Shown: positions 1 to 64,000 of the stretch, in pieces
Layout of the letters: each line of letters begins with the position of its first letter
Position numbering within the stretch: the first letter of the stretch is position 1
Assembly (NCBI RefSeq): GCF_030684315.1
Contig: NC_081367.1
Location: 25,340,792-25,404,791, forward strand
Reading direction: 5' to 3'
From: Stegostoma tigrinum
Lineage: Eukaryota
DNA: 64,000 nucleotides
Program-made: the position numbers and the translations under genes
Notes under the pieces: model-generated
What the model saw: only the letters and a program-made list of their open reading frames with translations
Databases searched by the model: none
What the model was told of the DNA's origin: nothing

Positions 1-622
1 AACAACGGCTGTGATGGAATCTGCACGACTTGATAGGCATGCATGGAGAAGAACAATTAATAACAATGAAGAATCCACAATAACACTTGACTCTGGAGCC
101 CCCAAGGGTGCATCCTCAGCCCTTCTACTGTACTCCCTGGACACCTATGACTGTGTTACCATCTACAAGTTCACTGATGGCACCACCATAGTGGGATGGA
201 TATCTAACAACAATGAATCAAAATACAGAAGGGAGATAGAGGGCTTGATGACATGGCGCAAAGAAAACAATCCATCTTGCAAAACCAAAGAACTGATCAT
301 TGACTTCAGAAAGAAAGGAGGAGAACATGTCCCATCTACAACAATGGGACTGAGGTTGAGAGGGTGAACAGCATCAAGTTCCTTGGGGTGACAACAGTCA
401 ACAACCTATCCTGGTCTTCCCACATAAATGAGACAGTCAAGAAGGCACAACAATGTCTCTTCTTCTTCAAGCAGGTCAGGAAATTTGAAATGTCCCTCAC
501 AGTAGCACCATTTAAAGTAAACTGTCCAGATGCATAACGGCCTGGGATGGCAACTGCTCTGTCCAGCAATATAAGAAACTACAGAAGGTGGTGTGCACAG
601 CCCAGACCACTAGGGAAACCAA
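1..622 (+). mobile_element. Rex1/Babar-type LINE RT fragment, left part (interrupted by a Penelope insertion)
   Basis: Degenerate RT motifs GAPKG..LLYSLDTYDC..KFTDGTTIVG..ESKYRREI..KTKELIIDFRK, then KFLGV and KLQKVVCTAQT; frameshifted. Confidence 0.75.
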
Positions 623-2250
623 GGCCCTCCGCTTCTTCCTGTCCCGCAGGCCCGAACAATCCCCCTCCACCCACACCCTCATCCGCCTAGCCAAACTCGT
701 CCTCACCCACAACAACTTCTCTTTCGATTCCTCCCACTTCCTACAGAAAAAGTGGGTGGCCATGGGCACCGGCATGGGCCCCAGCTATGTCTGCCTCTTT
801 GTAGGATACGTGGAACAGTCCCTCTTCCGCACCTACACAGGCCCCAAACTCCACCTCTTCCTCCATTACATTGATTACTGTATCGGCGCCACCTCTTGCT
901 CCCCAGAGGTACTCGAACAGTTCATCCACTTCACCAACACCTTCCACCCCAACCTCAAGTTCACCTGGGCCATCTCCAACACATCCCTCACCTTCCGGGA
1001 CCTCTCAGTCTCCATCTCAGGTAACCAGCTAGAAACTGATGTCCATTTCAAGCCCACTGACTCCCACAGCTACCTAGAATACACCTCCTCCCACCCACCC
1101 TCCTGCAAAAATTCCATCCACTATTCCCAATTCCTCCGCCTCCACCGCATCTGCCCCCAGATGAGGCATTCTACTCCCGCACATCCCAGATGTCCACGTT
1201 CTTCAAGGACCACAACTTTCCCCCCGCAGTGGTCAAGAACGCCCTTGACAGCGTCTCCCGCATTTCCCGCAACACATCCCTCACACCCCGCAACCGCCCC
1301 CAGAGGATCCCCCTCATTCTCACATACCACCCCACCAATCTCTGGATACAACGCATCATCCTCTGACACTTCCGCCATCTACAATCCGACCACACCACCC
1401 AAGACATTTTTCCATCCCCACCCTTGTCTGTCTTCTGGAGAGACCACTCTCTCCACGACTCCCTTGTCCGCTCCACACTCCCCTCCAAACCCACCACACC
1501 CGGCACCTTCCCCTGCAACCACAGGAAGCGCTACACTTGCCCCCACACCTCCTCCCTCACACCTATCCCAGGCCCCAAGATGACCTTCCATATCAAGCAG
1601 ATGTTCACCTGCACATCTGCCAATGTGGTATATTGTATCCATTGTACCCGGTGTGGCTTCCTCTGCATTGGGGAAGCCAAGCGGAGGCTTGGGGACCGCT
1701 TTGCAGAACACCTCTGCTCGGTTCGCAACAAACAACTGCACCTCCCAGTCGCAAACCATTTTAACTCCCACTCCCATTCTTCAGACGACATGTCCATCAA
1801 GGGCCTCCTGCAGTGCCACAATGATGCCACCCGAAGGTTGCAGGAACAGCAACTCATATTCCGCTTGGGAACCCGCAGCCCAATGGTATCAATGTGGACT
1901 TCACAAGCTTCAAAATCTCCCCTTCTCCCACTGCATCCCAAAACCAGCCCAGCCTGTCTCTGCTTCCCTAACCTGTTCTTCCTCTCACCCCAAGTCGCAC
2001 CTCCATTTCCTACCTACCACCTCATTCTGCCTCCTTGACCTGTCCCTCTTCCCTGGACTGACCTATCCCCTCCCCTCTCTATCTTCTTTTCTCTCCATCT
2101 TCGGTCCGCCTCCCCCCTCTCCCTATTTATTCCAGTTCCCTCTCCCCATCCCCCTCTCTGATGGAGGGTCTGGGCCCAAAACATCAGCTTTTGTGCTCCC
2201 GAGATGCTGCTTGGCCTGCTGTGTTCATCCAGCTTCACACTTTGTTATCT
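623..2250 (+). mobile_element. Penelope-like retroelement, 5'-truncated: RT C-terminal half, GIY-YIG endonuclease and pseudo-LTR
   Basis: ORF 588-1583 has NNFSF..VAMGTGMGPSY..YIDY (catalytic YIDD mutated)..TDVHFKPTDSHSYL. ORF 1424-2038 has FTCTSANVVYCIHC..CIGE.KRRL.DRFAEH (GIY-YIG). A decayed hammerhead core lies at 2158-2185. Confidence 0.9.
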
Positions 2251-2600
2251 TCCATCCAAGGACTCTATTTACATCGCCCGCGACCAAGGAAAGATGGCTA
2301 ACATCATCAAAGATCCATCGCACCCTGATAATGACCTCCTATAACCTATTCCATCAGGCAGAAAAATACAGAAGCCTGAACACATGCACAAGCAAGTTCA
2401 GGAACAGCTCCTTTCTGGTTGTTGTCAGACTGTTGAATGGGGTCTAGCCTCAAATCATGTAACCTGCAATGTAACCTGTATGCCTCTCAGTCTTTCTGAT
2501 CTGTACATCTTTGCTGGCTGTGATCTGCCTGTACCACTCATAAACAAAGCTTTTCACTGCATTTCAGTATGCTTGACAATTAAATCAAAATCAAATCAAG
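2251..2600 (+). mobile_element. Rex1/Babar-type LINE 3' end, right part
   Basis: Resumes PSKDSIY..NIIKDPSHP..PSGRK..YRSLNTCTSKFRNS and ends in a short tandem tail (aaatca)n near 2580-2600. Confidence 0.7.
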
Positions 2601-4880
2601 AAACCTGAACCGTCCAGGTCAAGTACTTTTCATGATGTACACCATTCATTGGTCCAAACACATCATGCATTTCAGTCAAAACATTTTTTGCAGCTTGGTT
2701 CAAACCAACAACTTTTACCACTTTGAAGAATAAATAAGGGCAAGACTTGCAATAGCGACACCATCATATCAAGATCCTCTTCAAGTCACAGGCCATCCGA
2801 CTTGGATATGTACCATTCCTTCATCAAAATGTGGCACTCACCACCGTGCACCGCATGTGGACATCCTCACCAAACTGATGGCATTGCTTCAAGACCACCA
2901 GCTGGTCAGGCCATTTGCAAAGGGCAAGAAATTAAAACCATTGTCATAAAATCATATTCCCAGAATGACGTGTCTAAAGAGAAAACGGCCCAAGTTCCCA
3001 ACAGTGAAAGAGGTGAATTGCACATTAAAAGAAATCAATCGCCTGAAACAAAGTGGGTTTAGGTAGACCATCCCAGCGACTCAAATCGATGTTAACCAGG
3101 TGAAAAATTCACCAAACCCACGTGGCGGAGGGGTGGGGGTGTAATCGCCCTGTTAACGCCGACTTTAGCAAGTTTGAAATAGACGCACTACCTTCCAGCC
3201 AAATCGGCACCATGGCAACTTCAAAACAAAATGACATAACAAACTTGAATGGAACTGGCTGCGGAATTGAGCTTCAGTAAACAAAGCAGGGTGCCGCTTG
3301 AAAGAGGCTGCAGAGCAAGTTAAAAAATCAGGGCAGAATTCCTTACCAGTTTCCCCTGCTCCGGGCAGCTCGGTGGCCCAGCGATCGCTGTGCGACTCCA
3401 GCTGCTGCAGTCTCCTCTCCCCGAGGCCTCTGGAACCCAAAGCTTGCAGTTGTTCAGCGACTATTCCGCCTTCCCGAGCGTTTCTTGTCTTCATGTTAAA
3501 CAGTAGTTCCTGTCTCCCCTGCGCTCACACAGCGGGTGAAGTGAGTTTTGCAAACGGAACACTTTATGATAAAAGTCTTACTCGTACGTGTCTGGAGATT
3601 AATTTTGAATGTTATGTGCTCTCAGTAAGGTGCATCACCTGAACACCTGTTCCTTCCCACAATGAGCTGAGTAGCTGACGAATTCTAGTAACTGTCAAGT
3701 GAACAGACAGCTCTTTTCACCTTACAGGTACGGTCAGTGTGCACATCCGCGCTAAACTCAATGGGCCTCGTGTACCCCTTGTTTGTTGAATAGAGTGGAA
3801 TTTTCTACTTTTCGGAGTGTTTGACACTGAAAAAATTGAGGTTGGAGCATCTGGAATCGAGCAGTTTATTACTTAATAATTACTAATTTTCAAGATGAAG
3901 TATGAAGAGCTCACTCCAAGAATGCTAGATACAGTCTGTGTGAAAGTCTCGTTCACAGCATTTTCAAACGAATCTTTCTTGTGGCAAATTTAACTGATTT
4001 AGTTCTGTTCTGCATTCGTAATAATTACCCTGAGGTAAGAATTACTTCACCCGGTTTTTTTTTCAAATACCAGTATAAAAATTTATAACGGCAATTTCTT
4101 ACTAAAATGCGCTAAAGTGAACCCAACCAATAGGCTGTATATGAGTGGTAGAGTTTCTATTTTCTCTTTGTCCTTCCCAGATCATTTGTGTTGTGCATCG
4201 AAGTGACAATTTAATGATCAGTTTTTGTTGTTCCATGTACCAATGCTTCAGCATTTTGGAACTGCATATTACTTTCGAAAAGTACAACCAACGAGGAATG
4301 AAAGTAACGTTAGTTCAACGTAAGATTGAAGTACTCTCACGACAATCTAAGAGAACAGTCTGATCAGTACAAAACCACGGCAACTTTTGATACATATCTG
4401 TGTACGAGTCACTGACGAATTTTGCAGCTTGTGACGTTTCCCTGCCTTTTGTACCTAAAAATAGCAATAAAACGAAAATGCCATAACAAAAGTGTAAAGG
4501 AGAACAACGTCAATTAAAAGGATAAGCCTTCTTATTTAGGCTGCTACAGTGAATTCAAAAATATCTTCATGTTCTTGAACACAAACAAGCCAAGTACAAA
4601 ATTTAAACACAACCTCAAACTTGAAAGTCGTGTTCAGGAAGGTATAAAAGAAAAACGATGATGAATTCAACATATTTTAATTAAATATATATAAAACCAT
4701 TTCACTCTTCCTTGGCACTTGTTGCAGTAAATGCAACATCAGATCGATATCAGTTGCTTTTCGTTAATTAATTTCATTCAAGTTAATTGCATTGACATTA
4801 AACCATAGAACTGTACAACAGCGAAGGTTTTGTTTCATTTGAGAGTCATTGTTGAACACTTGTACAAATAGTCCGTTCAT

Positions 4881-4886
4881 TTTATT
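4881..4886 (-). terminator. Candidate SHOX2 polyadenylation signal (AATAAA)
   Basis: Plus-strand TTTATT about 950 nt past the stop codon in AT-rich UTR-like sequence; another lies at 3865-3870. Confidence 0.4.
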
Positions 4887-5838
4887 ATAAATAATCCTAG
4901 AAGGGCGCAGCATCTACGAACTGCAAAAACATCTTTGTTTTCAAGGTCTACCATGACGGTGGGGAAGAGCGGTATTACTCTGAGCAATATCCCTTCACAA
5001 TGGGCTCTTCAAATTCTGATCTTCATTGATTGAATCAAGGTTTCAATGAAACCAACACCTCATAGAAATACATCCCATAAACATCTATGTGAAATAAATT
5101 CCCACAACAGCACAAGAGACATATTTATGAATAAACACACTTCTATGAAATAAAAATTAAATACTGACAGTCTATCAGCCGTACACAATTTTAAACAAAA
5201 TAAACTTTGTTCGTGTATCAACATTGTTTTTTACAGAGGGCCGTACCTTATCTTATGGTTTAAACTACAAGAGTTCAGTACAGTAAGAATGTAGAATACA
5301 TAATTTATATCTTTTTGATCTAAAACAAATGGACATCTAGGTAGAATAGTTATAATTATCCATTACTTATGTTACTGGAAGAAGAAAATAGTACACATGA
5401 AAATCTAAAATGAGAACCGTTTAACTATTTTTCCTCTCCACACTTGTAAAAGCAATGGTTTGTTCCATCTAACATAAACCAAGTGCAATTCTGACTCAAA
5501 GGACATAAGCATCATTGAAAATAGTATAAATATACATGCAAGTGTAATTCTTCGTATTTCATTTGATTGTTCACTCTTGACTCTCATAAACGGTTCATGG
5601 CAGATTCGCGATCCATTTTCCATCTCTGAATAATTATTCCAATGGTTTATGGGAAGCAAAAGCATACGTCAGGAATTTCCATTATGCTAGAGGAGACCAG
5701 CCCCCGGGTGTATCAAGTAAAGTTGTGCTAAAATGGATTTGCAGAAAGCTCACTTCTGAACTTTTCCCAGCTGCGAGTCCTTCCTCCTTCGGAGGTTTTT
5801 GTTTCGAAAGATCTGTGTATTTGGAATCACTGTTCAGA

Positions 5839-6117
5839 TCACAGGCCTAGTGCTGCAGCGTGTTTTTTCGCTTTCAGTCTCAAGTCTGCAATGCTGGAGT
5901 TTTTACTGGTGGTTTTGGCTGCTGCTGCCGCTGCCACCACCGTGGCGGATTCTGCCAAGGTGGCAAGGGGCAAACCAAAGGGCGGTGGAGGGAACATCAT
6001 ATAGGGCGCATGTGCAGCCAGGTGCGGGTGGAGGTGGTGGTGCGCATGCGCCACGCTGTCCAACTGCAGCTGCGCCTGGACCTGAAAGGACAAGGGAGTC
6101 ATGTTGCAGTGATTCTC
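5839..6117 (-). CDS. SHOX2: SHOX2 last coding exon (OAR domain), with two acceptors giving exon starts at 6117 and 6081
   Basis: tag|[12 protein letters not shown], second cag|[42 protein letters not shown]...KKHAAALGL*; TGA at 5841-5839. Confidence 0.96.
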
Positions 6118-9100
6118 CTAAAACAGAATAAGGAGAGAACATTGTTACAAAGATACCCTGTCGTCAAAAAAAAGGAGACAGTGGTAACAAATCTTTAACT
6201 GATTAAAAAGCGAGAATGTTGTTGAATGGTGTTGGTGCATTCATCAATAGAGGAGAAGGACTAAAAGGGTTAAGCAGAGTTTGTCCAGTGCCTGCCTTCC
6301 AATGTGGCATCCAGCAAGCTGGGGGCACCGCGACAAACATTGTACAGATATCCAAGACTGTCTGGTTACTGGACTCTTATTGCTTGAAACCACAGAGTAA
6401 TACAAGAGTTTTAAACCATTGCTTCTGAGGAGACTGAAAAGGACAGTGAAAGTGGTTCATTGAATGCGGTATTTACCCCACAACTGGCGGTTCTACCACT
6501 TGAACACAGTCATCGAACGGACAATATAGTGGGGTCACGGGCTGTGGAAAACAGATTGTCTCACCAATGTACAGCAGTTAGACTCCATTGTTTCTAGGAA
6601 TGGTGAACACTTTGGCTCCGAAGTGATAAAGATGCCAGTCAGCCAAAGCACATTCCCTGGAAGCAACAAATTGTGTACTCCAAGGCGCGTCACCATGCAG
6701 ACAGCTCTAAACAAAAATGGAGAGTCCACAAAGTATAAAAGTGCCATTTGAAACAACACTTTTCCCCTCGCACATCATGACGAGGATCGCTGAAGTCAAT
6801 AAAGTATTTGAAAAGCATTTAGAAATCTCGATTGCAAAAGGGGTTGGATAGGAAAAAGACACAACACGGAATTTAGATTTTTGTTGGAGTGTTCATTACT
6901 TCGTTGAGAAAAAAAAATGCCTGGCATTTCGACCACTTTAGGGGCATCTCCCCACCCGCGTCCCCACGTCCCCTCCCTGCGCGGCCGATCCATTTCACTT
7001 TCTCCCCAACTCGTGCAATGGATAGCTCAGGGAATTAAAATGTGTTGAGTAATCACTTCACAAGACCTTAAGGGATGAGAGAATAACATTCTGAATTCAA
7101 CCAGCAAAATATCGAGGCAAGATAACACAATGAACAAAAAAAAGTATTGACAAAGTTTCAAGGCATAATCTGTAACTGTTGAGGAAGATCATTCAAAACA
7201 GGCCCTTTTGCCCAACAAGTCCACACCGCCCCTTGAAGCATCCCACCCAGACCCATCCCCCATAACCCACACACCCCTGAACACTACGGGCAATTTAGCA
7301 TGGCCAATCCACCTAGCCTGCACATCTTTGGACTGTGGGAGGAAACCGGAACACCAGGAGGAAACTCACGCAGACACAGGCACAACATGCAAACTCCACA
7401 CAGACAGTTGCCCGAGGCTGGAATCGAACCTGTGTCCCTGGCGCTGTGAGGCTGCAGTGCTAACCACTTCTTGAGCCCTAATGATGTAGAAATCTCCCAA
7501 ATCATATAAATGTCGGGTAGGGGTGTTACATCTGGATTTACTTCCGATTTGCATCAAGTAAGATGCATGCTGCTTGAAACACGTATTTGACTTACTGCTA
7601 TGCTGCAAAGTCAACGTAACCTGCAAAAACAGGTGCAGGTTCAAACGTGTAGAAGTCACCTGGTCGAAATCTCCCAGGGTTGCCATCGTAGGTGAAAACT
7701 GTTAACATTTCTGCCACCGTATTTAATAGAAGGCTAAAAGTTGTGCATGAAAATAAACAGGTTGATGCCTTTGGGAGATTAACTATGTTAATATGGTGAT
7801 ATTGGTGCACAGCAGAAATTCACTAAAGGTCTTTGGACAGCATATTCCCAACACGTCACCACTTCCATCTCGAAGGACAACAAATACGTGGGAACAACCC
7901 CTGCAAGTCCCCCTCCAAGCCACTCACTACTGACTCGGAAATACATATTTCCTTAAGTGTCCCTGGGTCAAAATCCTGGAATTTCCTCACTGAGGGCGTT
8001 GTGGGTCTACGTACACCAAATGGATTACAGCAGTTCAGGACGGCAGCTCACCACCACCGTCTCAACGGCAAACAGGGATTGGGCAATAGGTTCTGGCAAA
8101 GCCAGCGATGTGAACATCCTATGAATGAATTTAAAACTCAAATTGTCAATGAAGGATAAGAAGTAACACAGAAGTCGTATGTAAAATAGACAAATGTGTG
8201 CAAATGATTAAAATTCCGTTTCAATTGGTCAAGCATTTGCAAGTCTACACAAAGGGCAATTCTAAAATGTAATGTTCAAATCAACATCATGGACGAAAAT
8301 GCATAGGCAAAAAACGGGTTGTTCTGCGATAATTGTAGTCTCTTGAGCAGGATGGTAATCTCATAAATAAGGAATACAGTTTTGCTCGACAATTAGCGAA
8401 GAGTTCAGACATTTAAAAAAAACACTTCGTACTACACTGAGCATGTATCAGTATTGGCAGCTTTTACTGATAACATGGCATAACACGCCACATAACACGG
8501 ACAGTTAGGCGATAATGAAATACAACTCTTGGAAAATGGCGACTGAACCGAGAAAAAAATCCCCGAACAGATCGGAAAACATCATTGGTTTAGCTCCCTC
8601 TCGATGGTCAATGTTAATTTTGGGGGCGACGTGCAAAGGACAGGTATTGATACCATGTATACAGTATCAATATCGTGTTAGCGTTAATATGAACAGAAAT
8701 AATCAGAGGGTTAGATAGGGTGGATAGGGAGAGCCTTTTTCCTAGGATGGTGACGGCGAGCACGAGGGGGCATAGCTTTAAATTGAGGGGTGAAAGATAT
8801 AGGACAGATGTCAGAGGTAGTTTCTTTACTCAGAGAGTAGTAAGGGAATGGTACGCTTTGCCTGCAACGGTCGTAGATTCGCCAATTTTAGGTACATTTA
8901 AGTCGTCATTGGATAAGCATATGGACGTACATGAAATAGTGTAGGTTAGATGGGCTTGAGATCGGTATGACAGGTCGACACAACATCGAGGGCCGAAGGG
9001 CCTGTACTGTGCTGTAATGTTCTATGTCCTATGTAACCGCTCATAGAATAAGGGAAATGGTAGCTTTAAATAATTAGTCAAATTTTATTTCCAAATCAAG

Positions 9101-12100
9101 TTTCGTTAAAGCAGCGTTAAAAGATCGTGCATCTTCCCCAACAGAGATTGTACGCAATAAACTTTGCTGGACTTATACTTGCCTGTTGAAATGGCATTCT
9201 CAAGGCTCCCACATTAACGTATGGGGCCACTCGACAAGCTTCTAACTGACTGGTGGTACCAATGAGTACACCTGCAGTAGAAAAAGAAAGTTCAAATGTA
9301 AGGAAAAGTTCTCTCGTCACGGTCTGAAGCCACTAATCTTAATTTTTGTGGCTTCGGATACAACATTATACTGATGGAAAACATCATAATTCTGCTCAAA
9401 GTCCTGCTACACAGTGTATGCATAATCAAGGAATGAGTGAATAAGTGACTAATATTTACTATTTTTGTTCCAATATCCAATTCCACTCCCACACCGCAAT
9501 CCCTTTCCATATCCTGTCCTTTCGACCCAAAACACAGACTAAAAAGTTTGACTCTTTTATTGTTGGCTTGTAACCCTGGTCGAAGGCATAGCACGTTTAA
9601 GTTTTATATTACTGCATGTGGATTGCTATTAATAACGTTACCTCGCCGGATCTGTAATTTAACAAACATACCTTTATGAAGTTGATTCTCTTGTTTTCGA
9701 CATTTTGCTCTTCTGTTCTGAAACCATACCTATAGGGCAAAAACGAAGAAATTTAGTGGCAATGATTGGCAGTTGCATCTCAGATGTACGAGTTGGACTG
9801 TTCGAGCTGGCAACTATGCGATGCAATATCCCGTCGGACTTATTAATTATTAATGTGATTGACCTCGTTTATTTTAATTATCCGACCCTTGTATGCACAA
9901 TGCACGACAGCCTCTACGGAAAGAAACAATGGTGCAAACGACCGAAAACGTGCAGAATCTTGTTTTTTTCCCCCCTTTCTTTTTCCTAGTTCATGAGAAA
10001 ATTTGTTTTATGTCCCGTTTCATTTCTAACGTAGGTTGTCATCCCAGAAGAACTAGATATACTTTGATACCCAATACTAGCGATAATGGCCCTGACATTT
10101 GAGAATGAGCTCCATCCAATAAGATTCAGCTCATTAGCAGACTAAAATAAAAGTACTGTGTCTGTAAGCAAAATAAAAATGTTGTCCTGATACTAAAGGA
10201 TATCGATACCTGGTAGTTAGCATTATTCAAGGTTAATATATTTATCTATATATAATCGAATGTTTATTCCTTTGTTGATTTTTGCTAGGCACTATTATGC
10301 TCACAAGGACACAGATTAAAACCCATACAATAAATACCACATTAATATGTTAAGCTGCTTTGCAATTCTCAAATGAAAGTCTGGTGTTAAATTATGCATG
10401 TACGATTTCGAATCCTTTCTATCTGCAAGTACCATCACATGAAGAAGTTTTCTAGAATCGTACTCTAGCAGAAAAAAAACTTTGACGCGTTTTGGAACTG
10501 GGATACCAAATTTACTTTCGATCAACTTGAACTTCATCGTTTTTCATCTTCAAATCGCAATGCACCAAACAGATTATTTGTTTAATATACCGTTCAATTA
10601 AAAATAAGTATAATTTAACGTCTAAAAACTCAATCTTATGAAAACCTTTGATCTATCGTGTTCCAGTGATTCTTAAATACAATATTTTATTGACATGACA
10701 AAATGGCAAATAAATCATACTGTGGTACTAAAATGACCTTACAAAGCAGTTAGATGTAGCTCTGATTGTCTCTCCAATGATTACTGTATCAACATTCTAC
10801 CTCCATAAGATGTTTTCAGATTTTCAACGCGCACATTTGGGAGTAGGTTTTGTTAACAGAGAACCAATCAGGATTGCATTTAAAAGCGCATAGACAGTCA
10901 GCAAGATATAGTTCATCTTGGCAATGTATAAACCATTACTTTCCACCAACATGTAGAATGGTTTTCGACAATTGGAATAGGTAACAGATAGTTGTTGAAG
11001 ACGAATTATTGCAATGCTACAATAGTTATAGTGCATTTTGAAGTAATATTGTTTGAAATATGTAGTTTGCAACGCTGAATGTATAATAAATATTGAAGAC
11101 AGGAAGACTTTGTATAAAACTAATACACATTAATCAATATAGCATTCCATATAACAAAAAATAAACTCAGTTCAAATATTCGTCACAAAGACTGCTTAGG
11201 ATTTCTATTACTACACGGTGAAGTTTGTCCTCGCCTTTCTAATGCAATAATGCAAAGTCACCTATGCTGAGTACAAGTCAAACAGGAATTTGAAGAAAAA
11301 AAAATGTAATCTTATTGCGTACAGAGAAACCATAAGCAATCACAAAAATAAGTATCTCGCATCCCTCTCTCCCCACCCCTTCTACCCCCCACCCCCATGA
11401 TTCTTGACGCAGCAACCTTTTTCTTTTGCAGGTCTGTTTGATGGTTTTGAACGCTGGTCGATTTGTTCAGGTCAAGTTGCTGCTAAGTTTACCTCGTTAT
11501 CGTATTACAAGCTGGAAACCCCCCTAAGAATACTATACAGCTTGATGCAGATGGTACTGTAACAGAGGGCGCATGCTAGCAATTTCCCAATAGCAGCTGC
11601 AGCTGCCGCTGGCCTATCAACCACAACTTCTCGGAAACTTCCAGTAAATTAATTATCACTTCTTACGGCACAAACCTATTTAATTCATCACAGCGGCATA
11701 CAGTTTCAACATCTAAAGAATTATTTACGTAAACCATTTTATTCATAGGTTGAACCTGTTGTGTAGATGTTTTAAACTTGTTTCTTTTGACCTTATATCT
11801 GATTATATACAGAACTGAATTACTTCTAACAGAAGTGCAACCCACAATGTTAGCTTAAAAATAAATAATAAGATCACTCAGTAAATCAAAACGCTATGCT
11901 ATTTATTTTTACTATATGCGAGTGTACCAGATGTTTGTATCATGTTGTATATTTGCCTTACTTGCACTCTGGCTTCTGAGAGTCCCAGCCTCTGACTCAG
12001 CTCTTCTCTCATAAATGCATCCGGATAATGGGTTTCATCGAACAATCTTTCGAGCTCGTTTAGCTGCTCCAGTGTGAAGTTAGTCCGACTTCGCCGTTGT

Positions 12101-14695
12101 TTAATTTTTGTCTGCGCTTCTTCCTCCACTGGTTTGGCGTCTTCTTTTCTATCTTTAATATCAACGTTTCCTATAAATGACCATCAAACGCTCTAATTAC
12201 ACAAACGTTTAAGATCCAGATATCGGCAAGAATGTCTTGGACCGTGCATAAAAAAAGTTAACAGGTAAATGAAATTAAAAACAAGTTGCTTCCATTGTAA
12301 TTACATTGCGACAGCGTTAATTTTAAACGTAGACTACTGCCTTTTCCAGTGCACTTTTTTCTGAATTATATATAGCTTTTACCGTCTCCACATGTCAATT
12401 TATAATCCTTAAAAGAAAGCTCACCATTCAGTTGTTTTTAATGTGTTTTGTCCCGGGCGACTTATCATTGTTCAAGTTAATCGTTTGCTTTCGTAATTTC
12501 CTTCTAATAGTATACACTAGCCGAATTATAAACTTCGATGCTCATGGCGTCGGCCACATTATACTAAATATAACAATAGACAGCAACTTGGAGTATTACA
12601 GATGTATTTATCGCTAATTGAAATAACTTGATTCAGTACATCTGTTATTTCATTTAAACAAATTTAGATATTCTAAATGCATTGTTAGAAATTTACTTTA
12701 CAACTACTTCAGCTTACTCACTCGTAATTTGCCAACAAGAGTCAAAAGCTGTAAATTGCGGCAGTTTGTGACAAAAGACCAATTTTGAACAGCTGAACTG
12801 CTATGTTTATAAATTATATGTTGCAGAATTTGTTGAACTAAAGCGAAGGAAACAAACATTGCGAGGTTTAGGTTTGATCATGTGTCTCTGTTTTACGAAG
12901 TGCATAAACAGTGCCCCAATACGCAGCGAGTTCAGGTTCGAATACTTTGGTACAACGCATAGACTAACCAGGTTACATAGTATTCAGAGCCTATTTAGGA
13001 CGTCGCATTTTCAACCAGGACACTTTTTATTAGAGCGATCTTTGTTCGGGTTTCTGAGGTGTTCGCATTTTTCGGAGAACTAAAAATACAACGTTCACGT
13101 TAAGTTTCCACACAAGGTACTGTACAGTGACATAAGCATTAATGCGCTTTGTTGCCTGAAGCTCCGGAAACTTGCTCACCGGTGCCATTATCATGATTAT
13201 TGTTTGAATGAATAGTACGCTTTTTTTAAGTGGGCCAGCATCTGTCAACTACAAGTGCACATTAAACAGTGATGAGAAATAATCTGTGCCATACATTACG
13301 GATACCGTTAAAGTGCAAAAACATTACACCTCGCACGAGAAAGCAATCACCATTTTTTATTGTTGCTTCAAAGTATTGAGAAGACAGATAAAAGGAGCAA
13401 AAAAACCGAGCAAAATTGCTGTTTGAAAACATTGTCTGTACCTAAAATGTAATGACATTGATTGTATTAAGGAGAGCTGATTCGTTTTATTTAACCATGA
13501 GAATCTCATTTATTATCGTAAATTAATTTACTGAAGAAAATAACGCAAAATGATTAATGAAGCGGATGAATTTAGGGAGCCTAGTGAGCATTGTATTTAC
13601 ATCGCTGTAATAGTGTTCGGCAGTAACTTTAGCATCCATAAATTGATAATATTCTGTGACGTGTAATATAGTCCACATAAATACTATGATGGTAACGATT
13701 GTTTAATAAGTCCCCTTCGAAATGGCGGCCTATATAAAGTGACAGGATTTGTTTATTATATCGTTTCTGGACGATGATTTGGAATTGTATTCCTATTTCA
13801 GCAACGGTTTGGGAGGGGGGGGGGAAACTTAGTTGTACAGCATGGACTCTAAACATAAGAACAAGATCAGCGCCGTCATTGTCATCTACTATCGGTAAAC
13901 GTCTGTATAAAAAAAGGCAATGCATTGCAACTGGCGTTAAAATGTTTCTTTGCTAAACCACAACCGTGATGTTATTCTCGGTATAGCCACATCAAATCTG
14001 CTTAAAACCGATGTTAAGCAGAATTACACATTCTTTAAAAACAGAAACCAGAAGAAGCCATTAAGTTTTTCGCAATAATTGATATTTGACTGACCTGCAT
14101 GCGTCACCGAATCTTTCTATAAACACGCTGTTCTCTGGGTATTATCGCGGACACATTGCTTATCAAATATAACATGCATCCTGTTTTATTTAAATCATTG
14201 ATTGTATCGTAATCAAACACCAATCGTATGTAGTTACTATGATTTACTGTACTTGAGTTGTAAAAAGAACCACTGACTTTTAAATGAGTACGTTAACAAC
14301 GCTCTGTAATTTGCTCATATTATTTGAATTTAAGAACAAGGTTCATATCGTGGAAAATATGAAGTAAGTCCACATATTGACATCGCACCACGCGGGCCAT
14401 CTAAAGACACTCTAACTACCGCGTGTACGAGTATGAGACTTGTTTTACCCGGATCGGTCAGTTTCGGTGTACCGCTGTCCCGCAGTCTTTCTGGCCCGAT
14501 CTCTGGCTCACTGCTCGGGGACCGAGACGCCCCACGCTGTGCGCTGATCATTTCATCCCGGCTGCCTTCACTCAGACTCGGCTCTCGAGCTCGCACAGGC
14601 CCGCTCTCCAGAACTTCTCGATACGTGATCCCATCCTTCTTTTCTTTCACCTTTTGATCAAAAGACTTCGAAACAAAAGCAGTAAGTTCTTCCAT
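5839..14695 (-). CDS. SHOX2: Short stature homeobox 2, complete 5-exon CDS: join(14449..14695,11962..12170,9672..9729,9183..9271,5839..6117 or 5839..6081)
   Basis: N-terminus [20 protein letters not shown], paired-like homeodomain [63 protein letters not shown] domain [16 protein letters not shown]. Exon phases join in frame (247+209+58+89+279=882 nt). Adjacency to RSRC1 supports SHOX2 over SHOX. Confidence 0.97.
7190..7470 (-). mobile_element. tRNA-derived shark SINE (HE1/V-SINE type) in SHOX2 intron 4
   Basis: Minus strand reads gtggttagcactgcagcctcacagcgccaggga..ggttcgattcc (A/B boxes), then the V-domain tgtgtggagtttgca..cctcccacagtccaaagatgtg. Confidence 0.85.
7855..8130 (+). mobile_element. 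LINE/SINE 3'-tail fragment
   Basis: Tail ..gggtcaaaatcctggaa..gctcaccaccac..gggcaata..gaatgaat; related tails occur near 2880-2970 and, reversed, at 45990-46120. Confidence 0.5.
8700..9033 (+). mobile_element. CR1-type (HER1-like) LINE 3' fragment in SHOX2 intron 4
   Basis: [36 protein letters not shown] is the typical CR1 ORF2 C-terminus; ends in a (tgttcta)-like tandem tail. Confidence 0.85.
9183..9271 (-). CDS. SHOX2: SHOX2 coding exon 4 (89 nt)
   Basis: cag|(G)[29 protein letters not shown]|gcaagt (GC donor). Confidence 0.95.
9672..9729 (-). CDS. SHOX2: SHOX2 coding exon 3 (58 nt, homeodomain helix 3)
   Basis: tag|[19 protein letters not shown](G)|gtatgt; read manually, absent from the ORF track. 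Confidence 0.97.
11962..12170 (-). CDS. SHOX2: SHOX2 coding exon 2 (209 nt, homeodomain helices 1-2)
   Basis: tag|(G)[31 protein letters not shown]...EARVQ|gtaagg. Confidence 0.97.
14449..14695 (-). CDS. SHOX2: SHOX2 coding exon 1
   Basis: ATG at 14695; [32 protein letters not shown]...TPKLTDP-G|gtaaaa; phase 1 matches exon 2. Confidence 0.93.
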
Positions 14696-14863
14696 AGCTG
14701 TTCAGAGGAATACGTCCTTGTCTGTTCTTATTCTCTCCAATACATCAACCGTGCAATGTTTGTCTGTGGTGCGTCGTCTTGGAGTTGAAATGCAAACCTG
14801 ATCTTCCAGAATTCGGTTGCTCGGAGATGTAGATCTAGTACTGATGTGCTATTGAAGTCAGAC

Positions 14864-15120
14864 TATTTATACTTTGCAATGCTTGCCCAGCTGCGCCCCT
14901 TGTACTCAGCAATTACCTCCCCTTGTAGTCTTGATGTGTCCCCACTCCTGGAACACAGTTATCATCAGCCCCTGGGCTGCAACTCATACCTAGCGGCTGC
15001 TATTGGTCATTAATCCACCACTGACAAGCATTCGTAATTAATTTAATTAGCGAGTATTACTGCTATTGTTATTACTTAGCTAAACACGGGGGAGCTGGGA
15101 TGGCACCGGGGTGGGGCCAA
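14864..15120 (-). promoter_or_regulatory. SHOX2 proximal promoter
   Basis: Minus-strand TATAAATA at 14864-14871 and CCAAT at 15002-15006; TAATCC at 15011-15016; TAAT-rich cluster at 15035-15049; GC box near 15107-15118. Confidence 0.6.
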
Positions 15121-16534
15121 GAGGAATGACACATCGGAGAGCGCGGTGACTGGATCGTCCCTAAAGCCGGCGACATTACAACACCAAAGCACGCTAAAAT
15201 CAGGTAAACTTTTGATTTGCTTATGGTAAATCAACATATTATTTACAGTTTATACAATGGTTAACAACAGATATTTATACAATACACGCACACTTATAGA
15301 ACACTTTCAAAAATGCATTTATAATACTTGATAATCTGGTCATCGTTTTCTCCTGAATGTGTCAGGTTTACGTTAAACGCTTCGTAGTCATTTTCATCGC
15401 TAATTTAAATTAAATGAATACTTACATGCTAAATAATCCAAACGTGGTTACATTTCTTTATTGTTGCTGGAAACGGAAACGTACAAGAAAGTAAATGCAT
15501 CACTTCAGTCGCTGTTTTCTTGAAGGTATTTTAAATCATCAGTTGGCAGGTATCGCACCTGATAAAGTGTGGAAGAAGCGTGTGGAAGCATTTTTTGATG
15601 TAGAATTTTTGCAAAAGGGCTGCACATTGTCAGACATCCACTGGTCTGTGTGAGGAGATGTTTTGTGTGTTGTGTTTCGTGTCTATACATTCCGCGTACT
15701 TCACAGAAAGTACAAAATTGACCGTGCAAAAAGAAAGGTTAAGAGCCTAGCTTTATCTTTGTCCAATACCTTCTCTTTGTGCACAATTTGAAACATTAGA
15801 CATTTGAGAAGTTTTGAAGAACAAGTCGCTGGCTCTAACATTTCTAAAGATAGTTTATGCAGCTTTTTTCCCGCTTAAATACCGACAATCCCACGCGTAT
15901 TTGATTGAACCTTAAGTAATTTCGCTTGCAGTACCATCGTTGTCAAATACTTCTTGACGGTTTGAAGATGAACAATTTGCACTATTGATCCAACAAGTAC
16001 CTATTTACGTTGTATCTCAATTGAATCGATTACCTGCAATTCTGTCACATTCTTCATCAACTTAATATTTGTAAATAACAAACCTCGACTCTTCGTAGAA
16101 AATGCATCGAATTATTGCAAGGATGACACTAGATCCTAGTTGCAAACATATGTGCTACATCATTTCAGATGCATTTTCTGATTGTTTGGGACTGATATTT
16201 TGTTGAACGTTGCAATAAGGTAGCATTTATTTAAACATATTCCGTGTTACTCATTCTGAAAAGGCCGATGTATTATTTTTTGCCTGTAATTTTAATTAAT
16301 AAGAAACAAGACCGGAGGGAACCGGCGATCATCATCTTAACACTGATGTGGAGATCAAATGTTTAATGCCCTACGCAAAAAAAACTAGTTCACAAATTTG
16401 TTTGACTTAAAAAAGAAACGATGCAATTTCTATTCGGTATTGTTTACATAAATCCTGCGATCCTGGATAGTTTGAAAGAAATCAAAGTTTACAACTAGTT
16501 GAACTGTCAACTGAAGAACGCAATCTTATGGATG

Positions 16535-16667
16535 AATAACTGAAGATGGTGAAAATCTGAAAAAAAAACCACAGGAATTTCTGGGGAATTCAGCAAGCCT
16601 GGCAGCATCTGAAGAGGGAGAAATGGGGTTACGTTTCGGCTCCAGTGGCCCTTCGTCAGAACTTCAT
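16535..16667 (-). mobile_element. Short Penelope-pLTR-derived element with hammerhead core and 13-bp TSD
   Basis: Minus strand CTGACGA-AGGGCCACTGGAGCC-GAAACGTA at 16659-16630; flanks aatcttatggatg (16522-16534) and aattttatggatg (16668-16680). Confidence 0.7.
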
Positions 16668-17919
16668 AATTTTATGGATGTTCTGCACTTCACAGAATAA
16701 CATTCTTCAGTCCGTAATAAACACGTAGCACAATTTATCAGATTTTTTAAAGCACTCCGCGGATAACATACAGATACATGAAACATTACGTTTTAATTCG
16801 CATCTGTTCTCCTCGGTACGTCACAAATAAAATACAAATAGTTGTTAAATTTGTTGAATACGAAAATGAATGTTAATGGGCACGAAATGAAAGATTGTGA
16901 AAATGCAGAGGTATCACAATCAAAAAAAACAGTCGTATGCGAAAGCACAACTTCGTTTCGATTTGGGTTTAAAATTATGCAAAATAATTTCTTTTATTGT
17001 ATGACAAACACTAAAATATACTTTTCATAAATTCCTACGCGTTTTGCTGAAGTTATTTAAGGCATCAATTGGTTCATTCTATAACACGAACTAATCTGTT
17101 AGTATTTGATAATTTGATAAATAAATTTTATTTTCCAACGTCTTCAACTTCTATTCGAACATTATTTTAATCCACGAGTCTCAGTTTTATGTGCAAACTG
17201 AAATTGTTTCTTTATTTAGTAGGTGTAAATTGCACTATAAGATTTTTTATTGTTTCCTTCTATTGTTTTAAGTGCACATAAACACGGGGTTTTATGATGA
17301 GTAGTTATTTTAATTAGTTTGGAAGTTGCTTCATAAATACATTAATTTACAATACAAATGAATGACACCATCCGATGAGAGAATTGTCTGTTACAATTAT
17401 AGCTTTCCACTTTTCCAGGACTTTAAATATGTTTCTGATGACGTACCGGAGAGTTACCAAAAGTTCAACTTTCCCATAGCCGCTTATATTACTGGGGATG
17501 ACCATTTCTAGGTTTTATATTAACAAAATAGTCATTATTAAGTTTTAAAAATGCTAACGCGCATATATCTAACTATTCCATGAATCGTAGAAGTAAAATT
17601 TTGACACGAAGAAATATATTTAACGAAGAAATATCATTGTCCAATTTTACGCGCTAGGGCAAGCCACTGGCAAAGATAAAAAAATTCATGATGTTTGAAA
17701 CAGCTATTGCACTGCTTCCAGTCACTCAGCTCAGCTACTGCGAGTACTAGAGTGAAAAGAGTGTAGATTTTCCAAAGCTTTTTCATTCCCTTTTGTATGC
17801 TGAATATCTTTTTCAGTTCCAGCACAGCTTAAAACAAAAACAACACTGAATGAGCTAATTCTCCTTTCTTTTCAATTTTAATAACTGTATAAACATCCCT
17901 CATTGCTCTGTAAGCTTGG

Positions 17920-18300
17920 TCATATTGGCCATTGAGGGAAATCGAGATGGTTGCAAACTTTGCCAACAGCAGCCTACGCTGAACAGACTGGAGGTCAGCA
18001 ATCGATGGCTCGGAGATCAAACTTCCTCCCTTATTCCGGCTGGAGCCGATCGACAGTTGGTTGAACGAGTCTGTTAACAGATGGCGCCATCCTCGAGCCG
18101 GGGATCGCAGTCTACTCTGTTCCGTTAAAGCCAATTGCTCGCGCAGGTATTGACCTTGATTCAATTGATGAGTGACAAAGGATAGGTAGATGTCGAGAAC
18201 AGTCGGCAGCCCTCTGTCCCGCTGTCCGCACTTTGTATCTGTGTCCTTGTGGAATGTGTAGAAACTGAGGCCTAGAGACTACATTTTCGCCGGAACTGTT
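17920..18300 (+). promoter_or_regulatory. Putative RSRC1 CpG-rich promoter and non-coding first exon (candidate donor AG|GTAGAT at 18185/18186)
   Basis: Local CpG cluster, ATTGG at 17924-17928 and palindromic YY1-type GATGGCGCCATC at 18080-18091; position is divergent from SHOX2, as expected for RSRC1. Confidence 0.5.
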
Positions 18301-18330
18301 TTACATTTCTTTCCACCAATATGTTCAGCT

Positions 18331-21300
18331 CGGGGAGGGGCGGGGAGAAGGGGTAGGGGGAGGGAGAGGGGGGTAAGGTTAGAGGTAGGACAGGAGGAGG
18401 GCAGGATGGGGGGGAGGGGGTAGGGGGGCAGGAGGGGGGTAGGGGGGCAGGAGGGGGGTAGGGGGGCAGGAGGGGGGGAGGGGGGTAGGGCGGCAGGAGG
18501 GGGACAGGAGGGGGTAGGGCAGGAGGGGGGGAGGGGGGTAGGGCGGCAGGAGGGGGACAGGAGGGGGTAGGGCAGGAGGAGGGCGGGGGGGAGGGGGGGG
18601 GTAGGGCAGGAGGAGGGCGGGGGGGAGGGGGGAGGGCAGGAGGAGGGGTGGTAGGGCAGGGGGAGGGGGTAGGGCGGAGGACAGGAGGAGGGGGGAGGAG
18701 GGGAGTAGGGCGGGAGGAGGGGGGAGGAGGGGAGTAGGGCGGGAGGAGGGGGGAGGAGGGGGGTAGGGGGGGAGAAGGGGCGGGAGGAGGGGGGAGGAGG
18801 GGCGGGGGGAGAAGGGGCGGGAGGAGGGGGGAGGAGGGGCGGGGGGAGAAGGGAGGAGGGGCGGGGGGAGGAGGGGGGGGGGAGGAGGGGCGGGGGGAGG
18901 AGGGAGGGGTGGGGGGGGAGGAGGGGGGGGCGGAGGGCGGGAGGGAAGGGGGGGCGGGAGGTGGGGGGGATAGGGCGGGAGGAGGGGGGGAGGTGGGGGG
19001 GGCGGAGGGCGGGAGGGAAGGGGGGGCGGGAGGTGGGGGGGATAGGGCGGGAGGTGGGGGGGAGGGGGGGTAGGGCGGGAGGGAGGGGGGGGGCGGAGGG
19101 CGGGAGGGCGGGAGGTGGGGGGGGAGGAGGGAGGGAGGAGGGGGTAGGGCGGGAGGGGGGGAGGGGGTAGGGCGGGAGGTGGGGGGGAGGAGGGGGTAGG
19201 GCGGGAGGTGGGGAGGAGGAGGGGAGGAGGAGGGGGGGAGGAGGGGAGGAGGAGGGTGGGAGGGGGTAGGGGGGGGAGGAAGAGGGTGGGAGGGGGTAGG
19301 GGGGGAGGAGGAGGCGGTAGGGGGGGAGGGGGGGGGCGGAGGGCGGGAGGTGGGGGGGAGGGGGGGTAGAGGGCGGGAGGTGGGGGGGGAGGAGGGGGTA
19401 GAGGGCGGGAGGTGGGGGGGGAGGAGGGGGTAGGGCGGGAGGAGGGGGGGTAGGGCGGGAGGAGGGGGGGGAGGAGGGGGTAGGGCGGGAGGAGGGGGGG
19501 AGGAGGGGGGGTAGGGCGGGAGGAGGGGGGGTAGGGCGGGAGGTGGGGGGGGAGGAGGGGGTTAGGGCGGGAGGAGGGGGGTAGGGCGGGAGGTGGGGGG
19601 GGGAGGAGGGGGTTAGGGCGGGAGGAGGGGGGGTAGGGCGGGAGGTGGGGGGGAGGAGGGGGTAGGGCGGGAGGTGGGGGTGGGGGGGGAGGGGGTAGGG
19701 CGGGAGGTGGGGGGGGGATGGGGTGGGGGGGGAGGGGGTAGGGCGGGAGGTAGGGGGGGAGGTGGGGGTAGGGGGGGAGGTGGGGGTAGGGCGGGAGGTG
19801 GGGGGGGGGAGGAGGGAGGGAGGGAGGAGGGGGTAGGGCGGGAGGGGGGGGGGAGGGGGTAGGGCGGGAGGTGGGGGGGAGGAGGGGGTAGGGCGGGAGG
19901 TGGGGAGGAGGAGGGGAGGAGGAGGGGGGGAGGGGGTAGGGGGGGGGAGGAGGAGGCGGGTAGTGGGGGTGGAGGGGGGCAGGAGGGGGTAGGGGGGGAG
20001 GAGGGGGGAGGTGGTAGGGCGGGAGGTGGGGGGGAGGTGGGGAGGGGGGATGGGGGGGTGATGGGGGGGTGAGGGGGAGGGCGGGATGGGGGGGGGAGGG
20101 GGAGGGGGAGGGCGGGATGGGGGGGGGGAGGGGGAGGGGGAGGGCGTGATGGGGGGGTGAGGGGGAGGGGGAGGGGGAGGGCGGGATGGGGGGGGGAGGG
20201 GGAGGGGGAGGGCGTGATGGGGGGGGGGAGGGGGAGGGGGAGGGCGTGATGGGGGGGGGAGGGGGAGGGGGAGGGCGTGATGGGGGGGTGAGGGGGAGGG
20301 GGAGGGCGTGATGGGGGGGGTGATGGGGGGGTGAGGGCGGGAGGGGGAGGGCGGGATGGGGGGGTGAGGGCGGGAGGGGGAGGGCGGGAGGGGGGGGTGA
20401 GGGCGGGAGGGGGAGGGCGTGATGGGGGGGTGATTGGGGGGGTGAGGGCGTGATGGGGGGGGTGATGGGGGGGTGAGGGGGAGGGGGAGGGCGGGATGGG
20501 GGGGTGAGGGGGAGGGCGGGATGGGGGGGTGAGGGGGAGGGGGAGGGCGGGATGGGGGGGGTGAGGGGGAGGGGGAGGGCGGGATGGGGAGGGGGAGGGG
20601 GAGGGCGGGATGGGGGGGGTGAGGGGGAGGGGGGGATGGGGGGGGTGGGGGGGAGGGGGGGATGGGGGGGGTGGGGGGGGAGGGGGGGATGGGGGGGGTG
20701 AGGGGGAGGGGGGGATGGGGGGGGTGAGGGGGTGAGGGGGAGGGGGAGGGCGTGATGTGGGGGGGGAGGGCGTGATGGGGGGGGGAGGGCGTGATGGGGG
20801 GGGTGAGGGGGAGGGGGAGGGCGGGATGGGGGGGGTGATGGGGAGGGCGGGATGGGGGGGGTGAGGGGGAGGGCGGGATGGGGGGGGTGAGGGGGAGGGG
20901 GAGGGCGGGATGGGGGGGGGTGATGGGGAGGGCGGGATGGGGGGGGTGAGGGGGAGGGGGAGGGCGGGATGGGGGGGGTGATGGGGAGGGCGGGATGGGG
21001 GGGGTGAGGGGGAGGGGGAGGGCGGGATGGGGGGGGTGATGGGGAGGGCGGGATGGGGGGGGTGAGGGGGAGGGGGAGGGCGGGATGGGGGAGGTGGGGG
21101 GGGGAGGGAGGTGGGGGGGGGAGGGGGTAGCGCGGGAGGTGGGGGGGGGGAGGGGGTAGCGCGGGAGGTGGGGGGGGGAGGGAGGTGGGGGGGAGGAGGG
21201 GGTAGGGCGGGAGGTGGGGGGGAGGAGGGGGTAGGGCGGGAGGAGGGTGGGAGGGGGGGGAGGAGGAGGGTGGGAGGGGGGGAGGAGGAGGTGGGGAGGA

Positions 21301-24300
21301 GGAGGGTGGGAGGAGGGGAGGAGGGGGGGGAGGAGGAGGCGGTAGTGGGGGTGGAGGGGGGGAGGAGGGGGTAGGGGGGTAGGGGGGGAGGAGGGGAGGT
21401 GGTAGGGGGGGAGGAGGGGAGGTGGTAGGGCGGGAGGTGGGGGGGAGGGGGTAGGGCGGGAGGGGGGGAGGGGGTAGGGCGGGAGGTGGGTGGGAGGTGG
21501 GGAGGGGGGAGGGGGGATGGGGGGGCGAGGGGGAGGGCGGGATGGGGGGGTGAGGGGGAGGGGGAGGGCGGGATGGGGAGGGGGGAGGGGGGATGGGGGG
21601 GCGAGGGGGAGGGCGGGATGGGGGGGGTGAGGGGGAGGGGGAGGGCGGGATGGGGGGGGGTGAGGGGGAGGGGGAGGGCGGGATGGGGGGGGTGAGGGGG
21701 AGGGCGTGATGGGGGGGGGTGAGGGCGTGATGTGGGGGGGGGAGGGCGTGATGGGGGGGTGAGGGGGAGGGCGGGATGGGGGGGGTGAGGGGGAGGGCGG
21801 GATGGGGGGGGTGAGGGGGAGGGCGGGATGGGGGGGTGAGGGCAGGAAGGGGGGGGTGAGGGGGAGGGTGGGAGGAGAGGGGGAGGGGGGAGGAGAGGGG
21901 GAGGGGGGAGGAGAGGGGGAGGGGGGAGGGCAGGATGGGGGGGAGGGGGTAGGAGGCAGTAGGGCAGGGGGAGGGCAGGGGGAGGAGGAGGGGGCGTAGG
22001 GCAGGGGGAGGAGGAGGAGAGGGCAGGGGGAGGAAGAGTGGGGAGGGCAGGGGGAGGAAGAGTGGGGAGGGCGGGGGGAGGAGGAGGGGGGAGGGCGGGG
22101 GGAGGGGGCGGGGGGAGGGCGGGGGGAGGAGGAGGGGGGAGGGCAGGGGGAGGAGGAGGGGGGGAGGGGAGGAGGAGGGGGGTGAGGGCAGGAGGAGGGG
22201 CTAGGGCAGGAGTGGGGAGGGGGTAGGGCAGGAGGGGGTAGGGCAGGGGGAGGAGGAGGGGGCGTAGGGCAGGGGGAAGAGGGGGTAGGGCAGGGGGCGG
22301 AGGAGGGGGCATGGGGAGGAGGAGGGGGTAGGGCGGGGGAGGAGGAGGGGGTAGGGCGGGGGAGGAGGAGGGGGTAGGGAGGAGGAGGAGGAGAGGGCAG
22401 GGGGAGGAGGAGGAGGAGGAGAGGGCAGGGGGAGGAGGAGGAGAGGGCAGGGGGAGGAGGAGGAGAGGGCAGGGGGAGGAGGAGTGGGTAGGGCAGGGGG
22501 AGGAGGAGGAGAGGGCAGGGGGAGGAGGAGAGGGCAGGGGGAGGAAGAGGGGGGAGGAAGAGTGGGGAGGGCAGGGGGAGGAGGAGGAGGAGAGGGCAGG
22601 GGGAGGAGGAGGAGAGGGCAGGGGGAGGAAGAGGGGTGAGGAGGAGGGGGGAGGGCAGGGGGGGAGGAGGAGGGGGGAGGGCAGGGGGGGGAGGAGGAGG
22701 GGGGAGGGCAGGGGGGGGAGGAGGAGGGCGGGGGGGGAAGGAGGAGGGCAGTGGGGGGAGGAGGAGGGCAGTGGGGGGAGGAGGAGGGCAGTGGGGGGAG
22801 GAGGAGGGGGGAGGGCAGTGGGGGGAGGAGGAGGGGGGAGGGCAGGGGGGAGGAGGAGGGGGGAGGGCAGGGGGGGAGGAGGAGGGGGGAGGGCAGGGGG
22901 GGGAGGGGGAGGGCAGGGGGGGGAGGAGGAGGGGGGAGGGCAGGGGGGGGAGGGGGAGGGCAGGGGGGGGAGGAGGAGGGGGGAGGGCAGGGGGGGGAGG
23001 GGGAGGGCAGGGGGGGGAGGAGGAGGGGGGAGGGCAGGGGGGGGAGGGGGAGGGCAGGGGGGGGAGGAGGAGGGGGGAGGGCAGGGGGGGGAGGGGGAGG
23101 GCAGGGGGGGGAGGAGGAGGGGGGAGGGCAGGGGGGGGAGGGGGAGGGCAGGGGGGGGGAGGAGGAGGGGGGAGGGCAGGGGGGGGAGGGGGAGGGCAGG
23201 GGGGGGAGGAGGAGGGGGGAGGGCAGGGGGGGGGGGGGGAGGAGGAGGGGGGAGGGCAGGGGGGGGGAGGGGGAGGGCAGGGGGGGGAGGAGGAGGGGGG
23301 GAGGGCAGGGGGGAGGAGGAGGGCAGGGGGAGGAGGAGGAGGAGGAGGGCAGGGGGAGGAGGAGGAGGGGGGAGGGCAGGGGGAGGAGGAGGGGGGAGGG
23401 CAGGGGGAGGGCAGGAGGGGTAGGAGGAGGGGGGAAGGGGGGAGGGGAGGGGGCTGGAGGAGGGGGGAGGGGAGGGGGCTGGAGGAGGGGGTAGGGCAGG
23501 GGGAGGAGGGGAGGGGGCAGGAGGAGGGGTTAGGGCAGGGGAGGAGGAGGGGGGCAGGGCAAGAGGAGGGGGTAGGGCAAGGGGAGGGGGTAGGGGGGCA
23601 GGGGGAGGAGGATGAGGGGGAGGGGGTGGGGCAGGAGGAGGAGGATGGGGGGCAGGGGGAGGGGGGCAGGAGGAGGAGGGGAGGGGGCAGGAGGAGGGGG
23701 TAGGGCAGGGGGAGGAGGATGGGGGGCAGGGGGAGGAGGATGGGGGGCAGGGGGAGGAGGAGGGGGGGCAGGAGGAGGGGGTCGGGCAGGGGGAGGGGGT
23801 GGGGCAGGGGGAGGAGGAGGGGCTAGGGCAGGGGGCAGGAGGAGGGGGTAAGGCAGGAGGAGGGCGTAGGGCAGCAGGAGGGGGTAGGGCAGGGGGAGGA
23901 GGGGGTAGGGCAGGGGGAGGAGGGGAGGGGCAGGAGGAGGGGGTGGGGAGGGGATTGGGGAGTGGGGCAGGGGGGGTGGGGAGTGCATTGGGGAGTGGGG
24001 CAGGAGGGGATTGGGGAGTGGGGCAGGAGGGGATTGGGGAGTGGGGCAGGAGGGGATTGGGGAGTGGGGCAGGAGGGTGGGGAAGGAGGGGATTGGGGAG
24101 TGGGGCAGGAGGGTGGGGAAGGAGGGGATTGGGGAGTGGGGCAGGAGGGTGGGGAAGGAGGGGATTGGGGAGTGGGGCAGGAGGGTGGGGAAGGAGGGGA
24201 TTGGGGAGTGGGGCAGGAGGGTGGGGAGGGGATTGGGGAGTGGGGCAAGGGGGTGGGGAGGGGATGGGGAGTGGGACAGGAGCGGGGGAGGGGATTGGGG

Positions 24301-26990
24301 AGTGGGGCAGGAGGGGATTGGGGAGTGGGGCAGGAGGGGATTGGGGAGTGGGGCAGGAGGGTGGGGAGGGGATTGGGGAGTGGGGCAGGGGGGTGGGGAA
24401 GTAGCCGGGGAGTGGGGAGTGGGGCAGGAGCGGGCGGGAGGGGAGTGGGGAGTGGGGCAGGAGCGGGCGGGAGGGGAGTGGGGAGTGGGGCAGGAGCGGG
24501 CGGGAGGGGAGTGGGGAGTGGGGCAGGAGCGGGCGGGAGGGGAGTGGGGAGTGGGGAGTGGGGCAGGAGCGGGCGGGAGGGGAGTGGGGAGTGGGGCGGG
24601 AGGGGAGTGGGGAGTGGGACAGGAGCGGGCGGGAGGGGAGTGGGGAGTGGGGCAGGAGCGGGCGGGAGGGGAGTGGGGAGTGGGGCAGGAGCGGGTGGGT
24701 GGGGAGTGGGGCAGGAGCGGGCGGGAGGGGAGTGGGGAGTGGGGCAGGAGCGGGCGGGAGGGGAGTGGGGAGTGGGGCAGGAGCGGGCGGGAGGGGAGTG
24801 GGGAGTGGGGCAGGAGCGGGCGGGCGGGAGGGGAGTGGGGAGTGGGGCAGGAGCGGGCGGGAGGGGAGTGGGGCAGGAGCGGGCGGGAGGGGAGTGGGGA
24901 GTGGGGCACGAGCGGGTGGGGAGTGGGGCAGGAGCGGGCGGGAGGGGAGTGGGGAGTGGGGCAGGAGCGGGCGGGAGGGGAGTGGGGAGTGGGGCAGGAG
25001 CGGGCGGGAGGGGAGTGGGGAGTGGGGCAGGAGCGGGCGGGAGGGGAGTGGGGCAGGAGCGGGCGGGAGGGGAGTGGGGAGTGGGGCAGGAGCGGGCGGG
25101 CGGGGAGTGGGGCAGGAGCGGGCGGGCGGGGAGTGGGGAGTGGGGCAGGAGCGGGTGGGGAGTGGGGCAGGAGCGGGCGGGAGGGGAGTGGGGAGTGGGG
25201 CAGGAGCGGGCGGGAGGGGAGTGGGGAGTGGGGCAGGAGCGGGCGGGAGGGGAGTGGGGAGTGGGGCAGGAGCGGGCGGGAGGGGAGTGGGGCAGGAGCG
25301 GGCGGGAGGGGAGTGGGGAGTGGGGCAGGAGCGGGCGGGCGGGGAGTGGGGCAGGAGCGGGTGGGCGGGAGGGGAGTGGGGAGTGGGGCAGGAGCGGGCG
25401 GGAGGGGAGTGGGGAGTGGGGCAGGAGCGGGCGGGAGGGGAGTGGGGAGTGGGGCAGGAGCGGGCGGGAGGGGAGTGGGGAGTGGGGCAGGAGCGGGCGG
25501 GCGGGGAGTGGGGAGTGGGGCAGGAGCGGGCGGGCGGGGAGTGGGGAGTGGGGCAGGAGCGGGCGGGCGGGGAGTGGGGAGTGGGGCAGGAGCGGGCGGG
25601 CGGGGAGTGGGGAGTGGGGCAGGAGCGGGCGGGAGGGGAGTGGGGAGTGGGGCAGGAGCGGGCGGGTGGGGAGTGGGGAGTGGGGCAGGAGCGGGCGGGC
25701 GGGGAGTGGGGCAGGAGCGGGCGGGAGGGGAGTGGGGAGTGGGGCAGGAGCGGGCGGGCGGGGAGTGGGGCAGGAGCGGGCGGGAGGGGAGTGGGGAGTG
25801 GGGCAGGAGCGGGCGGGAGGGGAGTGGGGAGTGGGGCAGGAGCGGGCGGGCGGGAAGGGAGTGGGGAGTCGGGCAGGAGCGGGCGGGAGGGGAGTGGGGA
25901 GTGGGGCAGGAGCGGGCGGGCGGGGAGTGGGGAGTGGGGCAGGAGCGGGCGGGCGGGGAGTGGGGCAGGAGCGGGCGGGCGGGGAGTGGGGAGTGGGGCA
26001 GGAGCGGGTGGGGAGTGGGGCAGGAGCGGGCGGGAGGGGAGTGGGGAGTGGGGCAGGAGCGGGCGGGTGGGGAGTGGGGCAGGAGCGGGCGGGAGGGGAG
26101 TGGGGAGTGGGGCAGGAGCGGGCGGGAGGGGAGTGGGGCAGGAGCGGGCGGGAGGGGAGTGGGGAGTGGGGCAGGAGCGGGCGGGCGGGGAGTGGGGCAG
26201 GAGCGGGCGGGCGGGGAGTGCGGAGTGGGGCAGGAGCGGGTGGGGAGTGGGGCAGGAGCGGGCGGGAGGGGAGTGGGGAGTGGGGCAGGAGCGGGCGGGA
26301 GGGGAGTGGGGCAGGAGCGGGCGGGAGGGGAGTGGGGCAGGAGCGGGCGGGAGGGGAGTGGGGAGTGGGGCAGGAGCGGGCGGGCGGGGAGTGGGGCAGG
26401 AGCGGGTGGGCGGGAGGGGAGTGGGGAGTGGGGCAGGAGCGGGTGGGAGGGGAGTGGGGAGTGGGGCAGGAGCGGGCGGGAGGGGAGTGGGGAGTGGGGC
26501 GGGAGGGGAGTGGGGAGTGGGGCAGGAGCGGGCGGGTGGGGAGTGGGGAGTGGGGCAGGAGCGGGAGGGTGGGGAGTGGGGCAGGAGCGGGCGGGAGGGG
26601 AGTGGGGAGTGGGGCAGGAGGTGGGGGCAGGAGGAGTTGGGAGTGGGGCGTGGGGCAGGAGGGGGTAGGGCAGGGGAGGGTAGGAGGAACGGAGAGGTGG
26701 GTAGGGCAGGTGGTGGAGAGGGGAGGGGAGGGGAGAGGAGAGGAGGAGGTGGGGCAGAGGGGGAGGAGAAAAATGGAGTGGGGTATAGAGGATAAGAGGA
26801 GGGGAAGGAGGACATGCTTGGGTGGGATCAAGGAGTGTGGCTGGGAGAATGTGTTTGGGTGGAAGAAGGAGACAGGGGCTAGGGGTGGGGAAGTTGTGAG
26901 AGAAGGGGTGGAGAGGAGGATTGAATGTTGGGAGAGAGACTGAGGAGGAGGTGGAGGTGAGAAGAGGGGAGGGCTAGGCAAATGCCATGG
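18331..26990 (+). repeat. 8.6-kb G-rich compound minisatellite / low-complexity tract (G-quadruplex prone)
   Basis: Almost only G/A on the plus strand; successive domains of GGTAGGGCGGGAGG, GAGGGCGGGATGGGGGGGTGA, GAGGGCAGGGGGAGGAGG, GGGGATTGGGGAGTGGGGCAGGA and a 33/26-nt unit GGGGAGT(GGGGAGT)GGGGCAGGAGCGGGCGGGA. Confidence 0.95.
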
Positions 26991-27374
26991 GCAGTGGGGA
27001 GTTCAGTGAGAAGATGACAAATTGTTCGAGCAGAATAACACCAATCATAACCTTAATTAAATTATAGCTTTTTATTAAATTACAATAGTTTATTTAGGTG
27101 TTCTTTACGTCTCTTATCCACCTTTCTTAATCCCATCTCGCTCTTCCTGCCTATTTTGCTTTCTGAACCTGACTAGGTTCAAATAGATAGGCACAAAAAG
27201 CACTGTTGAATGAACAATAGCAGTGTGAATTTTTTGACAGCCCACTTCTGGGTCTGAAATTCTCATGCTAACACAGAAATGACAGATTGGTGATTTAAGT
27301 TTTGAAACTTTCCAGTGTGAGATTTGAATTTAAGATGTCAAGATTACTAGTCATTTATCATATCACTAGTTTTG

Positions 27375-27500
27375 TGGTTAGCTGGCTCACCAAGCCAGTT
27401 TGTAGTTTTTTCGCGGACGTTTCATTACCCTGCTGGGTAACATCATCAGTCCAGCCTTCGATGAAGCTCCACAACCCGAGCTACAAATCTACTCTAAAAC
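27375..27500 (-). mobile_element. Penelope-type pLTR fragment (second family) with hammerhead core
   Basis: Minus strand CTGATGA-T-GTTACCC-AGCA-GGGTAAT-GAAACGTC at 27449-27416; similar to the terminus of the Penelope fragment at 43320-43400. Confidence 0.65.
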
Positions 27501-28074
27501 CATAGAGACCTACGGGCGAAGGATGCTCAAATTGGCACAAAAATGGGAGAACTACGCCATTTGACAGCGCTACCCACAAACAACTCTACTTCATGTCACG
27601 AGTTATCGACAAATGTTTAAGAGTTTAACTATTTTCTGGAGACTTTAAAGGTTGATGATTGTTTATCAATCCTGTCTTTTCTCAGAACTAAACTCCTCAT
27701 CCATGCCATCTTTATATCAATCGATCTTTGGATACACTCGAGTTTTGATATAATCACAAAGAAGAGATTATTGCTGTGGGTAAGGAAGTGGCAGATGGGA
27801 GATTAACTGTATTGTAATAAAGGATTGGGCTGGTGGCAGAGACACGTCCGTTCACAAGCTATATCTTAACGATAAATGGTGATGAATGAGTGGTTCATGG
27901 AAGAGGTACAACTAGCCATATCCTTCCTCTACATCAATTAGGATTTTAGAGGCAGGAAATATTTGGCCAAGAAGAGGAAAGAATGATTTTGCTCGTCCTG
28001 ATTGAGCCAACTCTTACGGTGAATGAATCGGCTAGTCATTTTCTAGGTGCACTTTGACAAGAAGGCACGAGTTG

Positions 28075-28555
28075 AGCAAAGTGGGGTGGGAAGGGGAGGA
28101 GGGAGTTGGGAAAGGAGAGAGTGAGAGAAAGTGGAAAGAGTGGGAATTTGGGGATAGAGAGGAAGTGGGCGTGGGGTGGGGAGGAAGTAGGAGAGGAGAG
28201 GAGAGGGGCCAGTGGGTTGATTGGAGTGGGAAGAAGGGTGGGATTGTATTCGAGGGATAGTGGTGGGAAAGGGAGAGGAGAGGGATTAGATGAGAAGAGA
28301 GGAAGGGGAGTGGGTATGTGGGGTGAGAAGGTGGGGAAGAATGAGGATCGGGGGTGGTGGGGAGTTGGAATGTGTGGGATAGGAAGGGGTGAGTGGGAGG
28401 AGGATGGGTAGAGAGGAGAGTCGGAAGGGGAGAGGGAATAGGGAGGACAATTAAGTGGGGTGGAGAGAGGACTGGAGTGTGACACAGGAGAGGATATGGG
28501 AATTGAGTGAGGAAGGGAATCAAAGGTGCGGGTAGGTGATGGAGAGATGGTAGCC
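28075..28555 (+). repeat. Degenerate G/A-rich low-complexity tract
   Basis: Purine-rich, GGG-run-rich sequence without a clear period. Confidence 0.8.
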
Positions 28556-30749
28556 AGGAAACACCTCAGTCCTGTGGCTGACAAGTGCACGCAGAATGTG
28601 GTGCTTCTATCTGCGATCTGCAGTTTGATTTTGTTTTAATATGTGGTTTCTGGCTTTGTACAGTACAATGACTCTGGCATGATTAATATTTCTGCTACGC
28701 AATTCAGAAAGTGCTGTTTACAAAAGCGTGCCCTGTTGTTTAAAGCACAAGTTTGAGCTTTGTTGTAAAAGTTTATGGAACAACTTGAATCTGCTACATT
28801 TCTGATTTTGTTTAATTGTGTTTCAGCTTCAAAAAAGATCTCCTTTACCTGTCAAAGATATGCTGTCTTTTTGTTGACAAGATAATAGAATGGAGTATCT
28901 TAATGTTTAATTTGACCCCTTTTGGCAGGGGTTTATACTGAGTAAAAGTAATATTTTCAATATCAGCGGCGCTTTTTTGCTGAAACCTGAGCAAATGATC
29001 CTTTGATTCACCCACATAAATTTTATTTTCCCAAACTTACATTTCCGTTACTGTCTCAAGTCATGTGCGTCAGAGTAACAGATTTCTTTCCCTAAAGAGT
29101 ATGAGTGAATCTGGGTTTTTACAACAATTAAGGATATGAACATATGAATCAGGATCACCTGGTCTCTGGCTCCAGAACAGACAGTCCGAAGAAGATATCC
29201 CAAAAACATGCTATAAACTCCTCACATGGGCTACATTTGCCCATCTTATTTACCCACTATATAAGCAGATTAAAATCCCTCATGACTATTGCTGTGCCTT
29301 TCTCACAATGTTCCAGATGGTGACGCATAAACTTTACATTATACTTATTGAGTATATGTGACAATAAAGACTTTTTTGTTCTGTTTTTCTTTGCACTCCG
29401 TTAAGCCATGTGGTTTCTGTTAGGAGGCTTGTATACCAATGTCACAACTGACTTTTTGCTTCTTTAATTTCTTGCCTGTACCCAAACAGCTTCGATGTTC
29501 TGGTTTTTTTGAACTTGTGTCATTTCTCTGCAGTGAGCTACCCTTCTCCTTTTCCTATCTCCCTGTCTGTACTCCTTCTAATATTTTTAGTGTGTGGACC
29601 TCTGAGGTCTGTGTGTGGCACCGACTTCTGAAACCAGAAATCAGTGCATTGATTGCATATGTACACCATCAAACAAATGTTGGAGCAGCTGCACAACTTG
29701 AAAGAGAGCATTGCATCTTGTCTTTCCTAAATATTATGTACCCTTCAACATTTAAGTCCCAGTCATCCTGCAGCCATGTCTGTACAATGGCTACGTGATT
29801 GTATTTGTTTATTTCTATTTGCACTATAAGTTCATCTGTTTTGATTCAGTAGTTTGAAGGTCATCATACTGAGACTAGCTTTCAATTCTAGATTTATTTA
29901 TGAATTGAATCCCAATAGCTGCCACGGTAAGATTTGAAGCCAACTGTGGAAAGTGAAACAGTTAATGTTTCAGATTCTTTCATCGGATATCTTTGCTCAA
30001 TGTCCCTAAATTGTTGTAGTGGGAATTAGCAGGTGCTGGCGTTGTAATGCATATTTGCCTCCTGCCCACGTTCTTGTGGTTGGTAGGGATCATGGATTTG
30101 CATGCTACAGCCAAAGGAGCAAGTTACAGTGCATCTTCTCCCTAGTAGAAGGGGTGCATGTAAGTGATTGTGGGCAGGTGCTTTGTTTTGGATGATGTTG
30201 AACTTCTTGGGTTTTGGAGCCACACTCATTCGAGCTGCAGAAAAGGACTGTATTACCCAATGCCTGTGAATGGTGGACAAGTTTTGGCGAGTTACTCTTA
30301 TCTGTGACCTCTTATTGAAGTAACAACAATTATGTTTGATAGCAAGACATGATTTTAAAATGCTAAACATTTTTTTTGAGTTCTCTCACAAGCACAATTT
30401 TTCTTACTGCCTCAGTCGTTCCTAGTATTGTATACTTCTGCACACAAGCCAAAACTTTGGAAGGATCAAATCTATAATTTTATCATCAGTTGGTTTTTGC
30501 AATTCAGTTGGATATTATTTGAAAGGTTCATGCAGACTTGTTATCTTACACCAAAATCTGAGGAGAAAAACCAGAGTACATCTACATGAAAAATCCATCT
30601 ACATTGATATTGCACAGGAAATGTATCAGCATTTGTTGTGAACTAATTTGTGCCTGTTTAATACTTGCAGATAGTCCTTGTCGGTCTATTGCATTAGATT
30701 ATTTAGAATATTTTCTGGACAGGATTTTAAGTTTATTCTTCATTATGAG

Positions 30750-31690
30750 TACGAGAGTTAGGAACAGGTACAGGCCAATCTGCCCTTTAAGCTGGTAATG
30801 CCATTCAATAAGATTGTGGCTGTTTTGATTGTAACCTCGCAACTACATTCCCACCAGCACTGATAATCTTTTATCGTTATGCTATCAATAATCTATCAAC
30901 CTCTGTCTTAAAAATATCCACCCGCATAATATCCCTTAGATTCTATAATGTTTTGATTAAGTAGATTCTTATACTTCTAAATTTCAGCAGATATAAGTTT
31001 AGCCTGTCTAATATTTCCTCATAGGACAGCCCGCCCAATCCCGGTATTAGTCTGTTAAGCCCCCTCAGAACTGCTTCCAATGCTTTCTTTATACATCCTT
31101 CCTATATAAGGTGTCTAATACTGTACACAGTGCTCCAGATATAGCCTCACCAATGTCCTGTATAACTGAAGCATAATTTCATTACCTCTGTGTTCAAATC
31201 CCTTTAAAAAATGTTCTATTAGCTTCTCTGCTTGCTATATCTGCATAGAAGCCTTTTGTTTGTTCTTATTGGAATGTATCTGTTTTGTATATTCTGAAAT
31301 ATTTCCTTAAATGTCTGTCATTGGATCTCTATTGACCTATCCCTTAACTCTATTTTCTGGTTCACAGCCAAGTCCGCTTTCATGCCTTCATAATTGCCCT
31401 TTATAAGTTTACAAAAAAGCTTGTCTTGGGTCCAGTCTTCTGCCCCTTAAACTAAATGTAAATTCAATCTTTCAATGAAAGCTGCTCCCTTGGCATACCT
31501 TTACCATGACATCATTAATTCTATTTGTTGCACAATACCAGGTCTCTCATTGTCTGCTGTCAGCCTGGATCTAGAACATGCTGTTCTAAAGAATTATCCT
31601 GAAAGCATTCTGTGAACATCTCATCGAGGCTACCTTGCCTATTTGATTCATCCATTCTATATGTAGATTGAAATTCCATTATTATTTTGT
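30750..31690 (-). mobile_element. Decayed CR1-type LINE fragments
   Basis: Reverse CR1 3' tail (ggaacaggtacaggcc..ccattcaataagattgtggctg) and RT C-terminal remnants (actgtacacagtgctccaga). Confidence 0.55.
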
Positions 31691-32489
31691 TCTTTAAATT
31701 TTTGAATTTTAAACATCCTGATATTTGTATGGAGTGTTTTAAAGTTTTTTTTCAACTGCCATCTGATGAATATCTAAATATGTGCCTTTCTGAAGCTGGA
31801 TTAAATGTCTCAATTGTGAAAAGATTTTAAAGTATATGTTGTTTTCTAGGATACTCCAGAGCAAATTATTTTGACAGTAGGATTCCATTTACAGGTTAGT
31901 AAAAAGATGAAGGTGTATTCATGTAGAATAATGTTATATATTCATGCAGAATATTAGCAATGTTACTTCATTATCAATTACTTTTACATGTATTTTCTTT
32001 TAAAGTTAATGACTCAGCAATGTTGTCTTTTTATATGTCCTCATATTGTCATAGATTTTATTTGGCATTGTTTTCTTGCAATGCATTTGGGCAGGAAATT
32101 CCCTAACCAAAGTGTGATAATTCCACTTCTGATGATGGAATACCTGTGTAAATGGGGCTTTTTTGTAAGCACACTATTTTCTTCCCAGTGGTGTTATGTC
32201 CGTTACATTGATGTTTCTTAGCTGGAAAAGACAAATTGTCAAAAATGTGATAATAGTCCATCAGTTGAGTTTTTCACTTCCGGCGTTTGTATCATTTTTC
32301 AGTTTTAAGTCTGATGGCAGGAGGAAAATAGCCTGCATCCTGGTGAGTGATTCTGAGGTTACTGGTGGAAAATTTAAAACCTGTTTCTAGGATGTTGAAG
32401 ACTCTGGCAAGGACTGTGTTTGTTTTCAATCACTAGTTGTCTTGAGAGCTTGTCAGTACAAGTCGGTGGCTTACTCAATGGCAAGCCTA

Positions 32490-35095
32490 ATCTGTGCAAC
32501 TTCCCTCATGAGACTATTCCATACACCCATTCTAAATATTAGTCTTGTAAATCTTCTCAGGACTGCCACCAACTCATTTTCAGTCTTCTTTAAATAAAGA
32601 CACCAACACTGTACGCAGTACTTCAGATGTGAACTCTTAAATACTGAGTGTAACTGAAGCGTAACCTTCACATTTCTGTTCAATTGCTCTAGCAAATACT
32701 TCTGACATTCTATTGCATTCATGATCTCTTGATGCACCTGTATACCTGCCAAATGTGATTCATGCATGAGGACACCCAGATCTTTTGCATCTCAGAGCTC
32801 TGCAATCTTACTTATAAATAATATGCTTCTTTTTCATTTTTCTTGACAAATTGGATAATTTCATATTTTCCTTGCATCATACTCCACCTGCCAAATCTAG
32901 GTCCACTCACTAACCTATGTGTACTTTTATTTTGCAGCCTCTTTATAACTTACTTTCCTAACTATATTTGGGCTATCAGCAAATTTAATAAGCCCAGGCC
33001 ATTGATATGAATTGTAAAAGGTTTGTGAATCCAGCCATAGTGATTGGAACCGAGTGGATCTCATTGACTATGAAATCATTAATTGGGGTTGTTAACCTGG
33101 GCCAGTCAAGGAGGCCTGACTAACCAATATAAACAGGGTGTTCAGAATCTCCTCACTTTGGGGACTGACTCCCGAGCTGGCTGACTGCTGCCAGTGTACT
33201 GTGTACATGTAAATCAAGGGTGACTCGGTGACTATGTATCAGCCTCTGTGCAGTTACTTCAGTGGTAATGAGAGTGGGATGACAACTGAAAAGCCGTGAA
33301 CATCTTTTGCGCTACGCAAACCCCTGTAAGTTGTGGTCTTGGACAATGGCACGTCATTTATCAGCAGGGAATTTGAGTACTTGCTAAAGTTGAATGACAT
33401 TGGCATGTAAGATTGGCTCCATACCATCCATTGTCCAGTAGCCTGGCGGAAACAGTGGTCCAAACATTAAAGGCCGGCTTAATGAAACAGATGACACTAT
33501 CACTCAATACCAAACTGTCCCAGATCCTGTTCAATCATAAGACCACCCCTCATGCAGCTACAGGTATAGCTCCAGCAGACTTGGTGATATGGAAAAGACT
33601 TCACACTTTTACCCTTCACTCCAGTGATATTCCTGGACCTTGGCAGGTGCGCGAGTGAAACCACAGCAGGAATGCCAATTCTGGCCACCTGTTTCCTCTA
33701 AGCGAACGAGGAAGTTGACTTCAGGGGATAAAGTTTGGTGCCAGAACCATGTAAATGGCCTTGCATGGGTATGAGGTGAAGTTGACATGAGGTCAGGTCC
33801 TGTGACATACAAAGTTCAGGTAGGTGAACCAATCCTGAGCAAACATGTGGATCACCTGAAAGCTGCTACCTCGCAAAAGGGGCAGGTGCAAAATGTACCC
33901 ACCCCTCAGAGTGGCCAAAGGCTTGTTAGAAACCGTGGGTTCTCCCCTCTCCACCTAGTGTCAAGGCAACCTCCAAATCTGAGGTGGTTACAGACTCAAT
34001 ACCTTGGGCACTAGAAGAAGAGACAGAAACTCTCCTGAGATGCTCTGGATACAAGAGACGATATACTGTCCGGTACACTCCACCCATGCCCCAGTCCAAC
34101 TCAGAGGAACCAGACCTTGGTCAAAAACATCCCTGGAGAAGCTACCAGAGAAAAACCAGGCCAGTATCCCAAGACTTAGTCGGGGACTGATGCAGTCAGT
34201 GGAACCAGGTAGACCTTCTGACTGAGATTCTTGATTGGTGTTGTTAATTTGCGCCAATCAGTGAACCCTGACTGATCAATACAAATGGGATCCAGAATCT
34301 CCTCACTTCAGGGACTAACTGCGAGCTGGCTGGCAGTATTGTACACGTGTAAATAAAGGGCCACTTGCTGACCAGATGCTGGCCTCTGTGCAGTTATTTC
34401 ACTAGTGCTGATCACTGTGGTACACTCATACCAACATAAAATGTCCCACTAAAGCTTACTACTTCCTGTTAGCTAGCAGTCTGTTATCCATGTCAATATG
34501 TTATCCTCTATGATCTGGTTCTTACTTTCCATAAGAACCTATTGCATCTTACTGCCTTCTGGAAATCTAAGTTGAGTATACTGCCTAATTCCCCTTTATC
34601 CACAGCACATATTATTTCCTTAAAGAATTCCAATAAATTTGTTAAACATGATTTCTTGTTTGCAAAGCCAATTTGACTCTGCCTGAATGCTTGCAACCTT
34701 CTTAAAGTAATCTATCATAACGTTTATGTTAATAGCTATTGATCTCTTCCCTGTGACAGATGAACCTTCCCGGAATATAGGGAGTTTTGGACATGAGAAG
34801 CAACTGACAAACTATCTCACTAGCTATTTCTTTTAAGATTCTAGCATAAAGCTCATCAGAACTTGGGAATGTCTCAGTTCACATATACAACACTTTGCTC
34901 AGGACCACTTAGTTGCTGATTCTAATTCTCTTGAATTCCTACCTCCGACCTATGACCCTGATGTACTGCTATTTATGGGATGTTCCGTATATCATCTTTA
35001 GTGCGGATGTAAAATACCCGTTCAATTAATCTGCCATCTCCATTTTGTCTGTAATTCATTCCCCATCCCAGATTCACTTCCTGTTGGACAACTCA
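32490..35095 (-). mobile_element. Decayed CR1-type LINE, split by an LTR element at about 33036-34401
   Basis: HLKYCVQCWCLYLKK (32471-32767 ORF) and GFANKKSCLTNLLEFF..VDKG..LDFQKA (34508-34696 ORF); a GVPQ-like motif resumes just right of 34401. Confidence 0.75.
33036..34401 (+). mobile_element. Internally deleted Ty3/Gypsy LTR element (two ~215-bp LTRs plus an integrase C-terminal fragment)
   Basis: Direct repeats at about 33036-33261 and 34191-34401, both ending gcctctgtgcagtta(c/t)ttca. A PBS-like tgg follows the 5' LTR. Integrase motifs DNGTSF..APYHPLSSSLAE..TTPHAATGIAPADL. Confidence 0.8.
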
Positions 35096-35104
35096 CTTCA
35101 AGTT

Positions 35105-35238
35105 TTAAAAACCAAAAGAATTGTGGATGCTATAAATCAGGAACAAAAACAGAAGTTGTTGGAAATGCTCAGCAAGTGTGGCTGCATCTGTGAAGAAAAA
35201 AAAATCAGAGTTTAACAGGTTAACAGAGTTAACCTGTT
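35105..35238 (-). mobile_element. Short Penelope-pLTR-derived element
   Basis: Reverse of the cagatgctgccagacctgctgag..tttttgttcctgatttacagcatcc family; ends in a small hairpin AACAGGTTAAC-AGA-GTTAACCTGTT. Confidence 0.6.
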
Positions 35239-38200
35239 TATAAGACAGGTAAACTGTGAATTCAGAGTATTTTTAAAAGGTTTTAATTTGTGTGATGACT
35301 CCAGGAATAGAAGGGCTTGATTTTCAGTGTGCTACCCCTTTTGAGGAATAATACATCCTTGCCAGAAACCTCCATCTCTCAGTGTTTCGAGGATGTGGTT
35401 CCCACCTTAATTATGTGTGCTTCAACTGCTAATGATCACATTACTGAGGAGCTGATTTGTTTCTGATGTTGGTCACATATGCTAATTGAATACACCCTCA
35501 ATGAATCCAAGAATAGAACGTAAGGTTGTCATTTGTGGCAGCTGCATTACGAACTGCACAAAATGGGAACCCAAGATCATCATCACCCTTCAGCTGATGT
35601 GGACCCATCTTCAAATACAGAATTTCAAGCCTTAGGTCACCTCATTATGTGGCAAAGATACTCATCTTCCATATAATGGTGTACAGAAAACAATGGAAAA
35701 TTGTGCATTTAGAAGTGACAGTGAGAATGCCATGGTATTGGACCAACATATTTGTAGTGCAGAATTTTCTTCCATTGGGATTAGTACAGGCCGTAAAATT
35801 ACTTCTCCACATCAGGCTTCCTTGCAGGTCATTATTTAGTGATTTGTTCTGGTGCTGTGTGGTAGAGTTTGCTACTTAATCCTTGTAATCTCTGCATTGG
35901 ATAACTGGAGTATACATGGAGGCAACGTGTTTGGCCATGAGGATCCTTGAGAGTAGCAGCGTTCTGCCACCTAAGAAAAAGAGGTCATTTTTCAGACAGA
36001 ACAATATCTTCAGCACCCAAAATTGCAGAAACATCGGACAAAGCAATTCAGGAAGGCTTCCTTTGTGAATCTTATTCAGCGGAACCAGAGTTGTGTGAAG
36101 TCATCTTCACTGACTGCGAGTGTTTTCATGTTGAGTCCAGCATATGCTGTGTAAATTGTAAGTGCCCTTTAACAGTGTGATTTTTCTATTGGTTTATTGC
36201 TATTCAATTACAAACTGACGGAAGCCTTCACCACATCTAGCGCACCTTCATTTAATCCTGACAAAGTTCCATGCTAGAATGGTCCTGTGGAAAGGATAGT
36301 TATCATTCAGACAGCGTTAGAACATCTTGTGGTGATAAGGATGGCTACGTTCTCTGCGTTTACTTTTGCAATTTTAGATGAAATGACATTTGCACTCTCA
36401 GTTGATGATGAAAAGTGAACTTGTATGTACAAATGTGATAAAGATGCCGACTATGTGCCCTCACAAGGTTTTCTTTCTCATCCCACTACATCTTGATACA
36501 ATCCCAGGGCCTGCAACTGTGGTGCAATGAATCAACCCTAAAGGGGAACTGATTGGCATTGGCATTTTGGACAAATGACACCAGTGACTTTTTTGCCTAG
36601 AGTTTATAGGCACGTTAAGAGTGTTATACCTGGATATAGGCTTCCCTTCTTTGGCTTGAACTTCTCCAAGGCTGAGTGTTTGCTGGCACAGTAGAGGTGG
36701 ACAACGGTTGGCACCTGTGAGCAGATTCCTGGATGGTACCTGCTGTTCCCACCTTCATTTTTCTGAGAGGAAAGGGTGCCTGGACTGAGGTCAAGGTACC
36801 TGTTGCCTTGACTTTGGTGCTGAGCACCAATGGCTGGAGCACTGGAGAGCAAGTCTATGTGTATGCCTAGCAGACAGTTGTTCTGCTGGACCTGCAACTC
36901 TATGGCATCCATTAACCTCTCCACACAAGTGACCAGATGCCAAAGGCTGCATAGTACGGAAAGCACTGGTGGCATACTTTAACACGGAGCCAGTTTTCCA
37001 AGCCTCCATTAAGCTTGCTTGCTGCTCCTGTATTTGCTAGTGCGTTTGGATGAATTTTTAATGCCCAACATCATTGCTGTCCTCTCATGCCCAGGACTGA
37101 ACAGGTGCCTAGTTGCTGGCCAGTCTGAATGCCAATGACTTGGGATGTTTTCCTCAGACAGCTACAGAGATGAAGCAGTGTTGCAGTCACCAGAATATGA
37201 TCTTGACTGTAATTTTGCCCAAGTACTCACTGAAACCTCAATATCTGAATTGGTAGGCAGTGCAGGAAATAGCCTTGCCAGTACTTCCTCTGAGGGATCT
37301 TTTTCAAGAATGCAGGATGAGATGACATCTCGAAGGGCTGGCTTCTTATTGGTGGTGATTGTACGGATGCCAGTGGTACTTGTTGGAGGTAGAAATGAGA
37401 ATAAGCTGTGAAATAGCAGTCGAAGTTTGTCCATGCTAACGGCACATTTACAGTGCTGGTAATAGGAGAGCAGAGGAGCCCTTGACAATAAAATTTTCTT
37501 GGTTGCATGACCTTGGGGGTCTCAGCATCACTACTTGAACAATCACAGTCCTCTTCCCACTAAGGTAAGTAGTTTCTCCCCCTAAGAGGTTAGGAGACCG
37601 AATGTCAAGCAATTCAGAATCTGTCTTGGCTCTCTTTTCCATAACATGGCGCAGTTTCTCCTGGAGTCAGAAAAAGGAAGACTTGTGAGCTGAAAGACGC
37701 TGGCCCAACTTTTAATGTTGGTACAGGTGGAGGGAAGGGAGTGTGGTGTCCTGAGTAAGTGAGTGATTCAACAGTGCAGTGGACATACAAATTAGCATTC
37801 TCAGGCAGAGCAAGTGAGGGAAGATGCTGCATTCAATAGTGAAAGTAGACCATAAGCCTCTGTGGGTGGTGGTGCAGTAGCACTGTTAGAATGAGAGTGA
37901 GATAGCAGAAAGAAGTGGTGGCACTTCGCCAGTGGAAAGCAGAAGGTCACCTTCTTACACTCCTATGCGTTCCTTCAGATTGTGGACATCTCACTGTGCC
38001 ACGTGGCAAAGTCAGACTAAGCTGGTAGGGTCTGAATACTTGGCTAACCCTGAGTAAGGAGGTTGCCACTTCCATCATAGGACCTCCAGGTCCCTGCCAG
38101 CAAATTGGAATGCAAGCTTGCCAGTGGCAATTTTCTAAAATAAAGGTGTAACTAGGTTTTGTCCATATTTGTACCTCCTGCCAATGAAGGTAGGCAAAGA

Positions 38201-38584
38201 AAATGGTTTTGCTCCTTTGCTGGTTTGTTAACATTAAATCTCAAAAACTAACAGCTGGTTTCAGTAAAAAAAATTAGTACGCAGATGGGGAATAGCTCAT
38301 GGTAATACTGGTTGGCTCTTGGCAAAGCCCTGGATCAGATAATTGAATCCATTAATATTAAGATACGAGGCAAATTTACATTTTTCAGCAGTGTTGTGGG
38401 TTGTTTGATTTAGAATATTGTGGATGATCTCAGCTGCTGTGGTGAAATTTGGCACGTTTCAGAATGTGAGCTGTGCTTTTGGAGCAAGTTGTTGGATTTA
38501 GATTGGCATGAAGCTTCCTCGGTGATACGGTCTTTGATATTAATGAAAAGAATGGATTTTTCAGGACTGTCTAATTGCAACAGT

Positions 38585-38778
38585 ACTGGCAGCATCTGTG
38601 AAGGAGAAAATAGAGTTAAAGTTTTGGGTTCAGTGACCCTTGCTCAGAACTCAGCTCTGGACCTGAAACGTTAGCTCTGTTTTCTCCTTCACAGATGCTG
38701 CCAGACCTGCTGAGCTTTTCCAGCAACTTTGTTTTTGTTCCTGATTTACAGCATCCGCGGTTCTTTTGGTTTTTACTT
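38585..38778. mobile_element. Fold-back Penelope-pLTR-derived element with TSD
   Basis: Inverted arms at 38586-38633 and 38657-38704; TSD tctaattgcaac at 38570-38581 and 38779-38790. Confidence 0.8.
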
Positions 38779-39455
38779 TCTAATTGCAACGGTGTTGAGA
38801 TCACACAGCATGGTGGAACTTTGTGCTGTCCTGAGTGCCCTTTCCTTGTTTGCTTTTGTCACTGCGTGTTTCACTCAACTTTCCTTTGTTGCTTTTTGTT
38901 TTGATATTTGTGCTGGTTCAATACCAGACTGGCACATCCTTTCAATATTTGAGTTTGTATCATATGAGTAGAATGTTTTCAGAAAAGGGAAATTCCATTG
39001 GTTTACTTTGGACTTGTTCCTCTTCACTCCCTGTCCTCTCTTCTCATTCTGCACTTGGACGCTGGGAGTTAAATGCATGTATTTCTTACGATAAATATAG
39101 TCATTATCTCAGTGAAAATGACACTTTTGTGATATTCTTGAAGTTTGCTTCAAATTGCTGATATAGCGTCATGTTTCTGGGGATTCATTTGTGGTATGAG
39201 TTGGGATAATCAAGATACGTTGAATCTCTGTGTGTTATGAGAAGAAGTGTTTACAAACTGATTCCAGTCAGCGGTTTTCAATGTGTAAGACATATTAAGT
39301 TTGCCCAGTCTGTAACAATATTATGTATGTAGAATATACTTTGTTTATTTGGGATGCACCGAGATTTTCATGATGTTGAAACAGGTAAGAACTGCTCCTA
39401 CCCTAAAAATTACATTGGCAGGCAGGGCAAATATTTTAAGTGAAAGATCACATAT

Positions 39456-39669
39456 ACAGGGGGTCCCTGATTTACGAACATCTTAGAAATGCTTGAACGT
39501 AGGTACGCAATCCTATTCAGTTGTGTACTTTTGAAGATCTGATATGCAAAGATTTCCTGTATTTATGGACAGCTCCTTTATATTGTCCTGCATTGTGTTC
39601 TGACTTGGGTACAAATCAACTTGCGAACATAACCAGAAATATCACCTGTTTGCATCCTGGTCGACTACA
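39456..39669. mobile_element. Possible Tigger/pogo-type MITE
   Basis: Starts TA-CAGGGGGTCCCTGATTTACGAAC (Tigger-like TIR) and ends in a degenerate complement (tgtttgcatcctggtcgactac). Confidence 0.4.
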
Positions 39670-40569
39670 AATAATGTACTTAACAGAGCTCCATAATATA
39701 TGCAGCAAGCAAAGAGCTGGACAAGTATTGCAGCAACATTCAAATTTTATTTATCCTTTCTAATTTTTGCTTTGTTACTTTTATTATGGCTCCCAGATGT
39801 TGCAATTTATACAGTACTGTGCATTTGACATAACCTAAGCACAGTTTTGGAATGGCACTAACCTCATATCCGAGGTGTGCTGTTAATAACAGTAATTTGT
39901 GGAATCCTGTGCATGAGCATTTGAGGAGTAAATGCAGGCATCTTTCGTTCTGTAGACTTTACCTATACACTGCCATATGTGTATGTTTTGACAACTTGTA
40001 TAAATAACATACTTGAGATTTTAAAGTTGCAGCTTTTGCATTTAAGTGTCACTGTAAATGTTTATGTCCGTTTTGTTTGGAAAGTACCCTAAGTGCTTGG
40101 CATGAATATTCCCCTGCCTTATGTTAAACTGTACATTATATTATGGACAGTTTTCTCACAAGTCAACGTTGTGGTCTTGGCCCTACAAAGACAAGGTATT
40201 GCTTTAAGTTGAGCATTGGGGAAATACAAACAAATGAATTACGAGCAGTATGAGGCCCTTCAGCCCTTCAAGCTTTCTCCTATGATTTAAACGTTCATGA
40301 CTGAACCAGTTGTGGCTTTGTTGTTTACCTGCTATGCCCTTTTACTTTCTTGTCAGACACGTATCTATCAATTAGTATCTTAACCATATTCAATGTTTCA
40401 GCCTGTACTGCTCTTTGAGGAGAAAAATCTGCAGACTAATAACTTAGTCTTCTCTGTCTTATGTTATTTTTAAACTGTGTCCCCTTATTTTTTAATCTCC
40501 AAGAAGTAGGTTGTTGCATTGTTATTGGCACGAAAGTTGATTTGCATTGATCCAGAAGTACGGGAACTG

Positions 40570-41215
40570 AAATAAAAGAAAGTTGCACTTGTACAGCGCC
40601 CTTCACAACTTCCAAAGTAGTCCCTGCAGACAAACGTGGCAGCAGCTGTATGCTAGGTGTGATAATCTAGTGGTAATATCACTAGATTATTAATCCAGAG
40701 ACCCAAATCATGATCTGGGACCTGAATTCAAACCCTGCCATGGTAGATGTTGGAATTTAATTTAGTAAAGAAAAAATCTGAAATTGAGAGTCTAATGATG
40801 ATCATGAATTGTTAGAAAAGCCGTGTGGTTCACTGATATCCTTTCGGAAAGGGAATCTCCTGTCTGACCAATAGGTGACTCCAGACTCTGAGTAATGTGG
40901 TTGGCTCTTAATGCCCTCTGTTAATTAAGGATAGACATTAAATGTTGGCTTAGCCAGTAATGCCCGCATTTCATGGTTGAAGTAAAAAAACATGCACGGC
41001 AGAATTACTTAGACACCTGATTAGTTCATCTGTTTTGGTGGTGTTATTTGAGAGGTCATTGTTGACGAAGATATTATGAAATGCTTTCTTGTTTAAATGG
41101 CCTTGTTTTATTCACTCATAGCCCCCCTCAGTACAGCAGTCGGTGCACTGAAGTGTCAGTATAGATTATGGCCTTAAATCTTACAGAAAGAACCCATGAT
41201 CTCCTGACTGGAAAA
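40570..41215 (-). mobile_element. Old SINE (Deu-domain-like) interrupted by a second SINE at about 40657-40985 (+)
   Basis: Outer pieces resemble a reversed tRNA-head/Deu-type SINE. The inner element has gtggtaat..ttcaaaccc boxes and ggttcactgatatcctttcggaaagggaa..gtgactccaga. Confidence 0.45.
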
Positions 41216-41807
41216 TGAGCTCGATTAATGGGAATTTTACATCTGTTTTGGTGTTAGGAATGAGGGAACATCAGCATTGCTATATTTTTGGACTGAAGAT
41301 TTGTAAACTGTGTAAGACTTACCTTTTCTTTAATTAGTTCAAAAGTTTTATGAAATCTTTTCTTTGTCAGTGTTTTGCATTGTTCTGTAAATGAAAGTAA
41401 CAGAGTTTACATAACAGATTAATGAAAAATTAATTTGGTAATTTATTGGTATATTTATCTTTTTAATTTTTAAGAATGCAAGCATAATTTTTTCACATAC
41501 TTTTCCCCCTTTGAATGCATGATTTAATGACATCTGATAATGATTCTTCATTGCAAAATGTGGTAAATAGGTCATTAAACAAAGCAATACTGAAGAGGGA
41601 AGGATGTCTGACGTGAGGGCAAACTCTTGATATGGTCTTCAAAGTATTTGTTGAGCACCCCCAATTTTGCCACGTCCCTGCTATATTACCACATGGACAA
41701 GTTACATTTTCTGCAAAACCTTGCAAGGTGCTTCATAAAACTGAAAACTGCGGCCAACCAGCATTCTGGAGGCGCATGTAGAAATGAGAGAAGGAATTAT
41801 TGCCGTT

Positions 41808-41999
41808 AAAGCTCAAAAAGCCTGGCAGCATTTGTGAAGAGAAATCAGAGGTAACTTTTCTGGCCTGGTGACTGTTTCTCCAGACCCAAAATGTTAACTC
41901 TGATTTCTCTTCACAGATGTTGCCAGACCTGTTGAGCTTTTCCAGAAACTTTTGTTTTTGTTTCCGATTTACAGCATTTGCTCTTCATTTGACTTTTAT
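41808..41999. mobile_element. Fold-back Penelope-pLTR-derived element
   Basis: Arms cctggcagcatttgtgaagagaaatcagaggtaac / gttaactctgatttctcttcacagatgttgccag; degenerate TSD attattgccg / attatcgcag. Confidence 0.7.
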
Positions 42000-43309
42000 A
42001 TTATCGCAGGTCTCTGCTATGTGTGGACAGAATTGAAATGGAAAATTTAAACATTGCCTTTAAAATAGAAAACATCCCAAGGCACGCTATAAAGAATAAG
42101 GGTGAGACAGAGAGAAGACATTACTGAATACATTCGAAGCCAGGAGAGGATGGATAGATAGATAGATAGATTTTTGATCTCTTGGGAAATTGAGCGATAT
42201 GGGAAGCAGGTAGGAAAATGGAGTTGAGGCAGAGGATCAGCTGGGATGATAATGATGCAGCAGGTTGGAGGGCTTTATGGTCACGTCTTGCTTTGGTTTA
42301 CCTTCTTTGAAGGAGGATGGAATTGAACTTCATGAACACCACGAAGGGAGGCTAGACAGCATCTAATAGACATTTCAATTGCTGACTAGATTCTTATAAA
42401 ACATATGAAAACAACCTTCAAGTTCCTCAACTCATTATTTTAATAGAACAGTCACAATTTTAGTGTAACTGGAATTATAATTATCTGATGTCAGCTCAAT
42501 CCTTTGAAATGCCTGTAAGATTTTAAATTAACAAAATATCTTGATTGTTGCATGATATTATTTTCCACAAGTTCAAATGCAAATCTTGGTGATTAATGAG
42601 AAAGGCAACGTGCTGTATGTTTTTTTTTCCTCTTGTCCATACCAGACCAAAGTTAATTGATGGCATTGATAATGTCTTAGTTAAATTCAAATGTACATAG
42701 GTGTGGCTTCTATTTGATACTGAGTTCCCACAGAAATGAATTTTGAAGTGCAGTAAGTTAAAAATACTTGTGTATGAACAACAGAAGTTAGAGCTGGGGA
42801 AAAATGACTTTGCATATTTGGAACATAGAAATTGACAAAAAGAGCTTGTGTTTTATCTACCATCTTGATAATTGCATGACTGAATGAAATGGAGCTGTTG
42901 ACGAATGATAATCCATCTCTTACCAGCTTGCTGACAATAGAATCAGGCATGAGGGCAGGGCGAATCCCAGTGGTGGAAAGCTTTGGAACTAAGGTCCATA
43001 GCTGCTTGTTTCCTCCAGGCAAGCTATACTGACACATCATGTCATAAGTTACTCATGTACAGTATTCTATTCTGTTGTTTTCTGGAAAACAATCTACCCA
43101 ACTTAATTTTGAGGGAATCAATATTTTTTGTTTCACAGTCATCCTTGGGAGCCTGTTCCAAAAATTGAGCACTTGGCCTTTGAAATAATGTTACCTCAGA
43201 TTGGTTTAGAACTTACTCTATTCATCCTGTTCAGGGTAATGTAAAATTAAACATTTTGCCATAGTCTACATTATGTAGACCATTTAGAATCCTGAAAACA
43301 GGAAGCAAT

Positions 43310-43870
43310 TCACCTGAACTTATAGTTCTGCTCGCCAAGTCGGTGTGTTTGATTGCAGATGTTTTGTCACCCTGCTAGGTAATCTTGTTAGTGTGCTGCT
43401 GGTGAAGTGTTGGTGTTCTGCCCCATTTGTCATTTACATGCCTTGGTTTGCTGGCATGGTTGACACAACTTCCGCTTCTGTTTTTCAGTGGTTTGTATAT
43501 TGAGTCCAGTTCAACGTGTTTGTTGATGGTGTCCTGGTTGGAAGGTTAGGCCTCCAAGAATTCCCTAGCATGTGTCTGTTTGGCTCGTGCTACTATGGAT
43601 GTGTTGCCCCAGTCGAATTTGTGTCCTTCTGTTTCTGTGTGTATTGAGATCAGTGAGAATTGGTCATGTCTCTTGGTGGCTGGCTGGTGTTTGTCTGCAA
43701 TCAAACACACTGGCTTAGCAAGCAAGTCTACAACCTTATCCATAGCTTGAGCATTTCACTTGTTCACTTCCCTAGTTCACACAACACGCTTCCCAGTGTG
43801 ATCTTTCCTACAATTGCCTGGTTGGTGTTTTTTGTGTCACCTTTAATAACTATGTTGTGTTTTTGAACAG
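43310..43870 (-). mobile_element. Penelope-like element 3' fragment (GIY-YIG C-terminus and pLTR), second family
   Basis: KRHDQFSLISIH..EGHKFDWGNTSIVARAKQTHAREFLEA; decayed hammerhead terminus near 43355-43395. Confidence 0.75.
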
Positions 43871-44500
43871 TGGTAACCAGAATCTTGCTCAGTGTGGAAG
43901 AAATGAAAATGATGGAATTTCTTTGCTTTTTTGACTTATCAATGGCCTTAACACCTCTCAATATCTGATCTACTTTGCCAACTGTTATGAATATTGTTTT
44001 AATAGTTTGTTTTTTTTGTCATGATCTTATGAATATTTTAGTCTCCTGACAGGTTGTTTTCTTAGTTCAGTTCATCACACTAATTTGTAATGAAGACCTG
44101 TGCAGCTAGAAAATTGAAATACATGCTTTACATTTTAGCTATGCATATTACCTCAAGATGGGAACCTAATATGGAGTTGAAAGATAGCTGTGCAAATGAA
44201 TAAAATTATAGTAATAGCGTGCAGTACTCACATTTCAGTGAAGTGGATCACATTATAGTATGACTTTTGTTTTCATTATTTCTACAAAAGTTGCTGATAA
44301 TTACACCTGTGAAATGTCCAAAACAGATCAGTAGTTGGCATGCAGCTGTCCAATTAATATTATGATTTGAGCTCTTTCACAATGTGTCTAAAATAATCCC
44401 AACATAAAATTAAGTTGTATAAGCAAACTGAAACCTTATAACTTTCAACCTGATGTGAATTCATAATAGTTTACTGCAACACCAACAAGTTATTTGTTTA

Positions 44501-44691
44501 GGAGATAGTAGAAACTGCCGATGCTGGAGAATCTGAGCTAACACTGTGTGAAGCTGAAAAAACACAGCAGGCCAAGCAGCATCAGAGGAGCTGGAAAGTT
44601 GACGTTTCGGGTTGAGACCCGAAACGTCAACTTTCCTGCTCCTCTGGTGCCGCTTGACCTCCTGCGTTCATCCACCTTCACACTGTTATCT
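44501..44691. mobile_element. Palindromic Penelope-pLTR-derived element with a perfect 15-bp TSD
   Basis: Perfect 20-bp stem at 44593-44612 / 44617-44636, extending imperfectly to about 78 bp; TSD caagttatttgttta at 44486-44500 and 44692-44706. Confidence 0.88.
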
Positions 44692-44709
44692 CAAGTTATT
44701 TGTTTACCT

Positions 44710-44920
44710 TGATTGACTGGACAGCTAGTTGGCAGAGTAGTGACTCCAGAAGTAGGGGTTCAATTCCCACATTGGCTGAGATTACCGTGAAGGATTTTCT
44801 TTGTCTACCTCTCTCCTTGCCTGAGGTGTGGTGACCCGCAGGTTAAACCTTCGTCAGTTGTCTCTCTGTAATGAGAGAGCAGTCCTGTAGCCTGGTAAAA
44901 CTATGGTGACTTTACCTTTA
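44710..44920 (+). mobile_element. tRNA-derived SINE
   Basis: B-box-like ggttcaattccc near 44757-44768 and a (ctttac) tandem tail. Confidence 0.5.
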
Positions 44921-46339
44921 TGTTATAGAGACCGCAGTATACCCCCATACTCTCTAAAGGAAAGAAAATGCTGCTAAAGTATAATTATTTAGAAAAAAGT
45001 AAGAATTGAATCATACCACAAGGATTTCAAATATCTTTTGCAGAGTATATTTCTTATCCTACCAAATCATTTCCAAAACCTGGGGAGAAAAGTAAACTTT
45101 TGTAGACTTGCCTTCTTGGTTTGACTAGGTGAGATTTTATTGCTGCCTACCAAGTGCCAATCCTGAAACTTAACCGCAGAATTAAAGGCATGGATGAGGT
45201 GTTCTATTGTCATACACCCAAATTGCACGACCATAGTTGAATAGGGGATAAATTGAATGAGCAAGTTTGTGAAATATAAAACTCTCAAAGGAGTGATCTG
45301 AACTACTGTACCATAACAAACATGTAAAACAGACTGAAACTTTTAATCCTGTAAATTATAGCTGCAAAAATGTTGGTAAACTGAGAGTAATTTATGGTTT
45401 AATTAAAAATGTAGTATTTGGTGGGGGAAACAAACTAAATTGGAAAGAAAAGCGTAGTGAGACAAAATCTGATAGGTTCAAATGTTTATGTTTGCTATAT
45501 TTCTTCCTTTTTCCTTTCTTTCATTCATGGGATGTGAGTTTCACAGCATTAATTGGTCAGAGTGACTTTTCCAAACAACAAAATGGCATCTGCATCGGGA
45601 CTGACCGTGACAGAACACCAGTCTGCATGTGCACTCCTGACAAAACCATGTTCTTTCATGGTGACATCACTGTCATGCCTCAGGTTAGCTAGCACATCTG
45701 CTTTCTGTAGCCATGTTGCTGGACCCTATTGAGCCACTGCTTCCTTGCCACCTGGATCTGTACAGCCACGACTGTCAGCTTCCCACCCACCTTCCTTAAG
45801 TTGCAAAGCATAACCCGGAGCCAGAGCTGCTGCTCCTCCTGTTCACCCCTAACTCTTTCAGACCTCCAATGCCCATCTTCAATGTAGGATCAGAGTGATT
45901 ACGGCCTCCCAATCCTAAACTCTACTGTTTATGTGATTCACAGTGTTGACAGCACTGTTTGCTTTTTTTTTGTTTTTGGACATTTGCACTGGATACAGAT
46001 TTTATTGGCCATACCTAACTGAATTTTAGAAAGTGGTGGTGGAACTGCGTTCTGAAGTACTGTAGCCCATGTGATACAGGGGGTGCCCACAGTACAGATA
46101 GGTTGGAAATTCCTGGATTTTGATCTAGTGATGGTGAATGAGAGGCATTGTAGCTCCAAGTCAAGATGGTGCATAACTTAGAGGGGAGCTTGCATGCAGT
46201 GACTTTCTAATGCATATGGTGCCTGAGTAATCAAGGTAGTTGGGTGACAAGGTGCTGTCAAAGAATCCTTGGCACATTTACTACCGTGCATCTTGTAAAT
46301 GCGCTGATGCTGGAGGGAGCCAATATTTAATTTGGTACT

Positions 46340-46735
46340 CATAAAGATGTACAGCACAGAAACAGACCCTTCGGTTTAACTCGTCCGTGCTGACCAGATA
46401 TCTTAGATTAATCTAGTCCCATTTGCCAGCATTTGGTCCATGTACCACTAAGCACTTCCTATTCATGTACCCATTGAAATGCCTTTTAATTGTATCAGTC
46501 TCCGCCATCATCTCTGGCAAGTCATTCCATACACGCCCCACCATCTGCTTGAAAAGATTGCCTCTTAGTTCCCTCTTAAATCTTTCCCCATCATCTTAAA
46601 CCTATGCCATCTCGTTTTGGACTCCCCTACCCTAGGGAAAAGACCTTGGCCATGTACTCTATCCATGACCTTCATGATTTTATACACCTTTATAAGATCA
46701 GCCCTCAGCTTCTGATGGGCCACGGAAAATAGCCC
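46340..46735 (-). mobile_element. CR1-type LINE 3' fragment
   Basis: LRADLIKVYKIMKVMDRVHGQGLFPRVGESKTRWHRFK. Confidence 0.8.
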
Positions 46736-47436
46736 TATCATTAATACTTCATAATTTATTACCATTTTAAGTCCATCAGTTTGCCTTCTATTCTTCTTAC
46801 AAACATGACTCACATTTCACCTGTTTATAGTTTCTTGACTAATGTTTTAAATATACGTCACATGATATGGACAACAAAGTAGATTGTATGATGGGCTGTA
46901 GTGAACTCTGTTACACTCAGTACCTTCATGTTGCAATGTTATTATATCCTGGCTTCCCTCCAGACAAATCCTCATTGGGTCTGGAAATGTGGGGCTGGGC
47001 AGGGAATGGAATTTTAAAGTGCCACTGAATTAATTTGTCAATCCCTTGGTATACAAGGACATTTCTCCACATTATATTCCATCTGCCAATTAATTGACCA
47101 CTCAATGAACTTGTCCATATCCGTTTACAGCCTATTTGGTTGTCCTCATAGCTTTCTGTCCCACCTGACATGGTCTTGGAACCTAGAGACATTACACTTG
47201 TTTCCTTTGCCTAAATAATTTATATCGATTGTAAATGATTCTGTCTTAGCAGTGACTCTCTGGAACCCATACTGCTGCTAGTTCACCATGCTGGAAGTGA
47301 GGAAGAGTAATCTAGACTGCAAACATTGGCTTGTTTTTTTTCTCCATGTATGCTGCCTGACCTGCTTTGATCTCCAGCATTTTTTGTTTTCAGCTGGAAA
47401 TGACCCTGTTTCCTGCCCCCCAGCCAATCGTCCATC

Positions 47437-47722
47437 ATAGAATCTGTACAAAATCCCTTCAATGTGGAAACGGGCCATTCAGCCCAAAAAGTCCACAGCG
47501 GCTCTTCAAAGAGCATCCAGCCCAGATCGTTCCCCGACCCTATTCTGGTGACCCTGCATTTCCCATGGGCAATCCACCTAACCGGCACATCTTTGGACTG
47601 TGAGAACCCCATGCAGACACCAGGAGAATATGTAAACTCCACACAGACAGTTGCCTGAGGGTGGAATTGAACCCTGTTTGGTGCTGTGAGGCAGCAGTGC
47701 TAACCAATGAGCCACTCTGCTG
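47437..47722 (-). mobile_element. HE1/V-SINE-type shark SINE
   Basis: Same head, V-domain and tail (catagaatc..) as the copies at 7190 and 63657. Confidence 0.85.
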
Positions 47723-48095
47723 CCCAGGACACAGTAAACACTGTTGCACTGAGTATGCAGTTGGCCTTACTGTTCTTATCATGTATAGTCAAAGAACTGT
47801 CAGAGATGGGGATGCTGGGGGAGACAGAGAAGAGCACAGAGGTAAGCAGAGAGACAGTGACAGAGAAAGACAGACAGACAGACAGGGTGAACTGTAACTC
47901 TCTCCACTGTATCTGTCACTCTGCACATAAACCACCCCAAACCTCTCAAGTAGATTTCAATCTGTGACTCACTTTCACACATCTGCTATACTAGATATAA
48001 ACCATGTTGAACACCTCAATTAGATTTTTGTCCGTACCTTACTCCCCAGTATCAGTTATTCAAGATGTAAACCACATCAAACCCCACAAGAACTT

Positions 48096-48190
48096 ATGAG
48101 GAAGGGTCACTGGACCCGAAACGTCAACTCTGTTTTTCCCTTCACAGGTGCTGCCAGACCTGCTGAGCTTTTCCAGCAAATTTGTTTTTG
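48096..48190 (+). mobile_element. Short Penelope-pLTR-derived element with a near-intact hammerhead core
   Basis: ATGAGGA-A-GGGTC-ACTG-GACCC-GAAACGTC at 48096-48125, followed by the family body. Confidence 0.7.
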
Positions 48191-49490
48191 TCCCTCAACT
48201 ATACTGTTCGTAACTCACTCCTTGGTACCTGTCAAGGTACCAAATTCGGGTTGCTTAGTTCTGGCTGATGTTGAGCTTCTTGATTGTCAACAGAGTTGTA
48301 CTTATCCGACAGCTGCAGAGAATTCCATTACGTCCCTGACTCGTACCTTACAGATTCTGGATAGGAATGAGGAAATGAGTTTCTCCTCCCCAGCATCTAT
48401 TCTATTCTATTCTTGTCATAGAATTTATATGGCTGATCCAGTGAAGTTTTTGTTTGGTGCAAGCTTCTAGAATGTTGATAGGAGGCGAGGCAGCAATAGT
48501 AATGCAGTTCACTGTCAAGGAAGATGGTTAATTTCCCTCTGATAGAAGATCTGATTGCCTGGCATTTATTTGACAGAAATGATGCTTGCTTGTTAGCAAT
48601 CAAGCCTTTGTATCGTTTAGGTCTTGCTGTATGCTATGGAATTTGTCTGTCCATGTGTCTTAGGAGAGCCAGATGAAATTGTGTGTAGAATCTGCAGGAA
48701 GTTTCCAAAAGGAAATGCTTACAACCTGGCCAGTTGAGGAAATAATTTGAAAATGAAGATAGCAGTGACTTCACCAGGCTTTCGTGACTTAAAAGGATGC
48801 TGCTGGGAATCTATCTTTTTGCTGTTAATGATAAGACCAAAATTTTTTACCTGTGCTTTTCTTTCTTCTTTTATGTAATAAATCTATGAAAGCATTTTCA
48901 GCCTTGTGTGAATATGTGCAGGGACTGACCACCATGGGAGCAAAACTGCAAAAATAAAACTTTAATGTCTAAAAAGTCAGGTTTCATCAGTATTACCGTC
49001 ACATGGGATCATCATAATTCTTTGATGCCACAACTTGACAAAAACAGCCTTGATGTCATGGACCACTTGATTTCAGCTCTCTTGTCTTTGTATGGACAAA
49101 GGTTGTAATGAAGTATGGAACTGACTGGTCCTGGCAGAAGCCAAACTCAATATCAGTAGGCAGATGATTTCACTTGACCAATAGCATCTTCCATCAGTTT
49201 GCCTATGGTTGATTTGAGACTCATGGATCAACATTTGGCCTGATAGGTTCTGTCCACAAAAGTATGGACAAATCCAATGTGGACAATTTTCTGTATTGTT
49301 CATGGACCCTTTTCCTCCAGGTTATTGCTTGATTGACTATCACTACTGAAAACTGGATGTGGTAGCATTGCAGAACTTAGATCTAATCTATTGGAATTCA
49401 TGCATTAGAATTAACTCGAAAATTCAATGTGTTCTTTTTCATAGAATGATTATTTATCTTTATTTCTTAAGCTTTGAAAGACATTGAAAA

Positions 49491-49672
49491 ATGGGCCGCC
49501 GCTCCTCAGATAGTGAAGATGATACCAGAAGTCGTCGTAAAAAGAAACACCGGAGGAAATCAACTTCCAGCAGTTCTTCAGATAGCAGAACATTCACCCG
49601 GAAAAAATCTAGTAGAAGGACAAGATCACACTCTCGTGGTCATCGGTCCCATTCACGATCCAAGGACAGAAG
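49491..49672 (+). CDS. RSRC1: Arginine/serine-rich coiled-coil protein 1, first coding exon (acceptor probably at 49471/49472)
   Basis: [39 protein letters not shown]... matches the RSRC1 N-terminus (MGRRSSD.E...R..KKKHRR); donor AG|GTGGGT, phase 2; syntenic with SHOX2. Confidence 0.92.
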
Positions 49673-50869
49673 GTGGGTCTTATCAGTTGTATGCTATAAC
49701 GTTAAGAAAGAAGTGTCATGAAGTTTTGAAGAAGAGTCAAACTTGATTTGAAATGTTGACTTTGATTTTGTTTCCACAGATGTTGCCAGACCTGCTGAGT
49801 TTCTTTAGCATTTTGTGTTTGGACCTGTTGCAAGATGCTTTTTACAAAATCAGCCAATATACCAGGGAAACAGCCATATCAAAGATTAACAGATATGAAA
49901 TTAACGTGGTTGTGCTATAAGATCCTGTTTGAACAAGAAATTTTTCAAAAGCATTGTTTCTATCTTGTTTTCTTTATGTATTAGATTACAGTTTCGAGTG
50001 AAAGATTTTCTGTTGTCGTCCCAGTTTTTTCCAAGCAATTTTTGGTCCCCTCCCCCCTCCCATAACACATCTTGTTTTGACAAATTTCATTCTTTTCATA
50101 TGTCACCACCAAATATTGTTCTTATTTTTCTTGTTTTGTCTTTTAAGGCAAAAGACAGATCAAATATTTGGGACTGGTTGTTATTGTCAGATACAGAGCA
50201 AGCAGCCAGAATTCTTATGACCAGTTGGGCAGCTAGTTATTGTGAAGTTTCGATCTGAAGTGATTTTATTCCAATTTAGATAATGAATAGAAATCACTGT
50301 AGGATGAATCTAGTTTAATTCACATAGGAGCACTGAAAATTCCGGCAAGTTAGAAACTTTGGAAATTGTTTTGTTACTTTGCTTTCCTTAGGACACTGTT
50401 GTAAAAAAATTGAGAATGGTATAATTGCCGCACTGTTGAAAATTATTTTATATTTCCATCTCCCAGAGATAACTTTGTTTGTTTGGTTGACTTTGGAAAA
50501 CTCTAGGTAAAGGTGAATTCCAGTTTTAGGTGAGCATAAACTTGAGAAAGTCATGCAAATACAATAACTGAGAAGATGTTTTGTCAAGTGAGGTGAACAA
50601 AGTGGTGTTTCTATGTATTCATTTGTTTATCTACTGAAATTAGTGTTAGTTCACTCTAATCAATATATTTTAGTTCAAACAGTAAAAAAAAGTTAGAAAC
50701 CACAATTTCTGATGGAATTGAAAATGATAGTTGTGAGATCCCTAGTAGTTCAGCATGTTCAGAGTATCATTTTGTAATCAAATTTGTTAAGTGTGTATTC
50801 TTGGACAAAAGAATGTAACTGCTGATATGAGAAAGTTTATGAAGTCATTGACTGATTGTAATGTCAGAG

Positions 50870-51135
50870 AGTCATGGAGATGGAAACAGACCCTCGGCCC
50901 AACTCATTCAAACCAACCAGATATCCTACGTAAATCTAGTCCTATTTGGCCCATATCCTTCTAAACCCTTCCTACTCCTATACCCATTCAGATGTCTTTT
51001 AAATGTTGTAATCATACCAGCCTCCACTACTTCCTCTGGCAGCTTTTCCCATGCACGTGCCATCCTCTGTGTAAAAAGTTGCCCCTTAGGTACCTTTTAT
51101 ATCTTTGCCCTCTCACCTTAAACCTGTGCCCTCTT
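50870..51135 (-). mobile_element. CR1-type LINE 3' fragment
   Basis: Homologous to 46340-46620 (gaaacagaccctcggcccaactc..ccactacttcctctggcagc..). Confidence 0.75.
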
Positions 51136-52356
51136 TCTTATGCTTTTAAAGTTGCAGGGGATGAGTTGAACGGAAACATCTGGTATGTTTCAAGTTATTT
51201 ACTTCAAACTAATTCTGTAAATTGTTGATGTTGAAGTGGTAGTTAAGAATTACAGCATTGAAAACGTGCAATTGCACTCATGTTTTGCTTGTTGCCAAAG
51301 CTGCACTTATATTATCTTTTTTAATTCAAGAAAGGAGAATCTATGGGTAAGAGAAAGGATTTGGTTGAAGAGTAACATAGTAGATAACTCCTAGAGTCAC
51401 AATTTATCAAATACTTAAATGTTAGTGCCAATATCAGAGCGTTTGTCCATTATGGTAGTGTTTTCTTCAGAGAAACATTCATGAATTTGCAATAAAGCTA
51501 CAAAGTGAAGTCATTTTTTTTGGAGTGACTGCTATTATAATTTTGAGACTGTGATAATGTTGTTCATTGAATGGTAGCTATAAATGTGATTGAAATGAGA
51601 AGAAAATGATAAAATGTAGATGGACACGAACTCCTCATGTTCAAAAATGATAATAGCTGGAAATTGACAATAAAATGATATTATCCGATTAAAAATGTGA
51701 ATAGGGATCTGTTGGAAAGAATTGGGAACGCATAGAAAACGCAGATGGTGAGTAGGAAAACTGTAAAATAATATTGAGTATGTAGAATTTTTAGATTTGT
51801 AGTAGCACAGTTGAAAAGCACACCTTAAAATTTGGAAGCTCGTGATAAAAATATTACTGAGTCAAAGATTGTAAATCATTTAATGTACCCTTAAAAATAC
51901 TGAACATGGCTGGAAGAAAAATGGTGTCTTGAAAATATTATGCTGATTTGATATGCTAGGTACATGACTACAAATGATACTATATACACAACACTTGTAC
52001 CACCAGTGATTAATATTCAAATATATTTAATTTCTGACACTTTGAATTGTCAGTGCTTTGGTTGAAGTTGGACCTGGTGTTGATATATGTACCAAGAAAA
52101 GAACAAAGCTATTAATATTTTCCTTTGAACTATTGGCTAGTATCTGTAGTACTTTCTTCTTTGGAGTAGAATATTCTATTCATTTGCTCTTAACAGAATA
52201 GAATCCCTTCAGTTGTCACAGGCATGAGAAACTGTGAAACTGGTTCTTACAATGATTTCTAGCTGAAGTTCTTTTTAAAATCTAAATTTAGAAAAGCTTT
52301 TGAAGGACTACATCATTACAGATTGTAATATACATTAGTATATTCTATATCTTCAG

Positions 52357-52485
52357 ACGTAGACGTCGGTCTAGCAGCAGCTCATCATATGAGGTCCGAA
52401 AGAAGCGAAGCAGTCGTACCAGATCACGGGATCGAGGGAAATCCTACAGATCACGGCGGTCTAGATCAAGAAGCAAGAACAGAAG
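52357..52485 (+). CDS. RSRC1: RSRC1 second coding exon (129 nt, RS domain)
   Basis: cttcag|(R)RRRRSSSSSYEVRKKRSSRTRSRDRGKSYRSRRSRSRSKNR(R)|gtatgg; phase 2-2, in frame with the previous exon; absent from the ORF track. Confidence 0.9.
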
Positions 52486-53559
52486 GTATGGCCAAGTTAT
52501 AACTTCTATATTGCAGGGAACAACAATCTTTGTTTTGAAGACTCATGGTTGTGCGGCATCTAGAAAGCAAACTATGCAGTTCAAGTACAAGTCAACCTTT
52601 TCAAGTTATTGCAGGGTGCAGCTATAGTGCACTTCAGTAAATTGTTGGTTTATTGCAAAAAAAAGTCAAAGATCTTTTTACGAGGGGAGAAGGCTGAAAG
52701 TATGGTAATTTTTTTTAGAAGCACAAGCATGATAAACATAGGCAAAGGAACAGCTAAGCATGCCAATAAGGGCAGAACAGTCTTGATAGGTGGCTACTAG
52801 AAAGGTTAGAGAGAGAAATTTGAGAATAAATTTATGAAGGAATTAAGTGTGAGTTTTTTTCCATGTGAGCAAGTAATGATGGAAGTCTAAACATAGGACT
52901 TAGGAACAAGAGGCCACTTGGCCCCTCAAGCCTGTTTCATCATTCAAGAAGATTACAGCTGATCTGATCACTGGACATACCTGCTTACTGTTGATAACAT
53001 ATATGGTTGGCAGAAGGATGTGAGTTGTTAACAATGGAAAGATGTCAATAGAGATAGCACTGTTGATGACAAGCATCTTGAGGCACAGAAACTTTGAGAT
53101 GGTGTGGTCAGAGATTGGGGGAGAGATTTCCTTCGAAGGGTGCAAATGAATGAACACACAAATCCAGCAAAGTTGGAGGACATCGGACTAGGGAGCTTAG
53201 ATTAGGATGGAATCACAAACGTTGAAGGGCACATTGATAATTAAGTAACCATGCGAATGTGCCACATGATATGTTTAACCAAGAGACATGAAGAATGAAA
53301 GAGAATGAGCTGAGCAGAGGATGAAAAGATGCCAGACTGTGGAAGTCAGGGTTCAGCTTAGCAATTATACTTGTATTGGTGCTACAGCAGTTGTGTAGGA
53401 CAAACGTTGGATGACAATGAGTGATAGGGATGGTCGATGTGATCCTTAATGGTCAATTCAGGAATTGTTCGCTGGCGAGAAATGTTCAGGGAGATAATTG
53501 TGGAAGGCCAGTGACAGGGTCAGGAAGGATGATGAAAGAGATTTGAGAAAGTGTGTGAA

Positions 53560-54235
53560 CAAAGTTATTCACCGAAGAATGACCTGAGCAACCGTGAGTC
53601 CATGAAACATAGGAGCAGAAGTAGGCAATTCAACAAGATTGTGGCGGAACTGATAATCCCCATTTCCATTTTCTTCCTTTGTCTCAAAATTCCTTGACTG
53701 CATTTCTTGGTAAGAATCTGACTATCTTATGTTTGAATATACTTAAAAATCCAGTCTTGACATCTCTCTACAGTAAAGAACTCCACAGATTCACTACCCT
53801 ATGTGAGAAGAAGGTCCTCCTTATTTGTGTTAGAAATGGGTAACCCCTTACTCTGAGATTATGACTTTTAGGCTGAATGGCCAGCTTCTACACTGTAGGG
53901 ATTCTATGGTCCTGGGCTTTCCAAACTAGGGGAAACAATCAATCGCCACCTATCTTGTCAAGTCTTCTATGAATCTTGCATGTTTCAGCAAGGTTCCCCC
54001 TCATTCTTCTAAATTCCAATGAGTACGTGCCCAACCTTCTCAACCTCTCTTTGTAAGAAAATCCCTCCAAATCTGGGATCAAACTTTCTCTGGAATGCCT
54101 TCAATGTTATCGTTTGTTTTCTTCAATATAAGAGGCCAAAACTGTCCACAATATTCTCTGTGCGGTCTGATTCGTGCCTTGCTTAGTTTTCGTAAAATAT
54201 TCCTGTTTTTATATCCATTCCCTTTGAATGGACAC
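53560..54235 (-). mobile_element. CR1-type LINE 3' fragment
   Basis: YKNRNILRKLSKARIRPHREYCGQFWP and a reverse CR1 tail (aacataggagcagaagtaggc). Confidence 0.75.
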
Positions 54236-56289
54236 CATGTGAAGCACTGTGTGAATTGAGGATTAAACATTTGCATTGTTACTCTGTAACCCACTAGGAG
54301 ATGATGCCATTAGGTTGTAGCAAAAGGAAGAACGACCAAGGAAGGCATTTAACTGGACTCGAGTCCATGGCTGGTTAGTAGATAAGCAGTTATAAGTGAA
54401 GAAATGTCCATTGGGGCAGAGTACTGGAGCAGATGATTTTGGAAGGAATTCACAATTGGATTTGGTGAACAGAGGAAAACAAATGGAGCCTAAGGATATT
54501 AGTTCAGAAGAAGCTTTCAAGAAACATCCTGATCTTAAAGTAAAAGCCCTGTCTTTAACATTAAGAAAAATCTTAGTTCCTGATTGATGTGGTAGCACTG
54601 ATTCTACTCCTCAAATGAAATTGGAAATTCAAATCTGAAGAGCTAAGAAATAAACCACAAGCAGGATGCGTTTCCATATCTCTTCACCAAGGTATTTGAG
54701 CAATTGTTATTAAGGCTTAGTACTCTTTCCACCTTTAGTAATGGAGTCTGATTAACCAAATTTTAATTTTACAGGAGCTAGGTTATCCCCACATCCCCAC
54801 AGTCCTACTTCCAGCAGTAGTTCCTGTCAAAGATTTATTGTGGGAACGCTGTATTTTTTTAAAACCCATTTCCCTTTCTCAGAGAATAGTGAAATCAATC
54901 ACAGCTACACTAGTTGCTGTGCTGTTCTGTTCAGAATTGTCAATTTAGGCACCAACCAGCAATCAAACTGTAGACCTTACTGGTCTTTCTGGCTAATGTA
55001 AAGAAAGATGCATTCATATTTGCTTTCCTTGACTTGAAGAATAATTGATACTCTTTGAATCAGTGTTAACGTGATGAAAATTAATGAAGAACTGCTTTTT
55101 CCACTGAGTCTATACTCCTATGAAACTGAACTGAGATTGTCTAAATTTCTTTCATATAGGTTTACTAAAAAATCGTAAAACTTAATCGCTGGAAATCTGA
55201 AATAAAAACTCAAAAGTTGTGAAGAGTCTTAATCAAAACCAGAAATGTGGTGTAAGCAGCCCCCATTATGGGCCAGAACTAGGGGAAGGGAGCAACAGGT
55301 AACGGTTAGAATTTTTCAAAATTAATGACTAGGGGACAAGTTCATGAGAAAAGCTACAAACAGTTAAAAACTGGTGATTTAATAGATTGTCTGAAAGAGG
55401 CAGTGGAAACACCCTCAAAAACTGTAGAGTAAGAAAATTGTTAACTATGAAAAGCATGAGAAAAAGCATGAAGCTACGTCAAGTTGTAGTGAAAGGAGGT
55501 GGCAAGCATAAATAAGGAAATGTTGAAAAGTTTCTGATTATTATTGTTCAGAACAGAGTCCCCAGAAGATGCTATAATGATGTGTGCTTTTTTAGAGAGA
55601 TTTTTTTCCCTGACCTGCTTCCCTTGAAGAGGTTGTAGACTTGATGCAGAGATGTCTGCTCCGTGGAAAGCAGAGTAACTAGCTTTAGATTTTTTTTTAG
55701 AAATTATATAAAGGAAACATGAGTGGGTGGAGTCAGGCTCACACTGACCCGGGTTTTTGTTTTGCTTTCAGTTGTTGAAATTGGGTTTTTGGAGTTGAAG
55801 CTGCTTAATACTTCTGCAAAAGCTTGCGTTCTCTCTCTGCTGTGAGAGACATTCTTTCATTTTGCTGTTCTCCTGGACTAGATGAGGTAACACATGAGGG
55901 AAATCTGTTTTGCTGAATTTGCCTTTGCAAAAGGTGTGTTTAAGGGATGCTGCTATATTAGAACAGTTGATGAGTCGTAGTTAAATAATATACTATTTTG
56001 TTAAGCATTTCAATAGAGTTAAATTTATGTCAGTTCTTTATTTTTGCACCACAATTAGAATACAAACAAAAAGTGTGTTTTTCTTAAAGCCTAGTAGTTT
56101 GATCAATCAAAACACATCTGGGATGCAGTGCCTTACACTTGCCTCCAAGTAAGATAAAAGTTAGAGTGTAGGCGATCTCCTTGATACGTTTTGAAGGGCT
56201 TTGGTCATGTCCCTAACAAATTAGGGGGTTTGATCAGGATCAAAATCTCTAATTTCTGGTTGGGTTTGGGATAATTGGACTCCGACACA

Positions 56290-56420
56290 GACACTGACTT
56301 AGGAAGAGTCTGGACCCAAAACATGAAACTTTCCTGCTCCTCCAATGCTGTTTGGCCTGCTGTGTTCATCTAGCTTCACACCGTGTTATCTCAGGTTCTC
56401 CAGCAGTGGCAGTTCCTACA
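56290..56420 (+). mobile_element. Short Penelope-pLTR-derived element inserted in the LTR element leader
   Basis: ggacccaaaacatgaaactttcctgctcctcc..ggcctgctgtgttcatctagcttcacaccgtgttatctcag matches 2186-2250 and 44617-44692. Confidence 0.75.
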
Positions 56421-59400
56421 TATCACATTTCAGATGTTGCATTTGGTTGGTTTAAGTAGACTGTGCCTTGTATGATAATGGCTCTGTTGTGGCTAAGAGT
56501 TTCCTGGGTGTGGAAGAAATCACTTGGGATGGTTTACAGAGGTTTGAAATTGGCAGATGTGCTGGAGTTAAGATTGCCTATGCCCCTGAGGAAAAGGGAG
56601 ATGCTTGCAGCAATAGATCAGCATGTATAATCAACAGAAATGCAATCAGAATAATGGGAAATGGCTGAACTTCAATTACAAATAAAATAGCTTGAATATG
56701 AAAAGGAAATGAAACAGTGACAATTGAAAACAGAATAAAACGAACAAGAAAGAATAGCCCCAGCTAAAGAATGAGATAAAGAGTGAACTTTTGAACTTTG
56801 GAAGTTGGAACTGAAAGTAAAAGTCGTCATTTCATTTGAGAAAATAGCTAATCGAATAAAATAGCCAGGGGCCATGTGGATATTGCTGATTCAAGCAAAG
56901 TTGGTAAGTAGAGCTAGTGAGAGGCTTGTATTACTATCAGAGGAGATTTCTGGGGTATATGATGAGGTGAAAAAAGTCATCTTAAGTGCTTTTGAGCTCG
57001 TGTCAATAGCCGACAGACAGTGTTGTAGGAATCTAAGGAGGGAACTTGGTCAAATATGTATAAAGTTTGATAGGATCAAATCAAGTAATTTTAAGATGTG
57101 CATAAGGGCATTGAAAACAGGTCAAACATTTCATGCTGTTAGAGAGACTGTTACTTTGGAGGAGTTCTGAAATTCAGTTACTAAAGCAGGAGTTAAACTG
57201 CAAGATTAGCAGCAGAAATGGCAAATGATTATGAGTTAGTTCATAAATTAGTATTTGGTTTCTGACATCAACTTCAATCTGTAAGGGATAGAAATTGAGG
57301 AACAGAGAAATCCTCGGGTGGTAAGGGAAAAGGAGATCTCAGTGAAGATATTAAAGATGGTTTACTGCAGGTAAAGAAGGAAAACCATGGTGGGGAAAAA
57401 GAAGGAAAAAAATCTCAGTATATGAGTCTTAATAGAGTGCATAGGGCACCTCCTTAAAGCAAAAAGTTTGAATCAGTATTTGTGGACCATAATCAGTGTA
57501 ACTACTAGATTTCCAGAGATCATTCCATTATACAGTATCATGACTAAAAGGATTAAAAAGGATTACAGTAGAATCATGCAAATTTTTTGCTAGATACGGA
57601 TGACCCACAGAGATACAGTCAGATCAAGGATCCAATTTTACATCAATGTTATTTAGGGGAGCTATGGATAGTTTAGGAATAAAACCATTCAGATCCACTC
57701 TGTATCATCCAGAATTGCAGAGAACATTAGAACAATAGCATCAAACTTCAAAGACTGTGTTGAGGGCTTATAGTCAAGACTATCCACAGGATTGGGATAA
57801 AGGAATTCCATTTGTAATTTTTGCAATTAGGGATGCACCTAATGAATCAACTGAATTCATTCTATTCAAATTGGTTTTCGGATATGAAGTGAGAGGCCAC
57901 TTAAATTAGTTAAGGAGAAATTGGTGAGTCAGAGTTCAGAGACTACATATTTGGATGATGTGTCAAATTTTAGGAAGAGATTAAATAAAGCAGTGAGTTA
58001 GCTAGACAGCATTTAACAGGAAGCAGGTGAGATCAAAAATTCTGAATTCCACTCCTGGAGACAAAGTGCTTGTATTACTACCAGTGATAGGTGAACCTTT
58101 AAAGGCAAGGTTTAGTGTGCCTTATCAAATAGAAAGTAAGTTGAATGAAGTAAATTAATTGATAAGAACACCAAATTGAAGGAAAACTGTCATGTGAATG
58201 TTCTCAAATGGTATTTTGATAGGAAAGGGAAGCAAGAGTAGAATGTGCAACTGGTTACAACTCAGAATGAAGAACCAAATCCAGATGATTCTGAATTTGA
58301 CATTCCTCAAATTAAATTAGACAATGAAAAATTTCTCAGAAATTTGGATAAATTACTAAGTCATCTTCCAGAAGAAAATCAAATTGACCTGAAAAAGATT
58401 TATTACAATCACATGGAGAAATATGTAGAACAAGCTGGGAAGTACCAAATTGGTAAAGTGTATTGTAGATATAAAAAATGATGTTCCAGTTAAGCAACGT
58501 TCTGATAGGCTAACCCTCTAAAATTGGCGCAGGTTTAAAAGGAGATTGACAGGGTGTTCAGAGATGACGTAGTCGAAGTAAGTTGCACCAAGTGGAGCTC
58601 ACCCAAAGTGATGATGCCAAAATCAGATGGTACCCAACAATTATTTTTGAATGATTGCATTTCAATGCACTTCCGAAATCCGATTTGTACCCTATTTCAC
58701 ATTTGGAAGACTATGTTGAGAATGTCTGAGAAGGAACTTGTATTTCGAAGCTAGACTTACACAGAGGACACTGGAAGTGCTTTTAACCGAAAGAGCGAAA
58801 GAAAGATTGATCTTTGTGACATCAAATAGACTGTCCCAGTTTAATGTCATTCCATTTCACATGAAGGATGCACCAGCCACAGTTTAAAGACTAACCAACA
58901 AGGTAATTTCAGGATTACTCAAATGTGTGGTGTATGTGGACAATTTTTAGTCACACTTGGAAGAAACATTTGGAGCATCTATCAAAATTGTTCAGTCAAC
59001 TTAAGGAGGCAGGCTTGATAATAACTCTGGATAAGAGTCAATTATAAAAGCCCAAGTCACGTTCCTGGGCCATATCATTAGACATGGAGAGATGGCCCAA
59101 ATGGGATGTGAAAACAGTGGTTATTGGGGAATTTCCATACAGTCAACAAAAAAAGTACTATGATTCCTGGGACTGAGTGATTTTTATCAAAAATTCATAC
59201 TGATTGTCCTGTTGAAGAAGTGCAGAAAATTTCAGTGGAAGAGTTTCAGAAGGAATTTGAAAGCCTGAAAGCTGTGTTGTTCACTGTTCCAGTATTAGGG
59301 ACATCTACCATCACACAGCCATTCAAGGTGGCTATAGATGCATGTGATGTGAATGTCGATTTTGTACTTTTACAGGAAGATGACAAGAGGATAGAAAGAC

Positions 59401-59944
59401 CTATTGGGTATTTCTCCTGAAAGTTAAATATTCATCAAAAAAAAATCCACCATTGAGAAAGAGACCATAACTTTGGTGTTGGTGTACAATAATGGCAACA
59501 TAAATATTGAAATAATGTATCAGAAATGTACTGATCATAACCCCTTAATGTTCGTAGAGAAATTTAGGGCAAAAAATACCAGACAGTTTAGATGGAGTTT
59601 ATTGTCACAGCCATTCAATTAGATAATTATACATGAGACAGGATGACCGAACATAATTGACGATTCATTGTCGCGATTTTGATGACGGGAGATGTTCGGT
59701 GGTGGAAGAAACAGATTGATATGGACTGTAGTATTGATTGTTTGCATGGATAAAGTGGTGTACAAATAATGTGAGAGTAAAGTCTTTGAAAATGAAGCCA
59801 TCTTTATATATTGATGGTTAATTTCTTTTATGGGGGAAGGTGTGATGATATGTGCCTTTAAAAAGGAATTTACTCTGTCCCATTTCTTGGTAAACTTGGT
59901 GCAGAGGAACACGCTTCATGGAAAGCAGAGTTAATAACTTTGAG

Positions 59945-60094
59945 AGATAGTAGGAACTGCTGCTGCTGTAGAATCTGAGATAACACGGTGTGAAGCTGGA
60001 TGAACACAGCAGGCCAGGTAGCATTAGAGGAGCAGGAAAGCTTGGCGTTTCGGGTCGGGACCCTTCTTCAGAAGGGTCTTAATAACTTATTATC
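59945..60094 (-). mobile_element. Short Penelope-pLTR-derived element in the 3' LTR, with a 14-bp TSD
   Basis: Minus strand CTGAAGA-A-GGGTC-CC-GACCC-GAAACGCC at 60071-60044; TSD ttaataactttgag at 59931-59944 and 60095-60108. Confidence 0.82.
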
Positions 60095-60255
60095 TTAATA
60101 ACTTTGAGGCTTTGTTTTTAAATTAGACAAAAGAAACTTGAGTGGGTGGAGTCACACTCTCACAGACCCAGGGTTTTAGTTTTGCTTTCAGTTGGTGAAG
60201 TTGAGGTGTGGGAGCTGAAGCTGCTTGACACTGCTGTCTCTCTGCTACCGCAAAA

Positions 60256-60633
60256 GGGGCGACATGGTGGCTCATTGGTTAGCACTCATGTCTTTCACTG
60301 CCGTGCACCCAGGTTCAATTCTAGCCTCGGGTGACCACACTGTGTGGAGTTTGCACATTCTCCTTGCATCTGCATGGCTTTCCTCTGGGTACTCCAGTTT
60401 ACTTACTTAGTCCAAAGACATGTGAATTGGGTGGATTCGACATGCTAGATTGTGGTGTCCAGGGATATGTAGGTTAGATGGATTATAAATTGCCAGTGGT
60501 GTCCAGGGATATGTAGGTCAGATGGATTAGCTATGGGAAATGCAAGGTTACCGGGAGTGGGTTGAGTCTGGAGGGTCAGTGTGGACTTGTTAGGCCAAAT
60601 GGTCTGTTTCCACACTGAGGAGTTTCAATGATC
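60256..60633 (+). mobile_element. HE1/V-SINE-type SINE inserted in the 3' LTR
   Basis: ggggcgacatggtggctcattggttagcac..ggttcaattc..tgtgtggagtttgcacattctcc; internal ~44-nt tandem duplication; absent from the 5' LTR. Confidence 0.85.
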
Positions 60634-62389
60634 TAAAAGCTTGAGTTCTCTCTCTGCTGCTAGATTCAGAATGCCAATGTCCGAGACTGGAGGAGATAGC
60701 AAGTGAGGGAAATCTGTTTTTCTGAATTTGCCTCTGCCAAATGACGATGAGTAGTAGTTAAATAATATATTACTTTAAGTATTTTGATAGAGTTAAAGTT
60801 ATGCCTATTTTTGTTTGTAATTCAACGAAGGTATGAGAATAAAGTGTGTTTTACATTAAGCCTAGTAGTTTGACCGATCAAAGTGCCTTACGCTTGCCTG
60901 TAAATAAGATGAAACTTCGGATCTAGGCTATCTCCTTGATATGTTTTCAGGGATTTGGTCTCAATTAATTCTAAATAAAATTGGAACAATGTAGAAACCT
61001 GCTGGAAGGAAGGCCAGATTGGAAGTTGGATGGAGAATTGAAATATTTTGGTACCATATGTGCTGGGATTGTAATCTACATTCGTGATGAGAAGGCAACA
61101 TTGTGAGTAGCTATTGAAGTAAACTGGATTGCAAGGATTAGAAACGACTGGCAATGTACCATTGAAAGAATGGTTGAAATGCTGAACAAAGGGTGGGGAT
61201 GAAAATAATATAAACAGCCCACTTTCCAAAGTTGCATAAAAAATATCAGAGGAAAGATTGCTGGATGTCAGGTGTAACAAAAGAAGAGGCAGAGTATCCT
61301 TAAAGGAACAGTTACTTGTGAAATCGAAGTAAAATGTAATTAGTAATGAGACCACGTTGTTGGTAGAGCAAATGGTTGAAGAACTTCAAAATTTGGAAGC
61401 CTGTGGTTTGGAAAGTCAGAACAAGCAGGATCTTGTGATAGTAAGAACATGAGGAAAAAAAAAACTGCAGCAGACCATTTGGCCTATTGAGCCTGCTCCC
61501 CCATTTAATGTGGTCATGGCTGATTTTCTGATTCAACTTCACTTTTCTGCATCCATATTCCTTAATTCTTTGGATCAAAATCTATTGATGTGAGTCTTGA
61601 ACGACAATGACAGAATCATAGACAATTGATCTTTCTGATGTTTCTGTGTAACTTGCTGTTGGCATATACCCAGAAAGTGTTATCTTTATTCACTTGGTTG
61701 CTATCTCTCTCAGTTACTTCTCGTCTCTGCATGGCACTTTTTTACATTGATAGCTTAATTTCCATTGACAACTTGACGTGTGGAGAGGTGCAGGAACAAA
61801 GTTATTTGGCTCTTCTATTTTCTTGCTGCTGGCTGTCAACATAATGCATAGTCAATGTGCAACCTTATTTAAAAACAAACCAGTTTAAAATCTGACAAAT
61901 TGTGACTGAATAATAGAACAGCTAATTGGATTTATGCAGGCCTATTAATGTTGTGAAATGGTTCCAGGTACTTCACAGAAACATAATCAGTCAAAAACTG
62001 ACAGAAGGAGGAATCACGACAAGAGTCACAGAGGTTGATTTTAAGCACAACGTGAAAGGAAGTGATATGGAATGCTAAAAAGGTTTCGGGGGGAACTCGA
62101 GCTTAGGGCTTCAACATCACAGCAAAGGTATCTAAAGGAAGTGGGAAGTGCAGAAGAAACTGCAGTCAGGTACATACGGATTTCTTGGAGGTGTGTAGGG
62201 CTGGAGAAAATTAGAGATAGAAATGTGCAAAATCTGAGCATAGGGAATAAGGATTTTAAAATTGGGGCTTTGTTAGGCTGGGAGCAAAGGTACATTTACA
62301 AGTATGGCTAACTGAACTTCAGTTAGGATAGGGAACTTAAAACTGTTTAATTACCTTGTTCTTTGGAGCACATTGCCAGTAGATGATAA

Positions 62390-63590
62390 AATTCCAGACC
62401 AATTTGGAACAATAGCACCTTTTGATGAAGAGATAGAAAGTTCCATTCTGTAGACCGACCATTTTAATGTGAACGTAAAGGCAAACAAAGTGACTGAAGA
62501 CATAATGGTACCAGCTTCTTGAGCACTGTTGGGAATAAGACCTTCATGATTCTGAGGATTCTGGTGCAACCAGAGAAAGCCATGGAGAAGACATAGTAAG
62601 AACAATGTGATGTGTTGGGAAGTTATTTTGCACCAGAGCCACAGACGATCACGAACGGATACAACACAAAGGAGAGCCCATCACTCACCTTGTGGCTGCC
62701 TTAAAAAGGTTAGTGGAACAGTGCGGATTCAGAATGTTCCTCTAAGATGCGTTGTGGGATTGTTGTTCACAAGGAGAGGCCTGGACATCAAGGCAGTTTT
62801 CAAATTGCTGCCTGAATGGAGTATGGCCACCAGTTAAACAACACATTTGAGTAATGACGTCTACATGCATAAAGTAGCAGATACTCAGCAGAGTCGGTAC
62901 CACCTGTAGAATGCCATTGATGTGACAAGAGTGACGTGTGTTCAACTCAAGAAACCTAGTGCCGCAGGTCTAAGCAAATTGGGCCATTTTGGTCAGAATT
63001 ACTGGGTACATTTCAAGAGAAGAGATGTCTAAAGGAGACAATTCAGAGACCAGGCATGAGGTACATGCTGCCAGCAAAGTAGTAGGCGGGGAGTCAGGAC
63101 GATCTGTGGGAGAAGCAGAAGGCCTAGAGTCAGCTGAGTTTGTTGAACATCATGATGGTGCCAGGTGAAGCTGATCATTACTGGATTCTTCCCAAATTAG
63201 AGGTGAAAAATGGAAGTGGATATGGGTGCAGTGGTCCCTCTGATTCCCAACGAAAATATAGAGAAAAATTAAAGGCACCGTCATTGAAGCGTGCTAAGAT
63301 TACAATATGGACATACATGGAATAAGGGTTGCCACTGAAGGGTTGTGTATTGGTAAAAGTACAGCTATGGGACCAGTGCCTCAATAGTGAAAGGCAACCC
63401 CTGCATTATTTGGTTGCACCTAGTTATGTAATTAAAGTTAAATTGGGCTGTTATTCATAGGTTGGTAGAGTCAAAAACAAGTTTGCAAGAGAATTTGAAC
63501 AGGGAGAAATGAAACTGGTAGAAATTCAATTTTGCTTGAAGTGGGAAACTTGTCCTAAAAGTCTGAAGGCAAGTCTAGTAGTGTATGTCA
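62390..63590 (+). mobile_element. Possible decayed Gypsy gag-protease remnant
   Basis: GTIAPFDEE.. gag-like start, zinc-knuckle-like remnant near 62960-63000 and protease-like LEV..D.GAVVPL near 63200-63250; heavily mutated. Confidence 0.4.
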
Positions 63591-63656
63591 TCTAATCTAA
63601 ACTGTAGTGTTTCCTCCCCACCACCACTTGTAACCAAAAAAATGCTCTTGGAGGAT

Positions 63657-63972
63657 CATAGAATCCCTACAGTGTGGAAATAGGCTCTTTGGTCCACCAA
63701 GTCCACACTGACCATTGGAACATCCCACCCAGACCTATCCCCCAATAATGCACCTAATCTACACATCCCTGAACGCTGTGGGCAATTTAGCACGGCCAAT
63801 CCACCTCGCCTGCACATCTTTGGATTGTGGGAGGAAAGCGGAGCACCCGGAGGAAACCCCCGCAGCTGCAGGGAGATTGTGCAAACTCCACACAGACCGC
63901 CGCCTGAGGTGGCATTGATCCCGGCTTCCTGGTGCTGTGAGGCTGCAGTGCTAATCAATGAGCCACTGTGCT
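63657..63972 (-). mobile_element. HE1/V-SINE-type SINE, near full length
   Basis: Minus strand cacagtggctcattgattagcactgcagcctcacagcacc..V-domain..tail ctgtagggattctatga. Confidence 0.88.
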
Positions 63973-64000
63973 GGCAAGGTGACATTCTTTCTTTTTCTTA

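Follow-up and report, generated by a model that had tools for sequence, protein, structure and literature searches.

Short hammerhead-bearing copies in a shark genome appear to be terminal modules of Penelope-like elements

Introduction

A 64 kb stretch of the Stegostoma tigrinum genome (hereafter the window, meaning the whole stretch analysed) contains a set of short copies that carry a hammerhead ribozyme motif. Do these copies constitute an element system of their own, or are they pieces of a larger retroelement? The original prediction described them as about ten tiny retrozyme-like units in two subfamilies, inserted independently by the reverse transcriptase (RT) and GIY-YIG endonuclease of a Penelope-like element (PLE), with a boundary fixed by the folded ribozyme. 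The question reaches beyond this locus. Completion of the PLE 5' junction, the inverted pLTR and the role of the ribozyme are open questions, and the later steps of PLE insertion are left unvalidated in the available text of PMC11167929. The minimal shark insertions number in the thousands and have 3' starts, 5' ends and inversion centres that can be mapped, so that such questions can be tested from one assembly.

Results

Inventory and insertion of the copies

All-versus-all blastn and alignments gave 11 related loci with 14 arms in the 64 kb: the ten loci first listed, all of which proved to be related, and the locus at 2158 (Table 1). Profiles built from all 14 arms recovered no further A or B loci in the window at E<0.1. 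Since the A profile matches B copies, down to E 7e-11, subfamilies A and B are homologous. The short ribozyme-bearing copies are real. A description of this shark A/B stub family was not found in the literature searched (mostly open-access, without supplements, Repbase or Dfam).

Table 1. Positions of the Penelope-like element, its short copies and an empty site in the window. Arm positions (-/+) are counted from the hammerhead cut site.
Position	Strand	Feature	Details
625..2250	+	5'-truncated PLE, frameshifted	sits in a LINE-like fragment
2158..2185	+	decayed minimal type I hammerhead of the PLE	C3 at 2158; stem II 2166-2177; cut after 2185
16535..16667	-	subfamily B stub	5' end -38, 3' end +95; TSD-flanked
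35105..35275	-	subfamily B stub, long tail	stub itself 35105-35212; 5' end near cut site
38586..38778	.	subfamily B asymmetric palindrome	arms -36..+32 (inverted) and -16..+103 (main)
41808..41999	.	subfamily B asymmetric palindrome	arms -30..+45 (inverted) and -16..+104 (main); clear TSD absent
44501..44691	.	subfamily A symmetric palindrome, centre in stem II	both arms -19
47298..47393	+	old subfamily B stub	-30..+66; weak candidate TSD of 11 bp
48089..48195	+	subfamily B stub	-37..+70
49720..49827	+	old subfamily B stub	-38..+70
55640..55760	+	paralogous empty site of the 59.9 kb insertion	alignable on both sides, element absent
56299..56421	+	subfamily A stub with tail	-27..+96
59945..60094	-	subfamily A stub	-28..+99 at 59945-60071; then fold-back and patch

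The four clear TSDs that had been predicted were all borne out, at four of the 11 loci: 13 bp with one mismatch (16522-16534/16668-16680), and exact repeats of 12 bp (38570-38581/38779-38790), 15 bp (44486-44500/44692-44706) and 14 bp (59931-59944/60095-60108). A weak fifth, of 11 bp with one mismatch, lies at 47290/47393, and none was found at the remaining six loci. As a control, among 300 random pairs of sequence segments, two had an exact match of at least 12 bp. The AT content of the four TSDs is 76%, against a background of 60%. The empty site carries a single TSD-like copy at about 55677-55690. Together, the TSDs and the empty site uphold the claim that the copies were inserted as separate units.

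The copies belong to a Penelope-like element

The locus at 2158 is not the tiny element it had been taken for; it is the 3' end of a PLE fragment of 1.6 kb. This fragment contains, in order, the C-terminal part of the RT, a Cys linker, a GIY-YIG-like domain, a pyrimidine-rich 3' region and the pLTR end, and it has the short 3' end, at +65. The subfamily A unit is its last ~100 nt, which agrees with the predicted use of a Penelope RT/GIY-YIG protein. Its translation, with RT and GIY-YIG-like remains, has 95 homologues, among them shark and ray proteins, and some of these carry PF00078 and PF01541; Pfam scans of two ORF fragments in the window returned no families. In the window copy the Cys-rich linker motif has decayed; relatives have it. 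For subfamily B, the link to PLE coding sequence comes from one gene model, P0096, in which a B-type peptide is joined to the PLE linker/endonuclease region (E 2e-11 against PLE protein P0015). An A-type peptide search gave one weak match, P0097 (E 0.25), without a PLE link. On this sequence evidence we assign the copies to the terminal module of shark PLEs, that is, a pLTR with a minimal hammerhead and an optional tail of ~35 nt, and not to a retrozyme system.

The hammerhead, as judged from the alignments, is a feature of the consensus, which comprises the core, a stem II with 82% of cells paired and a short stem I. None of the nine arms that span the core has the full catalytic core and both stems. 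A search of Rfam yielded no hammerhead at E<=1, returning only weak miRNA-like matches on two palindromes. Stem covariation was no higher than in shuffles, the folding of four single copies did not surpass that of shuffles (z 0.24, -0.03, 1.07 and -1.36), and the hammerhead pattern had no matches in viral and metagenome contigs. A 9-bp helix is predicted 3' of the ribozyme in both A and B; because its covariation is little, it stays a mere candidate for an RT-start signal.

The 5' ends cluster at the ribozyme

Thirteen of the 14 arms have their 5' ends between -38 and about +1, and in 12 of these the end is upstream of the cut site; the template was therefore uncleaved RNA. One arm of the 14 begins near the cut site. 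The clustering is non-random: if truncation follows the exponential that fits best, a start of at least 10 of the 11 loci in the 38-nt interval has P<=1.2e-6. The predicted start at or within the core holds as a clustering at the ribozyme, but four of the nine B arms have a common start, at -36 to -38, which lies 6-8 nt upstream of the core, and therefore contain the 5' strand of stem I. The 3' ends fall at +63 to +70 (five arms) or +95 to +108 (seven arms), the remaining two being those of inverted arms. Both subfamilies have two 3' sites ~35 nt apart. The stretch between these sites is the known PLE 'tail'.

One account of such copies would be ordinary random 5' truncation of PLEs, with the clustering produced by ascertainment on the ribozyme motif. 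Data from sequencing runs mapped to the A1 reference lend it something: the upstream tract continues into the ribozyme in 13,181 X14 reads, which shows that long copies are common, and depth across the coding region falls gradually. In run X1, depth is 4.6M at 2116-2149 and 4.1M at 2150-2183, with no step at the 5' edge of the ribozyme, and a 4-5-fold step lies at 2184-2251; summed contig depth is not taken here as copy number, and the step may derive partly from other subfamilies with only the end in common. No site where a fifth of the molecules begin is listed for the A1 reference. On the side of the terminal-module reading, 5,876 X1 contigs switch at 2249-2251 from the reference to AT-rich sequence of low agreement. 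Profile searches of the 64 kb, however, found no tail-only copy without ribozyme at E<0.1, and copies with a short and with a long 3' end have their 5' ends at the same position in the element. With the probability given above, these results largely refute random truncation within the window, and we give it practically no credence.

The common start of four B arms could also mark a separate short non-autonomous family, a SINE-like mini-PLE with a master RNA beginning at about -38 and copied in trans by PLE protein. Short non-autonomous Penelope elements appear in the available text on Heliconius (PMC6685494) and Chlamydomonas (PMC8557442), and a profile search found no long B copy in the 64 kb window. 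Such a family is at odds with the contiguity of the A unit with the coding PLE at 625-2250, with the joining of the B end to PLE coding sequence in P0096 and with the spread of 5' ends over the whole interval from -38 to about +1; nor do the copies have an internal deletion or an extra module. We regard it as unlikely.

Fold-backs vary from locus to locus

Palindromes occur at three of the 11 loci (38.6, 41.8 and 44.5 kb). They are as real as predicted, but the one at 44.5 kb is alone in being symmetric about a centre in stem II. Here one arm carries the tail (+100) and the other stops at the short site (+63). In the palindromes at 38.6 and 41.8 kb the two arms have different starts, -36 or -30 for one and -16 for the other, and the inverted arm ends mid-element. 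A fourth fold-back, of 9 nt, was found at 60070-60078 in the 59.9 kb locus, which also has a 16 nt patch whose first 10 nt are a target copy. The stub at 35.1 kb is followed by a junction patch of ~60 nt, made up mostly of local direct and inverted copies. Of the two features whose randomness was in question, the 5' ends are non-random and the inversion centres are variable. As the centres vary between loci, the fold-backs were likely made at insertion. A typical PLE insertion has an inverted 5'-truncated copy and a 30-40 bp tail on one end, as described in the available text of PMC3846280 and PMC8557442. A fixed palindromic unit finds no support, because centres and arm lengths vary and because inverted 5' copies are typical of PLEs in those sources.

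All five opposite-strand joints among the 15 joints listed fall at 2159-2204 (there are 356 further joints), in bisulfite reads whose positions are shifted and which hide C-rich upstream regions. The joints listed include 2175 to 2179 and 2159 to 2175, as well as an inversion hotspot outside the ribozyme, 3' of the cut (2201/2202 to 2204, 175 reads).

Does the ribozyme itself set the boundary? If the folded ribozyme, or a ribozyme dimer, stalled the RT on a long transcript, 5' ends in the ribozyme region would be expected, as found in 13 of 14 arms; four of these have their start in stem II or in the loop that closes it (-16, -16, -19 and -19), and the joints 2175 to 2179 and 2159 to 2175 fit as well. 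Stalling nevertheless fits poorly, because an RT travelling from 3' to 5' would reach the 3' side of the ribozyme first, yet eight of the 14 arms reach -27 or beyond, already past stem II. In addition, single copies fold no better than shuffles, the inversion hotspot is 3' of the cut site, and many A1 copies continue upstream through the ribozyme. We judge stalling improbable; what survives of a ribozyme-set boundary is self-priming at stem II, at 44.5 and 59.9 kb.

A retrozyme system, in which tandem transcripts are cut by their own hammerheads into linear or circular RNA of unit length for reinsertion, would share with the copies a type I hammerhead, TSDs of more than 4 bp and a PLE derivation (PMC7229834; bioRxiv 10.64898/2026.07.22.740005). 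One X17 contig, from a run not treated as RNA, joins 2247 back to 2166, but this single join is away from the cut site. Head-to-tail hammerhead tandems were found at none of the 11 loci in the window, the 5' ends lie off the cut site in all arms except one, and the motif is of the minimal PLE type, without a stem III loop. The label 'retrozyme-like' is not supported because there are no such tandems and the ends are not at the cleavage site. We consider a retrozyme origin very improbable.

Discussion

The stubs are probably insertions of the PLE terminal module, made from uncleaved RNA by the RT/GIY-YIG protein of the element itself and ending near the ribozyme by run-off or fold-back. Insertion would begin with two nicks in AT-rich DNA, staggered by 12-15 bp, followed by internal RT initiation at about +65-70 or +95-108. 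A transcript initiated in the pLTR would also have the start signal close to its 5' end, and priming there would for that reason give a cDNA of 100-140 nt. A Penelope transcript of D. virilis has its start within the pLTR, at a small distance upstream of the ribozyme, according to the available text of PMC2377424, with PMC4209133. Stubs would likely end near the ribozyme because the cDNA either runs off a presumed RNA 5' end just upstream of stem I or turns back on itself at stem II. Snap-back of the cDNA at insertion could have produced the inverted arm and junction patches at 44.5, 59.9 and 35.1 kb, and the palindromes at 38.6 and 41.8 kb could come from priming on the second nicked strand and joining of the two cDNAs. 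Against this account count the A1 profile, with no depth step at the 5' edge of the ribozyme, the many long copies, stem covariation no higher than in shuffles, the dependence of the B partner on one gene model and the small number of loci, 11. A hairpin scan for cDNA 3'-end pairing did not discriminate, as most positions qualify.

More tentatively, and with the chances rather against it, the stubs may be products of a distinct short cycle. RNA would start just upstream of stem I, and a dimeric RT/endonuclease would prime from both nicks at the 5' copy of the start signal, possibly on two RNAs paired as a ribozyme dimer; joining of the cDNAs would yield TSD-flanked head-to-head mini-elements. 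If true, the stubs would be a genome-wide map of PLE transcript starts, and the long-unexplained inverted pLTR would be accounted for. Stubs that stop near the ribozyme are a clue to PLE copying. Many isolated minimal hammerhead matches could be accounted for as uncleaved, decayed PLE stubs and not as working retrozymes.

How do the terminal-module insertions compare with known systems? With EN+ PLEs with a Neptune-type linker they have in common, in the available text of PMC3846280 and PMC8557442, a parent with RT and C-terminal GIY-YIG, TSDs, a head-to-head copy, a one-sided tail and solo pLTRs. The shark insertions differ in being mostly only 100-140 nt long, with 5' ends clustered at the ribozyme, and in TSDs of 12-15 bp, where the rotifer examples of those sources have 8-10 bp. 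In Poseidon PAc of Anolis carolinensis, the available text of PMC11167929 places the tail between two RT start sites, with uncut RNA as the dominant template and both DNA strands cut and extended. Two internal RT starts 3' of the hammerhead, an uncut RNA template, AT-rich targets and cutting and extension on both strands are common to both, although PAc belongs to a different clade, and in that text the 5' ends of genomic stubs are unmapped and palindromes unexplained. The minimal PLE hammerheads of PMC4209133 have the same type I fold with no stem III loop, palindromic 15.2-16.2, an extra base after position 9 and G10.1-C11.1. Genome-wide they are mostly single motifs, some close opposite-strand pairs being ascribed to truncated PLEs; its available text does not name sharks among the genomes or tabulate boundaries and TSDs. 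Metazoan non-LTR retrozymes (PMC7229834; bioRxiv 10.64898/2026.07.22.740005) are likewise short, non-coding, equipped with a type I hammerhead and related to PLE pLTRs, but they form head-to-tail tandem units cut to circular RNA, whereas the shark copies are single or head-to-head with ends off the cut site. Snap-back junctions in R2 TPRT, where the 3' end of the cDNA uses itself or target DNA close by for priming prior to joining, in many cases once synthesis has reached full length (PMC11371274), come from an engineered system and another retroelement class. The architecture of an inverted 5' copy with a one-sided tail is already published, and the stubs are not a new system.

Short copies and the Penelope-like element

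All-versus-all comparison of the window sequence showed that the 2158 locus and the ten loci of the original prediction are related repeats. Alignment gave 11 loci and 14 arms (an arm is one copy of the unit) in subfamilies A and B. At a cutoff of E<0.1, profiles derived from the arms detected no additional locus in the 64-kb window; B copies were matched by the A profile, down to E 7e-11. The four proposed target-site duplications (TSDs) are clear, with lengths of 13 (one mismatch), 12, 15 and 14 bp, while random pairs reached an exact match of at least 12 bp in 2/300 cases. Their AT content is 76%, compared with a background of 60%. For the 59.9 kb insertion a local duplication provides an empty site: both flanks can be aligned there, a single TSD-like copy is present and the element is absent.

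The Penelope-like element (PLE) of the window has a frameshifted RT, a Cys linker and a GIY-YIG-like domain, and is located within a LINE-like fragment. Homologues of its RT part number 95, and the best come from whale shark, bamboo shark, zebra shark and rays, which makes a carpet-shark relative the likely source of the window; PF00078 and PF01541 are present in several relatives, and a Pfam scan of the window fragments of the coding region scored no families. The subfamily A unit is the final ~100 nt of this element, and the peptide read from the subfamily B unit is fused to a PLE linker/endonuclease region in one gene model (P0096). On these two grounds the short copies are PLE terminal modules, in the case of B by way of that gene model.

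Features of the window and their positions
Feature	Position	Remark
PLE fragment	about 625-2250
Subfamily A loci	2158, 44501, 56299, 59945
Subfamily B loci	16535, 35105, 38586, 41808, 47298, 48089, 49720
Tract before ATG in B	38673-38697, 48126-48150	also in other arms
Empty site	55640-55760	for 59.9 kb insertion
Duplicated segment	55600-56206 / 59850-60960	about 67-82% identity; source of empty site
Two related ~220 bp copies	32997-33261, 34194-34401	first copy: weak SCARNA6 match
Satellite-like tract, ~10 kb	about 18300-28600	low-complexity, purine-rich (G-rich on +), several repeat units
Four-copy repeat family	7196-7466, 47468-47728, 60267-60633, 63654-63979
Two ~260 bp repeat copies	46359-46612, 50883-51134	69% identity

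The four-copy family presumably resembles the tail of the shark HE1 SINE / HER1 LINE, and one member splits the duplicated segment near 60.2-60.6 kb. The SCARNA6 match has a score of 19 bits, where the gathering threshold is 68, and a local search gave it E 0.009; the two ~220 bp copies may be scaRNA genes that have diverged, or else an old repeat.

Ends of the copies

Relative to the hammerhead cut site, the 3' ends fall at +63 to +70 (five arms) and +95 to +108 (seven arms), and the remaining two of the 14 arms, both inverted, end at +32 and +45. The spacing between the two clusters is the PLE tail; in Anolis Poseidon the tail is located between two internal RT start sites, according to the available text of PMC11167929. 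In sequencing run X1, 5,876 contigs depart from the reference at 2249-2251 into AT-rich sequence of low agreement.

Twelve arms begin at -38, -38, -37, -36, -30, -30, -28, -27, -19, -19, -16 and -16, and the other two at about -3 to +1 and at -1561. Taking one arm per locus (n=11), the chance that at least 10 of 11 loci start inside the 38-nt interval is P<=1.2e-6 with the exponential truncation model set as favourably as possible, which agrees with the prediction of non-random 5' ends near the ribozyme. The accompanying proposal, that RT stalling at the folded ribozyme sets the boundary, is a poor fit since 8 of the 14 arms extend past stem II, and we regard it as improbable. Sequence upstream of the cut is retained in 12 stub arms (stubs are short PLE-end insertions of 100-140 nt); the template was therefore uncleaved RNA, as was likewise found in vitro for Poseidon (PMC11167929, available text).

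Reads compared with window bases 1300-2290 gave X1 depths of 1.8-7.5M across 1334-2183 and 18-22M across 2184-2251; depth is not copy number, and these values are consistent with an excess of short ends, to which other subfamilies, sharing only the end, may also contribute. For the subfamily of this reference there is no depth step at the 5' edge of the ribozyme and no position where a fifth of the molecules start, and 13,181 bisulfite reads, in which conversion displaces joint positions and conceals C-rich upstream regions, extend into the ribozyme from the tract upstream of it. These observations count against a fixed boundary. All five opposite-strand joints among the 15 joints listed (356 more belong to the full list) lie at 2159-2204; three of them, with 68, 138 and 74 reads, fall inside the ribozyme, and the other two, with 105 and 70 reads, slightly 3' of the cut site. 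In one contig of X17, a run of unspecified type, the short 3' end continues directly into stem II (2166-2247, an 82 nt unit); the join is off the cut site, and the contig represents either a tandem stub or a circle.

Palindromic loci

The three palindromes described as fold-back dimers centred in the ribozyme are real, and that at 44.5 kb is centred in stem II, but the arrangement differs from locus to locus rather than following one fixed plan. The 44.5 kb locus has two arms that each begin at -19, within stem II; one carries the tail and the other ends at the short site. The complete arm of the 38.6 and 41.8 kb loci begins at -16; the inverted arm extends further 5' yet ends mid-element, which rules out a simple snap-back. 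Priming from both nicked strands and joining of the two cDNAs could explain these loci. The 59.9 kb junction contains a 9-nt fold-back and then a 10-nt target copy, and the 35.1 kb junction a ~60-nt patch of mostly local copies; both are similar to the R2 snap-back junctions in the available text of PMC11371274.

Ribozyme

The consensus hammerhead combines the core with a 5-bp stem II, a short stem I and a palindromic, loopless stem III, has an additional base following position 9, and is of the same type as the minimal type I hammerhead of PMC4209133 (available text). Pairing in stem II holds in 82% of cells, one change affects both of its sides, and its covariation shows no excess over shuffles. 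Of the nine arms that span the core, none is wholly intact, and an Rfam search reported no hammerhead. In the loose-end consensus of the X14 bisulfite reads (2160-2190), G is kept at both ribozyme CpGs and other Gs are converted, which suggests that these copies are CpG-methylated. After the ribozyme, subfamily B has a pyrimidine tract plus CAG and at once a conserved ATG; the tract looks like a 3' splice site, and in either subfamily a short hydrophobic peptide could be encoded from that ATG.

Mechanism and relation to known elements

Most likely, the PLE protein inserts a 100-140 nt cDNA made from an internal RT start on uncut RNA. The protein would nick AT-rich DNA with a stagger of 12-15 bp, and RT would begin at one of two internal sites; when the start signal used is the one close to the 5' end of a transcript initiated in the pLTR (the terminal repeat carrying the hammerhead), the cDNA would be this short and would run off near -38 or fold back at stem II. 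We infer that this transcript starts near the stub 5' ends; a precedent is D. virilis, where, in the available text of PMC2377424, the transcript begins inside the pLTR a short distance upstream of the ribozyme. That the copies derive from a separate short master RNA is rather unlikely. The retrozyme system originally envisaged is not borne out and is highly improbable, failing on both tandem structure and end position as these appear in the available text of PMC7229834 and bioRxiv 2026.07.22.740005.

Our search, with most subscription journals, Repbase and Dfam outside it, found no published description of the shark family or of 5'-end clustering at the ribozyme. The stub 5' ends offer a testable clue to how PLE 5' junctions form. 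In architecture the copies match PLE insertions already known: the available text of PMC3846280 and PMC8557442 describes inverted 5' copies accompanied by a tail on one side only, solo pLTRs, and palindromic junctions attributed to self-priming, and that of PMC6685494 mentions butterfly Penelope elements that are short and non-autonomous.
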